Shown here: one piece after another, positions 1 to 41,474 of the stretch
Numbering within the stretch: the first letter of the stretch is position 1
Layout of the letters: the number at the start of each line of letters is the position of its first letter
Virus record (IMG/VR): IMGVR_UViG_3300005980_000002
Direction: 5' to 3' (one strand)
Length of the DNA: 41,474 nucleotides
DNA from: a virus
Position numbers and translations under genes: made by a program
The notes under the pieces: generated by a model
What the model saw: the letters and a program-made list of their open reading frames with translations, nothing else
What the model was told of the DNA's origin: nothing
Databases searched by the model: none

Positions 1-96
1 GCCGCACGGGCCGCCGCATGGGACGCCGCACGGGCCGCCGCATGGGACGCCGCACGGGCCGCCGCATGGGACGCCGCATGGGACGCCGCACGGGCC
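1..96. repeat. Eight tandem 12-nt units GCCGCA(C/T)GGG(C/A)C encoding AARA/AAWD
   Basis: Read directly from the sequence; it is the left half of the array that also occupies 41342-41474. Confidence 0.9.
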
Positions 97-189
97 GCCC
101 TCGCCCCCACTGTTGAAACCCTCAAAACGTCCGCCCTCGAACTCCTCGACCGCATGATCGACCCGGCAGCCAACGAGGCCGCCCAGTGA
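1..189 (+). CDS. C-terminal segment of the tandem-repeat (AAWD/AARA) protein; continuation of the ORF that runs off the window at 41474
   Basis: Frame 1 is open from nt 1 to TGA 187-189. Nt 1-96 are in-frame 12-nt repeats of the same type as 41342-41474. Nt 1-49 are identical to 41426-41474 and in the same codon phase. The stop overlaps the GTG of the next gene (GTGA). Confidence 0.65.
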   Translation, partial: AARAAAWDAARAAAWDAARAAAWDAAWDAARAALAPTVETLKTSALELLDRMIDPAANEAAQ

Positions 190-527
190 GCGCCCGTGAC
201 GAACCCACGTACCTCGCGGCCGCCCGGATCGGCGTGAACAGCGGGGAGCGACTCTCCCCCACGATCGGCCGCGCACTCCTGGAACGCATCGACCGTGACG
301 CCAAGGCCCTCAAAGCCGCCCAGCTCCGCACCATCACCACCGAGGATGAACTAGAAGCATTGCCCGCGTGGAGCATCGTTGAGGCCAACGGGGTGTGCTT
401 CGTTAATTCCCGGGAAGGTTACGTCTGCTGGGAGGGGATGTCCGCAGGGTTTGGATCCTCCAGCAAGCACCTAATTCGGGTCCACGGATCTGTGACCGTC
501 CTGTTCACCCCTGAGGCCCAGTCGTGA
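186..527 (+). CDS. hypothetical protein
   Basis: ORF track 113 aa. GTG start overlaps the upstream stop. GC-rich third positions. Confidence 0.7.
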   Translation: MSARDEPTYLAAARIGVNSGERLSPTIGRALLERIDRDAKALKAAQLRTITTEDELEALPAWSIVEANGVCFVNSREGYVCWEGMSAGFGSSSKHLIRVHGSVTVLFTPEAQS

Positions 528-603
528 GGGCGGCTCCGTGGTCGTTGCGCCGCCGCCTCGCCTGCTTCTTCGGTGAGCAGCTGCAACCCGGCCGGCACCT
601 CGC

Positions 604-1014
604 ATGGCGGGTAAGAGCATGAGCGGGCACGTGCACTACGTCACTGTTACCCCGGGCCGAGCAGATGAGGATGGCTGGCGCTATGAGGAAGCAGCGGTCA
701 AGTTCGAATGCCGCGGCGACGGGGACAGTAAGTGCCACTCCTACCCGGACTGCGACTGCGAATCCTGGGACGACGAGCACGACAAGGACCACCCCTTCGT
801 GAAGCACGACGAGTGCTGGATGCAGGGCTGGTTCGACAGTGAAGCAGGGCACGTCTACGACGGACCAGACTCGGACGACCGCGACGAGAACTGCGTGCCG
901 AGGGACATGGACAAGTCCGGCCCGATCGTCGCCAGCTTCGACATCGACGGCTTTGTCGAGTGGCAATTCGACGTAACCCCCGGGCTGACCGCCCACCAGG
1001 AAGGAACACAATGA
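604..1014 (+). CDS. hypothetical acidic Cys/His-rich protein
   Basis: ORF track 136 aa. The stop overlaps the next ATG (ATGA at 1011-1014). Confidence 0.65.
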   Translation: MAGKSMSGHVHYVTVTPGRADEDGWRYEEAAVKFECRGDGDSKCHSYPDCDCESWDDEHDKDHPFVKHDECWMQGWFDSEAGHVYDGPDSDDRDENCVPRDMDKSGPIVASFDIDGFVEWQFDVTPGLTAHQEGTQ

Positions 1015-1166
1015 GCGAGAACACCGAGGACCGTCCGGTCGAATGGTCCGTATGGCCGCCACCATCAGCCAGTAGGTTCTCCCGTCGGGCCTGCGCCAAG
1101 CTTGGGCATCACGGGATGATCAAGGCCGGCTACTGCGCCCTTTGCGGGACGAAGGTGAGCGCATGA
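1011..1166 (+). CDS. hypothetical small protein with a C-terminal CxxC pair
   Basis: Internal ATG of ORF 960..1166, preceded by AGGAAGG and overlapping the upstream stop; ends ...CALCGTKVSA. Confidence 0.55.
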   Translation: MSENTEDRPVEWSVWPPPSASRFSRRACAKLGHHGMIKAGYCALCGTKVSA

Positions 1167-1465
1167 CCGCCGCGAACCTCCCGGACCTCAACGCCATCCA
1201 GTCACGAGCAGAGACCAACCTCTACCTCGGCAAGACTGCCACGCAAGACGAGGCAGCCGATACGCTCGCCCTCCTCGCCCTTGTGCGGGAACAACAGGCC
1301 AAGCTGGACGCTGTAGCGATCCTCGCTGAGACGTGGCGCTACAAGGGCGAATTCGGTTGGGGAGCGTGGCAGGAAGGCCACGGCCCCGATGAGACCGGAG
1401 CCGCCTTCGACCATGCGGCAGACTCCATCCGTGCCGCGCTCACCGCAACGGAGGGGCCGGCATGA
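1163..1465 (+). CDS. hypothetical protein
   Basis: Internal ATG of ORF 1142..1465 in an ATGA overlap with the upstream stop. Confidence 0.65.
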   Translation: MTAANLPDLNAIQSRAETNLYLGKTATQDEAADTLALLALVREQQAKLDAVAILAETWRYKGEFGWGAWQEGHGPDETGAAFDHAADSIRAALTATEGPA

Positions 1466-1827
1466 GCGGGATGGCGGAAGTTCTCGCGGCGCACGCGTTC
1501 GTTGTACTCGACTTAGATCAGCGTGGTGGCGCATGTTTCTGCGGGGATGAGTTTAAGTGGCGTCTCCCGACGATCCACAGCAGAGTGAGGGCATTGTCAG
1601 AACACCAGGCCTCGATGCTCACCGCTGCGGGGTTCGGACCGGTCAAGGAAGCAGCGGCGATGGCGCTGGAAGAAGCGGCGGCTGTCATGGACAAGTCAGC
1701 TGAAACTATGGTCGCGGTTTGGGCCGAGATGCCGATGACTGCCCCGGCGGCGGCGACACTCTCCGCAATCCGTCACGAAGCCCGACGAGTCCGCGCCAGT
1801 GCCGCTGCTGTGCGGGGTGAAGGGTGA
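1462..1827 (+). CDS. hypothetical protein
   Basis: ORF track 121 aa; ATGA overlap with the upstream gene. Confidence 0.7.
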   Translation: MSGMAEVLAAHAFVVLDLDQRGGACFCGDEFKWRLPTIHSRVRALSEHQASMLTAAGFGPVKEAAAMALEEAAAVMDKSAETMVAVWAEMPMTAPAAATLSAIRHEARRVRASAAAVRGEG

Positions 1828-1973
1828 GGGCGCTTGTCGCGGCAGCCCTGGTCGCGTTCCTGCTGTTCTGCTTCATCGGGTGCACCAACGCCCACAACAG
1901 GGAAGCAGACTGCCGGAGCCGTGGCGGGGAAGACGTTGCCGGGACTTGCTACAAACTCGAAAGGATGCCATGA
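1824..1973 (+). CDS. small (49 aa) putative membrane protein or lipoprotein
   Basis: Not in the ORF track because it is under 60 aa. GTG 1824 overlaps stop 1825-1827 and TGA 1971-1973 overlaps the next ATG 1970. Translation is VRALVAAALVAFLLFCFIGCTNAH..., a hydrophobic signal-like segment ending in a lipobox-like FIGC. Confidence 0.45.
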   Translation: MRALVAAALVAFLLFCFIGCTNAHNREADCRSRGGEDVAGTCYKLERMP

Positions 1974-2158
1974 GCGATGACCTTTTGGACTTCGTGGACC
2001 GCGGCGACGGCACCTACTACGCACCCGTCGACGGCTACTACCAGATGCCGACCTTCAAGCCGCCGCCGCCACCAAGGTCATGCCCTACCCGGCTCATGGA
2101 CGGCCGCAACGAGATCCGCTGCTGGCTCAACGAAGGCCACAAAGGAGACTGCAAATGA
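1970..2158 (+). CDS. hypothetical protein
   Basis: Internal ATG of ORF 1799..2158 preceded by AAAGGA; begins MSDDLLDFVDRGDG... Confidence 0.55.
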   Translation: MSDDLLDFVDRGDGTYYAPVDGYYQMPTFKPPPPPRSCPTRLMDGRNEIRCWLNEGHKGDCK

Positions 2159-2283
2159 ACGCCAATGAGCCGCAGATCATCCCGAACCCGGAATGTCGGG
2201 ACGGGAAGCACCGGAACTGCAACACCGAGGGATGGGACACGTGGAATGACGACGCCGCGGACTGCCCTTGCGAGTGCCACTGA
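2155..2283 (+). CDS. hypothetical small Cys-rich protein (42 aa)
   Basis: Internal ATG of ORF 2080..2283 in an ATGA overlap; contains CRDGKHRNC...CPCECH. Confidence 0.5.
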   Translation: MNANEPQIIPNPECRDGKHRNCNTEGWDTWNDDAADCPCECH

Positions 2284-2432
2284 TGAGCCGCAAAAACAAC
2301 CCTGGACCGCTCGCCGAAGGTTGGGTCTATGGTGGCCGCATGGCAGTGTGGGAACGGGTCGCGTGTTACGTGATGGTGATCCTGACATTCGTGATCCTCG
2401 GCCGGATCGCCATGTACCTGGTGGGGCTGTGA
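2283..2432 (+). CDS. small (49 aa) putative membrane protein
   Basis: Below the ORF-track cutoff. ATG 2283 abuts stop 2281-2283 and TGA 2430-2432 overlaps the next ATG 2432. Contains the hydrophobic stretch VACYVMVILTFVILGRIAMYLVGL. Confidence 0.5.
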   Translation: MSRKNNPGPLAEGWVYGGRMAVWERVACYVMVILTFVILGRIAMYLVGL

Positions 2433-2785
2433 TGAGCCGCTCGCACTCCCCCTTCAGAGGGGCAACAAAGGCGGACCTTCACCTGCTGCGGACCCTTGCT
2501 GTCAGCGTCGAATTATGGGTGTGCGCTGCCCGGTCTGGGCATTACTACTGGCCCAAGTACGCGCCGGAAATCCTGAACAGCAGATTTTGCGTCCAGGAGG
2601 CCGGCGTTCTTCATAAGTTCTACGAGCGGGCGTGGAAGCGTCTCGAACAATCCCCGAACTGGAACGAAATCGCGGACGCGCACAACCTCGAACGCCTGCG
2701 CCAGTACGAACCGCAGGCATACCAAGTCAGGATGCTCCGCGAAGAACTGGAGCGGCACAAGAGGGAATGCGATTACCGTGGCTGA
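2432..2785 (+). CDS. hypothetical protein
   Basis: Internal ATG of ORF 2165..2785, coupled to the upstream small ORF. Confidence 0.65.
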   Translation: MSRSHSPFRGATKADLHLLRTLAVSVELWVCAARSGHYYWPKYAPEILNSRFCVQEAGVLHKFYERAWKRLEQSPNWNEIADAHNLERLRQYEPQAYQVRMLREELERHKRECDYRG

Positions 2786-2897
2786 CCTCTGCACATGTCC
2801 CCGCTCCGTGTACAACCCGCGCACCACAAGACCCACGAACCCTGACTGCCCACGACACGGCAACGATACGGAACACGACGGAACTTCCGGGTAAACT

Positions 2898-3686
2898 GTG
2901 AGGGTGACCAACTGCGCCTGTGACGACCAGCCCGAGGGTATCTACCTTTGCCCGGGATGCCGGGACATCCTCCTCGACGACCTGCGGAGGGTGGAGTCCA
3001 CGGTCGAAGCGATCTGGGCGTCCGCGGCCCGCATGAACGTCGGGAACGGGTCCGTAGGATCCTCCGGGCACTCCTCCCCCAGCGAACCCACGAACGCCAG
3101 GGCGTACGACACCGGCCGCACCCTGAACGTTATCCTCACCGGCTGGGCCCGCGCCCTCGGGCACACCGAACCCCACGCTGTGAAGGCCGCCGCCGTGCTG
3201 CTCGCACAGATCCGCGAGGTACGGGAGCAGGAGTGGGCGCCGGTGTTGAAGCAGGAACTCCGGGAAGCGTTGACGGACTGCGACCGGGCAACGGACCGGG
3301 CAGCGCCGAGGATCTTCGCCGGGATCTGCCCGACTGAGGAGGGCGGGGTGGAGTGCGGGACGCCCGTGTACGCGCCGGAGGGGAAACCTGAGGCGCGGTG
3401 CCGGACGTGCGGGGCGACGTGGGATGTGACGGACTGGCGGGAACGCGCTCTGGTCGCGGCCGGCCCCGCGACGGCGACCGCGGCGGAGCTCACCCGGATC
3501 CTCTCCGACCCGGTCCGGGCGTTGGTGTTCCCGCAGAACAAGGTGGCGGTGTGGGTGAACCGGGGGAAGCTCGCCCCTATGGGGGTCCGTGACGGGCGGG
3601 CGGTGTATCAGGTGCGGAAGGTCCGTAATCTGTGGGAGAGAGCGCAGGCCGTGTCCGCGGCCCGACGTGAGAGGCTGGCAGCATGA
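2898..3686 (+). CDS. putative DNA-binding protein with Cys-pair (zinc-ribbon-like) motifs
   Basis: ORF track 262 aa with a GTG start (alternative GTG at 2904). Contains CPGC near the N-terminus and C-x7-C...CRTC in the middle. The C-terminal third resembles excisionase/AlpA-type HTH proteins. Preceded by CGGAAC/GGAACTTCC motifs. Confidence 0.65.
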   Translation: MRVTNCACDDQPEGIYLCPGCRDILLDDLRRVESTVEAIWASAARMNVGNGSVGSSGHSSPSEPTNARAYDTGRTLNVILTGWARALGHTEPHAVKAAAVLLAQIREVREQEWAPVLKQELREALTDCDRATDRAAPRIFAGICPTEEGGVECGTPVYAPEGKPEARCRTCGATWDVTDWRERALVAAGPATATAAELTRILSDPVRALVFPQNKVAVWVNRGKLAPMGVRDGRAVYQVRKVRNLWERAQAVSAARRERLAA

Positions 3687-4123
3687 CGATCACTGAGTTC
3701 CTGGAAGCCCGCGTGAGTGAGGATGAGGCGGCAGCGCGGGCAGCGTTCGAGGATGGATTCTTCGGCGAAGACAAGCACGACAAAGGCGAGTGGGAAGCTA
3801 ACACGTCAAGCGCGATGCCGAACGTTGACGGCGCCTACATGAACATCATGGTCAGCGACGAGATGGGTTCAATGAACCACGAGCAGGCCGCCCACATCGC
3901 CCGCCACGACCCTGCCCGTGTCCTTGCCGAGTGCGCCGCGAAACGGGCGATCATCAAGTCATACCGCTCATGCGTGGGTGCGGAGGCCGCAGTGGATGTG
4001 ACCACAGAGTTCGGCGTAAAGCTCGTCTCGGGTGGCATGGTCAAGGGGCTGGAACTTGCGGTCAAGTACCTTGCCGCGGTATACGCCGACCACCCGGACT
4101 ACCGGCAGGCGTGGGCGCTGTAG
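3683..4123 (+). CDS. hypothetical protein, resembles the actinobacterial/phage DUF6221-type family
   Basis: ORF track 146 aa. Contains the ...IARHDPARVLAECAAKRAII... signature as I recall it for that family; not verified. Confidence 0.7.
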   Translation: MTITEFLEARVSEDEAAARAAFEDGFFGEDKHDKGEWEANTSSAMPNVDGAYMNIMVSDEMGSMNHEQAAHIARHDPARVLAECAAKRAIIKSYRSCVGAEAAVDVTTEFGVKLVSGGMVKGLELAVKYLAAVYADHPDYRQAWAL

Positions 4124-4232
4124 AGGCGACACACCCGTGAGGCGGAACACTAGACATCTTTGCGGAACACCTGTAACGTAGGTAATGAACAAACTGCGAG
4201 AAGTGGCCTTGAGACCTCCACTCACGCGCACG

Positions 4233-4270
4233 AGGCCCGCCGTATTCCCCCAGACCGGCGGGCCTCTTTC
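4233..4270 (+). terminator. GC-rich hairpin with a short T tract
   Basis: GAGGCCCGCCG (4233-4243) pairs with CGGCGGGCCTC (4256-4266), followed by TTTC. Confidence 0.5.
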
Positions 4271-4548
4271 ATGCCCCAGCGCCATCCCTGGGTAAGAGGT
4301 TGGCAACGTTGGCCCCGGGAGTGCTGCAGATCCTCCCGGGGCTGGCACCACAGATCACCCCGGATGCATAAGTGAAGGCCGGGGCGGGAAGCGCCCGTTA
4401 TAGCGCGAGCCCATCAAGTCCTGTCACGCGGCAGGGCCGCTGCTCTGGGTGGCCAGCCGTGAGGCTGTCCGTGGTCCTCAGCAGCTCCCCACTCAAAGGA
4501 GCCGCCCCGCCCCGCTACCTACCGTTCACACGGGGGTCGCGGGTGCAT

Positions 4549-4620
4549 TGGTTACTAGCTCAACGGCAGAGCAACGCACTGTTAATGCGTCGGTTCGTGG
4601 TTCGAATCCACGGTAGCCAG
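4549..4620 (+). tRNA. tRNA-Asn (anticodon GTT)
   Basis: Hand-folded cloverleaf: 7-bp acceptor stem (one G-U), D stem GCTC/GAGC, anticodon stem ACGCA/TGCGT with loop CTGTTAA, 5-nt variable loop, T arm CGTGG-TTCGAAT-CCACG, discriminator G. CCA is not encoded. Confidence 0.9.
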
Positions 4621-4694
4621 CTGATCGAAAGACGCCGACCAACGATCGAGAACGCGGCCGATCCAGTAGATCACCCCAGTGAAGGAGAGCGGCT

Positions 4695-5912
4695 ATGGCG
4701 TTGTGCAAGTACGCTGAGGCCGCCGCCGCCCACCCGTCCACGGAGACGGAAACCCCGGCCGTCGCCCGGGACCTGGGTGTGGGTGAGCGGACGATCCGCC
4801 GGCACCGCGCCGGCCAGTGCTGCTGCACCCCCGACAAGGGCGGCACCGACGAGGGTGTCACCTCGTACACGCTCACCTCCGCGAGGGCGTGGGGGTACGA
4901 GGACTTCCGGAAGTTCATCGCCTCCACCGGGCAGGACCCCGACCGGGTCACGTTCAACTGGGGGGTCACTTCCAACCCGGCCGGCGGTTTTTGGAATAAG
5001 TTGAACAACGTCCGCCCCAAGGGTGGGCGCAACTTCGAGCATGTGGACCTGCCCGCCTTGTACGCGGCTGCCGAAGCGTCCACACCCCGCCCGGTACCCG
5101 TCACGGGGACCCGCGGGACCGTGATCGTCTACGCCGACCCCCAGGTGGGGAAAACCGGCCGGCGCGGTGGGACGAAGGAACTCATCGAACGGTCCACGAT
5201 CATCCGGGCCAAACTCGACACCCACCTCGCCGCCAAGGACATCACCCGGATCCTCCTCGCCGACGTCGGCGACGGGATCGAAGGGTTCGAATCCGGCGGG
5301 AACCCGATGTTCACGAATGACCTGTCCCTCGCCCAGCAACTCGACACGTACGGGACGGAACTGTTCAAGTTCGTCAACACCGCCCACAAGCACGCACCCG
5401 TCACCGTCGCCGGGGTCCCGTCAAACCACACCGCGTGGCGGAACGGTAAGCAGAACCTCGGACGCCCCTCCGATGACCTCGGCCTCCTCATGCACACCCA
5501 AGTCCAGTACCGCACCGAGGACCGCGGCATGGACGTCGCCTGGTTCCGGCCCGACACGTACGACGAGTCCGTGGCCGTTGATCTCCTCGGCACACGGGTG
5601 GGTCTCGTCCACGGGAACCAGTTCGCCCCCGGGCAGGGTGTGTCCTGGTGGGAGAAGCAAACGTTCGGTGCGCAAGCAGCAGCGACCGCTGACATCCTCG
5701 TCCACGGGCACTACCACACGTTCAGCAGCAACGTCGCCGGCCGCAACCCACACACGGGTCGGCAACGCTGGTGCCTGGGAGCCCCGACCCTGGACAACGG
5801 CTCCGACTGGTACCGGCAAGTCCAAGGCCGCGACTCCGACCCGGGCCTCCTCGTCTTCGACGTCACGGAGAACGGCTTCGACCTCGCCTCCCTCACCATC
5901 ATCACCGCATAA
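4695..5912 (+). CDS. calcineurin-like metallophosphoesterase with an N-terminal HTH-like segment
   Basis: ORF track 405 aa with RBS GAAGGAG. Motif series: YADPQVGK / ADVGDGIEG / VPSNHTAW / LVHGNQ / VHGHYH. The N-terminus contains ARDLGVGERTIRRHRAG. Confidence 0.8.
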   Translation: MALCKYAEAAAAHPSTETETPAVARDLGVGERTIRRHRAGQCCCTPDKGGTDEGVTSYTLTSARAWGYEDFRKFIASTGQDPDRVTFNWGVTSNPAGGFWNKLNNVRPKGGRNFEHVDLPALYAAAEASTPRPVPVTGTRGTVIVYADPQVGKTGRRGGTKELIERSTIIRAKLDTHLAAKDITRILLADVGDGIEGFESGGNPMFTNDLSLAQQLDTYGTELFKFVNTAHKHAPVTVAGVPSNHTAWRNGKQNLGRPSDDLGLLMHTQVQYRTEDRGMDVAWFRPDTYDESVAVDLLGTRVGLVHGNQFAPGQGVSWWEKQTFGAQAAATADILVHGHYHTFSSNVAGRNPHTGRQRWCLGAPTLDNGSDWYRQVQGRDSDPGLLVFDVTENGFDLASLTIITA

Positions 5913-5932
5913 CACCAAACAGGAGTAACACC

Positions 5933-6121
5933 ATGGCAATCACCGTCATCACCGCAACAGACACGGTCGCGATCCCCGACGGGACGGGCTGGCACGTGGA
6001 CGACAGAGGCTACCTGCACATCCTCAAGGCCGGCGAAGGCAACGCGGCGACCTTTCACGCCCAAGCTTGGCAGTCCGTGGAACGCGGAACCCGACACGAA
6101 CTCATCGGGAGGGCGGCATGA
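5933..6121 (+). CDS. hypothetical protein
   Basis: Internal ATG of ORF 5771..6121, with AGGAG 8 nt upstream. Confidence 0.6.
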   Translation: MAITVITATDTVAIPDGTGWHVDDRGYLHILKAGEGNAATFHAQAWQSVERGTRHELIGRAA

Positions 6122-6351
6122 AGCAGCTTGTCTTTGAACTGACCGCATCCCCCCGCGGGGCGATCATGACCCGCGGCGTACTGGAAGAACACCCCACCCG
6201 GTTAGCCGCACTCCCCAAGGTGCCCCCGTTCTTCCGGGCCATCACCGGCTCCTACGCCTACCTCGCCGCGGAAGCCTCCAGACTCAACGAAGCGCAGATC
6301 CGCTGTGGCTTCCTCGACTACGTCTACGCACCCGACGTCAAAGCCGCCTAA
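6118..6351 (+). CDS. hypothetical protein
   Basis: Internal ATG of ORF 6067..6351 in an ATGA overlap. Confidence 0.6.
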   Translation: MKQLVFELTASPRGAIMTRGVLEEHPTRLAALPKVPPFFRAITGSYAYLAAEASRLNEAQIRCGFLDYVYAPDVKAA

Positions 6352-6400
6352 CCAGTAACGGCTGATTCTCAACAATCACACATAAGGCGGTGAGCGCATT

Positions 6401-6925
6401 GTGCCTGCTAGCAAGTACACCGAGACACAACGCGCCGAAGCCGTAGAGCTCTACCGCACCCAAGGCCCAACAGCCGTCCAAGACCAACTCGGGATTGCCA
6501 AAGGCACCGTCGCAGGATGGGCCAAAGAAGCAGGCGTCCGAACGGTTCGGAACGAGCGTACATACGAGGCGACTCAAGCAGTGAAGTTCGATGCTGCGTT
6601 AGCCCGAGCTGAGTTGATCCAGTTGCAGTACGAGCGGGCTAAGAAGGTCATGGCCCGGTTGAATGCGCCGACGTTCAAGACGCTTGTTCCGGTGAGCCCT
6701 GGGCGGCAGGAACCGCAGGAATTGGACTTCGTGCCGGCTGTTGAGGAACGTGCGCTGTCGGGATCGGTGTCCGCGTATGCTTCCGTGGCGAAGAACCTCG
6801 AGGCAGTGAATTCCGGGCAGGATATGGCGGCAACTGATTCAGTGGTGGATTCCCTCTTGGCCGGTTTCCGAGCGCATCATGCATCAGCGGCGAAGCGGGC
6901 TCCTGTGGGGGATGAGAGCCGGTGA
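6401..6925 (+). CDS. terS: terminase small subunit (HTH-containing)
   Basis: ORF track 174 aa. N-terminal HTH (QDQLGIAKGTVAGWAKEAG). The stop overlaps the terL start. Confidence 0.65.
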   Translation: MPASKYTETQRAEAVELYRTQGPTAVQDQLGIAKGTVAGWAKEAGVRTVRNERTYEATQAVKFDAALARAELIQLQYERAKKVMARLNAPTFKTLVPVSPGRQEPQELDFVPAVEERALSGSVSAYASVAKNLEAVNSGQDMAATDSVVDSLLAGFRAHHASAAKRAPVGDESR

Positions 6926-8184
6926 GCCAGGCGCTGTCGGACAAGCAGATCGGTTCGGTCATTGAGTCCGAGGACCGGAAAATCACCTTGTGGGTCGGTG
7001 CTGTTTCGGCCGGTAAGACCATCGCCTCACTCTTCGCGTTCCTGTTCGCCGTCCGCCAGGCGAAGGGCACTGGCCTGATCGTCATCATGGGCAAGACCTT
7101 GCAGACGATCGAGCGGAACATCATCGCCCCACTGCAGGACCCTCGACTGTTCGGCACTTTGGCCGGGTTCGTGGACCATACCCGCGGCTCCAACGTCGCG
7201 GTGATCCTCGGTAAGGAAGTCGAGCTCGTCGGCGCGAACAACGTCATCGCTGAAGAGAAGATCCGCGGATCAACCATTGAGCTGGGCTACGTCGATGAGG
7301 CGACGCTTTTGCCCGAAGGGTTCTGGGCCATGTTGGTGTCGCGTCTGCGCACACCGAACCCGCCCCGGCTCTTGGCGACCACTAACCCCGGTAGCACCCG
7401 GCACTGGCTTCGCCTTGAGTGGATCCTCAAGGCCGCCGAGAAGAACATGCAGGTCTTCCACTTCGTCATGGACGACAACCCGTCGTTGACGGCTGAGTAT
7501 GTCGCGGACATGAAGGCCTCCTACACGGGGGTCTTCTACGACCGGATGATCAAAGGGTTGTGGACGAACGCTGAGGGCGCCGTCTACGACATGTGGGACC
7601 CCACCAAGCATGTGGTCCAGTGGGAGCGGCTCCCGCCGATCCGCCGGGCCCTCGCTGTCGCCGTGGACTTCGGCACCCAGCACGCCACCTCCGCGGTGCT
7701 CCTGGGCCTCGGCTACGACCGGCGCCTCTACCTCATGGACGAACTCCGCATCGACGTCGCCGTGAACCAGATCCGTCAAGCCCCCTCACAGCAGGCGAAA
7801 ACGATCAAGGACTGGATCCGGGCACCCCACCACCCCGAACAACTGAACCTCGTCCCCGAGTGGGTGATCGTGGACTCCGCAGCCGCTGACTTCCGTGAGG
7901 AACTCCGCCTCGCCGGCGTGTACTCCCAGGGCGCACGGAAGGACGTCACCTACGGCATCGGCACGATCTCGTCCCTCCTCGCCCAAGGGCACCTGCTCAT
8001 CAGTGACCGGTGCACGGGCGTGTTGAACGAGATCACCGACTACGTGTGGGACACGAAAGCGACTGAGCGTGGTGAGGACGCCCCGGTGAAACGGGACGAC
8101 GACTCGCTCGATGCGATGCGGTACGCGATTGTCACCACGGAATCCCAATGGCGGTCCGAACTAGGACCCAACATCACCTTCTGA
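6922..8184 (+). CDS. terL: terminase large subunit
   Basis: ORF track 420 aa. Walker A GAVSAGKT, an acidic Walker B-like motif (YVDEA), and a C-terminal nuclease-like region. Synteny with terS and portal. Confidence 0.9.
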   Translation: MSQALSDKQIGSVIESEDRKITLWVGAVSAGKTIASLFAFLFAVRQAKGTGLIVIMGKTLQTIERNIIAPLQDPRLFGTLAGFVDHTRGSNVAVILGKEVELVGANNVIAEEKIRGSTIELGYVDEATLLPEGFWAMLVSRLRTPNPPRLLATTNPGSTRHWLRLEWILKAAEKNMQVFHFVMDDNPSLTAEYVADMKASYTGVFYDRMIKGLWTNAEGAVYDMWDPTKHVVQWERLPPIRRALAVAVDFGTQHATSAVLLGLGYDRRLYLMDELRIDVAVNQIRQAPSQQAKTIKDWIRAPHHPEQLNLVPEWVIVDSAAADFREELRLAGVYSQGARKDVTYGIGTISSLLAQGHLLISDRCTGVLNEITDYVWDTKATERGEDAPVKRDDDSLDAMRYAIVTTESQWRSELGPNITF

Positions 8185-8197
8185 GAGGGCGTGCCCG

Positions 8198-9838
8198 ATG
8201 GCTTTGCCACAGACCACCCAAGCATGGCCGCCCGCCCAGGTGGTGCGGACCCTGCCGATGATGGGTGTGTGGTCCGCTTGGTACGCCGGCGACTCCGACC
8301 AGCTCTCCACCGTGTATGGTGGCGCGTCCGGGTCTGACCCGACCGCGACGGGGTTCTTCGCGTCCGATCATGGCGGGTTCCGTGCCACAGTGGGTCGTGC
8401 ACTGACCCGCTGGTTCTGGGGTGAGGCGTCCCGCGGCCCGGACCGGCGCGTGAAGCTCCACGTCCCGATCGCCGCCGAACTCTGCCAAGCCAGCGCGGAC
8501 CTGCTCTTCGCGGACCAGATCACCCTCAAGGCCGAGGATGAGAAAACCCAGGCCCGCCTTGACGAACTCTGCGACGACGGCCTCCACACCGAGCTCGCGC
8601 AGGCCGCCGAAGTCGCCGCAGCCCTCGGTGGCGTGTACCTGCGGGTCACCTGGGATGACACGGTCTCCCCTGACGCCCCGTTCCTCACCCACGTCGACGC
8701 CGATCAGGCGATCCCCGAATTCACGTGGGGCCGGCTGACGGCGGTGACGTTCTGGCAGGTCATCGCCCGGGACGGCAAACGCGTGTACCGGCACCTTGAA
8801 CGACACGAAACGGATGCCACGGGCACGGGCATCATCCTCCACGGCTTGTACGAGGGCGAAGAGGACAAACTCGGCCACCCCATCCCCCTCACCGAGCAGC
8901 CCGCCACCGCGGGCCTCGCGAACCATGTGGACGCGTTCGGGCTGATCTCCTCCGAGACCCCGGGCCTGTGCGTGTTCTACGTCCCCAACCAGTCCCCGAA
9001 CCGGCGCTGGCGTACCGACCCGAACGGCCGCAACCTGGGCCGCTCCGACCTTGACGGGGTCGAGCAGCTCATGGACGCCCTCGACGAGGTTTACACCTCG
9101 TGGATGCGCGACGTGCGCCTGGGGAAGTCGCGGATCATGATCGCGAAGTCCCTCCTCGACAACGTCGGCACCGGCAACGGGCAGGCGTTCAACGCGGAGC
9201 AGGAAGCCTACGCCTCCATGAACATGCTCGCCGGCGCCGATTCGAAGCTGTCGGACCAGATCGAACAGGTCCAGTTCAAGATCCGCGTCCAGGAGCACAA
9301 GGACACGGCCGCCCAGTTGGTGCAAGACATCCTGCAGCTCGCCGGGTATTCGTCGGAGACGTTCGGGATTTACGACGGCGGCGGCCCCATCAAGACCGCG
9401 ACCGAAGTCGAGTCCAAGCAGCAACGCTCGCTCCTGACCCGGGATCGGAAGATCCGGATCTGGCGGCCGGCGATTGCCCGGTTTGCGGAGAAGCTCCTCG
9501 CCGTCGATCAGGCCCTGTTCAGTTCGCAGGTGACACCGCAGGAGCCGGACGTGCTGTTCACCGACGGGGTGCAGGAATCGCCCCTGTCGATCGCGCAGAC
9601 CGTCCAAGCGCTCAGGGCGGCGGAGGCCGCGTCGGACAAGGTCATCGTCGGCATGGTCCACCCGGACTGGGACGAAGACGACGTCGACGAGGAAGTCGCG
9701 CTGATTCAGGCGGAACGCGCAACCAACCAGGGCCCGGCCTTACCGGATCCGATGTTCGAGCACCCCGGAGACGGGGCACCTGAGGGGAGCCTGAATGGTG
9801 CAGCCCCAGGAGACGGAGTCGCTGCCGTCGACGGTTGA
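8198..9838 (+). CDS. portal protein
   Basis: ORF track 546 aa; size and position directly after terL, with an acidic C-terminus. Confidence 0.85.
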   Translation: MALPQTTQAWPPAQVVRTLPMMGVWSAWYAGDSDQLSTVYGGASGSDPTATGFFASDHGGFRATVGRALTRWFWGEASRGPDRRVKLHVPIAAELCQASADLLFADQITLKAEDEKTQARLDELCDDGLHTELAQAAEVAAALGGVYLRVTWDDTVSPDAPFLTHVDADQAIPEFTWGRLTAVTFWQVIARDGKRVYRHLERHETDATGTGIILHGLYEGEEDKLGHPIPLTEQPATAGLANHVDAFGLISSETPGLCVFYVPNQSPNRRWRTDPNGRNLGRSDLDGVEQLMDALDEVYTSWMRDVRLGKSRIMIAKSLLDNVGTGNGQAFNAEQEAYASMNMLAGADSKLSDQIEQVQFKIRVQEHKDTAAQLVQDILQLAGYSSETFGIYDGGGPIKTATEVESKQQRSLLTRDRKIRIWRPAIARFAEKLLAVDQALFSSQVTPQEPDVLFTDGVQESPLSIAQTVQALRAAEAASDKVIVGMVHPDWDEDDVDEEVALIQAERATNQGPALPDPMFEHPGDGAPEGSLNGAAPGDGVAAVDG

Positions 9839-10964
9839 CCGGCTCGCCGCGGCGGTGACGGTGGTGTTCGCCGCCGCTGAGGCCCGGCTGGTTACCGGCT
9901 CGGCGGTGTTGGTGCGGGCGGCTATCGCTTCCCCTGCCCGCGCCGTCGCGCTCCGCACCGACCTGACCCGGCTATCCCGGTCGGTGGCGGCGGATGTGAC
10001 CGCGAAGGTCCACACCCTCGCGGCGCGGGTCGCTGACACTGCGGCACGCAACGGCAACGTCACCGCCGCCCGTGAAGTCCGGGCATTGGAGCGCCGGGTC
10101 GCCGGGTTCACCGCCTCGCCGATGGCGGACATCCTCCCCCACGATGTGACGGCGTCCCGGTTCATCGCCGAGGACCTCGCCCAACGTCTTGGCGCGGCCG
10201 CTGCACGGATCACCCGGTTCGGGGACGACGCGTACCGGGCCGCGACCGTCAACGGTGCGCTCGTGCAGATCAACCCGTCCCTGGACATCATCCACAACAC
10301 GATGGCGAAGGCGACACCGGCGGAGGCGCAGGCGCAGGCGTGGCGGGAACTCACCTCCCGCGGCGTGACGGGTTTCACCGACGTGAACGGGCGTCAGTGG
10401 AACCTCTCCACCTACGTCGAAATGGCGGTCCGGACCGCCACGCAGCGGGCTTACAACGCATCCCACCGGGACCGCCTCACCCTCGCCGGGATCCACTACT
10501 TCACCATCTCCACGACGGGCCGGCCCTGCCTGCTGTGTGCCCCCTGGGAAGGCCGCGTCCTCGCCGACCGTGGCGCGGGCCCGGCCACCGAACCGGACGC
10601 CTCCACCGGGGAGCCGGTGACGTTCGACGTCGCCGCGACCATCGAAGAAGCCACCGCGGCGGGCCTGTTCCATCCGAACTGCAAACACACCCTCACCGCG
10701 TACCTGCCCGGCGTGACATTGCTGGTCCCGAACCAGTGGACGGCCGCCGACGAGGGTAAGTACCGGGACACGCAGTGCCTCCGCGCCCTTGAACGCGAGG
10801 TCCGCAAACATCGGCAGGTCGTCGCTGCGGCGATCACCGACACCCAACGCGCCCAAGCAGCACGGGCGCTCCGGACCGCGCAGGCGAACGTCCGCGCCCA
10901 CACCCAAGCTACGGGCCTGCTCCGCCGCACACGACGCGAACAAACCGACCTCGGCAACAAATAA
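9795..10964 (+). CDS. MuF-like head morphogenesis / minor capsid protein
   Basis: ORF track 389 aa. Contains the HPNCKHT motif typical of Mu F / SPP1 gp7-like proteins; follows the portal. Confidence 0.8.
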   Translation: MVQPQETESLPSTVDRLAAAVTVVFAAAEARLVTGSAVLVRAAIASPARAVALRTDLTRLSRSVAADVTAKVHTLAARVADTAARNGNVTAAREVRALERRVAGFTASPMADILPHDVTASRFIAEDLAQRLGAAAARITRFGDDAYRAATVNGALVQINPSLDIIHNTMAKATPAEAQAQAWRELTSRGVTGFTDVNGRQWNLSTYVEMAVRTATQRAYNASHRDRLTLAGIHYFTISTTGRPCLLCAPWEGRVLADRGAGPATEPDASTGEPVTFDVAATIEEATAAGLFHPNCKHTLTAYLPGVTLLVPNQWTAADEGKYRDTQCLRALEREVRKHRQVVAAAITDTQRAQAARALRTAQANVRAHTQATGLLRRTRREQTDLGNK

Positions 10965-10975
10965 AGGAGAACCCC

Positions 10976-11224
10976 ATGACGCGAGAAATCCCCGCCGGAT
11001 ATGAACCGGCCGAGAACAGCCACGCCAAGAACCATGCCATGGACGCGCTGGAGAAGGAACTCGAAAAGCAAGGCATCGACCCGTACCCCGATATCGATGA
11101 TGACGAGGACGGCGGGATTGATCTGATCAACCTCGCGGACGCTGTCGTGGAGGCACTCATCAAGGCTGGCGTCACCATTCCGGAGAACATCAGCAATCCC
11201 CACAGCATCAAGCGCTCGGCCTAA
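10976..11224 (+). CDS. hypothetical acidic protein
   Basis: ORF track 82 aa, with AGGAGA upstream. Confidence 0.6.
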   Translation: MTREIPAGYEPAENSHAKNHAMDALEKELEKQGIDPYPDIDDDEDGGIDLINLADAVVEALIKAGVTIPENISNPHSIKRSA

Positions 11225-11226
11225 CC

Positions 11227-11703
11227 ATGCTGACGGGTCAGGTCGGGCTCCGCCGGTACTCCACCGGCTGGATCGGCAAGGCCATCGAATGGGCCACCCG
11301 ATCCCACACCCACCACGTCATCATCGCCGTCTCCGAGACCGAGTGCATCAGCGCCGAACCGGGCGGCGTCCGGTACCGGTCCATCAGCGACTACCCCACC
11401 GTCGACTGGTCCCGCTTCGGCCTCACCACCACCCAGCAGGACATGATCCGGGACGCCGCCGCCGAGTTCATCGGCCGGCCCTACAACTACGCGATCTACC
11501 CGCCCCTCCTGTGGGAGCGGCTGACCGGCCGGAAGGTCGACGGGTGGGTCGCGAAATGGCTGTCCCAACGCCCCAATGAGAACTGCTCGCAGCTCTCCGA
11601 CGACATTTACACCCTCGCCGGGTTCCACCTGTTCCCGAACATCCCGGAACTGGTCACCCCAGGCGACTTCGAGCGGCTGTTCCAGCGGCTCGGCTGGCTC
11701 TAA
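11227..11703 (+). CDS. permuted papain-like (NlpC/P60 superfamily, YiiX/YaeF C92-like) amidase
   Basis: ORF track 158 aa. His-before-Cys order: ...ATRSHTHHVIIAV...AEPGGV...GRPYNY...NENCSQLSDDIY. Confidence 0.65.
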   Translation: MLTGQVGLRRYSTGWIGKAIEWATRSHTHHVIIAVSETECISAEPGGVRYRSISDYPTVDWSRFGLTTTQQDMIRDAAAEFIGRPYNYAIYPPLLWERLTGRKVDGWVAKWLSQRPNENCSQLSDDIYTLAGFHLFPNIPELVTPGDFERLFQRLGWL

Positions 11704-11915
11704 CCACTCCAGAGGGAAAGTGTGCGGGGCTTTTGTGCAGGTGCCCCGTGAACTGCTTTACCCGCGCCTGACCGGTACCAATCCGGGCGGTTCAAATCCC
11801 TATGCCGCGAAGCGTTCCCGGCGCCGTGATCATCGGCTCCAGCAACTACTCAAGCGGCGTCAGTCATAACCCCGATTTTATCACCACTCTCACAACCGTC
11901 CCGGGAGGACACCAC

Positions 11916-12578
11916 ATGAGTACCGAAGCAGCAACCACCACCGAAGCCGGCGCAGCAACGCAGGAAGCCCAGCAGACGAGCACCGAGGCCACTACAGGCT
12001 CCCAGTCCACCGAGGCTGGGCAGGCAACCACCGAGGCGTCCAAGGCCGTCTGGGATGACCCCGCCGCGGCCCGCGCCGAGATCGAGAAGCTCCGCAAGCA
12101 GAACGGCGACGAACGGGTCAACGCCAAGAAGCAGGCCGCCGAAGAGGCCCGCAACGAGCTCCTCCAGAAGCTCGGCCTCACCAAAGACGGCGAACCCGCC
12201 CCCGACCCGGCGAAGGTCGCCGCCGACCTCGCCGCCGAACGCGAAGCACGCGCCGCGACCGCCCGCGAACTCGCGATCTTCAAAGCCGCCTCCGCGGCCG
12301 GAGCTGACCCGGCGAAACTGCTGGACTCCAACTCCTTCCTCACTTCCGTCAAGGGGCTGGACCCCGCCGACGGGGACGCCATCGCCGCAGCCATCACCGC
12401 GGCCGTGTCGGCGAACGCATCACTCAAAGCAGCCCGGGCGGCTGGCGCGAGCGGCATCGAGCAGACCGGCGGGACCGGCGAGCAAGGCCAAATCACTGAG
12501 CAGCAGCTCAAAACCATGTCCCCCGAGCAGATCGTCGCAGCCCAGGAAAAGGGCCTGCTGCGGAACCTCCTCGGATAA
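11916..12578 (+). CDS. scaffolding protein
   Basis: Internal ATG of ORF 11802..12578, with GGAGGA upstream. Ala/Glu/Lys-rich and coiled-coil-like; lies immediately upstream of the major capsid gene. Confidence 0.7.
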   Translation: MSTEAATTTEAGAATQEAQQTSTEATTGSQSTEAGQATTEASKAVWDDPAAARAEIEKLRKQNGDERVNAKKQAAEEARNELLQKLGLTKDGEPAPDPAKVAADLAAEREARAATARELAIFKAASAAGADPAKLLDSNSFLTSVKGLDPADGDAIAAAITAAVSANASLKAARAAGASGIEQTGGTGEQGQITEQQLKTMSPEQIVAAQEKGLLRNLLG

Positions 12579-12594
12579 CTGAAAGGCATCATCC

Positions 12595-13443
12595 GTGAGC
12601 ATCATCAACTTCCGCCCGGAGATTTGGTCCGCCAACCTCCTGGTAGCCACCCGCAAGGCCCTCGTCTACGGCGACTGCGTCAACCGCGACTACGAGGGTG
12701 AGATCAGCGCCGCCGGCGACACGGTCCGCATCACCTCCGTGGGCCGCCCGACGATCTCCACCTACGTGCCGAACCAGACCACGATCAACCCGGAGCAGGT
12801 CAACGACTCGCAGCGGACCCTCGTCGTGGATCAGTCGAAGTTCTTCGCGTTCGCCGTGGACGACGTCGACGCCCGGCAGGCGAAGGGCAACGTCATCCCC
12901 CAGTCAATGTCCGAAGCCGCGTACGGTTTCGCCGACGTCATCGACCAGTACGTGGCGAACACCATGTACACGGGCATCCAGACCACGAACCAGGTCGGTT
13001 CGATCGCTGTGGCCGCGAACACCCCGTCGGACTTCTACGACAAGGTTCTCGTGCCGCTGAAGATCAAGCTCGACCTCGCGAACGTCCCCACCGAGGGCCG
13101 CTGGATCAACGTCCGCCCCGAAGCGCACGGCGCCCTGCTCCGCGACTCCCGCTTCGTGAAGGTCAACGAGTCCGGCACCTCCGAAGCGCTCCGCAACGGT
13201 ATGGTCGGCCGCGCCGCCGGCTTCGACATCCGCCTCACGAACAACGCCCCGAACACCACCGGGTCCGAGTACGTGACGATCGCCGGCACCAACGCGGCGT
13301 ACACGTTCGCGGAGCAGATCAACAAGGTCGAGGCTTACCGTCCGCAGAACAGCTTCTCCGACGCCGTGAAGGGCCTCGTCCTCTACGGCGGCAAGCTGGT
13401 CCGCCCCGATTTCCTCGCGTCCGCCCTCGTCACCATCTCCTAA
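12595..13443 (+). CDS. major capsid protein
   Basis: ORF track 282 aa. N-terminal ...FRPEIWSANLL... is typical of P22-coat-like/HK97-fold capsid proteins; follows the scaffold. Confidence 0.8.
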   Translation: MSIINFRPEIWSANLLVATRKALVYGDCVNRDYEGEISAAGDTVRITSVGRPTISTYVPNQTTINPEQVNDSQRTLVVDQSKFFAFAVDDVDARQAKGNVIPQSMSEAAYGFADVIDQYVANTMYTGIQTTNQVGSIAVAANTPSDFYDKVLVPLKIKLDLANVPTEGRWINVRPEAHGALLRDSRFVKVNESGTSEALRNGMVGRAAGFDIRLTNNAPNTTGSEYVTIAGTNAAYTFAEQINKVEAYRPQNSFSDAVKGLVLYGGKLVRPDFLASALVTIS

Positions 13444-13455
13444 GGAGCCTGAACC

Positions 13456-13818
13456 ATGGCACGTACCCTCGTACCTGTTACCGACCTGACGGCCGCGGTG
13501 TCCACCGCGGACCCGGCAGGCACCACCGCCGACCCAACCAACGGGCACACCATCACCGGGGCCCGCCCCGAGGTGCTGGTCCTGCGGGTCAAGAACACCA
13601 CCGCCGGGGCCCTGAACGCGATCCTCCGCGCCGGTACCTTCCCGCTCGCGGAATCCTCTGGGCAGGGCGACCTGACCGTGTCCGTGGGCGCCGGCGCGAC
13701 CGTGTTCATCGGCCCGGTCGAGTCCGCCCGCTTCCTGCAGAACGACGGCTCCGTGAGCCTGGACCTGCAGGCCGGGTTCACCGGCACCGTCACCGCGCTC
13801 CGGACGAACCGCCGATGA
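13456..13818 (+). CDS. hypothetical virion-module protein
   Basis: ORF track 120 aa, with GGAG upstream. Confidence 0.65.
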   Translation: MARTLVPVTDLTAAVSTADPAGTTADPTNGHTITGARPEVLVLRVKNTTAGALNAILRAGTFPLAESSGQGDLTVSVGAGATVFIGPVESARFLQNDGSVSLDLQAGFTGTVTALRTNRR

Positions 13819-14177
13819 GCGCCGCCGAGGAGAAGGCAACCGTCCACATCCTCGGCGAGGGAGGCGGCGTGTTCGAACTGTCCCTGCCCCTGCACGAGAG
13901 TGTCGCGGACCGTCTGGCGAAGGGTCACCTCCGCCGTGTCCGCCCGGACGGGTCCCCGTACGTGGAGGGCGAACGCCCCGAGGGTGTCCCGTCGCTGCCG
14001 GAGTCCCGTCCCGCCCTGAACGCCGTGAAGGCCGAATGGGTGGGCTGGGCTGTGGTGCAGGGACTGTCCCCGGACGAGGCTGAGGCGCTGACGAAGGCGG
14101 ATCTGATCGAGCGCTTCGGCGCCGGCCCAACGCCTGGGGATGATCCGGTCGAGACGCCAGGAGAGTCAACAGAGTAA
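13815..14177 (+). CDS. hypothetical protein with a C-terminal HeH/SAP-like segment
   Basis: ORF track 120 aa with an ATGA overlap; contains ...LSPDEAEALTKADLIERF... Confidence 0.65.
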   Translation: MSAAEEKATVHILGEGGGVFELSLPLHESVADRLAKGHLRRVRPDGSPYVEGERPEGVPSLPESRPALNAVKAEWVGWAVVQGLSPDEAEALTKADLIERFGAGPTPGDDPVETPGESTE

Positions 14178-14184
14178 GATGTGC

Positions 14185-14267
14185 CTAGTTAGGGACCCGT
14201 CAAGGATTGCCTGCGGTGCTGTCACCGCGCTCCTTGAGTGGATCGGCCCTTGAGGGTCCCTAACTAG
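14185..14267. repeat. Long inverted repeat (about 20-bp stem with one bulge) enclosing a second 6-bp hairpin; probable bidirectional terminator
   Basis: 14185-14205 (CTAGTTAGGGACCCgTCAAGG) pairs with 14248-14267 (CCTTGAGGGTCCCTAACTAG). Inner hairpin: GCGGTG-CTGT-CACCGC (14213-14228). Confidence 0.85.
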
Positions 14268-14374
14268 CCGCTTTGCCGAATACAGGTGGGGCCTACGGGA
14301 ACAACGTCAGGCTTATACGACAGAACTTGGAATAATTGCGCCCACCTTTTTCGCGCCCCTAAAGCTGTGGCACG

Positions 14375-14423
14375 GTTCTAGTTGGAAGCGCTTCTACTAG
14401 AACGAAGCATCGAATGTTCTAGT
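14375..14423. promoter_or_regulatory. Three copies of GTTCTAGT (two direct, one inverted); the first two form an imperfect 29-bp palindrome
   Basis: GTTCTAGT at 14375-14382 and 14416-14423, and ACTAGAAC at 14396-14403. The centre of the palindrome is GAAGCGCTTC. Confidence 0.4.
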
Positions 14424-14456
14424 GAACTGGGACGGGATCACGCCCTGCCTCTGCAC

Positions 14457-14810
14457 TCACGAACGGACCTGCTCCCACGCTACATCGCGACCGGCTTTTG
14501 CTTCTTCCAGCCTCTCCTTCGGGGTTTTGGGGATGTCGTCCACTGTCGTGAAATCGACTGATCTGAACAGATCGTCAACGGATACGCCAAGGATCTGTGC
14601 AAGTGCGAGAAGTTCGGCGGCCCTGAAGGACCTGTTGCCAGATTCCATCATGTACATGACTTGGCGAGCCACCTGGCGCTTGTTCAGGACCTGAGCGAAC
14701 CGAGCGCCTAATTGGGTCGCGCTCATGCCGATTGCATTGCGGTAAAGCTTGACGTTGGCACCTATGGTGCGTTCAACCAACTCTGTGTCAATAATCATAG
14801 GACTAATCAT
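14457..14810 (-). CDS. XRE/Cro-C1-type helix-turn-helix transcriptional regulator
   Basis: ORF track 117 aa. HTH core ...IGMSATQLGARFAQVLNKRQVARQVMYMMESGNRSF.... Third codon positions are visibly AT-richer than in flanking genes. One of only two minus-strand genes (with 20605-20913) in the 4.7-27.2 kb virion/lysis block. Confidence 0.85.
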   Translation of the reverse strand: MISPMIIDTELVERTIGANVKLYRNAIGMSATQLGARFAQVLNKRQVARQVMYMMESGNRSFRAAELLALAQILGVSVDDLFRSVDFTTVDDIPKTPKERLEEAKAGRDVAWEQVRS

Positions 14811-14835
14811 ATAGGAACTTCCCTAGTGTTCCTAT
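14811..14835. promoter_or_regulatory. Palindrome ATAGGAAC-N9-GTTCCTAT abutting the XRE start codon; candidate operator
   Basis: Arms at 14811-14818 and 14828-14835. Contains GGAACTTCC (14814-14822). Confidence 0.45.
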
Positions 14836-14866
14836 GGATTCCTACCCAACTTTTGAGGAGGCCCGC

Positions 14867-15319
14867 ATGGCTGGCTTGTTCGGCAATTTCGTCATCCCTG
14901 ACGCCCTCGCCGCCCCCGCGGACCTCGCCGCCTGGACATCCACGACCGCCCCGACGAACGCCGCCGCCCTGCTGCGGGAAGCTACGTCCATGGTCCTGTC
15001 CGCGACGAAGGGCGCCTACTACGCGGTCGACCCGGCCACGGGCCTCGCAACCGACCCCGTCGTGTTGAAGGCGCTGCAGGACGCGACGTGCATCCAGGCC
15101 GCGGCGTGGGCGGCCCTCGGCATCGACCCGAACCTCGGCGGGGTTATCACCGCCACTGTGGCGTCCCAGAAGTCCATTGGATCCGCGCACATCACCCTCG
15201 CCGACGCCGCGCAAGCCGCAACGGCGAAGGAGCGCGCACTGAATGGCCTGGTTCCCGCCGCGCAGCGCAAACTCGCGCAGAACAACCTCCTCGCCTCCAA
15301 CGTCTGGATCTACGGGTGA
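14867..15319 (+). CDS. head-to-tail adaptor/connector protein
   Basis: Internal ATG of ORF 14834..15319, with GAGGAGG upstream. Size and position are right for a gp6-like adaptor. Confidence 0.65.
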   Translation: MAGLFGNFVIPDALAAPADLAAWTSTTAPTNAAALLREATSMVLSATKGAYYAVDPATGLATDPVVLKALQDATCIQAAAWAALGIDPNLGGVITATVASQKSIGSAHITLADAAQAATAKERALNGLVPAAQRKLAQNNLLASNVWIYG

Positions 15320-15633
15320 CCGGCATCGAGAGTTTCTTCGTCCACACCGTGACCGTGGAAACCTTCCAGGGCACTGGCGCGGCGGGTGACGTGTACGCCG
15401 CACCCGCGACGGTTCCGGGATTCCTGGAGGGGAAGCTGCAGCTCGTCCGTGACGCGGCAGGGCAACAGGTTGTCGCCGCCTCCACCCTGTACTGCAGCGT
15501 GGCCGACGGGGCCCGGTTCACCCCGGACTCCAAAGTCACCACCGGAGGGCGCGTGTCGCACGTCATCAGCCAGAACGTCAACGACGCCCCCGGGCTCGGC
15601 CTCCCCGAACACGCCGCCATCTACCTGAAGTAG
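15316..15633 (+). CDS. head closure / head-to-tail stopper-like protein
   Basis: GTG 15316 in a GTGA overlap, in frame with ORF 15088..15633; call rests on synteny. Confidence 0.55.
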   Translation: MTGIESFFVHTVTVETFQGTGAAGDVYAAPATVPGFLEGKLQLVRDAAGQQVVAASTLYCSVADGARFTPDSKVTTGGRVSHVISQNVNDAPGLGLPEHAAIYLK

Positions 15634-15639
15634 GCAATC

Positions 15640-15978
15640 ATGGGTGAGACGTTCAGCATCCACCTCGACGAGATCACCACCGCCGTCATAGAGGCGATCC
15701 CCGCCGCGAGCTTCAAAGCCATGGAGCATCTCCGCGGCGTGGCCGTGGACCGGACGCCGCTGGAGTCCGGTGACCTGCGGGCAAGCGCGGCCGTGGCGAA
15801 CACCACCGACCGCAAAGGCGCTGTGGTGAACTACGCCGGACCCTACGCCCGGTATCAGCATTACGAGCTGCTCCGCCACGAAGTCGGGCAGCGGCTCTAC
15901 CTCGAATCAGCGGTCCTCTCCGAAGCCCCGAAAGTCATTGAGATCCTCGCCACGGAGCTCCGGAAAGTCATAGAGTAG
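15640..15978 (+). CDS. HK97 gp10-like neck/tail completion protein
   Basis: ORF track 112 aa; contains ...DRTPLESGDLRASA..., typical of the gp10 family. Confidence 0.65.
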   Translation: MGETFSIHLDEITTAVIEAIPAASFKAMEHLRGVAVDRTPLESGDLRASAAVANTTDRKGAVVNYAGPYARYQHYELLRHEVGQRLYLESAVLSEAPKVIEILATELRKVIE

Positions 15979-15985
15979 GGGCCAC

Positions 15986-16438
15986 ATGAGCTACGCCAAG
16001 GACCTACTCACCGGGATCGCACAGATGATCTCGGATTCGTCGATCGCCGTTTACAAGCCGACCGGCCCCTACAGTGCTGCGGACAACGCGATCGTCTTCG
16101 GCACGTGGCCGCAAACCCCTGACCGGTGCGTGGTCCTGAACTACACGCCCGTCACCCTGGGGACGATGATCCCCATGGAGCGGGGCATCCTCGAAGTCCA
16201 CGTCCGCGGTACCGCCGGCGACCCGTTCGACGCAACCGAGACAGCGTCAGCCGTGCGTGACCTGCTGCAGGGCCTCCGCGGCAAGCAGCTCGGGTCCGCG
16301 AACATCATCCAGGCGCTCCACAACAACAGCGTCCCGCTCGTGCAGGACGCGAACAAACGCTTCGAGCACGTCGAGACGTTCATCCTCGACGTCGACACCC
16401 CACCCACGACGGCCCGCCCGGACGGCGGCTGGGACTAA
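15986..16438 (+). CDS. tail terminator-like protein
   Basis: ORF track 150 aa; position directly upstream of the major tail protein. Confidence 0.55.
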   Translation: MSYAKDLLTGIAQMISDSSIAVYKPTGPYSAADNAIVFGTWPQTPDRCVVLNYTPVTLGTMIPMERGILEVHVRGTAGDPFDATETASAVRDLLQGLRGKQLGSANIIQALHNNSVPLVQDANKRFEHVETFILDVDTPPTTARPDGGWD

Positions 16439-16461
16439 CCCCCTCACGCTCATAACTGAAT

Positions 16462-16520
16462 AGCCCCACCCCTTCTAGCCTCACGAACCCGTGGGGCTTT
16501 TTTCATGCCCAAAAAGCCCC
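16462..16520 (+). terminator. Two overlapping, mutually exclusive hairpins upstream of the major tail gene
   Basis: Hairpin A: AGCCCCAC (16462-16469) pairs with GTGGGGCT (16491-16498), followed by TTTTTT. Hairpin B: GGGGCTTTTT (16493-16502) pairs with AAAAAGCCCC (16511-16520). Confidence 0.5.
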
Positions 16521-16535
16521 GTAGGAGGCACCCCG

Positions 16536-17237
16536 ATGTCAGTTTCCCTCGCACGCCGTTTCAAGGTTGATGTTTCGACCGATGGCACCAACTGGCTCCC
16601 GTTCAAGGGGATGCAGGACTTCTCCCCCAAGGAGAACGCCACCAACCAGTCGACCGCCACGTACGACAACAACGGTTTCGACAGTTTCGAGAAGACCCTC
16701 ACCGGCTGGGACGTCACGATCAAGGCGAACCGCCCCACCAGCGGCGGCGTGTTCGACCCGGGCCAGGAGTTGGTCCGTCAGGCGCAGTTCCAGTTCGGCG
16801 ACCAGGCCCGCGTGTACATCCGCTGGTACGACCGCAACGGTGCCGCCGGCGCCAAGTCCGGTCGGGCCCTGGTGGACTGGAACCAGTCGAAGACCGGTGT
16901 CGCCGACGTTGAGGAAGTCACCGCGTCGTTCAAGGGCGACGGCGTCCTCTCCGACATCACCAACCCGTCGACCGCCCCGGCTATCCCGGTCATTGCGACC
17001 GCGACCCCGTCCGGCGCTTCCGTGGGCCAGCTCGTCCGCATCACGGGTGCCGGGTTCAACGGCACCGTCGCGACCACGGGCGTGAAGTTCGGCGCCGTCA
17101 ACGCCACGACCTGGGATGTCGTGTCCGACTCCCTCATTGAAGCTGTTGTACCGACCGGCACGGCTGGCGCGGCGAACATCGTCGTCACCAACGCCGCCGG
17201 CTCGTCGACCGCGTTCGCTTACACCCGCGGCGCGTAG
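16536..17237 (+). CDS. major tail protein with a C-terminal IPT/TIG-like Ig domain
   Basis: Internal ATG of ORF 16491..17237, with AGGAGG upstream. C-terminus: ...PVIATATPSGASVGQLVRITGAGFNGT...VKFG... Confidence 0.8.
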   Translation: MSVSLARRFKVDVSTDGTNWLPFKGMQDFSPKENATNQSTATYDNNGFDSFEKTLTGWDVTIKANRPTSGGVFDPGQELVRQAQFQFGDQARVYIRWYDRNGAAGAKSGRALVDWNQSKTGVADVEEVTASFKGDGVLSDITNPSTAPAIPVIATATPSGASVGQLVRITGAGFNGTVATTGVKFGAVNATTWDVVSDSLIEAVVPTGTAGAANIVVTNAAGSSTAFAYTRGA

Positions 17238-17328
17238 GTCCCTCTAACCGGGGGCCGGGTTTCGTGAGAGTGACCCGGCCCCCGCACCACCCCTCAACTC
17301 TCACACCACTCTCACAAAGGACACCATC

Positions 17329-17787
17329 ATGGCTTTGCGCCCCTACGAAGACATTGTCGGACCCCTCATCATCCCTGTGCGCGGGAAAGAGTACACACTC
17401 CCCACCATCAGCTTGCAGGACGGTTTGCGGATTCACGCGGCCACGTCCAAGGGCGAAGACCTGTCCCTGAACGACCTCACCGAGATCATTCTCGGCGACA
17501 CGAAGGCGCAGATGCTCGCCGACAGCGTCCCCCCTTCCGTGGTTGACCGTGCCCTCTGGGCTGGCATCGCGGACTTCCAGGCGGCCCGCGAAGCAGCAGA
17601 GCAGGTGTGGGAGCATGGCGTCCCAAAAGCGGTACTGGAGGAGCTGGTGACAGCCCTCGGACAGGCCCCGACGACCCCAACGGGCGCGGAGACTACGACG
17701 CCGCCACAGGCCTCTGGGAATGGTACGAAACCCCGCAAGAAACGGTCGCCTTCCCCTGGGAAGACATCCTCGCCCAGTGGGGCCTGA
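17329..17787 (+). CDS. tail assembly chaperone (G-like, short product)
   Basis: ORF track 152 aa; lies between the major tail and tape measure genes. Confidence 0.8.
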   Translation: MALRPYEDIVGPLIIPVRGKEYTLPTISLQDGLRIHAATSKGEDLSLNDLTEIILGDTKAQMLADSVPPSVVDRALWAGIADFQAAREAAEQVWEHGVPKAVLEELVTALGQAPTTPTGAETTTPPQASGNGTKPRKKRSPSPGKTSSPSGA

Positions 17788-17945
17788 TTGTCGCTGACTT
17801 CGCTTCCGAGTACGGGATCCACCTCCACCGCGAGACCCCGTCGTGGCCCGAGTTCCGCGACTACGTGACCGGATTACTTAAGTCCGACTCACGCCTACTG
17901 AGAGAACTTCGCCCCCGCACTGACGAAACACCACCACAGGAGTAG
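17329..17945 (+). CDS. tail assembly chaperone, -1 frameshift fusion product (GT-like)
   Basis: The ORF 17607..17945 lies in the -1 frame relative to 17329..17787. The slippery heptamer at 17622-17628 joins ...HGVPK to SGTGGAG... Confidence 0.75.
17622..17628 (+). promoter_or_regulatory. -1 programmed ribosomal frameshift slippery site C CCA AAA
   Basis: X XXY YYZ heptamer in the zero frame of the chaperone gene, inside the overlap of the two ORFs. Confidence 0.75.
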
Positions 17946-17947
17946 CC

Positions 17948-20659
17948 ATGTCCAGCCAAGGCCCCACAACGACTGGCTCCATTGACGCGAAACTCACCGT
18001 CGATGATTCCGACTTCAAAAGGGGCATGGCCGAGGCGAAGGCTGAAGCTAAAGAGGTTGGCGCGCTCGCCCCCGAGGTGAAGGTTGACGCTAACGTCGGC
18101 CCCGCGCTAGCTAAGCTCGACGCTGTCGCCATGGCTGAACATCGGTTGGAAGCAGCGCAGCGGGCGAAGCTGAACACGTCCGGCGCGCTGTCGGTCGCTG
18201 AGATGCGTTACGAAGCGGTCACGACGAAGTCGGGCCGCACTGATTTGCAGGTTGCTGCGGCTGAGGAAGCCCTCGCGCGAGCGCGCCGTGCCGACATGGT
18301 CGCAACCGAAAAAAGCACAGTGGCGACCGCCGCGCTCAACGTCGCGAAAGCCGAATCGGTACGCAAGTCAGCCGAAGAAGCCGCAGCGAACGACGCCGAA
18401 GCCGAGTCAACGAAGCGCGCCACGCAAGCGAACAACCAGCGCGTATCCGCCATCGGCGTCCTCATCGCACTGGCGCCCGCCGTCCTGTCCGCTGCCGCAC
18501 CCATCGCTGCTGCCGCAGTCGGTCTAGGTGCGGCATTCGGCGTCATGGGCGTCAGTGGGGTCCTCGCCATCAAGGGCATCAAAGACGCCATGCAGGTCGG
18601 CGACACTGTCGGCAATACATACGCTTCCGGCCTGACCGTAGTCAAGGGCAACCTAGACCAGCTCGCAGGGACCGCCGCTACCGGGATGCTCTCCGCATTC
18701 TCGTCAGCCATCGACGGCATCAACGGCCGCATGCCGTTCCTCTCCCGCATGACGGGCGAGTTCTCCGTACAGCTTGGGCAGATCGGCGGTACTGCGCTAC
18801 GGGGCGTCCTCGACGGGCTCCAGCAGATGATGCCCCTCTTGCAGGCCGGCGGAAATGAACTTTCCAAGTTTGTGACATGGCTGTTCAGCTTCAACGGCAC
18901 AAATGGGTTCAACCAGTTCATCTCCTACGCGGTAGAGAACCTGCCCTCCGTGATGCACCTCATCGAGAACCTGGTGACCACTGCGGGGCATATCCTGTCC
19001 GCGTTCGCGCCCATGGGGCCAGTGGTGATCGGCGCACTGTCGGGGATCTCCGACATCCTCAACGCGCTGCCTCTCCCGGTCCTCGCCGGATTGGTAACCA
19101 CGGCCACGGCGGTCGCCCCCGCCATGAACATCGCCGGATCGGCGATCGCCATGTTCGGCATCAAGACGCAGCTTTCCATCCCCGTCGTGGGCCTTATCAC
19201 CGCGGCACTGTCCGGGCTAGGAATGATGGCAGCTACTGCCGCGCTGGGCACGGACCAGGGCACCGCAGCGATGACGAGCTACGGGGACGCGGTCCAGCGG
19301 GACAACGGCCTGATCGGCGAGAACGTCCGCCTACAGGCTGCACACGCGGCGACGACCAAGGAAATGCGGGACGCTGCCGATTCCCTCGGCCTGTCCACCA
19401 TTACCGTGCTTAACGCCATGCTGGGGGAACCTGCCGCGATCTCCACCACCAACAACGCGATGGCGACGGCAATTGACCGGCGTGAACAGTTGCGCCGGGG
19501 TGACGAGAACCTGACCGACACATCGCTTCGCCTGAAGCACGCGAAGGACACCCTCACCAACGGGATCCAGCAGAATACCACCGAGATCAACAACAACATC
19601 GACGCCTACCACGCCTACAAGGGCGCCACGGACGCGGGCACGGGCGCCACCAACATGCAGACGACGGCACTCCAGGCACAAGCCGCCCAGTACGGCGTCA
19701 CGGTATCCCAGTATCAGGCCGCAACGGACGCGCAGACGAAAACCGGAACGACAACCGCTGACACGACCTTGAAGATGCGGTTGCAGAGTGACGCAGCGGG
19801 CCTGTTAAAAATGGCGTGGGATGAGCTGAACGGCAAGACCATCAGTGCCGCGCAGGCTCAGAACGCCTTTGATTCGTCACTGGCGAACATGGGCGACCAC
19901 ATCAGCGCCACCGGCAAGAAGATCACATTCACCACGACGAGTATCACGGACATGTCGGCTGCGTCCGTTGCATTGCGCGGGGAACTGATCGGCCAGGTCA
20001 CCGGCATGGAAAAGGTCATTGAGGCTGACGGTGGACTCCAGAACGCCACGGCCCAGTCGAAGCAGAAATACGCTGAGATGCGGGAGCAGATCATTGCGAA
20101 TGCCGTGGCGCACGGCGTGAACCGCGACGCCGCTGAGGCTTACATCAGCTCCATCTATAAGGTGCCCCCAGCGGTCACCACGCGGATCGAGATCGACACG
20201 GCAGCGGCGAACGCGAAACTTGCAACGACCAAGGGCATGCTGGAAGCCCTCCGCGACAAAACCATCTACGTTGACGTGCAACGATCCGACTCAAACGTGG
20301 ATAACACGGGTGGCGCGGGGCATGTCCAGCCGGTCAAGTACAACGCAGCCGGTGGAATGGTCAGCTATCTCGCCAGCGGCGGCTTTCCGGGCGGCCCCAA
20401 GGGGACGGACACCGTTCCTACGTGGCTCACCCCCGGAGAGATCGTCATCAACCGGGCGTCAGTGCAGTCCCTAGGCGCTGGCAACCTGCTCCACGCCAAC
20501 AAGACCGGGCAGTGGCCCGGGCAGGGAGCCCCCCAGCCGGTGGCGCCTGTTGTGCATGTCTACGTCGGGAACGAACAGCTCGACTCCCGCATGTACACGG
20601 TCGCTCAGGGGGCCATCGGTTCGGCAGGGCGAGACGCCGGGAGGCGCCCGGCCCGCTGA
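17948..20659 (+). CDS. tape measure protein
   Basis: ORF track 903 aa. Ala-rich coiled-coil N-terminus and central hydrophobic segments; position after the chaperones. Confidence 0.9.
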   Translation: MSSQGPTTTGSIDAKLTVDDSDFKRGMAEAKAEAKEVGALAPEVKVDANVGPALAKLDAVAMAEHRLEAAQRAKLNTSGALSVAEMRYEAVTTKSGRTDLQVAAAEEALARARRADMVATEKSTVATAALNVAKAESVRKSAEEAAANDAEAESTKRATQANNQRVSAIGVLIALAPAVLSAAAPIAAAAVGLGAAFGVMGVSGVLAIKGIKDAMQVGDTVGNTYASGLTVVKGNLDQLAGTAATGMLSAFSSAIDGINGRMPFLSRMTGEFSVQLGQIGGTALRGVLDGLQQMMPLLQAGGNELSKFVTWLFSFNGTNGFNQFISYAVENLPSVMHLIENLVTTAGHILSAFAPMGPVVIGALSGISDILNALPLPVLAGLVTTATAVAPAMNIAGSAIAMFGIKTQLSIPVVGLITAALSGLGMMAATAALGTDQGTAAMTSYGDAVQRDNGLIGENVRLQAAHAATTKEMRDAADSLGLSTITVLNAMLGEPAAISTTNNAMATAIDRREQLRRGDENLTDTSLRLKHAKDTLTNGIQQNTTEINNNIDAYHAYKGATDAGTGATNMQTTALQAQAAQYGVTVSQYQAATDAQTKTGTTTADTTLKMRLQSDAAGLLKMAWDELNGKTISAAQAQNAFDSSLANMGDHISATGKKITFTTTSITDMSAASVALRGELIGQVTGMEKVIEADGGLQNATAQSKQKYAEMREQIIANAVAHGVNRDAAEAYISSIYKVPPAVTTRIEIDTAAANAKLATTKGMLEALRDKTIYVDVQRSDSNVDNTGGAGHVQPVKYNAAGGMVSYLASGGFPGGPKGTDTVPTWLTPGEIVINRASVQSLGAGNLLHANKTGQWPGQGAPQPVAPVVHVYVGNEQLDSRMYTVAQGAIGSAGRDAGRRPAR

Positions 20660-20913
20660 CCCACGAGGTAGTCGACGGCGGCGGCGAGCTTGTAGAAGCC
20701 CGCCGCCAGCCCGACAACCCCAGCGGCGGCGAAGATCGCCCCGAAGATGATCCACCCCATGCCGGGGTGTTCCGCGGCACCGTACTTGCTGACGACTTCG
20801 GCGGCGTTCAATCCCGCGCCGATCACGTTCATCACCCCACCGAGTGCGGTGGCGATGAATCCGAAGGCGATCAGGACGGCGGACGAGCCGGGCTTGTTGT
20901 TCATGTACCACAC
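20605..20913 (-). CDS. small integral membrane protein (2-3 TM segments)
   Basis: ORF track 102 aa, GTG start (alternative ATG at 20904). GC3-rich in its own frame. Hydrophobic segments SSAVLIAFGFIATALGGVMNVIGAGL and GMGWIIFGAIFAAAGVVGLAAGFY. Overlaps the tape-measure 3' end by 55 nt on the opposite strand. Confidence 0.7.
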   Translation of the reverse strand: MWYMNNKPGSSAVLIAFGFIATALGGVMNVIGAGLNAAEVVSKYGAAEHPGMGWIIFGAIFAAAGVVGLAAGFYKLAAAVDYLVGQRAGRLPASRPAEPMAP

Positions 20914-20951
20914 GATACGGCTTCGGCCACCCGATTAATAGGAGGCCGCCC

Positions 20952-22388
20952 GTGTCCGTGACAACCCGCACGAACCTCGCTACGAACCCGTCCGCGGGGA
21001 CGAACGCGACGAACTACGCAGCTGTTCCCGGGACCAGCGGGACCGCCGCGGTTGCCTGGAACTCAGGGGCCGGCTACCAGAACATTCCCGGATACCCCCG
21101 GGTGACATGGACTGTAGCGACGACAGCTGTTAGCGGCGGGATCTCGTACACGGGGTCCGGGCTCGCCGCTAACACGCAGTACGCGACCCAGATCTGGGTG
21201 CGCTGCTCGAAGGCGCAGACCGTGAACCTGAAAGTGGACTTCCGCAACGCCTCCAACACCATCGTGAACACGGTCACCGGGGCGAACGTGGCCCTGACCG
21301 CGAACACGTGGACGCAGCTCACCGTCATTGGCACGTCCGGAGCCGCGGTCACGAACGCCGTGTTCACTGCCCAGGCTGTTACGGGCGGGTCGAGCTGGGC
21401 GGTGAACGACTGGTTCGACGGTGAAGCGATCCTCATCGAAGCTACCGCCACGGTCGGGGTCTACTTCGACGGCGGGTTCGTGAACGCCAACAGCGTCATG
21501 TACGCCTGGACCGGGGCTGCGAACGCCTCCACCTCCACGGCGAAAACCTATGTCCCAGTGATCGCGTTGAACCCGCGCACGGACGCCCCCTGCCCCCGGG
21601 TTGAGGTCACCATCACTGACGTCACACCCACCGACAACGTCGTGACCGTGTGGCGGACCGCGGACGGTAAACGCCAGGCAGTCCGCGGCGCTAGGAAGTG
21701 GACGGTCAACGGCTCAAACGCCATCGTCGACTACGAAGCGCCCCTCGGCCGCACCGTAGCTTACGACCTGGAAGTAACGTCCGGGCTGAACTACGGCGCG
21801 GGCGCAACCCAGCAAACCACCACCGTGAACAGTGCCACGTGGTGGATACAGGACCCCCTTGTCCCCTCGTCGGCTATCGCGGTGGACGTGGCGAAACAGG
21901 ACTCCTCCAAACCGTACCTGACAGCCGCCGCAGTCAAGTCGTTGGAGTACGCGGCAGGGGTGAATATCATCCCCATCCTTGGCTCCACCCAGCCCGTCGC
22001 CCTCATGGGGCAACGGCTCGCCGCGGCGGGCGTGGACTTCTCCATGTTCACCAACACGGCCACGGTCACCACCCAGCTCCGGAACCTGCTCCAGCAAACC
22101 CCACTCCTACTGGTCAGGTCGAACGGGGTCCGCAACAACGGCATCCCCGGGCTCGCTTACTACGCCGCCGCGAAACCCGTCGAGCACCCGGTGACGGTCG
22201 GCTTCGGAGGGACCCTCACGAACTGGGCACTCAGCGGTGACCTCGTCGCGGCCCCGGCCATGAACGTCCTTGTTCCGGTGTGGACGTACGGGACTGTTGC
22301 CGCGCTGTGGTCCACCTACCAGCAGGCACAAACGGCGTTGGCTTCCAAGACCTACCTCGACGTCCTCAAATCCCCATCAGGAGCATAA
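20952..22388 (+). CDS. minor tail protein (N-terminal carbohydrate-binding-like region plus distal-tail-like C-terminal part)
   Basis: ORF track 478 aa, with AGGAGG upstream. N-terminus TNLATNPS...; first gene after the tape measure. Confidence 0.7.
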   Translation: MSVTTRTNLATNPSAGTNATNYAAVPGTSGTAAVAWNSGAGYQNIPGYPRVTWTVATTAVSGGISYTGSGLAANTQYATQIWVRCSKAQTVNLKVDFRNASNTIVNTVTGANVALTANTWTQLTVIGTSGAAVTNAVFTAQAVTGGSSWAVNDWFDGEAILIEATATVGVYFDGGFVNANSVMYAWTGAANASTSTAKTYVPVIALNPRTDAPCPRVEVTITDVTPTDNVVTVWRTADGKRQAVRGARKWTVNGSNAIVDYEAPLGRTVAYDLEVTSGLNYGAGATQQTTTVNSATWWIQDPLVPSSAIAVDVAKQDSSKPYLTAAAVKSLEYAAGVNIIPILGSTQPVALMGQRLAAAGVDFSMFTNTATVTTQLRNLLQQTPLLLVRSNGVRNNGIPGLAYYAAAKPVEHPVTVGFGGTLTNWALSGDLVAAPAMNVLVPVWTYGTVAALWSTYQQAQTALASKTYLDVLKSPSGA

Positions 22389-22390
22389 AC

Positions 22391-22636
22391 ATGGCCCAGG
22401 TTGACGCGATTTTCGCTGGCACCATTACCCAGTCCATCGCCGGAACTGCGCTCCAGAAGCTGTCCCCGGATGCAACCTTTCTATCGGTGGTCCTCAATGT
22501 GACTGCCATGTCCGGGTCCGGCGCTTCGGCAGCGTTCCGAATCCAATGGTCCGTCAAGGCCATGTACTGGCGGGCTGTGTGCGACCTAGCCGGCACCGAC
22601 CCATCTTTCACAGGTTCCGCTAACTGCTACTCCTAG
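22391..22636 (+). CDS. hypothetical small protein of atypical composition
   Basis: Internal ATG of ORF 22280..22636. Third positions are clearly less GC-rich than in neighbouring genes. Confidence 0.4.
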   Translation: MAQVDAIFAGTITQSIAGTALQKLSPDATFLSVVLNVTAMSGSGASAAFRIQWSVKAMYWRAVCDLAGTDPSFTGSANCYS

Positions 22637-22645
22637 GGGGTTCCG

Positions 22646-23905
22646 ATGCGTCAGATTGATGCGAACACCCTCGCCGCCCTCTACGGTTCCCGCGCCGGCG
22701 ACTCGCTCACGGTGTGGGCTTGGTACGGCGGCAGACTGGCGTGGGACGTGCAACTGCCCGTGTCGGCGGCTAAGTTCTCGTGGGACACGACCCGGCAGAT
22801 CCAGACCGTGTCCCTGTCCCTGACGGACAAGGACGGGACCCTCGCCCCGTGGCTGCTAGAGGACCCCCTCGGTGTTGGCGGGTCGCGGCTGCAGGTGACG
22901 TACAACGTCGGCGGGGCCGGGTCGGTCCCCCTCGGCTGGTACCGGATCACGCACTCCACCCCGGCGGAGTCGTGGGTCTCGTACACCATCACCGAGGCGG
23001 GGACTGTCACCCCCGACAGCCCAGTTGCCCCGGGTAAACGCCTCGCCCACGTGTCCGGCGGGGCCACGATCAGCGTGGAGGGAGACGACCTCGGGACCCT
23101 CATCGGGAAGGCCCGATTCCCCGCCCCCGAATCCCCGCAAGGCACCTCCCCGACGATTGTGGGCGAGATCAAACGCCTCCTCGGTGACATCGCACCCGTC
23201 GTCACCACCGCGGGTGTCACCGACCGTGCCGTGAACAAAACCCTCGTCTACCAGGACGACCGGCTCAACGCCGTCCAAGACCTGTGCAAACGGATCAACT
23301 GTGATTACCGGTTCAACGGTGCGGGACAGTTCGAAATCTACCCACTCACCCCGCAAACACCCGTGGCGACGTTGAAGGGCGGGCCCGAGGGCCTGCTCGT
23401 CAGGGTGGACCGTAAGCAGGAGTACGAGGGCCTGTACAACGAGTTTTACGCGGACGGGCAGTACCAGACAACCGCGGCGGACGGCACGCAGACGCAGATC
23501 CCCATCCGGGGATATGCGGCGATCACTGCCGGGCCGCTCAGGGTCAGCGGCCCCCACGGACGCTACCCGAAGTTCTACTCGTCCACGATGCTCACCACCC
23601 AGGCCGAGTGTGACGCCTACGCCCTGACGATGCGGGACACACAGCTCGCCGGTTTAACCACGGACCTCGTAGTGACCTGCCTGCCGTTGCCGCATGTGCA
23701 GCAGGGCGATTGGGTGACGGTTTACAACCCGGTCGTCAACGGGCGGGTCATCTCCCTGACGGGCCGGGTCAAGACCATGGACCTTGGCTTCACGAACACC
23801 GCACCCGACCGGATGACCGTGACCGTGGAGTGCACGTACACGGATGTTCAGGCGGCGTTCTCGTCCGCGTCGAACCTGTCGCTCGCCGGCCCCCTCAACC
23901 GCTAG
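22646..23905 (+). CDS. minor tail protein (tail-tip / Tal-like)
   Basis: ORF track 419 aa; call rests on synteny. Confidence 0.7.
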   Translation: MRQIDANTLAALYGSRAGDSLTVWAWYGGRLAWDVQLPVSAAKFSWDTTRQIQTVSLSLTDKDGTLAPWLLEDPLGVGGSRLQVTYNVGGAGSVPLGWYRITHSTPAESWVSYTITEAGTVTPDSPVAPGKRLAHVSGGATISVEGDDLGTLIGKARFPAPESPQGTSPTIVGEIKRLLGDIAPVVTTAGVTDRAVNKTLVYQDDRLNAVQDLCKRINCDYRFNGAGQFEIYPLTPQTPVATLKGGPEGLLVRVDRKQEYEGLYNEFYADGQYQTTAADGTQTQIPIRGYAAITAGPLRVSGPHGRYPKFYSSTMLTTQAECDAYALTMRDTQLAGLTTDLVVTCLPLPHVQQGDWVTVYNPVVNGRVISLTGRVKTMDLGFTNTAPDRMTVTVECTYTDVQAAFSSASNLSLAGPLNR

Positions 23906-23927
23906 CCACCCGGAAGGGGGGGTTCCT

Positions 23928-24893
23928 TTGGCGAACCTTCGAAGCCTTGAGTCAACCCCCGCCGCGGGGGGCGCGGTCACGTACCCGGGGGTGGTGGTGC
24001 GGGACGCTAACCAGAAGTTGGCGGTGAACGTCAACGGCAACATCATCCCGGCGCGGTGGGCTGACCCTTTGGTGGTGGCTCCGGGCGACCCGGTGACGGT
24101 GCAGATCAGCGCCGGGCCTACGGGCGGCGGTGACGCCGTCGTGACGGGCCGGATCACCATGCAGCCCCGCCCCGGTACCGGGACGGTGAAGACCGTTCCG
24201 GCATCCTCGTCCACGATCACGGTCACGGGCACGGATAGCACCGATTACACGGCCACGTTTGTCGCCTCTTACACCCCCACCGTGGGTGACAACGTGATTC
24301 TGGCGTGGAACGCGAACACCCCCACCGTGAACGGCAAGGTCGGGACCGTAGCCGCACCCGCGCCAGTCGCGCCCCCCGAAGGCGTCGCTCCCCCACCCTC
24401 GGCGCCACCGTCCGGGCAAACCCCATTCGCAGCCACGGACGCCGCCACATGGGTGCCCGGAAACGGTGCTTGGGATTCGTGGGCAGGTGGTGGCGGCAAC
24501 GTCTACCAAGGCTCCTACAGCGGCTACACCACCTACGGGTCATGGTTTTACGCCGGGTCCGCTGCGCAGCTCGCGGGCCGAATCTGGACGCGCATCCAAT
24601 TCACGCTCGGCACGCGCCGCGCCGTGGGTTCGTACAACTCCCCGATCACTTTGCACCTGTACACGCACACGTCAGCGAACCGCCCGGGTGGGGACGTGAC
24701 CCGCAATACCGGCCCGTATGACGTGGTGATCCAGCCGGGGCAGGGACAGATCACGTTCGACCTTCCTACATCGTTCGCGGGTGACCTCGCTAACGGCGGG
24801 GGTATTTCCATTGCCGGGGACCCTTATGCGGGGTTCAACGGTGTCCTCATTGAACCGGCCTCCGGGCTACTAACCATCGACTGGAGCCGATAA
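23928..24893 (+). CDS. minor tail protein with a Pro/Ala linker
   Basis: In frame with ORF 23844..24893. Proposed TTG start lies after GGAAGGGGG and the upstream stop; the start is uncertain. Confidence 0.6.
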   Translation: MANLRSLESTPAAGGAVTYPGVVVRDANQKLAVNVNGNIIPARWADPLVVAPGDPVTVQISAGPTGGGDAVVTGRITMQPRPGTGTVKTVPASSSTITVTGTDSTDYTATFVASYTPTVGDNVILAWNANTPTVNGKVGTVAAPAPVAPPEGVAPPPSAPPSGQTPFAATDAATWVPGNGAWDSWAGGGGNVYQGSYSGYTTYGSWFYAGSAAQLAGRIWTRIQFTLGTRRAVGSYNSPITLHLYTHTSANRPGGDVTRNTGPYDVVIQPGQGQITFDLPTSFAGDLANGGGISIAGDPYAGFNGVLIEPASGLLTIDWSR

Positions 24894-25519
24894 TGCCACA
24901 GACCCGCCAGAACAAGGGTGTTGCACCCGTGAACTCGGACGCCTACAACCTCGCGCCCGACCTTGCCACCCTCATAGATTCGCTGAACGTTGTGATCCCG
25001 GTGGCGTCCCAGGCGGAACGGGACGCCCTCACGAAGAAGGCTGGCCTCGCCGTGGCTCGCACTGACCTCACCGGGTTGCCGATTGAACGGTGCGATGGAA
25101 CGAACTGGTGGAACACCCAGCACTCTGAATGGACGTTCAACCAGTCCGGCGTCCCATCCGGCACCGTATGGGGAACTAATACCCTCACTGTCGACTCGGC
25201 GAACAGCACCGACACGACGTTTGTCACCTGCCCCTCAGCCGATCTCCTCACCATTAGGGACGCCGGCACATACGCGATCCACCTCATGGGCAAATGGGGA
25301 ACCGCGAACACCGGATTCGGTTTCGTGCAGATCACTGACTCGAACGGCACGAACACGTGGGCCGTCTCTCCCGCCACGGCGAACCTCAGCGTACTGTCGA
25401 CCAACATCCCAAACTTCCGCTGCGGCGCGAACACCACGATCAAACTCTCCTGCCTCATCACGATCTCCGGCACCACCACCTGGCAGGGCCGCGTCCGAAT
25501 CACCCGGATCGGCTACTAA
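24893..25519 (+). CDS. minor tail protein (possible receptor-binding component)
   Basis: ORF track 208 aa; ATG overlaps the upstream stop. Confidence 0.6.
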   Translation: MPQTRQNKGVAPVNSDAYNLAPDLATLIDSLNVVIPVASQAERDALTKKAGLAVARTDLTGLPIERCDGTNWWNTQHSEWTFNQSGVPSGTVWGTNTLTVDSANSTDTTFVTCPSADLLTIRDAGTYAIHLMGKWGTANTGFGFVQITDSNGTNTWAVSPATANLSVLSTNIPNFRCGANTTIKLSCLITISGTTTWQGRVRITRIGY

Positions 25520-25929
25520 TGGACGCCACACTTCAACTCGTCGTGAACATTGGGGCCGGTGTAGCCGCGCTCACGGCGATCATCGGATTCCCCGTCGCCG
25601 CCGTGAAACTCTGGCCCCTCCTCAAACGCGCCGTCACCATCGGAGCGTCCCTGGAGAAGCTCCCCGAAATGTCGAACGAACTCACCGCGCTAACCCTCGG
25701 GCAGAGGTCACAGGCGGACACGCTCACCGCACAAAACGAGTCCCTCGACCACCTCGCCACAGAGGTCCGCACCGTGAGGCAACAAGTCCAGAACTCCCAC
25801 GTCACCAACCTGCGCGACGACGTTGACGAGGTCATCGGCAAACTCGACGGGTTCCACGACAAGCTCGACGACCACCTCAAACAGTGCCCACCCCCGACAA
25901 CGACCGTGAACGTGGAGGTGAAGCCATGA
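25519..25929 (+). CDS. membrane-anchored coiled-coil protein (lysis-cassette associated)
   Basis: Internal ATG of ORF 25357..25929 overlapping the upstream TAA. N-terminal TM segment LQLVVNIGAGVAALTAIIGFPVAAV. Confidence 0.6.
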   Translation: MDATLQLVVNIGAGVAALTAIIGFPVAAVKLWPLLKRAVTIGASLEKLPEMSNELTALTLGQRSQADTLTAQNESLDHLATEVRTVRQQVQNSHVTNLRDDVDEVIGKLDGFHDKLDDHLKQCPPPTTTVNVEVKP

Positions 25930-26876
25930 CTGACATGTGGATGCCGGGCGCTGAGCAGCGCCCCCAACCGGGCGGCGTGACCATGAACACTTCGCTCCCT
26001 TCCCGGGTGACGTGGCACATCACTTGGGATGCCCTCACGAACGGGCAGCAGCCATCGTTTGACGGTGTCGCCGGGTATTTGGAGCGCATGGGGTATTGCC
26101 CGACGCTGATGTGGGACCCGTGGACGGGCCGTGTCGTGCAGTTCTACCCCGCCGATCAGGGCGGCCGGGCATTGGTGAACTGGAACCAGGACGGCCAGTA
26201 CAACATCCAGATTGAGACGTTCTTCTCCCCCGGCGCTGTCCGGGACGGGGTGACGTATCAGACGGTAGCGGACACCCCGTGTGTCGGGTTGGACGAGATC
26301 CTTGCGTGGACTGATTCCCTCGGCATCCCCCGCGTCTGGCCTATGGGCGCCCCCCAATGGACCGGCAACTCCCGCGACCCCGGCATCTGGAACTCCGAAG
26401 CAGGGCACTACGGGCACTGCAACGTCCCCGACAACACCCACACCGACCCCGGCCCCATGCCGGACCTGAACCGCGGCATCGGCGCGGCGGCGGCAGGCCC
26501 CATCACACCAATCCAGGAGGACACCTTGTCTCAGGCAGAAGTTGATCAGCTTTATTCGGCATTCATGACCCGCTCGACGCAGCTTGAAGATTCGCTGACG
26601 AAGGTCATCAACGACGCCGCGGCGAAGACCCCTGTTCAGGTTTGGTCGTACACGAATCCGAACATCCCGGGTGGTGACGCTTTCCAGCACTTGCGGGACA
26701 TCCCGGCGAACGTACTCAACCAGTCGTTCAAGCTCGCTGACGGAACGGTCACTAACTTGGCGGGCATCCTCACCGCGATCCACGCCCAGCCGGTCGCCGC
26801 GGCGGGTCCCGGCGCTGACGCCCAAACGGTCGCGAACGCGGTCGTCTCCACCCTCTCCAAGCAACTCGGAAAGTAG
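25926..26876 (+). CDS. endolysin, N-acetylmuramoyl-L-alanine amidase-like (amidase_2/PGRP type)
   Basis: Internal ATG of ORF 25884..26876 in an ATGA overlap. Motifs ...NIQIE... and ...GHYGHCNVPDNTHTDPGP... Confidence 0.7.
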   Translation: MTDMWMPGAEQRPQPGGVTMNTSLPSRVTWHITWDALTNGQQPSFDGVAGYLERMGYCPTLMWDPWTGRVVQFYPADQGGRALVNWNQDGQYNIQIETFFSPGAVRDGVTYQTVADTPCVGLDEILAWTDSLGIPRVWPMGAPQWTGNSRDPGIWNSEAGHYGHCNVPDNTHTDPGPMPDLNRGIGAAAAGPITPIQEDTLSQAEVDQLYSAFMTRSTQLEDSLTKVINDAAAKTPVQVWSYTNPNIPGGDAFQHLRDIPANVLNQSFKLADGTVTNLAGILTAIHAQPVAAAGPGADAQTVANAVVSTLSKQLGK

Positions 26877-26881
26877 GAACC

Positions 26882-27229
26882 ATGACCAGCCACCTCTACT
26901 ACTACGCCAAGGCCTACGTCGCTGCACTGTCCACCGGCGTCCTGTACCTGACGACCGTGATCGGCCCGGACATCACGTTCGCGGACCTCGGCCACGTGTC
27001 GCTGCTGCACTGGATCGGGTTCGCCGGTTCCATCCTGGGCGTCGGCGGCTTGACCGCCGTGGTCACCAACGGCGCGCCACCGGCTTCGAAGGAAACCCCG
27101 GCGCCGGTAGCCCCGCCGGCTGCTGCGAGCCCGGCAGAAGCGCCCACAGCTCCGGCGAGCACCTTCCCCGCCGCAGCGGTCGCGGCCGCCGAAGCCGCGC
27201 CGGCCGAAGTGACCCCGCTCGTCCCGTAA
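26882..27229 (+). CDS. holin-like membrane protein
   Basis: ORF track 115 aa. Two hydrophobic segments followed by a Pro/Ala-rich tail; adjacent to the endolysin. Confidence 0.6.
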   Translation: MTSHLYYYAKAYVAALSTGVLYLTTVIGPDITFADLGHVSLLHWIGFAGSILGVGGLTAVVTNGAPPASKETPAPVAPPAAASPAEAPTAPASTFPAAAVAAAEAAPAEVTPLVP

Positions 27230-27234
27230 CACAG

Positions 27235-27268
27235 ACGCCCCCGCCCCACACAGGGTGGGGGCGTTTCC
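27235..27268. terminator. Hairpin between convergent genes
   Basis: ACGCCCCC (27235-27242) pairs with GGGGGCGT (27257-27264), followed by TTCC. Confidence 0.6.
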
Positions 27269-27272
27269 TGCG

Positions 27273-28037
27273 TTAAGCGCCCTTCAAGAACTGCAGCACC
27301 CGGGCGGGTTGGAATGCGGACGGGTCTCCATGTTCACCCTGCACGGGCACGACCGTCACGTCTACACCTGCTGCCTTGGCGGCCGCCGCACACACATCCG
27401 TGTTCGACGCTTTCGGAACCGTTGTATCAGCCGGGGATGAGAAAAAGATGGCGCGGAACCCGGGCGGGTAGGCCGGCTGCACAGGAGAGAGGGCCGTGGG
27501 CGCGCCACCAGGCCACGCCTGCCGGAACGTGGGGAACTTATCCGTCATAGATGCGAGGTTACACACCGGGTACACCCCGATGAACGACTTCGCAGGGACC
27601 CGCCCGACGAGCTGCAACGCGGCAAGGCCGCCCATCGACTGCCCCAGCAGGACCACATCATCTGACCCGGTCTTAGCCTCAGCCCACGCGTAGAGGTCCT
27701 CGTAGGCTTTCACTGACGCCGGACTCCCCCACGCGTTCCCGGCACCGTCCGACGTCGCGAGACTGTACCCGGCGCCCAGGAGGGCTTGACGCACGCCGGC
27801 CTGAAGGTCGCCGGTCAGCCATTCGTCAACATCTCCCCCGTGACCGTGCACGGCCATGACGAGTGACCCGTTCGGGTGCGGGGGGACGATGAGGCCGACC
27901 TTGTCCGCGCCGATGACTGCCCTCGTCTCACCGGGCGACGGCACAACTTTGGGCGTTGGGGTGGCGGGGTTCGTTGCGGGTGCGGTGGAACACCCCGCCA
28001 GGAGTAGGCAGAGCAGCAAACCGGCACGTAATCCCAT
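27273..28037 (-). CDS. secreted lipoprotein alpha/beta-fold hydrolase (esterase/lipase-like)
   Basis: In ORF 27273..28199, start chosen at the internal Met giving MGLRAGLLLCLLLAGC (signal peptide plus lipobox LAGC). Motifs: nucleophile elbow GQSMGG, HGHGGD, and C-terminal GEHGD. Confidence 0.8.
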   Translation of the reverse strand: MGLRAGLLLCLLLAGCSTAPATNPATPTPKVVPSPGETRAVIGADKVGLIVPPHPNGSLVMAVHGHGGDVDEWLTGDLQAGVRQALLGAGYSLATSDGAGNAWGSPASVKAYEDLYAWAEAKTGSDDVVLLGQSMGGLAALQLVGRVPAKSFIGVYPVCNLASMTDKFPTFRQAWPGGAPTALSPVQPAYPPGFRAIFFSSPADTTVPKASNTDVCAAAAKAAGVDVTVVPVQGEHGDPSAFQPARVLQFLKGA

Positions 28038-28184
28038 CGCCCCAGCATAGAGCCTCAGGCTTTTCTCTGAGAGGTTTTTGGGAGGATGAGCCCCGGCAGG
28101 GCCTTGTAAGTTCCGTGCAGTCGGGTTTTTCTCCGCATAGTTCCCCACGGAACTTCCCCAGTCCGACACGCCGAACCCACGCGC

Positions 28185-28228
28185 GAAAAAGCCCGCCATT
28201 CCGGGGAATATCTCCAGAACGGCGGGCT
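28185..28228 (-). terminator. Intrinsic terminator reading on the minus strand, immediately 3' of the tRNA-Val fragment
   Basis: On the minus strand, AGCCCGCC ... GGCGGGCT is followed by TTTTT. Plus-strand arms are at 28190-28197 and 28221-28228. Confidence 0.6.
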
Positions 28229-28236
28229 GCGGAACT

Positions 28237-28286
28237 TGGTGGGTCCTACCGGGATCGAACCGATGACATCCACGGTGTAAACGTGG
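28237..28286 (-). other. attP core: 3' 50 nt of a tRNA-Val(TAC) gene (anticodon arm to CCA), not a complete tRNA
   Basis: Reverse complement reads CCACG-TTTACAC-CGTGG ATGTC ATCGG-TTCGATC-CCGGT AGGACCC A CCA. No matching 5' acceptor or D arm follows. Lies 16 nt from the integrase stop. Confidence 0.75.
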
Positions 28287-28301
28287 CGATATTGCCCTGT
28301 A

Positions 28302-29441
28302 TCACGCGGGTTTTTCGAGGTTCAGGGAGGATTCTGGGAGGACCACGGCGGTGTGGGCGCTGATGAGGGAGTCCATGCGGGCGGCCACGTCGGAGAGTTC
28401 CTGGTCGAAGAGCCCGGCGTAAACGTCGAGGGTGATCTTCGCGGACGCATGGCCGAGCATCCTTTGGACGGACTTCACCGAGGCCCCGGAGTGGATGGCC
28501 AGGGACGCCGCGGTGTGCCGGAGGTCGTGGACCCACAGCCCGGCGGGCAGCCCTGCTTTGGTGACTGCGGGATCGTAGTCGCGGCGCTTGAAGTTGTTCG
28601 ACCGCATGGCCTTTCCCCGCGGGGTTGGGAAGAGCAGGTCATCCCGCCGCTTCCCCAGAAGCCGGGGCGCGAGCCTGCCAATGATGAATGCCGTCACCGG
28701 CACGTCCCTTTCCTGCCCTCCCTTCGGCGGGCCGATGAGCATGCGGCCCTCGACGTCGGTAATGGACCGGGACACCCGGATCCGCTGGCGCCGCAGCTGG
28801 ACATCCTTCGCCCGCAGTTCGGCGGCCTCCCCGAACCGGAGCCCAGTGGTCGCGAGGAACCAGATGAGGTCACGGTAGTGCGGGCTGATCGCGTCGGCCA
28901 GGGCCTCGACTTCGGGAATGGTCAGGTAGATATGCTCCCGCTTCACCCCTTTGGGCAGGTTCACGCCTTTGGCCGGCGAAGCGGTGATCCTGCCCTCGTC
29001 GACGCACCAGTTCAGAAAAGACCGGAACCGGCCGTAGATCGTGTCGACGGTACGGGCGGCCTTGTCCATCCCGGACACCCAGGCCTGAATGTCGGCGCGG
29101 GTGATGTCGGCGAGGATCCTCCCGCCCCAGTACGGCTTGATCGTGGCGCGGACGTCGGAGCGTGTCGCGGCGAGCGTGGAGGGTTGCAGGTGGACCTGGG
29201 TCTCCACCCAGCCGTCGATGAGGTCCCGGACGTAAACCCTCCCCAGGTCCCGGGACACGTACGTCCCGGACCGCTGGTTGTGTTCGACCCAGACAAGGTG
29301 GGCCCGGGCTGAGTCTTTGGACGTGAAGGATTTCTTCTTCTCCGCGCCGGCCTCAACCCAGACCGCCTGCCACCGTTTGCCCTTCCCGTAGAGCGGGGTG
29401 CGGGTCTTGTCCTTCCGCACCCACCGGTCATCGACACGCAC
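28302..29441 (-). CDS. int: tyrosine integrase
   Basis: ORF 28302..29708, with start taken at the in-frame GTG 29441 that overlaps the upstream gene's TAG (alternative ATG at 29483). C-terminal signature ...HDLRHTAASLAIHSGASVKSVQRMLGHASAKITLDVYAGL... Confidence 0.9.
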   Translation of the reverse strand: MRVDDRWVRKDKTRTPLYGKGKRWQAVWVEAGAEKKKSFTSKDSARAHLVWVEHNQRSGTYVSRDLGRVYVRDLIDGWVETQVHLQPSTLAATRSDVRATIKPYWGGRILADITRADIQAWVSGMDKAARTVDTIYGRFRSFLNWCVDEGRITASPAKGVNLPKGVKREHIYLTIPEVEALADAISPHYRDLIWFLATTGLRFGEAAELRAKDVQLRRQRIRVSRSITDVEGRMLIGPPKGGQERDVPVTAFIIGRLAPRLLGKRRDDLLFPTPRGKAMRSNNFKRRDYDPAVTKAGLPAGLWVHDLRHTAASLAIHSGASVKSVQRMLGHASAKITLDVYAGLFDQELSDVAARMDSLISAHTAVVLPESSLNLEKPA

Positions 29442-29749
29442 TAGATCAGTTCGTGCCCGATGAGGCGTTGCATGATCAGCCATTCGTCGACGTCGAGGGC
29501 GGTCAGGTAGGCCCGCACGTCGGCCGGGGCGACGTTCAGGGCCCGGGCGATCGCGTCGATCTGCCGTTCGTGTCGGGCGGCGTTCAGGAACGCTCTCGGT
29601 GCGATGAGGCGCCGGGCCGCCCAGGCCGCTGCTTCCCCGCAGCGGATCGGGCAGTCGGTCCGGTAGTAGGTGTGTGCCCGTGCGTGCATCTTGGATGAAC
29701 GGTCGCAAGCGGTTTCAGTCAGTCCCCCCAGGGGCGTTTCAATCAACAT
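29441..29749 (-). CDS. hypothetical protein with a possible HTH
   Basis: ORF track 102 aa. Contains ...QIDAIARALNVAPADVRAYL... and is co-oriented between the repressor and integrase genes. Confidence 0.6.
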   Translation of the reverse strand: MLIETPLGGLTETACDRSSKMHARAHTYYRTDCPIRCGEAAAWAARRLIAPRAFLNAARHERQIDAIARALNVAPADVRAYLTALDVDEWLIMQRLIGHELI

Positions 29750-29862
29750 CGGCGTGAGCCCTCACTGTCTAAGAACGCTCCTACGTGGCGCGTTCACCGT
29801 TAGGGTACATCGTTCCGCCGTGTTCCGTTTTTGTCGGGGGTCTGTGCAGGGGGTGGCGGGTG

Positions 29863-30360
29863 TTACTCCGGAACTGGATTTTCGCGGTTTATGCGGGTTC
29901 GATAGTTATTGAATCGATATGAAAGCTCGGATATTAGCTCCTCGTCAGTGAGGAGGTATGCCCGTCTTACCGGCTCTCCTCCACCGCTGGACACCTGGGA
30001 GTCAAGGATCTTCCATGAGACTTCGCCGCCGCCCTCCTGCATGGTCTCAAGAGTGACGGATTCCACCGGCGTGTGATCGGCGCTATCGAGCACGTCTTTG
30101 ATGGCTCCGTACCGCCAGCCGAGGGCTTCCTCGACCTTGTTTTGGTTGATTTCCCAGGCTACGCGGGTACCCCTTTCCATGGAGGCGAGGGTCTTGGTAT
30201 CCACGCCGGAGAAGGTAGCGAAGGGTTTCTGTGAGAACCCCTTTTGAAGGCGCGCTTTTTTGATTAGCTTGCCGATGGCTTCGAGTGCTTCCGATTCGTT
30301 CACTTGCTCATGGTGTCGCACAACTTTTGCACTTACAAGTGACCCGTTTTGCGGAACCAT
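29863..30360 (-). CDS. XRE-family repressor (candidate immunity repressor)
   Basis: ORF track 165 aa. HTH ...ARLQKGFSQKPFATFSGVDTKTLASMERG.... Divergent from a cro-like gene. Low-GC codon usage. Confidence 0.8.
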   Translation of the reverse strand: MVPQNGSLVSAKVVRHHEQVNESEALEAIGKLIKKARLQKGFSQKPFATFSGVDTKTLASMERGTRVAWEINQNKVEEALGWRYGAIKDVLDSADHTPVESVTLETMQEGGGEVSWKILDSQVSSGGGEPVRRAYLLTDEELISELSYRFNNYRTRINRENPVPE

Positions 30361-30374
30361 GCCCGTGATTGCGT

Positions 30375-30405
30375 AATAGGTAGCCTATTCGAACACGTAT
30401 TCGAA
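30375..30405. promoter_or_regulatory. Candidate operators in the repressor/cro intergenic region
   Basis: Palindrome AATAGGtagCCTATT (30375-30389). TATTCGAA is repeated at 30386-30393 and 30398-30405 (TTCGAA is itself palindromic). Confidence 0.45.
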
Positions 30406-30493
30406 AACTACATCCTTGGCATTATGGGTCTTGTTCCGATCTGTTATGCACTGGTCCTTGCTAACCTCCCCAGTGTTCCGTATAGTTACGCAT

Positions 30494-30763
30494 ATGAACA
30501 CACAACGAAAACCCCGCGGCCCCGTCCAGGGGAGAAACGACCCCGACCCGAAGAAAACCGGGCAGAACCTCCGCGAAGCCCGGATCGCCCGCGGCGTGAC
30601 CCAGCGTGAGATGGCGGAAGCCCTCGGCTACTCCGCGCACAACGGCGTCACCCATCTGGAGGCCGGCACCCGGATCCTCTCCGACACGGACCTCCGGGTC
30701 GCGGCCGACTTCCTCGGCATCGCCCCCTCCGTGATCCGTCAGTCCGTGAAGGCCGCCCGATGA
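30494..30763 (+). CDS. Cro-like XRE HTH regulator
   Basis: Internal ATG of ORF 30416..30763; contains ...LREARIARGVTQREMAEALGYS... Confidence 0.75.
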   Translation: MNTQRKPRGPVQGRNDPDPKKTGQNLREARIARGVTQREMAEALGYSAHNGVTHLEAGTRILSDTDLRVAADFLGIAPSVIRQSVKAAR

Positions 30764-31019
30764 GCGCCTTCCAGTTGGGCCGGCGCGTCCGCTACACCGA
30801 CCGGCCGGTGCGGGTGAATATCCACCCCGCCGACGTCCACCACGCTGACCCACGCCGCGACTCCAACAGGGCGGCACGTCGATCATGGGCTACGACGAGC
30901 CCGCCTGCTGGCTCGACCATGGCACGACCCGCGCTTACAAAGTCGCGTTCGACATCAACCGTAAACCCGTCCACGTCCTCCCCGAGCACCTCACGGCAGT
31001 CGAGCCCTTCGGTGAGTGA
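30760..31019 (+). CDS. hypothetical protein; coding signal switches frame near 30846-30885 (frameshift, sequencing error, or two short genes)
   Basis: GC3 is high in the ATG-30760 frame up to about 30860. It then becomes high in the +2 frame, which is open from 30849, has an ATG at 30885 and stops at 31017-31019. Confidence 0.35.
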
Positions 31020-31185
31020 GTCGCAGCGCCGGGCGACCCGCCGCAACCACTCAACCCAGCCCATCCAAGGCCGCCGGCCCAAGCCCGCGACCATCAAACC
31101 CTCCCCCATCAGCCCCGATGAACTCGCCTGGATGATCACCCGGGCCCGGGAAGAACGCGACGTAACCGAAAGGAAAGCATCATGA
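31012..31185 (+). CDS. hypothetical basic protein
   Basis: GTG 31012 in the original frame of ORF 30760..31185, where GC3 becomes high again. Overlaps the preceding stop within GTGAGTGA. Confidence 0.35.
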   Translation: MSESQRRATRRNHSTQPIQGRRPKPATIKPSPISPDELAWMITRAREERDVTERKAS

Positions 31186-31388
31186 GCGTAACCATCGGCA
31201 AGTACCGCAACCGTCAGGGCGTAGAGCTCGAAATCACGGGGGTCAGCATGGCCCGGAACATCATCGGCGTCATCTATGAGGGTGTCATCCCCGACAACCT
31301 GTTCGGCCCTCGGCATGTGCTCGTGACGCCGGAAGGCCTCACCGACTGCGGATACGTCAAGCTTGAAGAACCTGCGGTGACGGCATGA
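31182..31388 (+). CDS. hypothetical protein
   Basis: ORF track 68 aa; ATGA overlap. Confidence 0.65.
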   Translation: MSVTIGKYRNRQGVELEITGVSMARNIIGVIYEGVIPDNLFGPRHVLVTPEGLTDCGYVKLEEPAVTA

Positions 31389-31669
31389 AGGCCGCCGTCC
31401 TTGAAGACCTCGACTGGATGGCCGACGCCCTCACCACCCTGGAGCAGGTCGCGGCGACGGGTCAGGCGTTCACCGCGTACACCCTCGTCCAGGCAGGTCT
31501 CCGCGAACCCCCGCACACCGGCATGTGGGGTGCCCTCTTTAGGGACGCGGCGGAGCGACGGATCATCACGTACTGGCGGCACGTGAAGTCCCCACGACCC
31601 GGCCGCCGCGGCGGGGTGTGCGCCCAGTGGCGTTCGAAGGTCCTGCAGGCCCGGGCGGTGACGGTATGA
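31385..31669 (+). CDS. hypothetical protein
   Basis: ORF track 94 aa; ATGA overlap. Confidence 0.65.
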   Translation: MKAAVLEDLDWMADALTTLEQVAATGQAFTAYTLVQAGLREPPHTGMWGALFRDAAERRIITYWRHVKSPRPGRRGGVCAQWRSKVLQARAVTV

Positions 31670-31929
31670 GCATCAGCAGCTTCAGCCCTGCCGCTTGGGC
31701 GCCCGCCCTTGCAGCCCAGCTCAAGAACAGCCTGATCTTCCGTGATGAACCGTTCATCGGCCCTCTGCCGAAGCCGGTGCGCTACACGCCGGTCTGGGAG
31801 GGCTCCTACCTTTCGGCCGTCATCGCCGATGAGCTCGGCCAGCACGTCCCCTATGAAGAAGCTGACGAGGCTGCCGCCGTCATGATCGCGGCACTCAACG
31901 AGTGGATCGCAAAGAAGGAGAAGTCATGA
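31666..31929 (+). CDS. hypothetical protein
   Basis: Internal ATG of ORF 31618..31929 in an ATGA overlap. Confidence 0.6.
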   Translation: MSISSFSPAAWAPALAAQLKNSLIFRDEPFIGPLPKPVRYTPVWEGSYLSAVIADELGQHVPYEEADEAAAVMIAALNEWIAKKEKS

Positions 31930-32117
31930 GTCGGATCCGGGTGTACCAGTGCAAGGACGACTGCTGCCTCGTCCAGGTCCCGTCGAAGCGGTTCTGGTTT
32001 GTCGAGTTCGCCGGGGTGAAAACGACGCTCACCCGGTTCGGGGACGCAATCGGTTTGGCGGCCAGGAACGCGGAACTCCTCGCCCGGACCCTCCCGACCT
32101 TGGAGCCGACGGCGTGA
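31926..32117 (+). CDS. hypothetical protein
   Basis: Internal ATG of ORF 31902..32117 in an ATGA overlap. Confidence 0.6.
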   Translation: MSRIRVYQCKDDCCLVQVPSKRFWFVEFAGVKTTLTRFGDAIGLAARNAELLARTLPTLEPTA

Positions 32118-32308
32118 CCGGGGACGCGAAAGTCGTGGAGGTCGCCAAGTTCCTGGGCGTCCACCCGGAGACGGTGCGGGAGCTCGCGAGGGCGAACCGT
32201 TTCCCCGGCGCGTACAAGACAGGTTCGGGGAAGGTCAACTCACCGATCCGGATCCCGTGGTCGGATGTTCAGGCGTTCCGGGAGAAACAGCCGAGGGTCC
32301 ACGGATGA
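32114..32308 (+). CDS. excisionase/MerR-type HTH DNA-binding protein (Xis candidate)
   Basis: GTG 32114 in a GTGA overlap. Contains ...VVEVAKFLGVHPETVRELARANRFPGAYKTG...IRIPWSDVQAF... Confidence 0.65.
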   Translation: MTGDAKVVEVAKFLGVHPETVRELARANRFPGAYKTGSGKVNSPIRIPWSDVQAFREKQPRVHG

Positions 32309-32454
32309 AACGGCTGACGTATGCGGAACTCATCACTGAGTGGTCCCGTTCCGCCGCGGTGACTGCCATCCACGGCCCGCACGTGGAGGGGAACCGTACG
32401 CAAACCTTACTGCGCTTCGCCATGCTCCCCCACTACGACGAGGTCCGTCAGTGA
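32305..32454 (+). CDS. hypothetical small protein
   Basis: Internal ATG of ORF 32257..32454 in an ATGA overlap. Confidence 0.5.
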   Translation: MKRLTYAELITEWSRSAAVTAIHGPHVEGNRTQTLLRFAMLPHYDEVRQ

Positions 32455-32744
32455 CCCCGGAGGAGCTGTTGTTCGCTGCAGTCCGGCAGGCGATCAACGA
32501 CGCGGAGGGCGCCGCCGGAACCCCGGACCACCTCCTGGACTTGCAGGCCGCCGCCGCTGTTGGTGCGGCCCGCCGTCTGGGGTGGGTGCATGGCGCCGGG
32601 TGGGAGTACGCCCTGATGGATGGGGACGTGACGGTGCAGCTCGGTTTCAACACGGAGTCCCAGGCGCGGGTGTGGGCCGCTGAGCAGGGCACCCGGTTGG
32701 TGGTGGAGCGCCGGCGGGTTGGGGTATGGGAGCGGCTCCCGTGA
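32451..32744 (+). CDS. hypothetical protein
   Basis: GTG 32451 in a GTGA overlap, in frame with ORF 32340..32744. Confidence 0.6.
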   Translation: MTPEELLFAAVRQAINDAEGAAGTPDHLLDLQAAAAVGAARRLGWVHGAGWEYALMDGDVTVQLGFNTESQARVWAAEQGTRLVVERRRVGVWERLP

Positions 32745-32745
32745 G

Positions 32746-32784
32746 GGAAGTTCCGCATCCGGGTGGAAGTTCCTTTATTTTTTT
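32746..32784 (+). terminator. Hairpin formed by two GGAAGTTCC copies, followed by a T-rich tract
   Basis: GGAAGTTCC at 32746-32754 and 32765-32773 can pair as 4+4 bp with a central mismatch. TTTATTTTTTT follows. Confidence 0.5.
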
Positions 32785-32806
32785 GCCGTTTTTGACCAGA
32801 AGGGTG

Positions 32807-32837
32807 TGGAACTATACGTAACTTACGGTATGCTGTA
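32807..32837 (+). promoter_or_regulatory. Promoter-like element (TGGAAC-N16-TATGCT) of a conserved family
   Basis: Shares GGAAC, ACGTAACTT and GGTA(T/G)GCTGTA blocks with 40562-40594. Lies upstream of gene 32907. Confidence 0.45.
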
Positions 32838-32906
32838 GGAACAAACGAAGGGCCCGGAAGGTGCAACTCCCGGACCCCGAATCATCACTACCACTAGGAG
32901 CAGACA

Positions 32907-33287
32907 GTGACGATCACGACCCATTCTAAGCCCCACCAGTACCTCTTCAACAAGGACCTCGCCGCCCAGGTCATCCACGCCGAGGTCCAGCACTTCGCCG
33001 CCGGCGCGAACCCCAACGGCGTCTCCGAAGACGAACTGCAGACCCTCACCCGCCGCATCTCCTGGCTCGTGGACCGCGACCTCAAATGGACCGACGTGGA
33101 CACCCTCGTCGCCTACGCCAACGAGTTCCGCACCATCGAGAACGGCACCCACCCCAACCTCCTCACCAACGCCGCCGGCACGGTCGATAACACCGCCCAC
33201 CTCCGCGACTCCCTGCTGCTGTCCATGTTCTGGGAGATCACCATGATCCTCGGCTCCATGGCCGCCCGGTGGGAGTGGTCCGCATGA
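32907..33287 (+). CDS. hypothetical protein
   Basis: ORF track 126 aa; GTG start with AGGAG upstream. Confidence 0.65.
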   Translation: MTITTHSKPHQYLFNKDLAAQVIHAEVQHFAAGANPNGVSEDELQTLTRRISWLVDRDLKWTDVDTLVAYANEFRTIENGTHPNLLTNAAGTVDNTAHLRDSLLLSMFWEITMILGSMAARWEWSA

Positions 33288-33409
33288 TCTGCAAGCGCAT
33301 CCACCTCACGCCCCGCGGCCTGTGGATACGGGACCTGCTCGGCGCCCTGGTCGCCCTCATCATCATCCCGGGCTGCCTGCTCCTCGACGGAAAGATGCTC
33401 GGGCTATGA
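33284..33409 (+). CDS. small (41 aa) putative membrane protein
   Basis: Below the ORF-track cutoff. ATGA overlaps at both ends. Hydrophobic stretch LLGALVALIIIPGCLLL. Confidence 0.45.
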   Translation: MICKRIHLTPRGLWIRDLLGALVALIIIPGCLLLDGKMLGL

Positions 33410-33525
33410 GCTGCTACTGCCGAGGCTTCGGCCTCTGCGACACGTGCGAACAACACGTCTGCACCGGGGACTGCACCTGCAACCCCGATACCACAAACGA
33501 CACTACGAAAGGGGCCGGGCAGTGA
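33406..33525 (+). CDS. small (39 aa) Cys-rich protein
   Basis: Internal ATG of ORF 33322..33525; begins MSCYCRGFGLCDTCEQHVCTGDCTC... Confidence 0.45.
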   Translation: MSCYCRGFGLCDTCEQHVCTGDCTCNPDTTNDTTKGAGQ

Positions 33526-34292
33526 CGCCGAAACCCAAGGGCCTGTACTTCTCCGAAGAGGGGCACCGCTACTACCTCGACGGGGTCCGCACCACCTCCG
33601 TCACGACCGTCCTGTCAGGCGGGATCCCGAAGCCGTTCCTCGTGCCGTGGGCGGCCCGCCGGGCCGCCGAGTATGCGGTCGCGAACCCGGGCGCATCACT
33701 GGATGAAATCCGCACCGCCCCGGACCGGGAACGGGACGCCGCCGGCGTCCGCGGGACCGCCGTGCACGACCTCGCTGAGAAGATCATCCACGGCACCCCC
33801 GTGGACGTCCCGGACGAGCTCTACCCCTACGTTGACGGGTACGTGCGGTTCCTGGACGCGTTCCGGGTGGAGCCGGTCCTGATCGAGAAGACCGTTGCCC
33901 ACCGGGGCCTGGGGTACGCGGGCCGCTTTGACGCGGTCGTGAAGCTCCCGGGCCTGCACGGTGACGCCCCGGTCATGGTGGACCTGAAAACCTCCAACGG
34001 CGTGTACCGGGAAACGAAAGCCCAGTGCGCCGCGTATTCGTTCGCGGACTTCTACGTCGAAACCGACGCCCCCGAGATCGAACTCCCCTTGCCGGTGATT
34101 GAGGCGTCTTACGTCGCGCACATCACCCCCGATGGGACGTTCCTGCACCCGCTCGCCCGGGACCGGGCCGAGCTCGCCGAGCACTTCGAGGTGTTCAAGC
34201 ACGCGCACGCGATTTACCGGTTCGGGCTGGCGAAGCACAAAGTCCTGGACCCGATCCCCTACCCTGCTACCGAATTCGAGGCCGCATCATGA
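33522..34292 (+). CDS. PD-(D/E)XK (RecB/Cas4-like) exonuclease
   Basis: GTG 33522 in a GTGA overlap, in frame with ORF 33444..34292. Motifs ...GTAVH..., ...GRFDAVV..., ...MVDLKTS... Confidence 0.75.
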   Translation: MTPKPKGLYFSEEGHRYYLDGVRTTSVTTVLSGGIPKPFLVPWAARRAAEYAVANPGASLDEIRTAPDRERDAAGVRGTAVHDLAEKIIHGTPVDVPDELYPYVDGYVRFLDAFRVEPVLIEKTVAHRGLGYAGRFDAVVKLPGLHGDAPVMVDLKTSNGVYRETKAQCAAYSFADFYVETDAPEIELPLPVIEASYVAHITPDGTFLHPLARDRAELAEHFEVFKHAHAIYRFGLAKHKVLDPIPYPATEFEAAS

Positions 34293-34990
34293 CCGACAAA
34301 AAGACCACGGGCCTCGCCCGACTCCGGGAACCGTTCGAACCGAACCAGATCAACTTCCTTCCCCGCGCCGTCCGCAAGAACGACAACGACCGGTTCCAGT
34401 GCCGCCAGGGCACCAAAGCCTCCGTGGACGGCAAATACTGCGGCGGCTACCACTCCGCTTCCATCCACCTGGACTACGTCGGCCACGCTGCCCTTACCGA
34501 CCGCCTCCTCGAGGTCGACCCCGAATGGTCGTGGGAGCCGCTGGCCATTGGGGAGAACGGCCTCCCGGTGTTCGACCGTGACGGCGGCCTGTGGATCAAG
34601 CTGTCCATCTGCGGCTTGACGCGCCTCGGTTACGGCGACGCGCAGGGCAAGTCCGGTGGGAACGCGGTGAAGGAAGCGATCGGTGACGCACTCCGTAACG
34701 CCGGGATGCGGTTCGGCGCCGCACTGGACCTGTGGCATAAGGGCGACCTGCACGACGCCGCCGAGGAGCAGGGTCAGGGGCAGGCACCCGCCGAACCTGC
34801 TGCGGCGCCCCGCACGCTCAACCGTGCACCGGCTGTACCTGACGATGTCATGGCCGAATGGAAGCGACAGCTCGACGAATGCCAGGACAGCGACGACTTC
34901 CGGGCGCTCTGGGCCGCGGCCAAGGAAGAGGGAGCCCCTGAGCAGATCCTCGCCATGATCGTTGAGGCCGGGAAGAAGGCAGCGGCGTGA
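34289..34990 (+). CDS. single-strand annealing recombinase (Rad52/Sak-like; family assignment tentative)
   Basis: ORF track 233 aa. Contains ...LDYVGHAALTDRLLEVDPEWSWEP... and ...KEAIGDALRNAGMRFGAALDLW.... Paired with the exonuclease gene. Confidence 0.65.
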   Translation: MTDKKTTGLARLREPFEPNQINFLPRAVRKNDNDRFQCRQGTKASVDGKYCGGYHSASIHLDYVGHAALTDRLLEVDPEWSWEPLAIGENGLPVFDRDGGLWIKLSICGLTRLGYGDAQGKSGGNAVKEAIGDALRNAGMRFGAALDLWHKGDLHDAAEEQGQGQAPAEPAAAPRTLNRAPAVPDDVMAEWKRQLDECQDSDDFRALWAAAKEEGAPEQILAMIVEAGKKAAA

Positions 34991-35349
34991 ACACCCCCAC
35001 TGTCAACGACGTCATCCTGACCCTCGCCCAGCTCGGCAGGGACTTGGACAACAAGCAGGACGAGATCGCCCGGCTGGATGAGGAAGCGGTCCGCGCCCGG
35101 GCCCGGTTCGAGGTGTCCTTCGCCCGGGCGTTTATCCAGGCCGCCGGCGCGGAGGGGTTGCGGAAGCAGACGGCGGTGTTGGAGACGGAGGCAGCGAAGC
35201 TGGACGCGGAGATCGCGGATCAGAAGCTCCGGGCCGCACGGGAAGCGATCCGGGTGTTGCGGGACCGGCTGGACATCGGCCGGTCCTTGAACTCCGCGAT
35301 CAAGTCCGAGTGGTCCGCGCAGGGCGCGGGGCAGGGGATGGCAGCATGA
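34987..35349 (+). CDS. hypothetical coiled-coil protein
   Basis: ORF track 120 aa; GTGA overlap. Confidence 0.6.
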   Translation: MNTPTVNDVILTLAQLGRDLDNKQDEIARLDEEAVRARARFEVSFARAFIQAAGAEGLRKQTAVLETEAAKLDAEIADQKLRAAREAIRVLRDRLDIGRSLNSAIKSEWSAQGAGQGMAA

Positions 35350-35816
35350 ATGACCGCCAGTTCGCCCTCTTCATGAGCCACGTCGAGATATCTGACGGTT
35401 GCTGGAATTGGACTGGAACCACTGACCGCGCCGGCTACGGCATGGTCCGGGCTGGGGCTCACATGGTGCTAGTGCACCGCCACATGTTCACCCATGCAGT
35501 CGGAGAGATCCGACCTGGGATGGAGGTGGACCACATCTGCCACAACAGGTCATGTGTGAGGCCGTACCACCTGCGGGAAGTGACCCGCAAGCAGAACATG
35601 GAAAACCTCTCAGGCGCCCTGTCCACGAATAAGTCCGGAATCCGCGGTGTCTACTGGCGCCCAGACAAGCAGAAATGGATTGTCCAGGTCGGGCACAACA
35701 AGCGCAAGCACCACGGCGGGATGTTCAACACTGCCGAGGAGGCCGAACAAGCGGCCATTGCACTCCGGAACAGCCTCTACACCCACAACGAAGCAGACAG
35801 GAAGGTAGCGTCATGA
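35346..35816 (+). CDS. HNH endonuclease with a C-terminal AP2-type DNA-binding domain
   Basis: Internal ATG of ORF 35310..35816. HNH part: ...CWNWTG...GYG...VDHICHNRSCVRPYHL...QNMEN. AP2-like part: ...SGIRGVYWRPDKQKWIVQVGHN...FNTAEEAEQAA... Confidence 0.85.
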   Translation: MNDRQFALFMSHVEISDGCWNWTGTTDRAGYGMVRAGAHMVLVHRHMFTHAVGEIRPGMEVDHICHNRSCVRPYHLREVTRKQNMENLSGALSTNKSGIRGVYWRPDKQKWIVQVGHNKRKHHGGMFNTAEEAEQAAIALRNSLYTHNEADRKVAS

Positions 35817-36154
35817 ACGGCCGATCCTTTGCTCTCTACCTCGCCCGCGATATGCACTGCCCCTGTGGGTGTGTGGGCCGTGAGGACACGTTCGTCCCAC
35901 AGCACCGCATTAACCGTGGCATGGGTGGGTCCAAGGTCCTTGACCGGCCGGCGAACGTGATCGTCCTGTGTGCCGAATGGAACGGGCTCATCGAGTCGAA
36001 CCCGAACTGCGCGGCCCTGGCACGCGACTACGGGTGGAAGCTCTCCCGCTGGGACTCCCCTGAAGACACACCATTCTGGGACATCGCAACGCGCACCTGG
36101 AACCTGATCGACAACACCTACAACCGCGTAATCACAACGAAGAAAGCAGCGTAA
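35813..36154 (+). CDS. second HNH-family endonuclease
   Basis: Internal ATG of ORF 35675..36154. Contains CPCGC...[12 protein letters not shown]...[15 protein letters not shown]. Confidence 0.65.
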
Positions 36155-36156
36155 AC

Positions 36157-36642
36157 ATGGCAGGCGAAACCACGATCACAGTGATCGGCAATCTGACCAA
36201 CGACCCCGAGCTCCGCTTCACCCCGAGCGGATCCGCGGTCGCGAACTTCACGATCGCATCAACCCCGAGGACGCTCGACAAGCAGAGCAACGAGTGGAAG
36301 GACGGGGAGACCCTGTTCCTCCGGGCCAGTGTGTGGCGGGAGGCTGCTGAGAACGTCACCGAGTCCCTGACCAAGGGTATGCGCGTCATCGTCTCCGGCC
36401 GGCTCAAGTCCCGGTCCTACGAAACCAAGGAAGGCGAGAAGCGCACCGTCATCGAGCTGGAAGTCGACGAGATCGGGCCGTCCTTGAAGTACGCGAACGC
36501 GAAGGTAAACCGCACCCAGCGCTCCGGAGGGCAGGGGAACAGCGGAGGCAACACCCAGGGCGATGGGCAGTGGGGCGGTAACCAGCCGGCCCAGGACGAT
36601 CCGTGGGGCAACGGCGGAGCCGACGCCGAGCCGCCCTTCTAG
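36157..36642 (+). CDS. ssb: single-stranded DNA-binding protein
   Basis: ORF track 161 aa. OB-fold N-terminus (...[18 protein letters not shown]...), Gly-rich linker and an acidic tail ending PPF. Confidence 0.9.
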
Positions 36643-36661
36643 GCACCGCCCGTACTACCTG

Positions 36662-36696
36662 GGACCCGTCCGGCACCATGCCGGGCGGGTCCTTTC
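36662..36696 (+). terminator. Intrinsic terminator after ssb
   Basis: 12-bp stem GGACCCGTCCGG/CCGGGCGGGTCC (one G-U), loop CACCATG, then TTTC. Confidence 0.65.
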
Positions 36697-36757
36697 GCGT
36701 GTGCGTAACTCGGCGGAAAATACTCACGCGACACGCCGAAATACTCGCGTATCTATA

Positions 36758-36785
36758 CGGAACTTACGCCATGTTGAGGTAAACT
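36758..36785 (+). promoter_or_regulatory. Promoter-like element CGGAAC-N16-TAAACT
   Basis: Same architecture as 32807 and 40562. Preceded by the direct repeats AATACTC(A)CGCG at 36717-36730 and 36740-36749. Confidence 0.4.
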
Positions 36786-36864
36786 ACTTGTGTAAGCAAA
36801 AGAAAAAACCTGCCTAGCGCTCGAACGCTAGACAGGCCATCGATCCAAAGGAACGGTCTCTGAA

Positions 36865-37095
36865 ATGAAGCATAAGCCCAATACAAGCGCGCCCGCAACC
36901 CCCGACGACCTCCGGGTCCTCCGCGAAGCATCCGAAGAGTACGAACGCCTCCGCACCGCCGCCAAAGAAGCCGCGGCCCGCAGGAAACTCCTCGCAGCCG
37001 CCGCCGCGAAAAAACACACGTACGCTGCCCTCGCCGAAGCCGCCGGCGTCTCCGTCGGCCACGCACACGTCCTCGTCAACGGACGCGCAGCATGA
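36865..37095 (+). CDS. hypothetical small protein with a possible C-terminal HTH
   Basis: ORF track 76 aa; contains ...HTYAALAEAAGVSVGHAHVLVNG... Confidence 0.6.
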   Translation: MKHKPNTSAPATPDDLRVLREASEEYERLRTAAKEAAARRKLLAAAAAKKHTYAALAEAAGVSVGHAHVLVNGRAA

Positions 37096-37760
37096 AGACG
37101 GTCATCAGCCTGTGCGACCTGACCGGCAACATGGTCACCCCGTGGGTAGAGGCCGGATACAACGTTGTCTTAGTAGACCCGCAGCATGGCACCACGCGTA
37201 CACAAACCATGCCCAACGGCGCTACGATCACCCGCTTTGCCGGCACCGTCGAAGATGCCATGCCGCTGATCGCCGCACTGATCACCGCCGGCGTCGTCGC
37301 TGCCGTCTTCGGCTTCCCGCCCTGCACGGACATGGCCGTGTCCGGCGCCCGCTGGTTCGAGGCTAAGCGCGCCGCGGACCGGATGTTCCAGGCGAAGGCC
37401 GTCATGGTGGCGGAGCAGTGCCGGACGATCGGCCGGCTATCCGGCGCCCCGTACATGGTGGAGAAGCCCGTCTCGGTCCTCGCGTCGGCGTTCGGGAAGC
37501 CGCAGCACACGTTCCACCCGGCGGACTTCACCGCCTACGAACCGGGGGACAACTACACGAAGAAGACGTGTCTATGGACTGGGGGGGGCTTCGTCATGCC
37601 GACACCCGCTAAAGACTCGCTACTGGGCGCCCCGGACAATCGGATTCACTTCGCGAGCCCCGGTCCGGAGCGCGCCAACTTCCGCAGCGCTACTCCGATG
37701 GGTTTTGCCCGGGCCGTATTCGACGCGAACCACCATCCGGCGCTGGAGGTGGCGGCATGA
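37092..37760 (+). CDS. short DNA cytosine-C5 methyltransferase-like protein
   Basis: ORF track 222 aa. Has an N-terminal SLCDLTGN (motif I-like), GFPPCTDMAVSG (PC motif IV-like) and MVEKP (ENV-like). No obvious long target-recognition domain. Confidence 0.55.
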   Translation: MKTVISLCDLTGNMVTPWVEAGYNVVLVDPQHGTTRTQTMPNGATITRFAGTVEDAMPLIAALITAGVVAAVFGFPPCTDMAVSGARWFEAKRAADRMFQAKAVMVAEQCRTIGRLSGAPYMVEKPVSVLASAFGKPQHTFHPADFTAYEPGDNYTKKTCLWTGGGFVMPTPAKDSLLGAPDNRIHFASPGPERANFRSATPMGFARAVFDANHHPALEVAA

Positions 37761-37963
37761 GCTGGAGCCGGGCCAAGACCGCGCAGGAGCGCCTGGACGA
37801 GGCGGAGCGGCTGCTCCGCGGTGGGGCGTCCCAGAAGGAAGTGAGCCGCACGACCGGGATCTCCCGCGGCGTCCTCGGCAAGCACTTCCCGGACCTGAAG
37901 TGGACATTCAAGGAGGCCGGAGAGTTCCGGGCCGCTACACGATATGTGAAGGTGACGATCTGA
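37757..37963 (+). CDS. small HTH DNA-binding protein
   Basis: ORF track 68 aa; contains ...GASQKEVSRTTGISRGVLGKHF... Confidence 0.6.
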   Translation: MSWSRAKTAQERLDEAERLLRGGASQKEVSRTTGISRGVLGKHFPDLKWTFKEAGEFRAATRYVKVTI

Positions 37964-38829
37964 TGGCACGCGATAGGGCGAACATCAACACGAATATCCA
38001 CACGGACCAGGACTGGCGGGACCTCACGATCGCGGAACAGCACCTCTACTGGCTCCTTTCCACCCACCCGGACCTGAACTACGTCGGCGTCGTGGACTGG
38101 CGCACAGCCCGCCTCTCAGCGATGGCGGCTGACGCCACACGGGAGGGCCTCCAGGCCACCGCCGAGAGCTTGCAGGACAAGCGGTTTGTGTTCATCGACG
38201 AGGACACGGAGGAGATCCTCGTGCGGTCGTTCATGCGGCACGACGGGCTGTTGAAGCAGCCGAAGCTGTCCATCTCGATGGTCAACGCTTACGGGTCGGT
38301 GGCGTCTAAGTACATCCGCGAGGTCGTGACTTTCGAGTTGCAGCGGCTCTTCGCGGAGTTCCCGGAGTGGGCTGCTTTCCGTCAGGAAAAGGTCATGGCT
38401 TTGGTCAAGGGTAAGGGTACGGATATGGCTGCGTTTACCCATGGCGTTACCCCTGCGTTTACCCTAAACGTTGCCCAAGCTGACCCCCTGCCTACTACTA
38501 CAGCTACTACTACAACTACAGAAGATAAATCTTCTACCCGCCCTACCGGGCCGGACGAGTTCGATCGGTGGTACTCGGCTTATCCGAGGAAGGTCGATAA
38601 GGGCCATGCCCGGACGGCGTTCAAGGCGGCCCGGAAGAAGACCAGCTTGGAGGTGCTCATGGCCGGGGTGGAGCGGTTCGCCCATGAGTCACAGGGGACC
38701 GAGGCGAAGTACCTCGCTTACCCGGCGACGTGGCTCAACGGGGAACGGTGGGAAGACACCACCCCGGAACAGACCGTCGTAACGGGCCCGTGGTCCAAGG
38801 ACTTCCACCAGACAGGAACCCACTCGTGA
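37963..38829 (+). CDS. replication organizer / helicase-loader-like protein
   Basis: Internal ATG of ORF 37705..38829 overlapping the upstream TGA. C-terminal ...FDRWYSAYPRKVDKGHARTAFKAARKK...YPATWLNGERWED is typical of phage replisome-organizer C-termini. Lies upstream of DnaB. Confidence 0.55.
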   Translation: MARDRANINTNIHTDQDWRDLTIAEQHLYWLLSTHPDLNYVGVVDWRTARLSAMAADATREGLQATAESLQDKRFVFIDEDTEEILVRSFMRHDGLLKQPKLSISMVNAYGSVASKYIREVVTFELQRLFAEFPEWAAFRQEKVMALVKGKGTDMAAFTHGVTPAFTLNVAQADPLPTTTATTTTTEDKSSTRPTGPDEFDRWYSAYPRKVDKGHARTAFKAARKKTSLEVLMAGVERFAHESQGTEAKYLAYPATWLNGERWEDTTPEQTVVTGPWSKDFHQTGTHS

Positions 38830-40130
38830 ACGATACGACAGCACCCCCGCAAGACGTCGACGCTGAACGTTCCACCCTGGGGTCGATGATGCTTTCGGCC
38901 GAGGTGATCCAGGACGTCACGGATCTGGTTACAGGGCCGGACTTTTACCGACCGGCGCACGAGACAATCTTCCGGACTATCCTCGATTTGCACGCCCGGC
39001 ACGAACCGGTCGACGTCGTAACCGTCTCGGACGCCCTCTCCCGCGATGGGGACGTCGAACGGGTCGGTGGAGTCGGATACCTGCATGAACTCGCCCAGGC
39101 GTGCCCCACGCCGTCTGCTGGGGGCTATTACGCGGGGATCGTGGCCAAGCAGGCCGTCCGCCGCCGGCTGGTTACCGCGGCGCACAAGATCGGGCAGCTC
39201 GCGCACCAGCCCGGGGATGAGTCGGAGCTCGTCGAGTTCGCCCGAAAGGAAGTCGACGCGACCTCCAAAGCCACCACACACACGGTTCAATCGTTCGGGG
39301 AGACCATCGACGCGATGCTCGGACAGCTCGATGAGAAGCCGAACTACATCCCCACACCGTGGGCGTCCCTGAACGAGATCATCGGCGGCCTGCGACCGGG
39401 CGGCCTGTACGTCGTCGGGGCCCGGCCCTCGGTCGGGAAGTCGGTCATCGCCCTGCAGTTGGCGAAGGCGATGACGGCGCACGGGTCGGTGGCGTTCTCC
39501 TCCCTCGAAATGAGCGAGTCGGACGTGCAGATGAGGGCCGTGTCCGCGGACCTCCGCATCGACCTGCGGCGCTTGATCGAACGGGACCTGACCGTGGAGG
39601 ACTGGGAGAAGATCCGACGCCGCCGCGCCGCGTGGGAGAACGTCCCCCTGTTCGTGGACGACAACTCCGGGCTGACGATCACGGACATCAAACGCTTCGC
39701 CCGGTCCGTGAACCGCCGTAAACCCCTCGCGGGCCTGGTCGTGGACTATCTGCAGCTCATGGCGCAGCCGCCCGGGGATAAGCGTCCCAGGCATGAGTTC
39801 GTGTCGGACATGTCCCGGCAGTTGAAAATCCTGGCGATGGACATGCGGATCCCGATCGTGGCCTTGTCTCAGTTGAACCGCGGGTCGACGCAGCGGGAGG
39901 ACAAGATGCCGACGATCGCTGATTTGCGGGAGTCGGGGTCGATTGAGCAGGACGCCGACGTGGTGATCCTGTTGCACAGGGAGATCATGGGCGAGAAGCG
40001 CGGGGACTTGGCGATGCTGGTCGCGAAGAACCGGAACGGGGCGACGAACGTCGCGCACCTGTCGTTCTGGGGGCACTACTCGATGGCGTTGGATCCGGGC
40101 ACACTCCCCCGTTCGGCGGCCGCGGCGTGA
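38826..40130 (+). CDS. dnaB: DnaB-family replicative helicase
   Basis: GTG 38826 in a GTGA overlap, in frame with ORF 38730..40130. N-terminus ...PQDVDAERSTLGSMML..., Walker A GARPSVGKS, and ...SQLNR... Confidence 0.9.
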   Translation: MNDTTAPPQDVDAERSTLGSMMLSAEVIQDVTDLVTGPDFYRPAHETIFRTILDLHARHEPVDVVTVSDALSRDGDVERVGGVGYLHELAQACPTPSAGGYYAGIVAKQAVRRRLVTAAHKIGQLAHQPGDESELVEFARKEVDATSKATTHTVQSFGETIDAMLGQLDEKPNYIPTPWASLNEIIGGLRPGGLYVVGARPSVGKSVIALQLAKAMTAHGSVAFSSLEMSESDVQMRAVSADLRIDLRRLIERDLTVEDWEKIRRRRAAWENVPLFVDDNSGLTITDIKRFARSVNRRKPLAGLVVDYLQLMAQPPGDKRPRHEFVSDMSRQLKILAMDMRIPIVALSQLNRGSTQREDKMPTIADLRESGSIEQDADVVILLHREIMGEKRGDLAMLVAKNRNGATNVAHLSFWGHYSMALDPGTLPRSAAAA

Positions 40131-40576
40131 GGGAGTGGGTGGTGACGGTCCCGGCCCCGGTGGTGAAGCCGGTCCGGAAACGCAAGACCGGGAAGCTGTT
40201 CCAGCGGACGGCGCTCCTGAACTCCAACGACAGGGACCATTGGCGGGTTACGCACCCGATCAAGGCGGGGTGGAGGGCGAACGCCGCCGCGGCCGCTGAG
40301 GGTGCGGGCCTGCCCCGGGGTTTGGGGCGGGTGGAGGTCACCGGCCTGGTGGTGAAGCCTCGCGCCGGCACGTATGACGCGCAGAACTTTTACCCGACGG
40401 CGAAGGCGGTTGTGGATGGGTTCATTGATCACGGCATGTGTGTGGATGATTCGAATGAGTTTGTGGTGGGCCCGTTTTTGTTCCCGGGTCCGAAGGGTGC
40501 GACGGCTTTGATTGTGACGGTCCGGGAGATCGCCGCGCCGGAAGAAACGACACCAACTTTACGGAACATCACGTAA
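40127..40576 (+). CDS. rusA: RusA-like Holliday junction resolvase
   Basis: ORF track 149 aa; contains ...YDAQNFYPTAKAVVDGFIDHGMCVDDS... Confidence 0.7.
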   Translation: MREWVVTVPAPVVKPVRKRKTGKLFQRTALLNSNDRDHWRVTHPIKAGWRANAAAAAEGAGLPRGLGRVEVTGLVVKPRAGTYDAQNFYPTAKAVVDGFIDHGMCVDDSNEFVVGPFLFPGPKGATALIVTVREIAAPEETTPTLRNIT

Positions 40577-40594
40577 CTTCTGTGGTAGGCTGTA
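40562..40594 (+). promoter_or_regulatory. Promoter-like element CGGAAC-N18-TAGGCT, paralogous to 32807-32837
   Basis: Shares ACGTAACTT (40571-40579) and GGTAGGCTGTA (40584-40594) with the 32.8 kb element. Overlaps the rusA stop. Confidence 0.45.
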
Positions 40595-40661
40595 AACAAC
40601 ATGAAGGAAGCCCCGGCGATGCGTGAACATCCCGGGGCCTTGACGGAAAGGAAGTTCCGCA

Positions 40662-40850
40662 ATGGTCATTCTAGCCGAAACGGTCCCGCCGGTGGTGCTG
40701 CTCGCGCAGCAGGTCCGCCGGGCGAGGGTCGCGTGTGAACGGGCCGACGCTGACGCTGCCCGCGCCGCGTCCGAAGCGGCAGAGGCCCGCAACCGCCTCA
40801 ACACCCTCGAAGCCGAGTACGCCGCCGCGAAGACCGGGGCAGCAGCATGA
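40662..40850 (+). CDS. hypothetical Ala-rich coiled-coil protein
   Basis: ORF track 62 aa. GGAAGTTCC lies 3 nt upstream of the ATG. Confidence 0.55.
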   Translation: MVILAETVPPVVLLAQQVRRARVACERADADAARAASEAAEARNRLNTLEAEYAAAKTGAAA

Positions 40851-41474
40851 GCCCGACAACCAATAAAGAAACCACTCTCACGTCTCAGGAGACCACCGTG
40901 ACCACGATCATTCCCGAACGCCTCGCCCAGCTCGAAACCATCCGCCTTGATGAGGGTTCCCACGAGGACTTCGCGGAGGGGCATTGTGCGATGGAGGTGG
41001 TGTCCTGGCTTGCTGGTCTTGGTTTCACGGACGCCCCTGAGTGCTCGTCCCGGGTGTTGCGGTCGTACACGATCAGCTTGAACGACACGTGGAACGACGC
41101 TGACCGGCAGCGGCTTGTTCCGTTCCTGCCGCGCATGGTTGGGACGGCGGGTGACGGGCAGGACGAGGCCCGCTCGTACATGGCACTGGATTGGCTGATC
41201 CGCACGTACACCCCGGCGTTCCTTGACCTCGCGAACCTGTCGGCCGAGGCGCAGGCGCTCAGGGATTTGCGCCGCATCGTGGACATGGCAAGCGCTGAGG
41301 CTGCGGGTCCGGTGGTGCGTGTGGGCCGGGATAAAGCCACCGCCGCAGGGGCCGCCGCATGGGACGCCGCAGGGGCCGCCGCATGGGCCGCCGCAGGGGC
41401 CGCCGCATGGGACGCCGCAGGGGCCGCCGCACGGGCCGCCGCATGGGACGCCGCACGGGCCGCCGCATGGGACG
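40847..41474 (+). CDS. tandem-repeat protein, N-terminal part (open at the window end, resumes at nt 50 after removing the 49-nt overlap)
   Basis: ATG 40847 in an ATGA overlap with no stop before 41474 (so absent from the ORF track). A globular N-terminal region (...EGHCAMEVVSWLAGLGFTDAPECSSRVL...) is followed by AAGA/AAWD/AARA repeats. Confidence 0.7.
   Translation, partial: MSPTTNKETTLTSQETTVTTIIPERLAQLETIRLDEGSHEDFAEGHCAMEVVSWLAGLGFTDAPECSSRVLRSYTISLNDTWNDADRQRLVPFLPRMVGTAGDGQDEARSYMALDWLIRTYTPAFLDLANLSAEAQALRDLRRIVDMASAEAAGPVVRVGRDKATAAGAAAWDAAGAAAWAAAGAAAWDAAGAAARAAAWDAARAAAWD
41342..41474. repeat. Eleven tandem 12-nt units GCCGCA(G/T/C)GGG(C/A)C, codon-aligned
   Basis: Read directly from the sequence. 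The last four units plus 1 nt are identical to nt 1-49. Confidence 0.9.

Follow-up and report, generated by a model that had tools for sequence, protein, structure and literature searches.

The window, by which we mean the whole stretch of 41,474 nucleotides analyzed here (IMG/VR record IMGVR_UViG_3300005980_000002), holds the full genome of a temperate Arthrobacter phage. Its immediate-early promoter, Pcro, adjoins the gene for a CI-like XRE repressor of 152 amino acids, which has an HTH_3 domain and an extra C-terminal domain. A preliminary description of this DNA had drawn attention to the 9-mer GGAAGTTCC, and that 9-mer or its complement occurs at exactly the six positions listed there (2880, 14814, 28149, 32746, 32765, and 40650). 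The count is far above chance, with 6 copies observed against 0.35 expected (the earlier estimate was about 0.3), and none of 100 dinucleotide shuffles contained more than 3. All six copies are non-coding (binomial p = 1.9e-6), non-coding DNA as called here making up 11% of the window. The 17-mer ACGGAACACG(A/G)CGGAAC was also found as reported, at 2868-2884 on the plus strand and 29812-29828 on the minus strand. For the related half-site (A/G)CGGAAC all of the listed coordinates were correct, but the claim that it is confined to non-coding DNA was not borne out: 18 of its 34 copies (20.8 expected) lie within genes, which is about chance level, and one of the listed copies, that at 40561, falls in the 3' end of the RusA-like gene. 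Non-coding copies are nonetheless in clear excess, with 16 against 3.8 expected under an even spread (p = 1.7e-7).

The real unit of the signal is the pentamer G(G/T)AAC, repeated on the same strand at a 10-bp phase, with the unit-pair consensus GGAACACTAGGGAAC(TT). The near-palindromic 9-mer had been taken for the functional element; it is instead one GGAAC unit with TTCC directly after it, and this TTCC is a second, overlapping unit on the opposite strand. Same-strand units in non-coding DNA are spaced by 9-10, 19-20, 29-30, or 40, a pattern that was absent when same-strand spacings were counted in the coding DNA of the window. A 21-nt matrix trained only on relatives, with a hit threshold of at least 12 bits, gave 11 hits in the window compared with 0.66 expected and a maximum of 5 in 100 random sequences, and 11 of 11 were non-coding. 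In total, the window holds about 11 to 13 sites, each a putative operator of two to four phased pentamers (Table 1).

Table 1. Sites carrying phased pentamers, with predicted promoter-operators and associated features, in the window
Feature	Position	Strand	Score or evidence	Elements
P1, promoter-operator of p262 zinc-ribbon/HTH gene	2868..2906	+	Matrix, 24.0 bits	GGAAC 2870-2874; GGAAC 2880-2884; 9-mer 2880-2888; -10 TAAACT 2892-2897; leaderless GTG 2904
Operator-like cluster after DUF6221 gene	4142..4178	+	Matrix, 16.9 bits	GGAACACTAG at 4144; GGAAC 4164 (20 bp on); GTAAC 4173
P5, promoter-operator of minus-strand XRE gene	14796..14835	-	Matrix, 25.3 bits (window best)	GGAACACTAGGGAAG 14832-14818, including 9-mer 14814-14822; ttccta; -10 TATGAT 14811-14806; 7 nt; ATG 14798; leaderless layout
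Four-unit cluster upstream of alpha/beta-hydrolase gene, beside attP	28106..28157	-		GGAAG (9-mer, 28157-28149); GGAAC 28144-28140; GGAGA; GGAAC 28114-28110; last three units spaced 10 and 20 bp
P4, promoter-operator of operon of 102-aa gene and integrase	29802..29828	-		GGAACACGGCGGAAC 29826-29812; gatg; -10 TACCCT 29807-29802
CI-like XRE repressor gene, candidate unit binder	29863..30321 (30360)	-	Pfam HTH_3	
Lone GGAAC between palindrome and CI start	30353..30357	+		
Pcro, immediate-early promoter, reversed units	30433..30496	.	Minus-strand matrix, 19.3 and 21.2 bits	Extra reversed GTTCC 30433-30437; -35 TTGCTA 30458-30463; spacer with CCTCC and GTTCC (30475-30479); -10 TATAGT 30481-30486; GTTAC 30485-30489 overlapping -10; leaderless ATG 30494
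Early operon 1 terminator	32743..32786	+	-28.5 kcal/mol, z = -3.7	
P2, promoter-operator of early operon 2	32808..32834	+	Matrix, 24.4 bits	GGAACTATACGTAAC; ttacgg; -10 TATGCT 32829-32834
P6, cluster after SSB gene	36705..36785	+	Matrix, 14.5 and 16.3 bits	GTAACTCGGCGGAAA at 36705; GTATC-N5-GGAAC 36749-36763; -10 TAAACT 36780-36785
P3, promoter-operator at end of RusA gene	40563..40591	+	Matrix, 20.0 bits	GGAACATCACGTAAC; ttctgtgg; -10 TAGGCT 40586-40591
GAAAGGAAGTTCCGCAATG before gene 40662	40646..40664	+	13.7 bits (minus strand)	

The sites stand in a fixed relation to promoters. Of the 11 matrix hits, at least 7 either precede a TANNNT hexamer by 0 to 8 nt or fall within the Pcro spacer, and 8 are oriented with the downstream gene; the other three are the hit at 40668 and two at Pcro that overlap each other. 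Six sites have the layout unit-N5-unit, 4 to 8 nt, TANNNT, reading towards the downstream gene, and six or seven single-orientation pairs stand upstream of a -10, namely those of p262, the XRE gene, the int operon, and three early operons. The units fall at roughly -35 to -31 and -25 to -21 relative to the inferred start, the first of them 16 to 18 bp from the -10. These forward-unit promoters have good -10 hexamers without a recognizable (TTGACA-like) -35; the TANNNT hexamers probably belong to real promoters, and units are present on nearly every promoter of this phage and its relatives. No convincing -10 hexamer was seen at the cluster after the DUF6221 gene.

Pcro is built differently. Its units are reversed, and every relative that has the region shows TTGCxx-17-TANNGT with two reversed spacer units, next to a leaderless cro; the reversed pair adjoins the -10 in all relatives examined. 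Where the window has a lone unit before the CI start, relatives have two units 20 bp apart. The sequence TTCGAACACGTATTCGAA is a palindrome, separate from the GGAAC units. At the end of early operon 1, the pair at 32746/32765 has the hallmarks of an intrinsic terminator, a stable GC-containing hairpin with a U-run at an operon end. The two 9-mers are the hairpin arms, as the preliminary description had cautioned; the hairpin directly follows the stop codon of 32451-32744 and is itself followed by UUUAUUUUUUU, with TTTATTTTTTT supplying the U-run. Each of these 9-mers also holds a reversed GTTCC unit, and relatives carry a single TGA-GGAACTTCC-GCAC at this place.

About 40 related Arthrobacter phage contigs keep the layout at homologous promoters (P2, P3, P4, and P6), and the exact 15-mer was found in 16 high-GC relatives in IMG/VR, always in the same context. 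The P1 layout also stands upstream of p262 homologs in more than 10 relatives, although those proteins show only 30 to 75% identity. The P3 layout is common to about 12 relatives, the P4 layout is kept upstream of int operons in about 15 (as GGAAA in A-type phages), and P6 has homologs in L086 (6774), L089 (3260), L092 (5679), and L148 (10740). L144 and L151 have phased clusters homologous to that beside attP. Despite a flipped central base, sites persist at the homologous positions both in L087 (3419), which has GGAACTTCC at the spot homologous to 40650, and, where operon 1 ends, in seven relatives. Lineages differ in the fifth base of the unit: the repeat is GGAAC, GGAAA, GGAAT, or GCAAC, uniform across the genome within each phage but varying between phages whose neighboring genes are 70 to 90% identical. 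Uniformity within a phage together with differences between close phages points to a phage-encoded binder.

Repeat type tracks the HTH lineage of CI, and not that of Cro, integrase, the Xis-like protein, or p262. Among nine conserved families compared, those within the 12- to 20-kb regions sampled in relatives, CI has five columns that separate C-type from A-type phages, all in the HTH; the 102-aa protein has two, while Cro, integrase, HTH_17, and four others have none. In two contrasts, L143/L144 versus L166/L151 and L149 versus L190/L199, the CI HTH and the repeat type change together, while Cro and the central palindrome stay constant. With more diverse CI sequences added, most of the discriminating columns are no longer clean: the CI HTH domains that go with GTTCC operators are only 35 to 50% identical among themselves, the KTL residues of the C-type recognition helix recur in one A-type CI, and no simple recognition code emerges from this comparison of CI and operators. 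Part of the association could also be linkage, since CI lies directly next to the Pcro operator.

Most likely the units are bound by the CI-like repressor that the phage itself encodes, and we give a probability of roughly 55% to the reading that they form a dispersed promoter-operator regulon of the protein encoded at 29863-30321. The preliminary description had proposed an operator or stoperator-like regulon for one of three XRE proteins. The idea of a functional regulatory signal dispersed over non-coding DNA is supported, and the CI-like protein is the best candidate among the three; the stoperator part does not fit, because most sites sit on promoters, either a set distance before a -10 or inside the cro promoter spacer. 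Both remaining XRE proteins are poor candidates: the one at 14457-14798 has no homolog in any motif-carrying relative, and Cro type tracks a different palindrome. We infer that CI would be the binder and that its binding would repress. CI may bind the units head-to-tail, possibly cooperatively. At Pcro, whose 17-bp spacer is filled with units that also overlap the -10, bound CI would block RNA polymerase; elsewhere, on six or seven promoters, the pair covers the -35 region and the upstream spacer. The forward targets would be p262 and the late genes, early operons 2 to 4, the int operon, the minus-strand XRE gene, and perhaps the hydrolase; with operators on all these promoters, one repressor could act directly to keep all transcription units of the prophage silent. 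The copies that close operon 1 also serve as the terminator stem, and the 40650 copy overlaps a ribosome-binding site.

XRE dimers usually bind inverted rather than direct repeats, which counts against CI, as does the strict orientation and spacing of the pairs to the -10 at six promoter classes, which a repressor does not need and which is expected of an activator site or a -35 substitute. The main rival is a phage early activator that would replace the missing -35 as lambda CII or T4 MotA does, switching on the delayed-early, late, and int promoters while its reversed copies at Pcro shut the immediate-early promoter. We regard it as possible, though less probable, and the proposal that the units are not operators for a repressor but docking sites of a small phage protein taking over -35 recognition from the host polymerase at all delayed-early, late, and int promoters as slightly more doubtful again. 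All forward sites share one orientation, 4 to 8 nt upstream of the -10, where a class II activator sits; Pcro alone has reversed units, and it has TTGCxx at 17 bp, whereas the targets, most of which drive lytic functions, lack a TTGACA-like -35. The 10-bp-period direct repeats around the -35 match the geometry of the lambda CII site, TTGC-N6-TTGC. Actinobacterial promoters, however, frequently function with no conserved -35, so that its absence is weak evidence; Pfam shows no sigma factor, neither Pfam nor PHROGs shows a CII-like or other activator family, and no MotA homolog was detected. Among the conserved early proteins, no column tracks repeat type in the products of 31385, 31902, 32114 (HTH_17), 32451, or 32907 or in Cro, nor does the type of the C-terminal HTH of p262 track it. 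If a -35-replacing protein did exist, it would be a one-protein temporal switch that also shuts Pcro, of a type not known from actinobacteriophages, and GGAAC, GGAAA, and GGAAT would be three natural variants of its specificity.

An unlikely binder is the Xis-like HTH_17 protein (32114-32308), acting architecturally in recombination directionality and as a transcription regulator at attP and promoters. P2 Cox and 186 Apl regulate transcription too and bind phased direct repeats at the switch and attP; here a four-unit cluster adjoins attP (28106-28157), another lies on the int-operon promoter, and the gene is kept in all relatives sampled. Yet none of its columns separates the repeat types, its closest homologs (78% in L143 and 73% in L144) come from phages with GGAAA/T repeats, and most sites are far from attP. 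Very improbable, to our minds, is the idea that GGAAC is the -35 of a host ECF-type sigma factor reading phage promoters. G(G/T)AAC is the hallmark -35 of ECF sigmas in actinobacteria (SigH, SigE, and SigD among them), and the first unit does lie 16 to 18 bp from the -10; but that -10 is of the housekeeping TANNNT type rather than CGT/GTT, the spacer holds a second, conserved unit, reversed units occur within the Pcro spacer, the fifth base (C, A, or T) varies genome-wide by phage lineage, and Arthrobacter prophages L107 to L110 and their host flanks lack the motif. We give least credence to there being no common function, the six 9-mers being a ribosome-binding site, terminator arms, and chance matches. 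The copy at 40650 overlaps a good Shine-Dalgarno sequence, GAAAGGAAG, and the 32746/32765 pair is a terminator stem, but this reading is disfavored by the enrichment of the 9-mer, by the recovery of the sites with a matrix trained on relatives, and by their conservation even with a flipped central base.

Among known systems, the phiC31 repressor binds conserved inverted repeats (CIRs) of 17 bp near many early promoters. It is likewise a temperate actinophage repressor with many dispersed operators at promoters and in intergenic regions; the CIRs are inverted, while the sites here are direct repeats with a fixed -35/spacer placement that is not a CIR feature. In the Cluster A operator/stoperator systems (L5 gp71 and TipsytheTRex; PMC9283540, PMC6550527), one immunity repressor acts at many asymmetric sites dispersed across the phage genome (PMC9283540), mostly oriented with transcription, as found here, and site specificity evolves with the repressor. 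Those systems have more than 20 single asymmetric 13-mers, mostly in short promoter-free intergenic gaps, where they stop elongation, whereas this phage has about a dozen sites, pairs or triplets of 5-bp units at a 10-bp phase, nearly all on promoters, and nothing in the layout of the sites suggests an elongation block. Furthermore, gp71 is a monomer with an HTH and a "Stoperator" domain, while the candidate here is an ordinary HTH_3 protein. At the sequence level, no relation to the two-domain gp71 type was detected: querying every PDB chain with CI in phmmer (E up to 10) returned no mycobacteriophage repressor and matched only short XRE and controller-protein HTH domains.

The P2 C-type repressors, with an XRE-type HTH, bind non-palindromic, direct-repeat half-sites spanning the -10 or -35 of early promoters, and their immunity classes differ in repeat sequence (PMC2995052). 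At Pcro, same-strand units fill the spacer and overlap the -10 in the same way, in this phage and all its relatives. Half-sites in the P2 family are 8 bp and two to three helical turns apart and C acts at one promoter, whereas here the units are 5 bp, one turn apart, and recur at seven or more promoters. Binding of CII to direct repeats is also mentioned in this literature (PMC2995052). As with lambda CII, the repeats here have a 10-bp period and straddle the -35 of promoters in which a good -10 is retained. A T4 MotA box, at about -30, replaces the -35 of such promoters. CII and MotA sites are activator sites, however, while the best-correlated protein here is a repressor; CII targets are lysogeny promoters, while here they are mostly lytic operons, with only P4 (int) serving a lysogeny function. 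This is not a new kind of system, as dispersed operators and direct-repeat operators are both already known; what is new is a variant of them, as a set of predicted binding sites. No regulatory elements of this phage lineage were found described in the literature searched, and the sites in Table 1 give a concrete map of transcription units and control sites for an uncultivated temperate Arthrobacter phage lineage. Its relatives offer a natural series of matched operator/repressor variants (fifth base C, A, or T; second base G, T, or C) on which the evolution of immunity specificity can be studied and which could yield orthogonal repressor-promoter parts for Actinobacteria.

The Cluster K start-associated pattern, a motif before many start codons, does not occur in the window. 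Only the copy at 40650 sits 3 nt before a start codon needing a ribosome-binding site, and there the 9-mer does overlap the Shine-Dalgarno sequence of gene 40662, as the preliminary description had warned. It had extended the warning to 14814, where the minus-strand layout GGAACACTAGGGAAG-ttccta-TATGAT-7 nt-ATG makes promoter DNA more likely; the plus-strand neighbor of P5 probably starts at 14867, behind GAGGAGG, and not at 14834. At P1 and P5 the -10 ends 6 to 7 nt short of the start codon. Several unit-bearing promoters are apparently leaderless, and gene starts were corrected to leaderless ones for p262 (2904), the XRE gene (14798), and the hydrolase (28037).

The functional unit at these sites is not the 9-mer proposed in the preliminary description but a same-strand pentamer, G(G/T)AAC, repeated once per helical turn; the 9-mer is one such unit followed by TTCC. 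The evidence for this unit begins with the DNA upstream of p262, the zinc-ribbon/HTH gene. There the window reads GGAAC-acgac-GGAACttccggg-TAAACT-gtgagg-GTG, and p262 homologues with only 30-75% protein identity keep the same order: GGAAC-N5-GGAA(C/G)TTCC, 3-4 nt, TANNNT, 6-7 nt, ATG. When G(G/T)AAC-N5-G(G/T/C)AA(C/G) was searched for with a -10-like hexamer behind it, five sites came up in the window (P1 to P5), together with their homologues in relatives. About 130 related loci from IMG/VR and JGI metagenomes were collected in all. With a 21-nt matrix trained on the relatives' sites only, the window gave 11 matches of at least 12 bits, all 11 non-coding, against a mean of 0.66 and a maximum of 5 in random sequence. 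Same-strand units in non-coding DNA are spaced 9-10, 19-20, 29-30 and 40 bp apart, and no such phasing was seen in coding DNA. Finally, the exact consensus 15-mer GGAACACTAGGGAAC is found in 29 IMG/VR contigs. Sixteen of these have high GC; they are relatives of the window phage and carry the 15-mer in a promoter-like context in every case, whereas low-GC contigs with the 15-mer are chance matches.

The 9-mer itself (GGAAGTTCC or GGAACTTCC) is nevertheless present at all six reported positions, compared with 0.35 copies expected and at most 3 in any shuffle, and all six copies are non-coding, as originally noticed. The 17-mer common to 2868-2884 (+) and 29812-29828 (-) was also confirmed; used as an exact pattern to find relatives, it returned four unrelated contigs, which are chance matches. 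The half-site (A/G)CGGAAC had been described as confined to regulatory and intergenic DNA. It is enriched there (16 copies in the 11% of the window that is non-coding, p = 1.7e-7) but not confined, since 18 of the 34 copies (20.8 expected) fall within genes, as many as the background rate gives. In seven contigs the end of early operon 1 reads TGA-GGAACTTCC-GCAC, with the central base of the 9-mer flipped, and L087, one of the related contigs, has a 9-mer with the same flip at 3419, a location of the 40650 type. Because relatives keep these flipped copies, the 9-mers in the terminator arms and the ribosome-binding site are under selection as well.

Features of the window, with positions in nucleotides
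Feature	Position	Strand	Remark
P1, upstream of p262	2870		pattern match
P2, early operon	32808		pattern match
P3, early operon	40563		pattern match
P4, int operon	29826	minus	pattern match
P5, XRE gene	14832	minus	pattern match
9-mer	2880		second unit of P1
9-mer	14814		second unit of P5
9-mer	28149		outermost of four units; beside attP, upstream of hydrolase gene
9-mers	32746, 32765		terminator arms, early operon 1; -28.5 kcal/mol, U-run
9-mer	40650		overlaps ribosome-binding site of gene 40662
Tyrosine integrase	28302-29441	minus
tRNA-like 3' fragment	28238-28288		directly downstream of int; probable attP core
CI-like HTH_3 protein	29863-30321	minus
cro-like HTH gene	30494-30763		divergent from CI gene
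Palindrome TTCGAACACGTATTCGAA	30388-30405		near-perfect; between CI and cro genes
Likely revised start, hydrolase	28037 (28035-28049)	minus	leaderless ATG behind TATGCT
Likely revised start, p262	2904		GTG
Likely revised start, XRE gene	14798		ATG
Likely revised start, neighbor of XRE gene	14867	plus	ATG behind GAGGAGG
Predicted 5' leader after P2	32849-32878		A-rich run, then GC hairpin
Predicted 5' leader after P6	36809-36838		A-rich run, then GC hairpin
Predicted 5' leader after P3	40610-40638		A-rich run, then GC hairpin
Box CGACACG(G/C)C	2853-2861, 28164-28172, 36729-36737		also 4127-4135 with one mismatch
tRNA-Asn (GTT)	4549-4621		complete; in 571-nt gap preceding gene at 4695
DUF3800-IV RNA (RF02963)	14181-14271	plus	Rfam match, full length, 89 bits (gathering score 60.7); in 279-nt gap between head gene end (14177) and minus-strand XRE gene
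Tandem array	1-99, 41340-41471		12/24-bp units (GCCGCACGGGCCGCCGCATGGGAC)

At P1 to P6, P6 being a further early-operon site, a unit pair oriented with the downstream gene is followed after 4-8 nt by a TANNNT hexamer, usually with a G just before the hexamer, and every one of the six sites lacks a TTGACA-like -35. At P1 and P5, 6-7 nt separate the hexamer from the start codon, a spacing that is the sequence signature of leaderless mRNAs. The cro-like promoter, Pcro, matches the housekeeping consensus (TTGCTA-17-TATAGT) and has a predicted leaderless ATG at 30494. Reversed units fill its spacer, and the linker plus the following unit contribute part of its -10 (GTTCC-G-TATAGT-TAC). All relatives whose sequence covers this region have the reversed layout, and often one or two extra reversed units upstream. 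A protein bound at these units would occlude the promoter, the classical operator position. The CI gene's own promoter could not be located with confidence.

The A-rich run and GC hairpin of the predicted leaders are kept across relatives (for example, AACAAAGAAGAAGCCCCG... there), and the minus-strand readings of the leaders after P2 and P6 resemble intrinsic terminators. The CGACACG(G/C)C box lies 8-35 nt from several operator clusters in the window and in relatives (GCGACACGCCCAAC, GGACACGCCGGAAGTTCC). By itself the box shows no enrichment across the window (48 copies when one mismatch is allowed, against 62 expected), and it only co-occurs with some operator sites.

The type of repeat is uniform over all sites of a genome, reversed copies at Pcro and distant promoters alike, and differs between lineages. 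It is GGAAC in the window and about 15 contigs, GGAAA or GGAAT in L143, L144, L164, L165 and L103/L149, GGAAT in L106/L190, L191, L199 and L207, and GCAAC or GTAAC in L008/L160 and L156 (L-numbers denote related loci). DnaB is 70-80% identical in prophages of Arthrobacter, Pseudarthrobacter and Paenarthrobacter genomes, and the motif is absent from the Arthrobacter prophages of this kind and from host flanks. The lineage-specific uniformity and this absence favor a phage-encoded, sequence-specific binder over a host sigma factor or regulator.

Nine families conserved over the int-to-operon-2 region were compared for columns in their alignments that tell C-type and A-type genomes apart, the types being named after the fifth base of the unit. 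The CI-like repressor was the sole family with several (five, all in the HTH domain), an association to be read with the linkage of the CI gene and the Pcro operator on the genome, and a 102-aa protein encoded in the int operon had two. No discriminating column was seen in Cro, integrase, the Xis-like HTH_17 protein or four other conserved early proteins, which were set aside as specificity determinants; p262 was rejected as the binder because its two C-terminal HTH types do not track repeat type. PDB sequence searches with the products of 31385 and 32114 and with p262 gave nothing useful. On addition of more diverse CI sequences most discriminating columns were no longer clean, and no residue-to-base recognition code could be derived. 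Pairs of relatives separate CI from Cro. L143/L144 and L166/L151 have a common Cro type, a common central palindrome, TTCGAACAC(A/G)T(A/G)TTCGAA, and CI C-terminal domains 70-75% identical, whereas identity between their CI HTH domains is only 55-61% and the repeats are A/T-type in the first pair and C-type in the second. Likewise, L149 and L190/L199 have the Cro type and a GTAATTAC-type palindrome in common, but neither the CI HTH nor the repeat type is shared. On the simplest reading of these sequences, the phased units are bound by CI and the palindrome by Cro.

The palindrome TTCGAACACGTATTCGAA is kept in most relatives; a GTAATTAC-type palindrome takes its place in exactly those with the second Cro type. 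TTCGAACACGTATTCGAA overlies the start of the CI transcript and probably serves as the operator for Cro, or as a second operator. More distant CI homologues, at 35% identity, are found in L196 (IMGVR_UViG_2848266934_000001) and L197 (IMGVR_UViG_2893596632_000001), where the operator is a different one: two direct copies of the 16-mer CTGCACTTTTATACAT, 33 bp start to start, lie over a leaderless cro promoter at about 2250-2500. Given these copies, direct-repeat operators seem to be general in this repressor family.

In the mechanism that we propose, each site would be occupied by CI bound head to tail on its two to four units. The immediate-early promoter would be blocked by CI at Pcro, while at the other promoters, which rely mainly on their -10, CI would lie across the -35 region and spacer. 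Every prophage transcription unit would thereby be silenced directly: int, the minus-strand XRE gene, early operons 2-4 and, via p262, the late genes. The main alternative is that the forward pairs are activator sites standing in for the -35, as with lambda CII or T4 MotA, with the reversed copies shutting off Pcro. The strict orientation and spacing of the forward pairs favor this alternative. We consider it the less likely of the two: Pfam and PHROGs yielded no candidate activator, neither a sigma factor nor a CII-like protein, and repeat type associates with CI.

Two known systems resemble the proposed repression by CI at phased units. Cluster A mycobacteriophages have a single repressor and many oriented asymmetric sites (PMC9283540), but those sites are single 13-mers in promoter-free gaps, unlike the phased pentamer arrays on promoters of the window, and their repressor has no detectable sequence relation to the window CI. 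The P2 C-type repressors are XRE-type proteins that bind direct repeats on the early promoter, and immunity classes differ in repeat sequence (PMC2995052). Their half-sites, however, are 8 bp long, two to three turns apart and at a single promoter, whereas the pentamers here are one turn apart and at many promoters. A pentamer-repeat regulon is not described in the literature that we searched (for the motif and for Arthrobacter phage promoters, and in the Cluster AZ comparative paper). We rate the putative regulon, in which direct pentamer repeats would form dispersed operators on the promoters of an uncharacterised lineage of Arthrobacter phages, as a variant on known systems.

The window is a complete temperate phage genome of 41.5 kb and 65% GC from a metagenome assembly (ENA ERZ27311005 contig k141_467344, 41,470 bp), with early recombination and replication genes (SSB, DnaB, RusA) and a structural module. 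No GenBank phage matched 20 kb of the window by megablast, and no IMG/VR relatives were found with the Cro protein as anchor. The closest isolated phage, Arthrobacter phage TripleJ (L113, NC_049470), is only distantly related; its gp82, 48% identical to p262, is the sole p262 homologue among isolated phages. Upstream of gp82 (43800-43870) lies a 10-bp-phased CTAGAAC-ttg-CTAGAAT, unlike the window repeat, which may be a further variant of the phased-unit architecture. The strongest k-mer over-representation in the window is the GCCGCACGGGCCGCCGCATGGGAC tandem array at both ends. The ORF that contains the array runs from GTG 40898 across the window ends to position 1 and on to TGA 187-189, and its product carries repeats of the peptide AAWDAA(G/R)AA. 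A circular genome has thus been cut within this gene to give the window, with copy number and frame across the junction uncertain.

Follow-up and report, generated by a model that had tools for sequence, protein, structure and literature searches.

Results

Gene content and boundaries of the insert

The window analysed here is a 41,474-nucleotide stretch of DNA of a temperate actinophage (IMG/VR record IMGVR_UViG_3300005980_000002). An insert between two of its plus-strand head-tail genes carries the features listed below with their flanks.

13815..14177, plus strand: head-tail connector-like gene, 120 aa (PHROG 2322), the left-hand flank
14175..14180, plus strand: TAAGAT, a -10-like hexamer at the insertion junction, overlapping the TAA stop of the upstream gene
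14178..14842, no strand assigned: inserted low-GC cassette of about 665 bp (0.67 kb), delimited by the GC profile and the junctions of relatives
14181..14271, plus strand: DUF3800-IV sRNA (Rfam RF02963, by cmscan), a three-way junction with a long closing stem
14285..14355, plus strand: hairpin (GGTGGGGCC .. GCGCCCACC) followed by TTTTT, a weak terminator-like element 3' of the sRNA, from sequence and fold
14375..14423, no strand assigned: three exact GTTCTAGT/ACTAGAAC copies, two direct and one inverted, the third at 14416-14423
14457..14810, minus strand: XRE/Cro-C1-fold gene, longest ORF 117 aa, probable start ATG 14798 (113 aa), from ORF, fold and homologues
14806..14811, minus strand: TATGAT, resembling a -10 hexamer, 7 nt ahead of ATG 14798, in a layout common to homologues
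14811..14835, no strand assigned: palindrome ATAGGAAC-N9-GTTCCTAT with perfect arms and the core AGGAAC-N9-GTTCCT at 14813-14833, a putative operator
14853..15319, plus strand: ribosome-binding site GAGGAGG and 150-aa head-tail adaptor gene (ATG 14867; PHROG 541), the right-hand flank, outside the insert

GC content was 0.50-0.56 across 14200-14900 and 0.62-0.74 in the flanks. At third codon positions (GC3) it was 0.63 in the XRE ORF against 0.80-0.94 in five neighbouring genes; the phage's own CI-like gene likewise has a GC3 of 0.62. The tetranucleotide CTAG occurs 29 times in the window, where base composition predicts 133, and six of these 29 lie inside the cassette. These values bear out a preliminary description of this DNA, which had reported a low-GC, reverse-oriented cassette between capsid and connector genes with AT-richer third codon positions, in a genome where CTAG is unusual. 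The comparison with related genomes that it suggested also agreed. Across about 70 related IMG/VR contigs the cassette was missing: the gap between the 120-aa gene and the 150-aa adaptor gene did not exceed about 120 bp and held no XRE gene. At one more distant locus, L077, the gap is about 741 bp.

Relatives of the 120-aa connector-like gene, whose stop codon lies 3 nt from the sRNA, were found in 38 IMG/VR loci, and the 150-aa adaptor is 51-81% identical across 60. At the same junction the relatives carry a GC-rich hairpin, a stretch of about 35 bp (for example GTGGGCGGCG..CGCCGCCCAC) seen in 14 of the 14 junctions printed. The insert stands in place of this short hairpin, and homology to the relatives picks up again at about CCCAACTTTTGAGGAGG. 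Megablast and blastn searches with the region and with the window RNA against the phage collection returned nothing relevant. The insert is a compositionally foreign, reverse-oriented XRE cassette without a counterpart in related phages; like a moron, it is found in one phage, is missing at the same junction in close relatives and deviates in composition. In the tail region one other gene only is reversed; it was called on the minus strand at about 20605-20904, encodes 99 aa and had also been listed in the preliminary description.

A match to the DUF3800-IV sRNA family at the left end of the insert

The left part of the cassette had been described as an inverted repeat with a stem of roughly 20 bp. 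The structure is real, although its perfect arms are 14 nt long (14185-14198 and 14254-14267) and belong to a 91-nt structure that matches an sRNA family over its full length. Cmscan assigned this segment to RF02963 with 89.0 bits (gathering score, 60.7) and E 6e-16, the match spanning positions 1-91 of a 91-position model. The 91-nt RNA folds into the family structure with a minimum free energy of -53.2 kcal/mol (z = -6.5) and retains 34 of the 36 model pairs; in a 27-sequence alignment of family members, compensatory changes were present at 25 of 35 pairs. G-U pairs outnumber A-C pairs by 16 to 3, which favours the plus strand, the strand of the Rfam definition and opposite to the XRE gene. 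The conserved elements GGAUYGCC, UGCUGYC and CCUUNAGUGGAUCGGCCC are present, all conserved junction and loop nucleotides of RF02963 are kept, and the RNA is near consensus; its outer stem (CTAGTTAGGGACCC) is unique in sequence. Judged by sequence and fold, the left inverted repeat is the curated structured sRNA DUF3800-IV, and neither an operator nor a plain terminator. The preliminary description had placed the most likely seat of something undescribed in the XRE cassette, and in this it pointed to the wrong component, the left repeat being a curated Rfam sRNA.

The DUF3800-IV RNA was described by Weinberg et al. (2017; PMC5737381). The DUF3800 RNA motifs, eleven structurally unrelated RNAs associated with a single protein domain, have stood without an assigned function since 2017. 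Later papers go no further than to call DUF3800 RNase H-like and to connect it with mobile elements, defence systems, retrons and CRISPR accessory genes.

On the RNA strand, nearly all chromosomal members of RF02963 have a -10-like TAnnnT (or CAnnnT) that precedes the RNA by about 7-10 nt. In the window TAAGAT abuts the start of the RNA model, a spacing that differs from the chromosomal one, and transcription from it would start at about 14186-14187. This hexamer may be the sRNA's own promoter; a sigma-70 scan did not call it at 14175-14180. Downstream, the stability of the 14285..14355 hairpin did not exceed that of shuffled sequence (z -0.9); a terminator scan made no call. The RNA copy in L097 has a clear intrinsic terminator at the equivalent position.

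Canonical modules and orphan copies

We collected 32 RF02963 loci by pattern pre-filters, the window and 31 others, all above the gathering score. In 25 of the 32 the RNA is convergent with a DUF3800 gene that abuts or overlaps its 3' end, and the DUF3800 genes of these canonical loci match Pfam PF12686 above the cut-off. The DUF3800 ORF can overlap the variable outer stem of the RNA. The DUF3800-IV module is a strict convergent pair, RNA -> <- gene; an actinobacterial DUF3800-IV-type protein is encoded, for example, by Saccharopolyspora spinosa NRRL 18395 (L103). In two chromosomal loci (L120 and L127) the DUF3800 gene has decayed beside an intact RNA.

No DUF3800 gene was found in the window among 25 Pfam-scanned proteins, in the gene table, by six-frame tblastn or with a six-frame family HMM. 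The 185-bp spacer was also searched for a DUF3800 remnant (tblastn at word size 2, and blastn). Only noise was returned, such as PVFGKAA against PIFGMAA, and a DUF3800 pseudogene in the spacer was rejected. The cassette holds neither DUF3800 nor any other candidate toxin gene with which the RNA could form a type I or type III toxin-antitoxin pair.

None of the RNA copies found in phage settings adjoins a DUF3800 gene, whether in the window, in three further lineages above the gathering score or in Omega-like mycobacteriophages. Orphan copies lie after terS (L093/L118), among head genes and with their own terminator (L097), and upstream of a same-strand terS-like gene as judged by eye (L134); the setting of one phage copy is next to a tRNA. 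The copy in the Omega-like phages of M. smegmatis, which are cultivable, scores below the RF02963 gathering threshold, and the Omega region with this RNA-like copy (96425-96506 in phage Omega) carries no annotation. Where the flanks were readable (the window, L093/L118, L097 and Omega), the phage-borne RNA is sense to its neighbours and lies just after or between genes. Orphan RF02963 copies cluster in phage settings, where at least three independent lineages besides that of the window carry them. Together with the compensatory changes in their stems, this recurrence argues for selection on the RNA alone.

The cognate DUF3800 was absent from all of 50,697 phage records. In the lysogen genome that carries the L118 orphan the pattern matched nowhere else, so that no canonical module was seen in this host. 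A strict literal pattern of the RNA core had no match in IMG/VR, and the DUF3800 protein had none in PADLOC.

Among the RF02963 loci collected, the pairing of this RNA with an XRE gene was found in the window only, and no XRE gene of the cassette family was found next to any other of these loci. Rfam scans of two loci with XRE homologues (L092 and L052) and of two wide-gap relatives (L075 and L077) detected no RNA; L002, also scanned, ends 12 nt after the XRE gene and is uninformative.

The XRE gene and its protein

The true start of the XRE gene is probably ATG 14798 (113 aa), because the homologues begin there. Of the 117-aa HTH gene first proposed, the ORF and the XRE fold stand, the start is probably the shorter one, and the Pfam scores lie under the curated cut-offs (HTH_31, 22.0 against 27 bits; HTH_3, 20.8 against 23 bits). 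Four of nine homologues from a profile search (P0018, P0153, P0023 and P0009) have precomputed, unflagged matches to PF01381/PF13560. Searched against the PDB, the family profile matched C.BclI (E 5e-6). An AlphaFold model had a pLDDT of 84 overall and above 90 over about residues 10-80, and Foldseek gave target-normalised TM scores of 0.76-0.86 to C.BclI, C.AhdI, SinR and BldD. In the model an HTH domain of five helices is joined by one further helix at the C-terminus; profile match and model together support a five-helix lambda-repressor-like DNA-binding fold for the cassette protein.

Only seven proteins reached E<=1e-10 among 1.84 billion representatives. The nearest homologue, P0002 on contig L002, is 80% identical. 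Three of the closer homologues, in L092 (next to DUF7426 and HNH genes), L052 and L143, are reverse-oriented within structural or structural-like gene blocks, and that in L146/L147 is a repressor next to an integrase. The window also has a separate CI/Cro-like pair at 29863-30360 (minus) and 30416-30763 (plus), as the preliminary description had stated; comparison showed that these are not close paralogues of the cassette protein, and we rejected the XRE gene as a duplicate of the phage CI or Cro. A weak PADLOC match to PDC-M69A (E 3e-5) was judged a generic HTH match. No minus-strand ORF of at least 30 aa occurs in 14178-14456 and the neighbours are head-tail genes, so the protein has no adjacent toxin or restriction-modification (R-M) genes that would mark it as a type II antitoxin (HigA/HipB-like) or an R-M controller.

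Promoter, palindrome and repeated motifs

The hexamer upstream of ATG 14798 has counterparts in the homologues: L002 (TATACT, 7 nt, ATG), L052 (TACAAT), L143 (TACGAT) and L092 (AGCAAT), five of five with the window. No Shine-Dalgarno sequence precedes ATG 14798, and the XRE mRNA appears to be leaderless. The palindrome at 14811-14835 covers the -35 region and the spacer of the predicted promoter. L002 keeps its AGGAAC/GTTCCT arms while the spacer and the surrounding intergenic DNA have diverged. The palindrome had been singled out earlier together with an inner motif; its arms are indeed perfect, but the inner GGAACTTCC 9-mer is not kept in L002 (GGAACTTAC). With its own promoter-like element and palindrome, the XRE gene fits a self-contained, putatively autoregulated moron.

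GGAASTTCC has six exact sites in the window where 0.28 are expected, a 20-fold excess, and one of them is inside the 14811-14835 palindrome. Five of the six are clearly intergenic, and the site near an abhydrolase gene shares ACTRGGGAAGTTCC with the XRE-promoter site. When the double GGAAGTTCC site was sought in IMG/VR relatives without the XRE gene, the sole match was L148, an unrelated contig of 52% GC.

The three GTTCTAGT copies noted earlier at 14375-14423 are the only exact ones in the 41.5 kb, where a composition-based estimate predicts about 0.5. The 29 bp at 14375-14403 are palindromic almost throughout, reading GTTCTAGT-N13-ACTAGAAC around an inner GAAGC|GCTTC, and as an RNA hairpin this segment is unremarkable (z -1.6). 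The repeats are a candidate protein-binding site or a candidate weak terminator for the XRE gene.

Discussion

We favour, at a confidence that falls a little short of even, a reading of the insert as a composite moron in which an XRE repressor that controls its own gene is combined with an orphan sRNA that acts in trans, possibly as an antidote to, or a decoy for, host DUF3800 modules. The 14178-14842 insert would then hold two convergent transcription units. The plus-strand unit would be the orphan DUF3800-IV sRNA, sense to the late operon and probably captured without the DUF3800 gene from a bacterial sRNA/DUF3800 two-gene module; we infer this capture because the sequence of the window RNA is of the chromosomal type. 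The sRNA would be made by late read-through, possibly also from the junction -10 hexamer TAAGAT, and would act in trans. Since all conserved junction and loop nucleotides are kept, it should still be recognised by the partner of the family, presumably DUF3800 proteins that the host or resident elements encode. The minus-strand unit would encode a small XRE-fold repressor on a leaderless mRNA from its own promoter. Because AGGAAC-N9-GTTCCT overlaps this promoter, the XRE protein probably controls its own gene, whose expression would probably not depend on the late operon and could occur, for example, in the lysogen. The insertion, the RNA family, the lack of DUF3800, the XRE fold and the conserved promoter/operator layout are the established parts of the model; expression, DNA binding and action on DUF3800 proteins are the inferred ones. 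A functional link between the sRNA and the XRE unit is unsupported, their pairing occurring once.

The XRE protein could instead be the functional centre of the cassette. It would then be a second repressor, expressed in the lysogen and conferring heterotypic immunity or exclusion, or it would regulate promoters that bear GGAASTTCC, with the RNA mainly a bidirectional terminator or insulator. We consider this unlikely: a plain terminator would not fit a 91-position covariance model at E 6e-16 with every loop nucleotide kept, and the GGAACTTCC 9-mer is lost in L002, even though the gene has its own promoter/operator layout and the GGAASTTCC sites are over-represented, largely intergenic and include the XRE promoter. 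The homologues also speak for the protein as the functional centre, since they comprise the repressor beside the integrase (L146/L147) and reverse-oriented genes in the structural modules of other phages without any RNA.

A role of the RNA in cis on the late transcript (processing, stability or attenuation), by which it would take over from the ancestral hairpin and set the head-to-tail ratio, is distinctly unlikely in our judgement. It would explain why a hairpin occupies this junction in all 14 printed relatives and why the phage copies with readable flanks are sense to their neighbours, the L134 copy lying upstream of a same-strand terS-like gene. The ancestral hairpin, however, is about 30 nt long and under no sequence constraint, whereas the insert keeps family-specific junction and loop sequence. 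The chromosomal copies, which have their own promoters, keep that same sequence. In the other phages the RNA is found at unrelated sites: after terS, between head genes or next to a tRNA.

We regard it as improbable that the insert is a decaying remnant, a captured module that lost DUF3800 and left its RNA as a non-functional passenger beside an unrelated XRE moron. The RNA is intact and near consensus at 89 bits, the searches of the 185-bp spacer detected no trace of DUF3800, and orphans with compensatory stem changes turn up again in no fewer than three further phage lineages, independent ones. Decay of DUF3800 beside intact RNAs in chromosomes (L120 and L127) and the uniqueness of the RNA-XRE pairing to the window speak for such a remnant. 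A new functional pair, in which the XRE protein replaces DUF3800 as RNA partner or controls the RNA through the GTTCTAGT sites, is highly improbable despite a convergent layout that mirrors RNA -> <- DUF3800 and the GTTCTAGT cluster between the two genes, since XRE domains bind DNA, this XRE family is missing from all the other RNA loci, and the Rfam-scanned loci that extend beyond the gene (L092, L052 and the L077/L075 controls) have no RNA.

For the composite moron, the antidote or decoy role of its sRNA is possible by analogy. Phages carry RNA mimics of defence-system RNAs, such as the pseudo-ToxI repeats directed against ToxIN and the RNA anti-CRISPRs made of solitary repeat units. In both, as would hold here, the phage carries the RNA half alone of a host protein-plus-RNA module; the window RNA differs as a single structured unit rather than a repeat array, and DUF3800 modules are not known to be toxic or defensive. 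The wider proposal that actinobacterial phages repeatedly capture the RNA half of sRNA/DUF3800 modules as a trans decoy or antidote, a form of RNA-based counter-defence, is conceivable, and we rate it as somewhat unlikely. In canonical modules regulation may be by cis-antisense, given that the DUF3800 ORF can overlap the outer stem of the RNA, and a heterologous phage RNA could not reproduce this.

The window copy shares with other DUF3800-IV RNAs the three-way junction, the conserved elements and the full-length match to the model. It differs from them in having no convergent DUF3800 and in lying in a phage late operon, with the XRE gene in the usual place of DUF3800. With lambdoid-type morons the cassette has in common a deviant GC content, absence from close relatives, a position between late genes and its own promoter-like and terminator-like elements; unlike them it encodes an sRNA together with a regulator where they have a fitness or exclusion protein, and its expression in the lysogen is predicted. 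The best sequence-profile and Foldseek matches of the XRE protein are the R-M controller (C) proteins C.BclI and C.AhdI and small XRE regulators such as the SinR and BldD DNA-binding domains and ClgR, which it resembles in being small and in having a palindrome at its own promoter. It differs from these proteins in its extra C-terminal helix and in lacking R-M genes nearby, and identity to them is only 20-25%. Leaderless transcripts are common among C genes, and the sites of SinR resemble GTTCTYT.

The convergent pairing and the RNA-only phage copies lead to a testable two-component hypothesis, in which the RNA regulates or neutralises the DUF3800 protein. The counter-defence reading, if true, would give a first functional handle on the DUF3800 RNA motifs. 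Late-operon morons of phages can be sRNA genes, and such genes are missed by protein-centred annotation, as in the Omega region.

Insertion of the cassette at the head/neck junction

We read the low-GC stretch between the connector-like and adaptor genes firmly as an inserted composite moron, made up of an orphan DUF3800-IV sRNA gene (an RNA without a DUF3800 gene) and a leaderless XRE gene that is probably autoregulated. The RNA family itself, RF02963, is known; new are this member, its setting in a phage that lacks DUF3800, and its partner gene. The 41.5-kb contig (~65% GC) is organised like a temperate actinophage of the siphovirus type, with a plus-strand virion gene block, genes for DnaB, SSB and HNH-AP2, and the following landmarks.

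Landmarks of the phage genome
4549-4621, plus strand, tRNA-Asn (GTT), upstream of the packaging genes
28302-29708, minus strand, tyrosine integrase
29863-30360, minus strand, CI-like HTH protein
30416-30763, plus strand, Cro-like HTH protein

No close relative was found among deposited phages, and the capsid shares 50% identity with its counterpart in Streptomyces phage phiSASD1.

The compositional features in the preliminary description were borne out. GC content is 0.50-0.56 over 14200-14900 versus 0.62-0.74 on both flanks, and GC3 is 0.63 in the ORF at 14457-14810 (minus strand) versus 0.80-0.94 in its neighbours. The left inverted repeat has perfect 14-nt arms, the palindrome ATAGGAAC-N9-GTTCCTAT is perfect at 14811-14835, the window has exactly three copies of GTTCTAGT, all within 14375-14423, and the cassette holds 6 of the window's 29 CTAG sites. 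Homologues of the 150-aa adaptor were found at 60 IMG/VR loci (51-81% identity), and the upstream 120-aa gene is encoded at 38. The view of the cassette as an insert also held in a presence/absence comparison: in close relatives with both flanking genes, these lie at most ~120 bp apart and no XRE gene separates them; at the more distant locus L077 the gap is ~741 bp. At the 14 junctions inspected, the relatives' gap is a GC-rich hairpin, for example GTGGGCGGCG..CGCCGCCCAC, followed by ..CTTTAGGAGG-ATG. Homology of the window to these relatives ends at the TAA stop (14177) and restarts at ~14843, and therefore ~665 bp took the hairpin's place. Only L002, a 997-bp ENA contig, shares the XRE gene (80% amino acid identity), divergent from the adaptor gene; it is uninformative on the RNA because it stops 12 nt beyond the XRE stop codon.

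The junction hairpin of the inspected relatives (among L004-L073) lacks a T-run and probably serves in intercistronic stability or attenuation. Its GTGGG/CCCAC ends recur in a window hairpin at 14285-14346, possibly a remnant of it.

The left inverted repeat is part of an sRNA

The left inverted repeat proved to belong to a known sRNA. Positions 14181-14271 (plus strand) match the Rfam DUF3800-IV RNA (RF02963) end to end with 89.0 bits (E 6e-16; cmscan, Rfam 15; gathering score 60.7 bits). All conserved junction and loop nucleotides are matched, and the sequence folds into the RF02963 structure, a three-way junction with a long closing stem (-53.2 kcal/mol, z -6.5). With a degenerate core pattern we gathered further members from IMG/VR (n=2), GTDB genomes (n=18, all Actinomycetota) and metagenomes (n=12). 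A 27-sequence alignment has compensatory changes at 25 of 35 pairs. There are 16 G-U pairs versus 3 A-C mismatches. Nearly all chromosomal copies carry a -10-like TAnnnT or CAnnnT hexamer ~7-10 nt 5' of the RNA. The G-U excess and these hexamers argue for the strand given in Rfam and for transcription of the RNA on its own. The -10 of the window sRNA could be TAAGAT, at the cassette's left junction, with a spacing unlike that in chromosomal copies. A hairpin plus T5 lies 14 nt past the RNA; this weak terminator-like element (z -0.9) was not called in a terminator scan.

Canonical modules and orphan RNAs

At 25 of 32 RNA loci, the opposite strand carries a gene of ~250-280 aa whose stop codon is at most ~15 nt from the RNA 3' end or overlaps it. 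This convergent gene encodes DUF3800 (PF12686, 26-31 bits; cut-off 21), has a GC3 below that of housekeeping neighbours and is the sole conserved neighbour of the RNA; RNA and DUF3800 thus form a self-contained module of ~1.1 kb. In L127 (8938-9777) and L120 (2814-3347; oriented coordinates here and below) the RNAs beside fragmented or truncated DUF3800 genes are intact; the RNA can thus outlast a decaying protein gene. In L105, L109, L110 and L111, tRNA genes are found no more than 1-2 kb from the chromosomal module. The L113 module (1883-5922) adjoins type I R-M hsdS/hsdR-like genes, and the orphan RNA of L139 (10083-13850) lies beside DEDD-type exonuclease-like and N6-methyltransferase-like genes; these neighbours, assigned by eye only, suggest defence-island settings.

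In the window, no DUF3800 was found by Pfam scans of 25 proteins, in the gene table or by six-frame tblastn and HMM searches, and no remnant was detected in the 185-bp spacer of the cassette. The gene at the convergent position is XRE in place of DUF3800, and no XRE of the window's family was found at any other RNA locus. Seven loci lack DUF3800, the window and those listed here; none of the RNAs in phage settings adjoins DUF3800.

Other RNA loci without DUF3800
L093/L118, Mycolicibacterium houstonense prophage, RNA 15 nt past a terS gene (Terminase_7), with a tRNA downstream
L097/L142, RNA flanked by head genes and equipped with a good -10 plus an intrinsic terminator
L134, RNA ~620 nt upstream of a terS-like gene (by eye)
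L137, RNA adjoining an SSB-like gene
L139, chromosomal RNA copy

About 190 nt past the orphan RNA of L093/L118 is a tRNA match containing a 59-nt insert, identical in L093 (1450-1578, minus strand) and L118 (4897-5025, minus strand). A divergent RNA core was also found in unannotated DNA of 18 deposited mycobacteriophage records (Omega, LittleE, Courthouse, Thibault and others; INPHARED), 22 nt ahead of a tRNA. The Omega copy (L149 3475-3556 = NC_004688.1 96425-96506), between gp195 and an 'undetermined' tRNA, scores 42.9 bits, below the gathering score (E 7.5e-6). None of 50,697 phage records encodes a cognate DUF3800 protein. Omega-like mycobacteriophages would offer a cultivable system for studying the RNA. 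The inner helices of the window RNA are of the chromosomal type (GCGGUG/CACCGC, UCC/GGA), while the other phage copies have a common variant (GAGSUG.., CCG/CGG), which suggests that capture was more recent in the window.

The XRE gene and its promoter

The assignment of the minus-strand gene to the XRE (Cro/C1-type HTH) proteins stood at the level of fold, which is secure from a profile-to-PDB search and an AlphaFold model with Foldseek matches, but the Pfam HTH matches fell under the curated cut-offs. The model has a five-helix HTH (pLDDT >90) and one C-terminal helix, and its nearest structures are C.BclI, C.AhdI, BldD, ClgR and SinR. The family is small (7 proteins at E<=1e-10 among 1.84 billion representatives). 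Its members begin at the window's Met5, and ATG 14798 is therefore the likely start codon.

Genomic settings of XRE homologues
L092, reverse-oriented between a DUF7426 gene and an HNH gene, in another phage's structural or structural-like block
L052 and L143, reverse-oriented in other phages' structural or structural-like blocks
L144/L145, early operon
L146/L147, repressor adjoining an integrase

These varied settings indicate a mobile regulator family, often moron-like. In L092 the adjoining tail-module gene encodes an HNH_3 endonuclease (1245-1865, minus strand), which hints that XRE-type inserts moved with homing endonucleases. In L143 a co-directional gene for a 101-aa Cys/His-rich protein (1839-2144, plus strand), absent from the window, follows the XRE homologue.

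TATGAT precedes ATG 14798 by 7 nt on the coding strand, with no Shine-Dalgarno sequence, a layout common to L002, L052, L143 and L092. From this we infer a leaderless XRE mRNA with its own promoter. The palindrome at 14811-14835 spans the -35 region and spacer of this promoter. L002 keeps its AGGAAC/GTTCCT arms but differs in the spacer and flanking DNA, the signature of an operator; most simply, it is a putative operator for autoregulation. The GTTCTAGT cluster, a 29-bp palindrome with an additional third half-site, is unremarkable as an RNA hairpin (z -1.6), and we therefore lean towards a candidate protein-binding site.

A possible trans-acting role of the RNA

Serving as antidote or decoy, the window RNA would act in trans on DUF3800 proteins encoded elsewhere, by analogy with phage pseudo-ToxI and RNA anti-CRISPRs. 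We consider this the best-supported idea, because the family-specific nucleotides are all kept without a cis partner and orphans recur in phages. Its rivals are a model of the cassette centred on the XRE protein, an RNA acting in cis as a late-operon element, an RNA that is a decaying remnant, and a functional pair of the XRE protein and the RNA. As a counter-point to the antidote or decoy, at some loci the DUF3800 ORF extends into the variable stem of the RNA, and canonical regulation might thus be cis-antisense. It also counts against a trans-acting antidote or decoy that DUF3800 biology is not established in the literature (PMC5737381, PMC10910872, PMC7736814, PMC13594972).

Dispersed copies of a palindromic 9-mer

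The dispersed motif of the preliminary description was borne out: the palindromic 9-mer GGAASTTCC occurs six times versus 0.28 expected, in or near intergenic regions (2880, 14814, 28149, 32746, 32765 and 40650). Five sites are clearly intergenic; that at 28149 falls inside the longest version of the ORF at 27273-28199 and has ACTRGGGAAGTTCC in common with the XRE promoter. A pair spaced 19 nt precedes the gene at 32907, and the CI/Cro intergenic region has no copy.

The ORF at 27273-28199 (minus strand), possibly a further moron, is an alpha/beta-hydrolase gene adjoining the integrase on the lysogeny-side strand; both a GGAAGTTCC site and the palindrome GTTCC-N4-GGAAC are found close to its 5' end. 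Similar promoter-like sequences at ~32795-32835 and ~40561-40600 (GGAAC..ACGTAACTT..GGTAnGCTGTA, -10 TAnGCT) suggest a shared early promoter type. The 11-mer GGAACTTCCCT of the window's putative XRE operator also occurs twice, 19 nt apart, in the unrelated viral contig L148 (3213-3240; 52% GC), possibly by coincidence.
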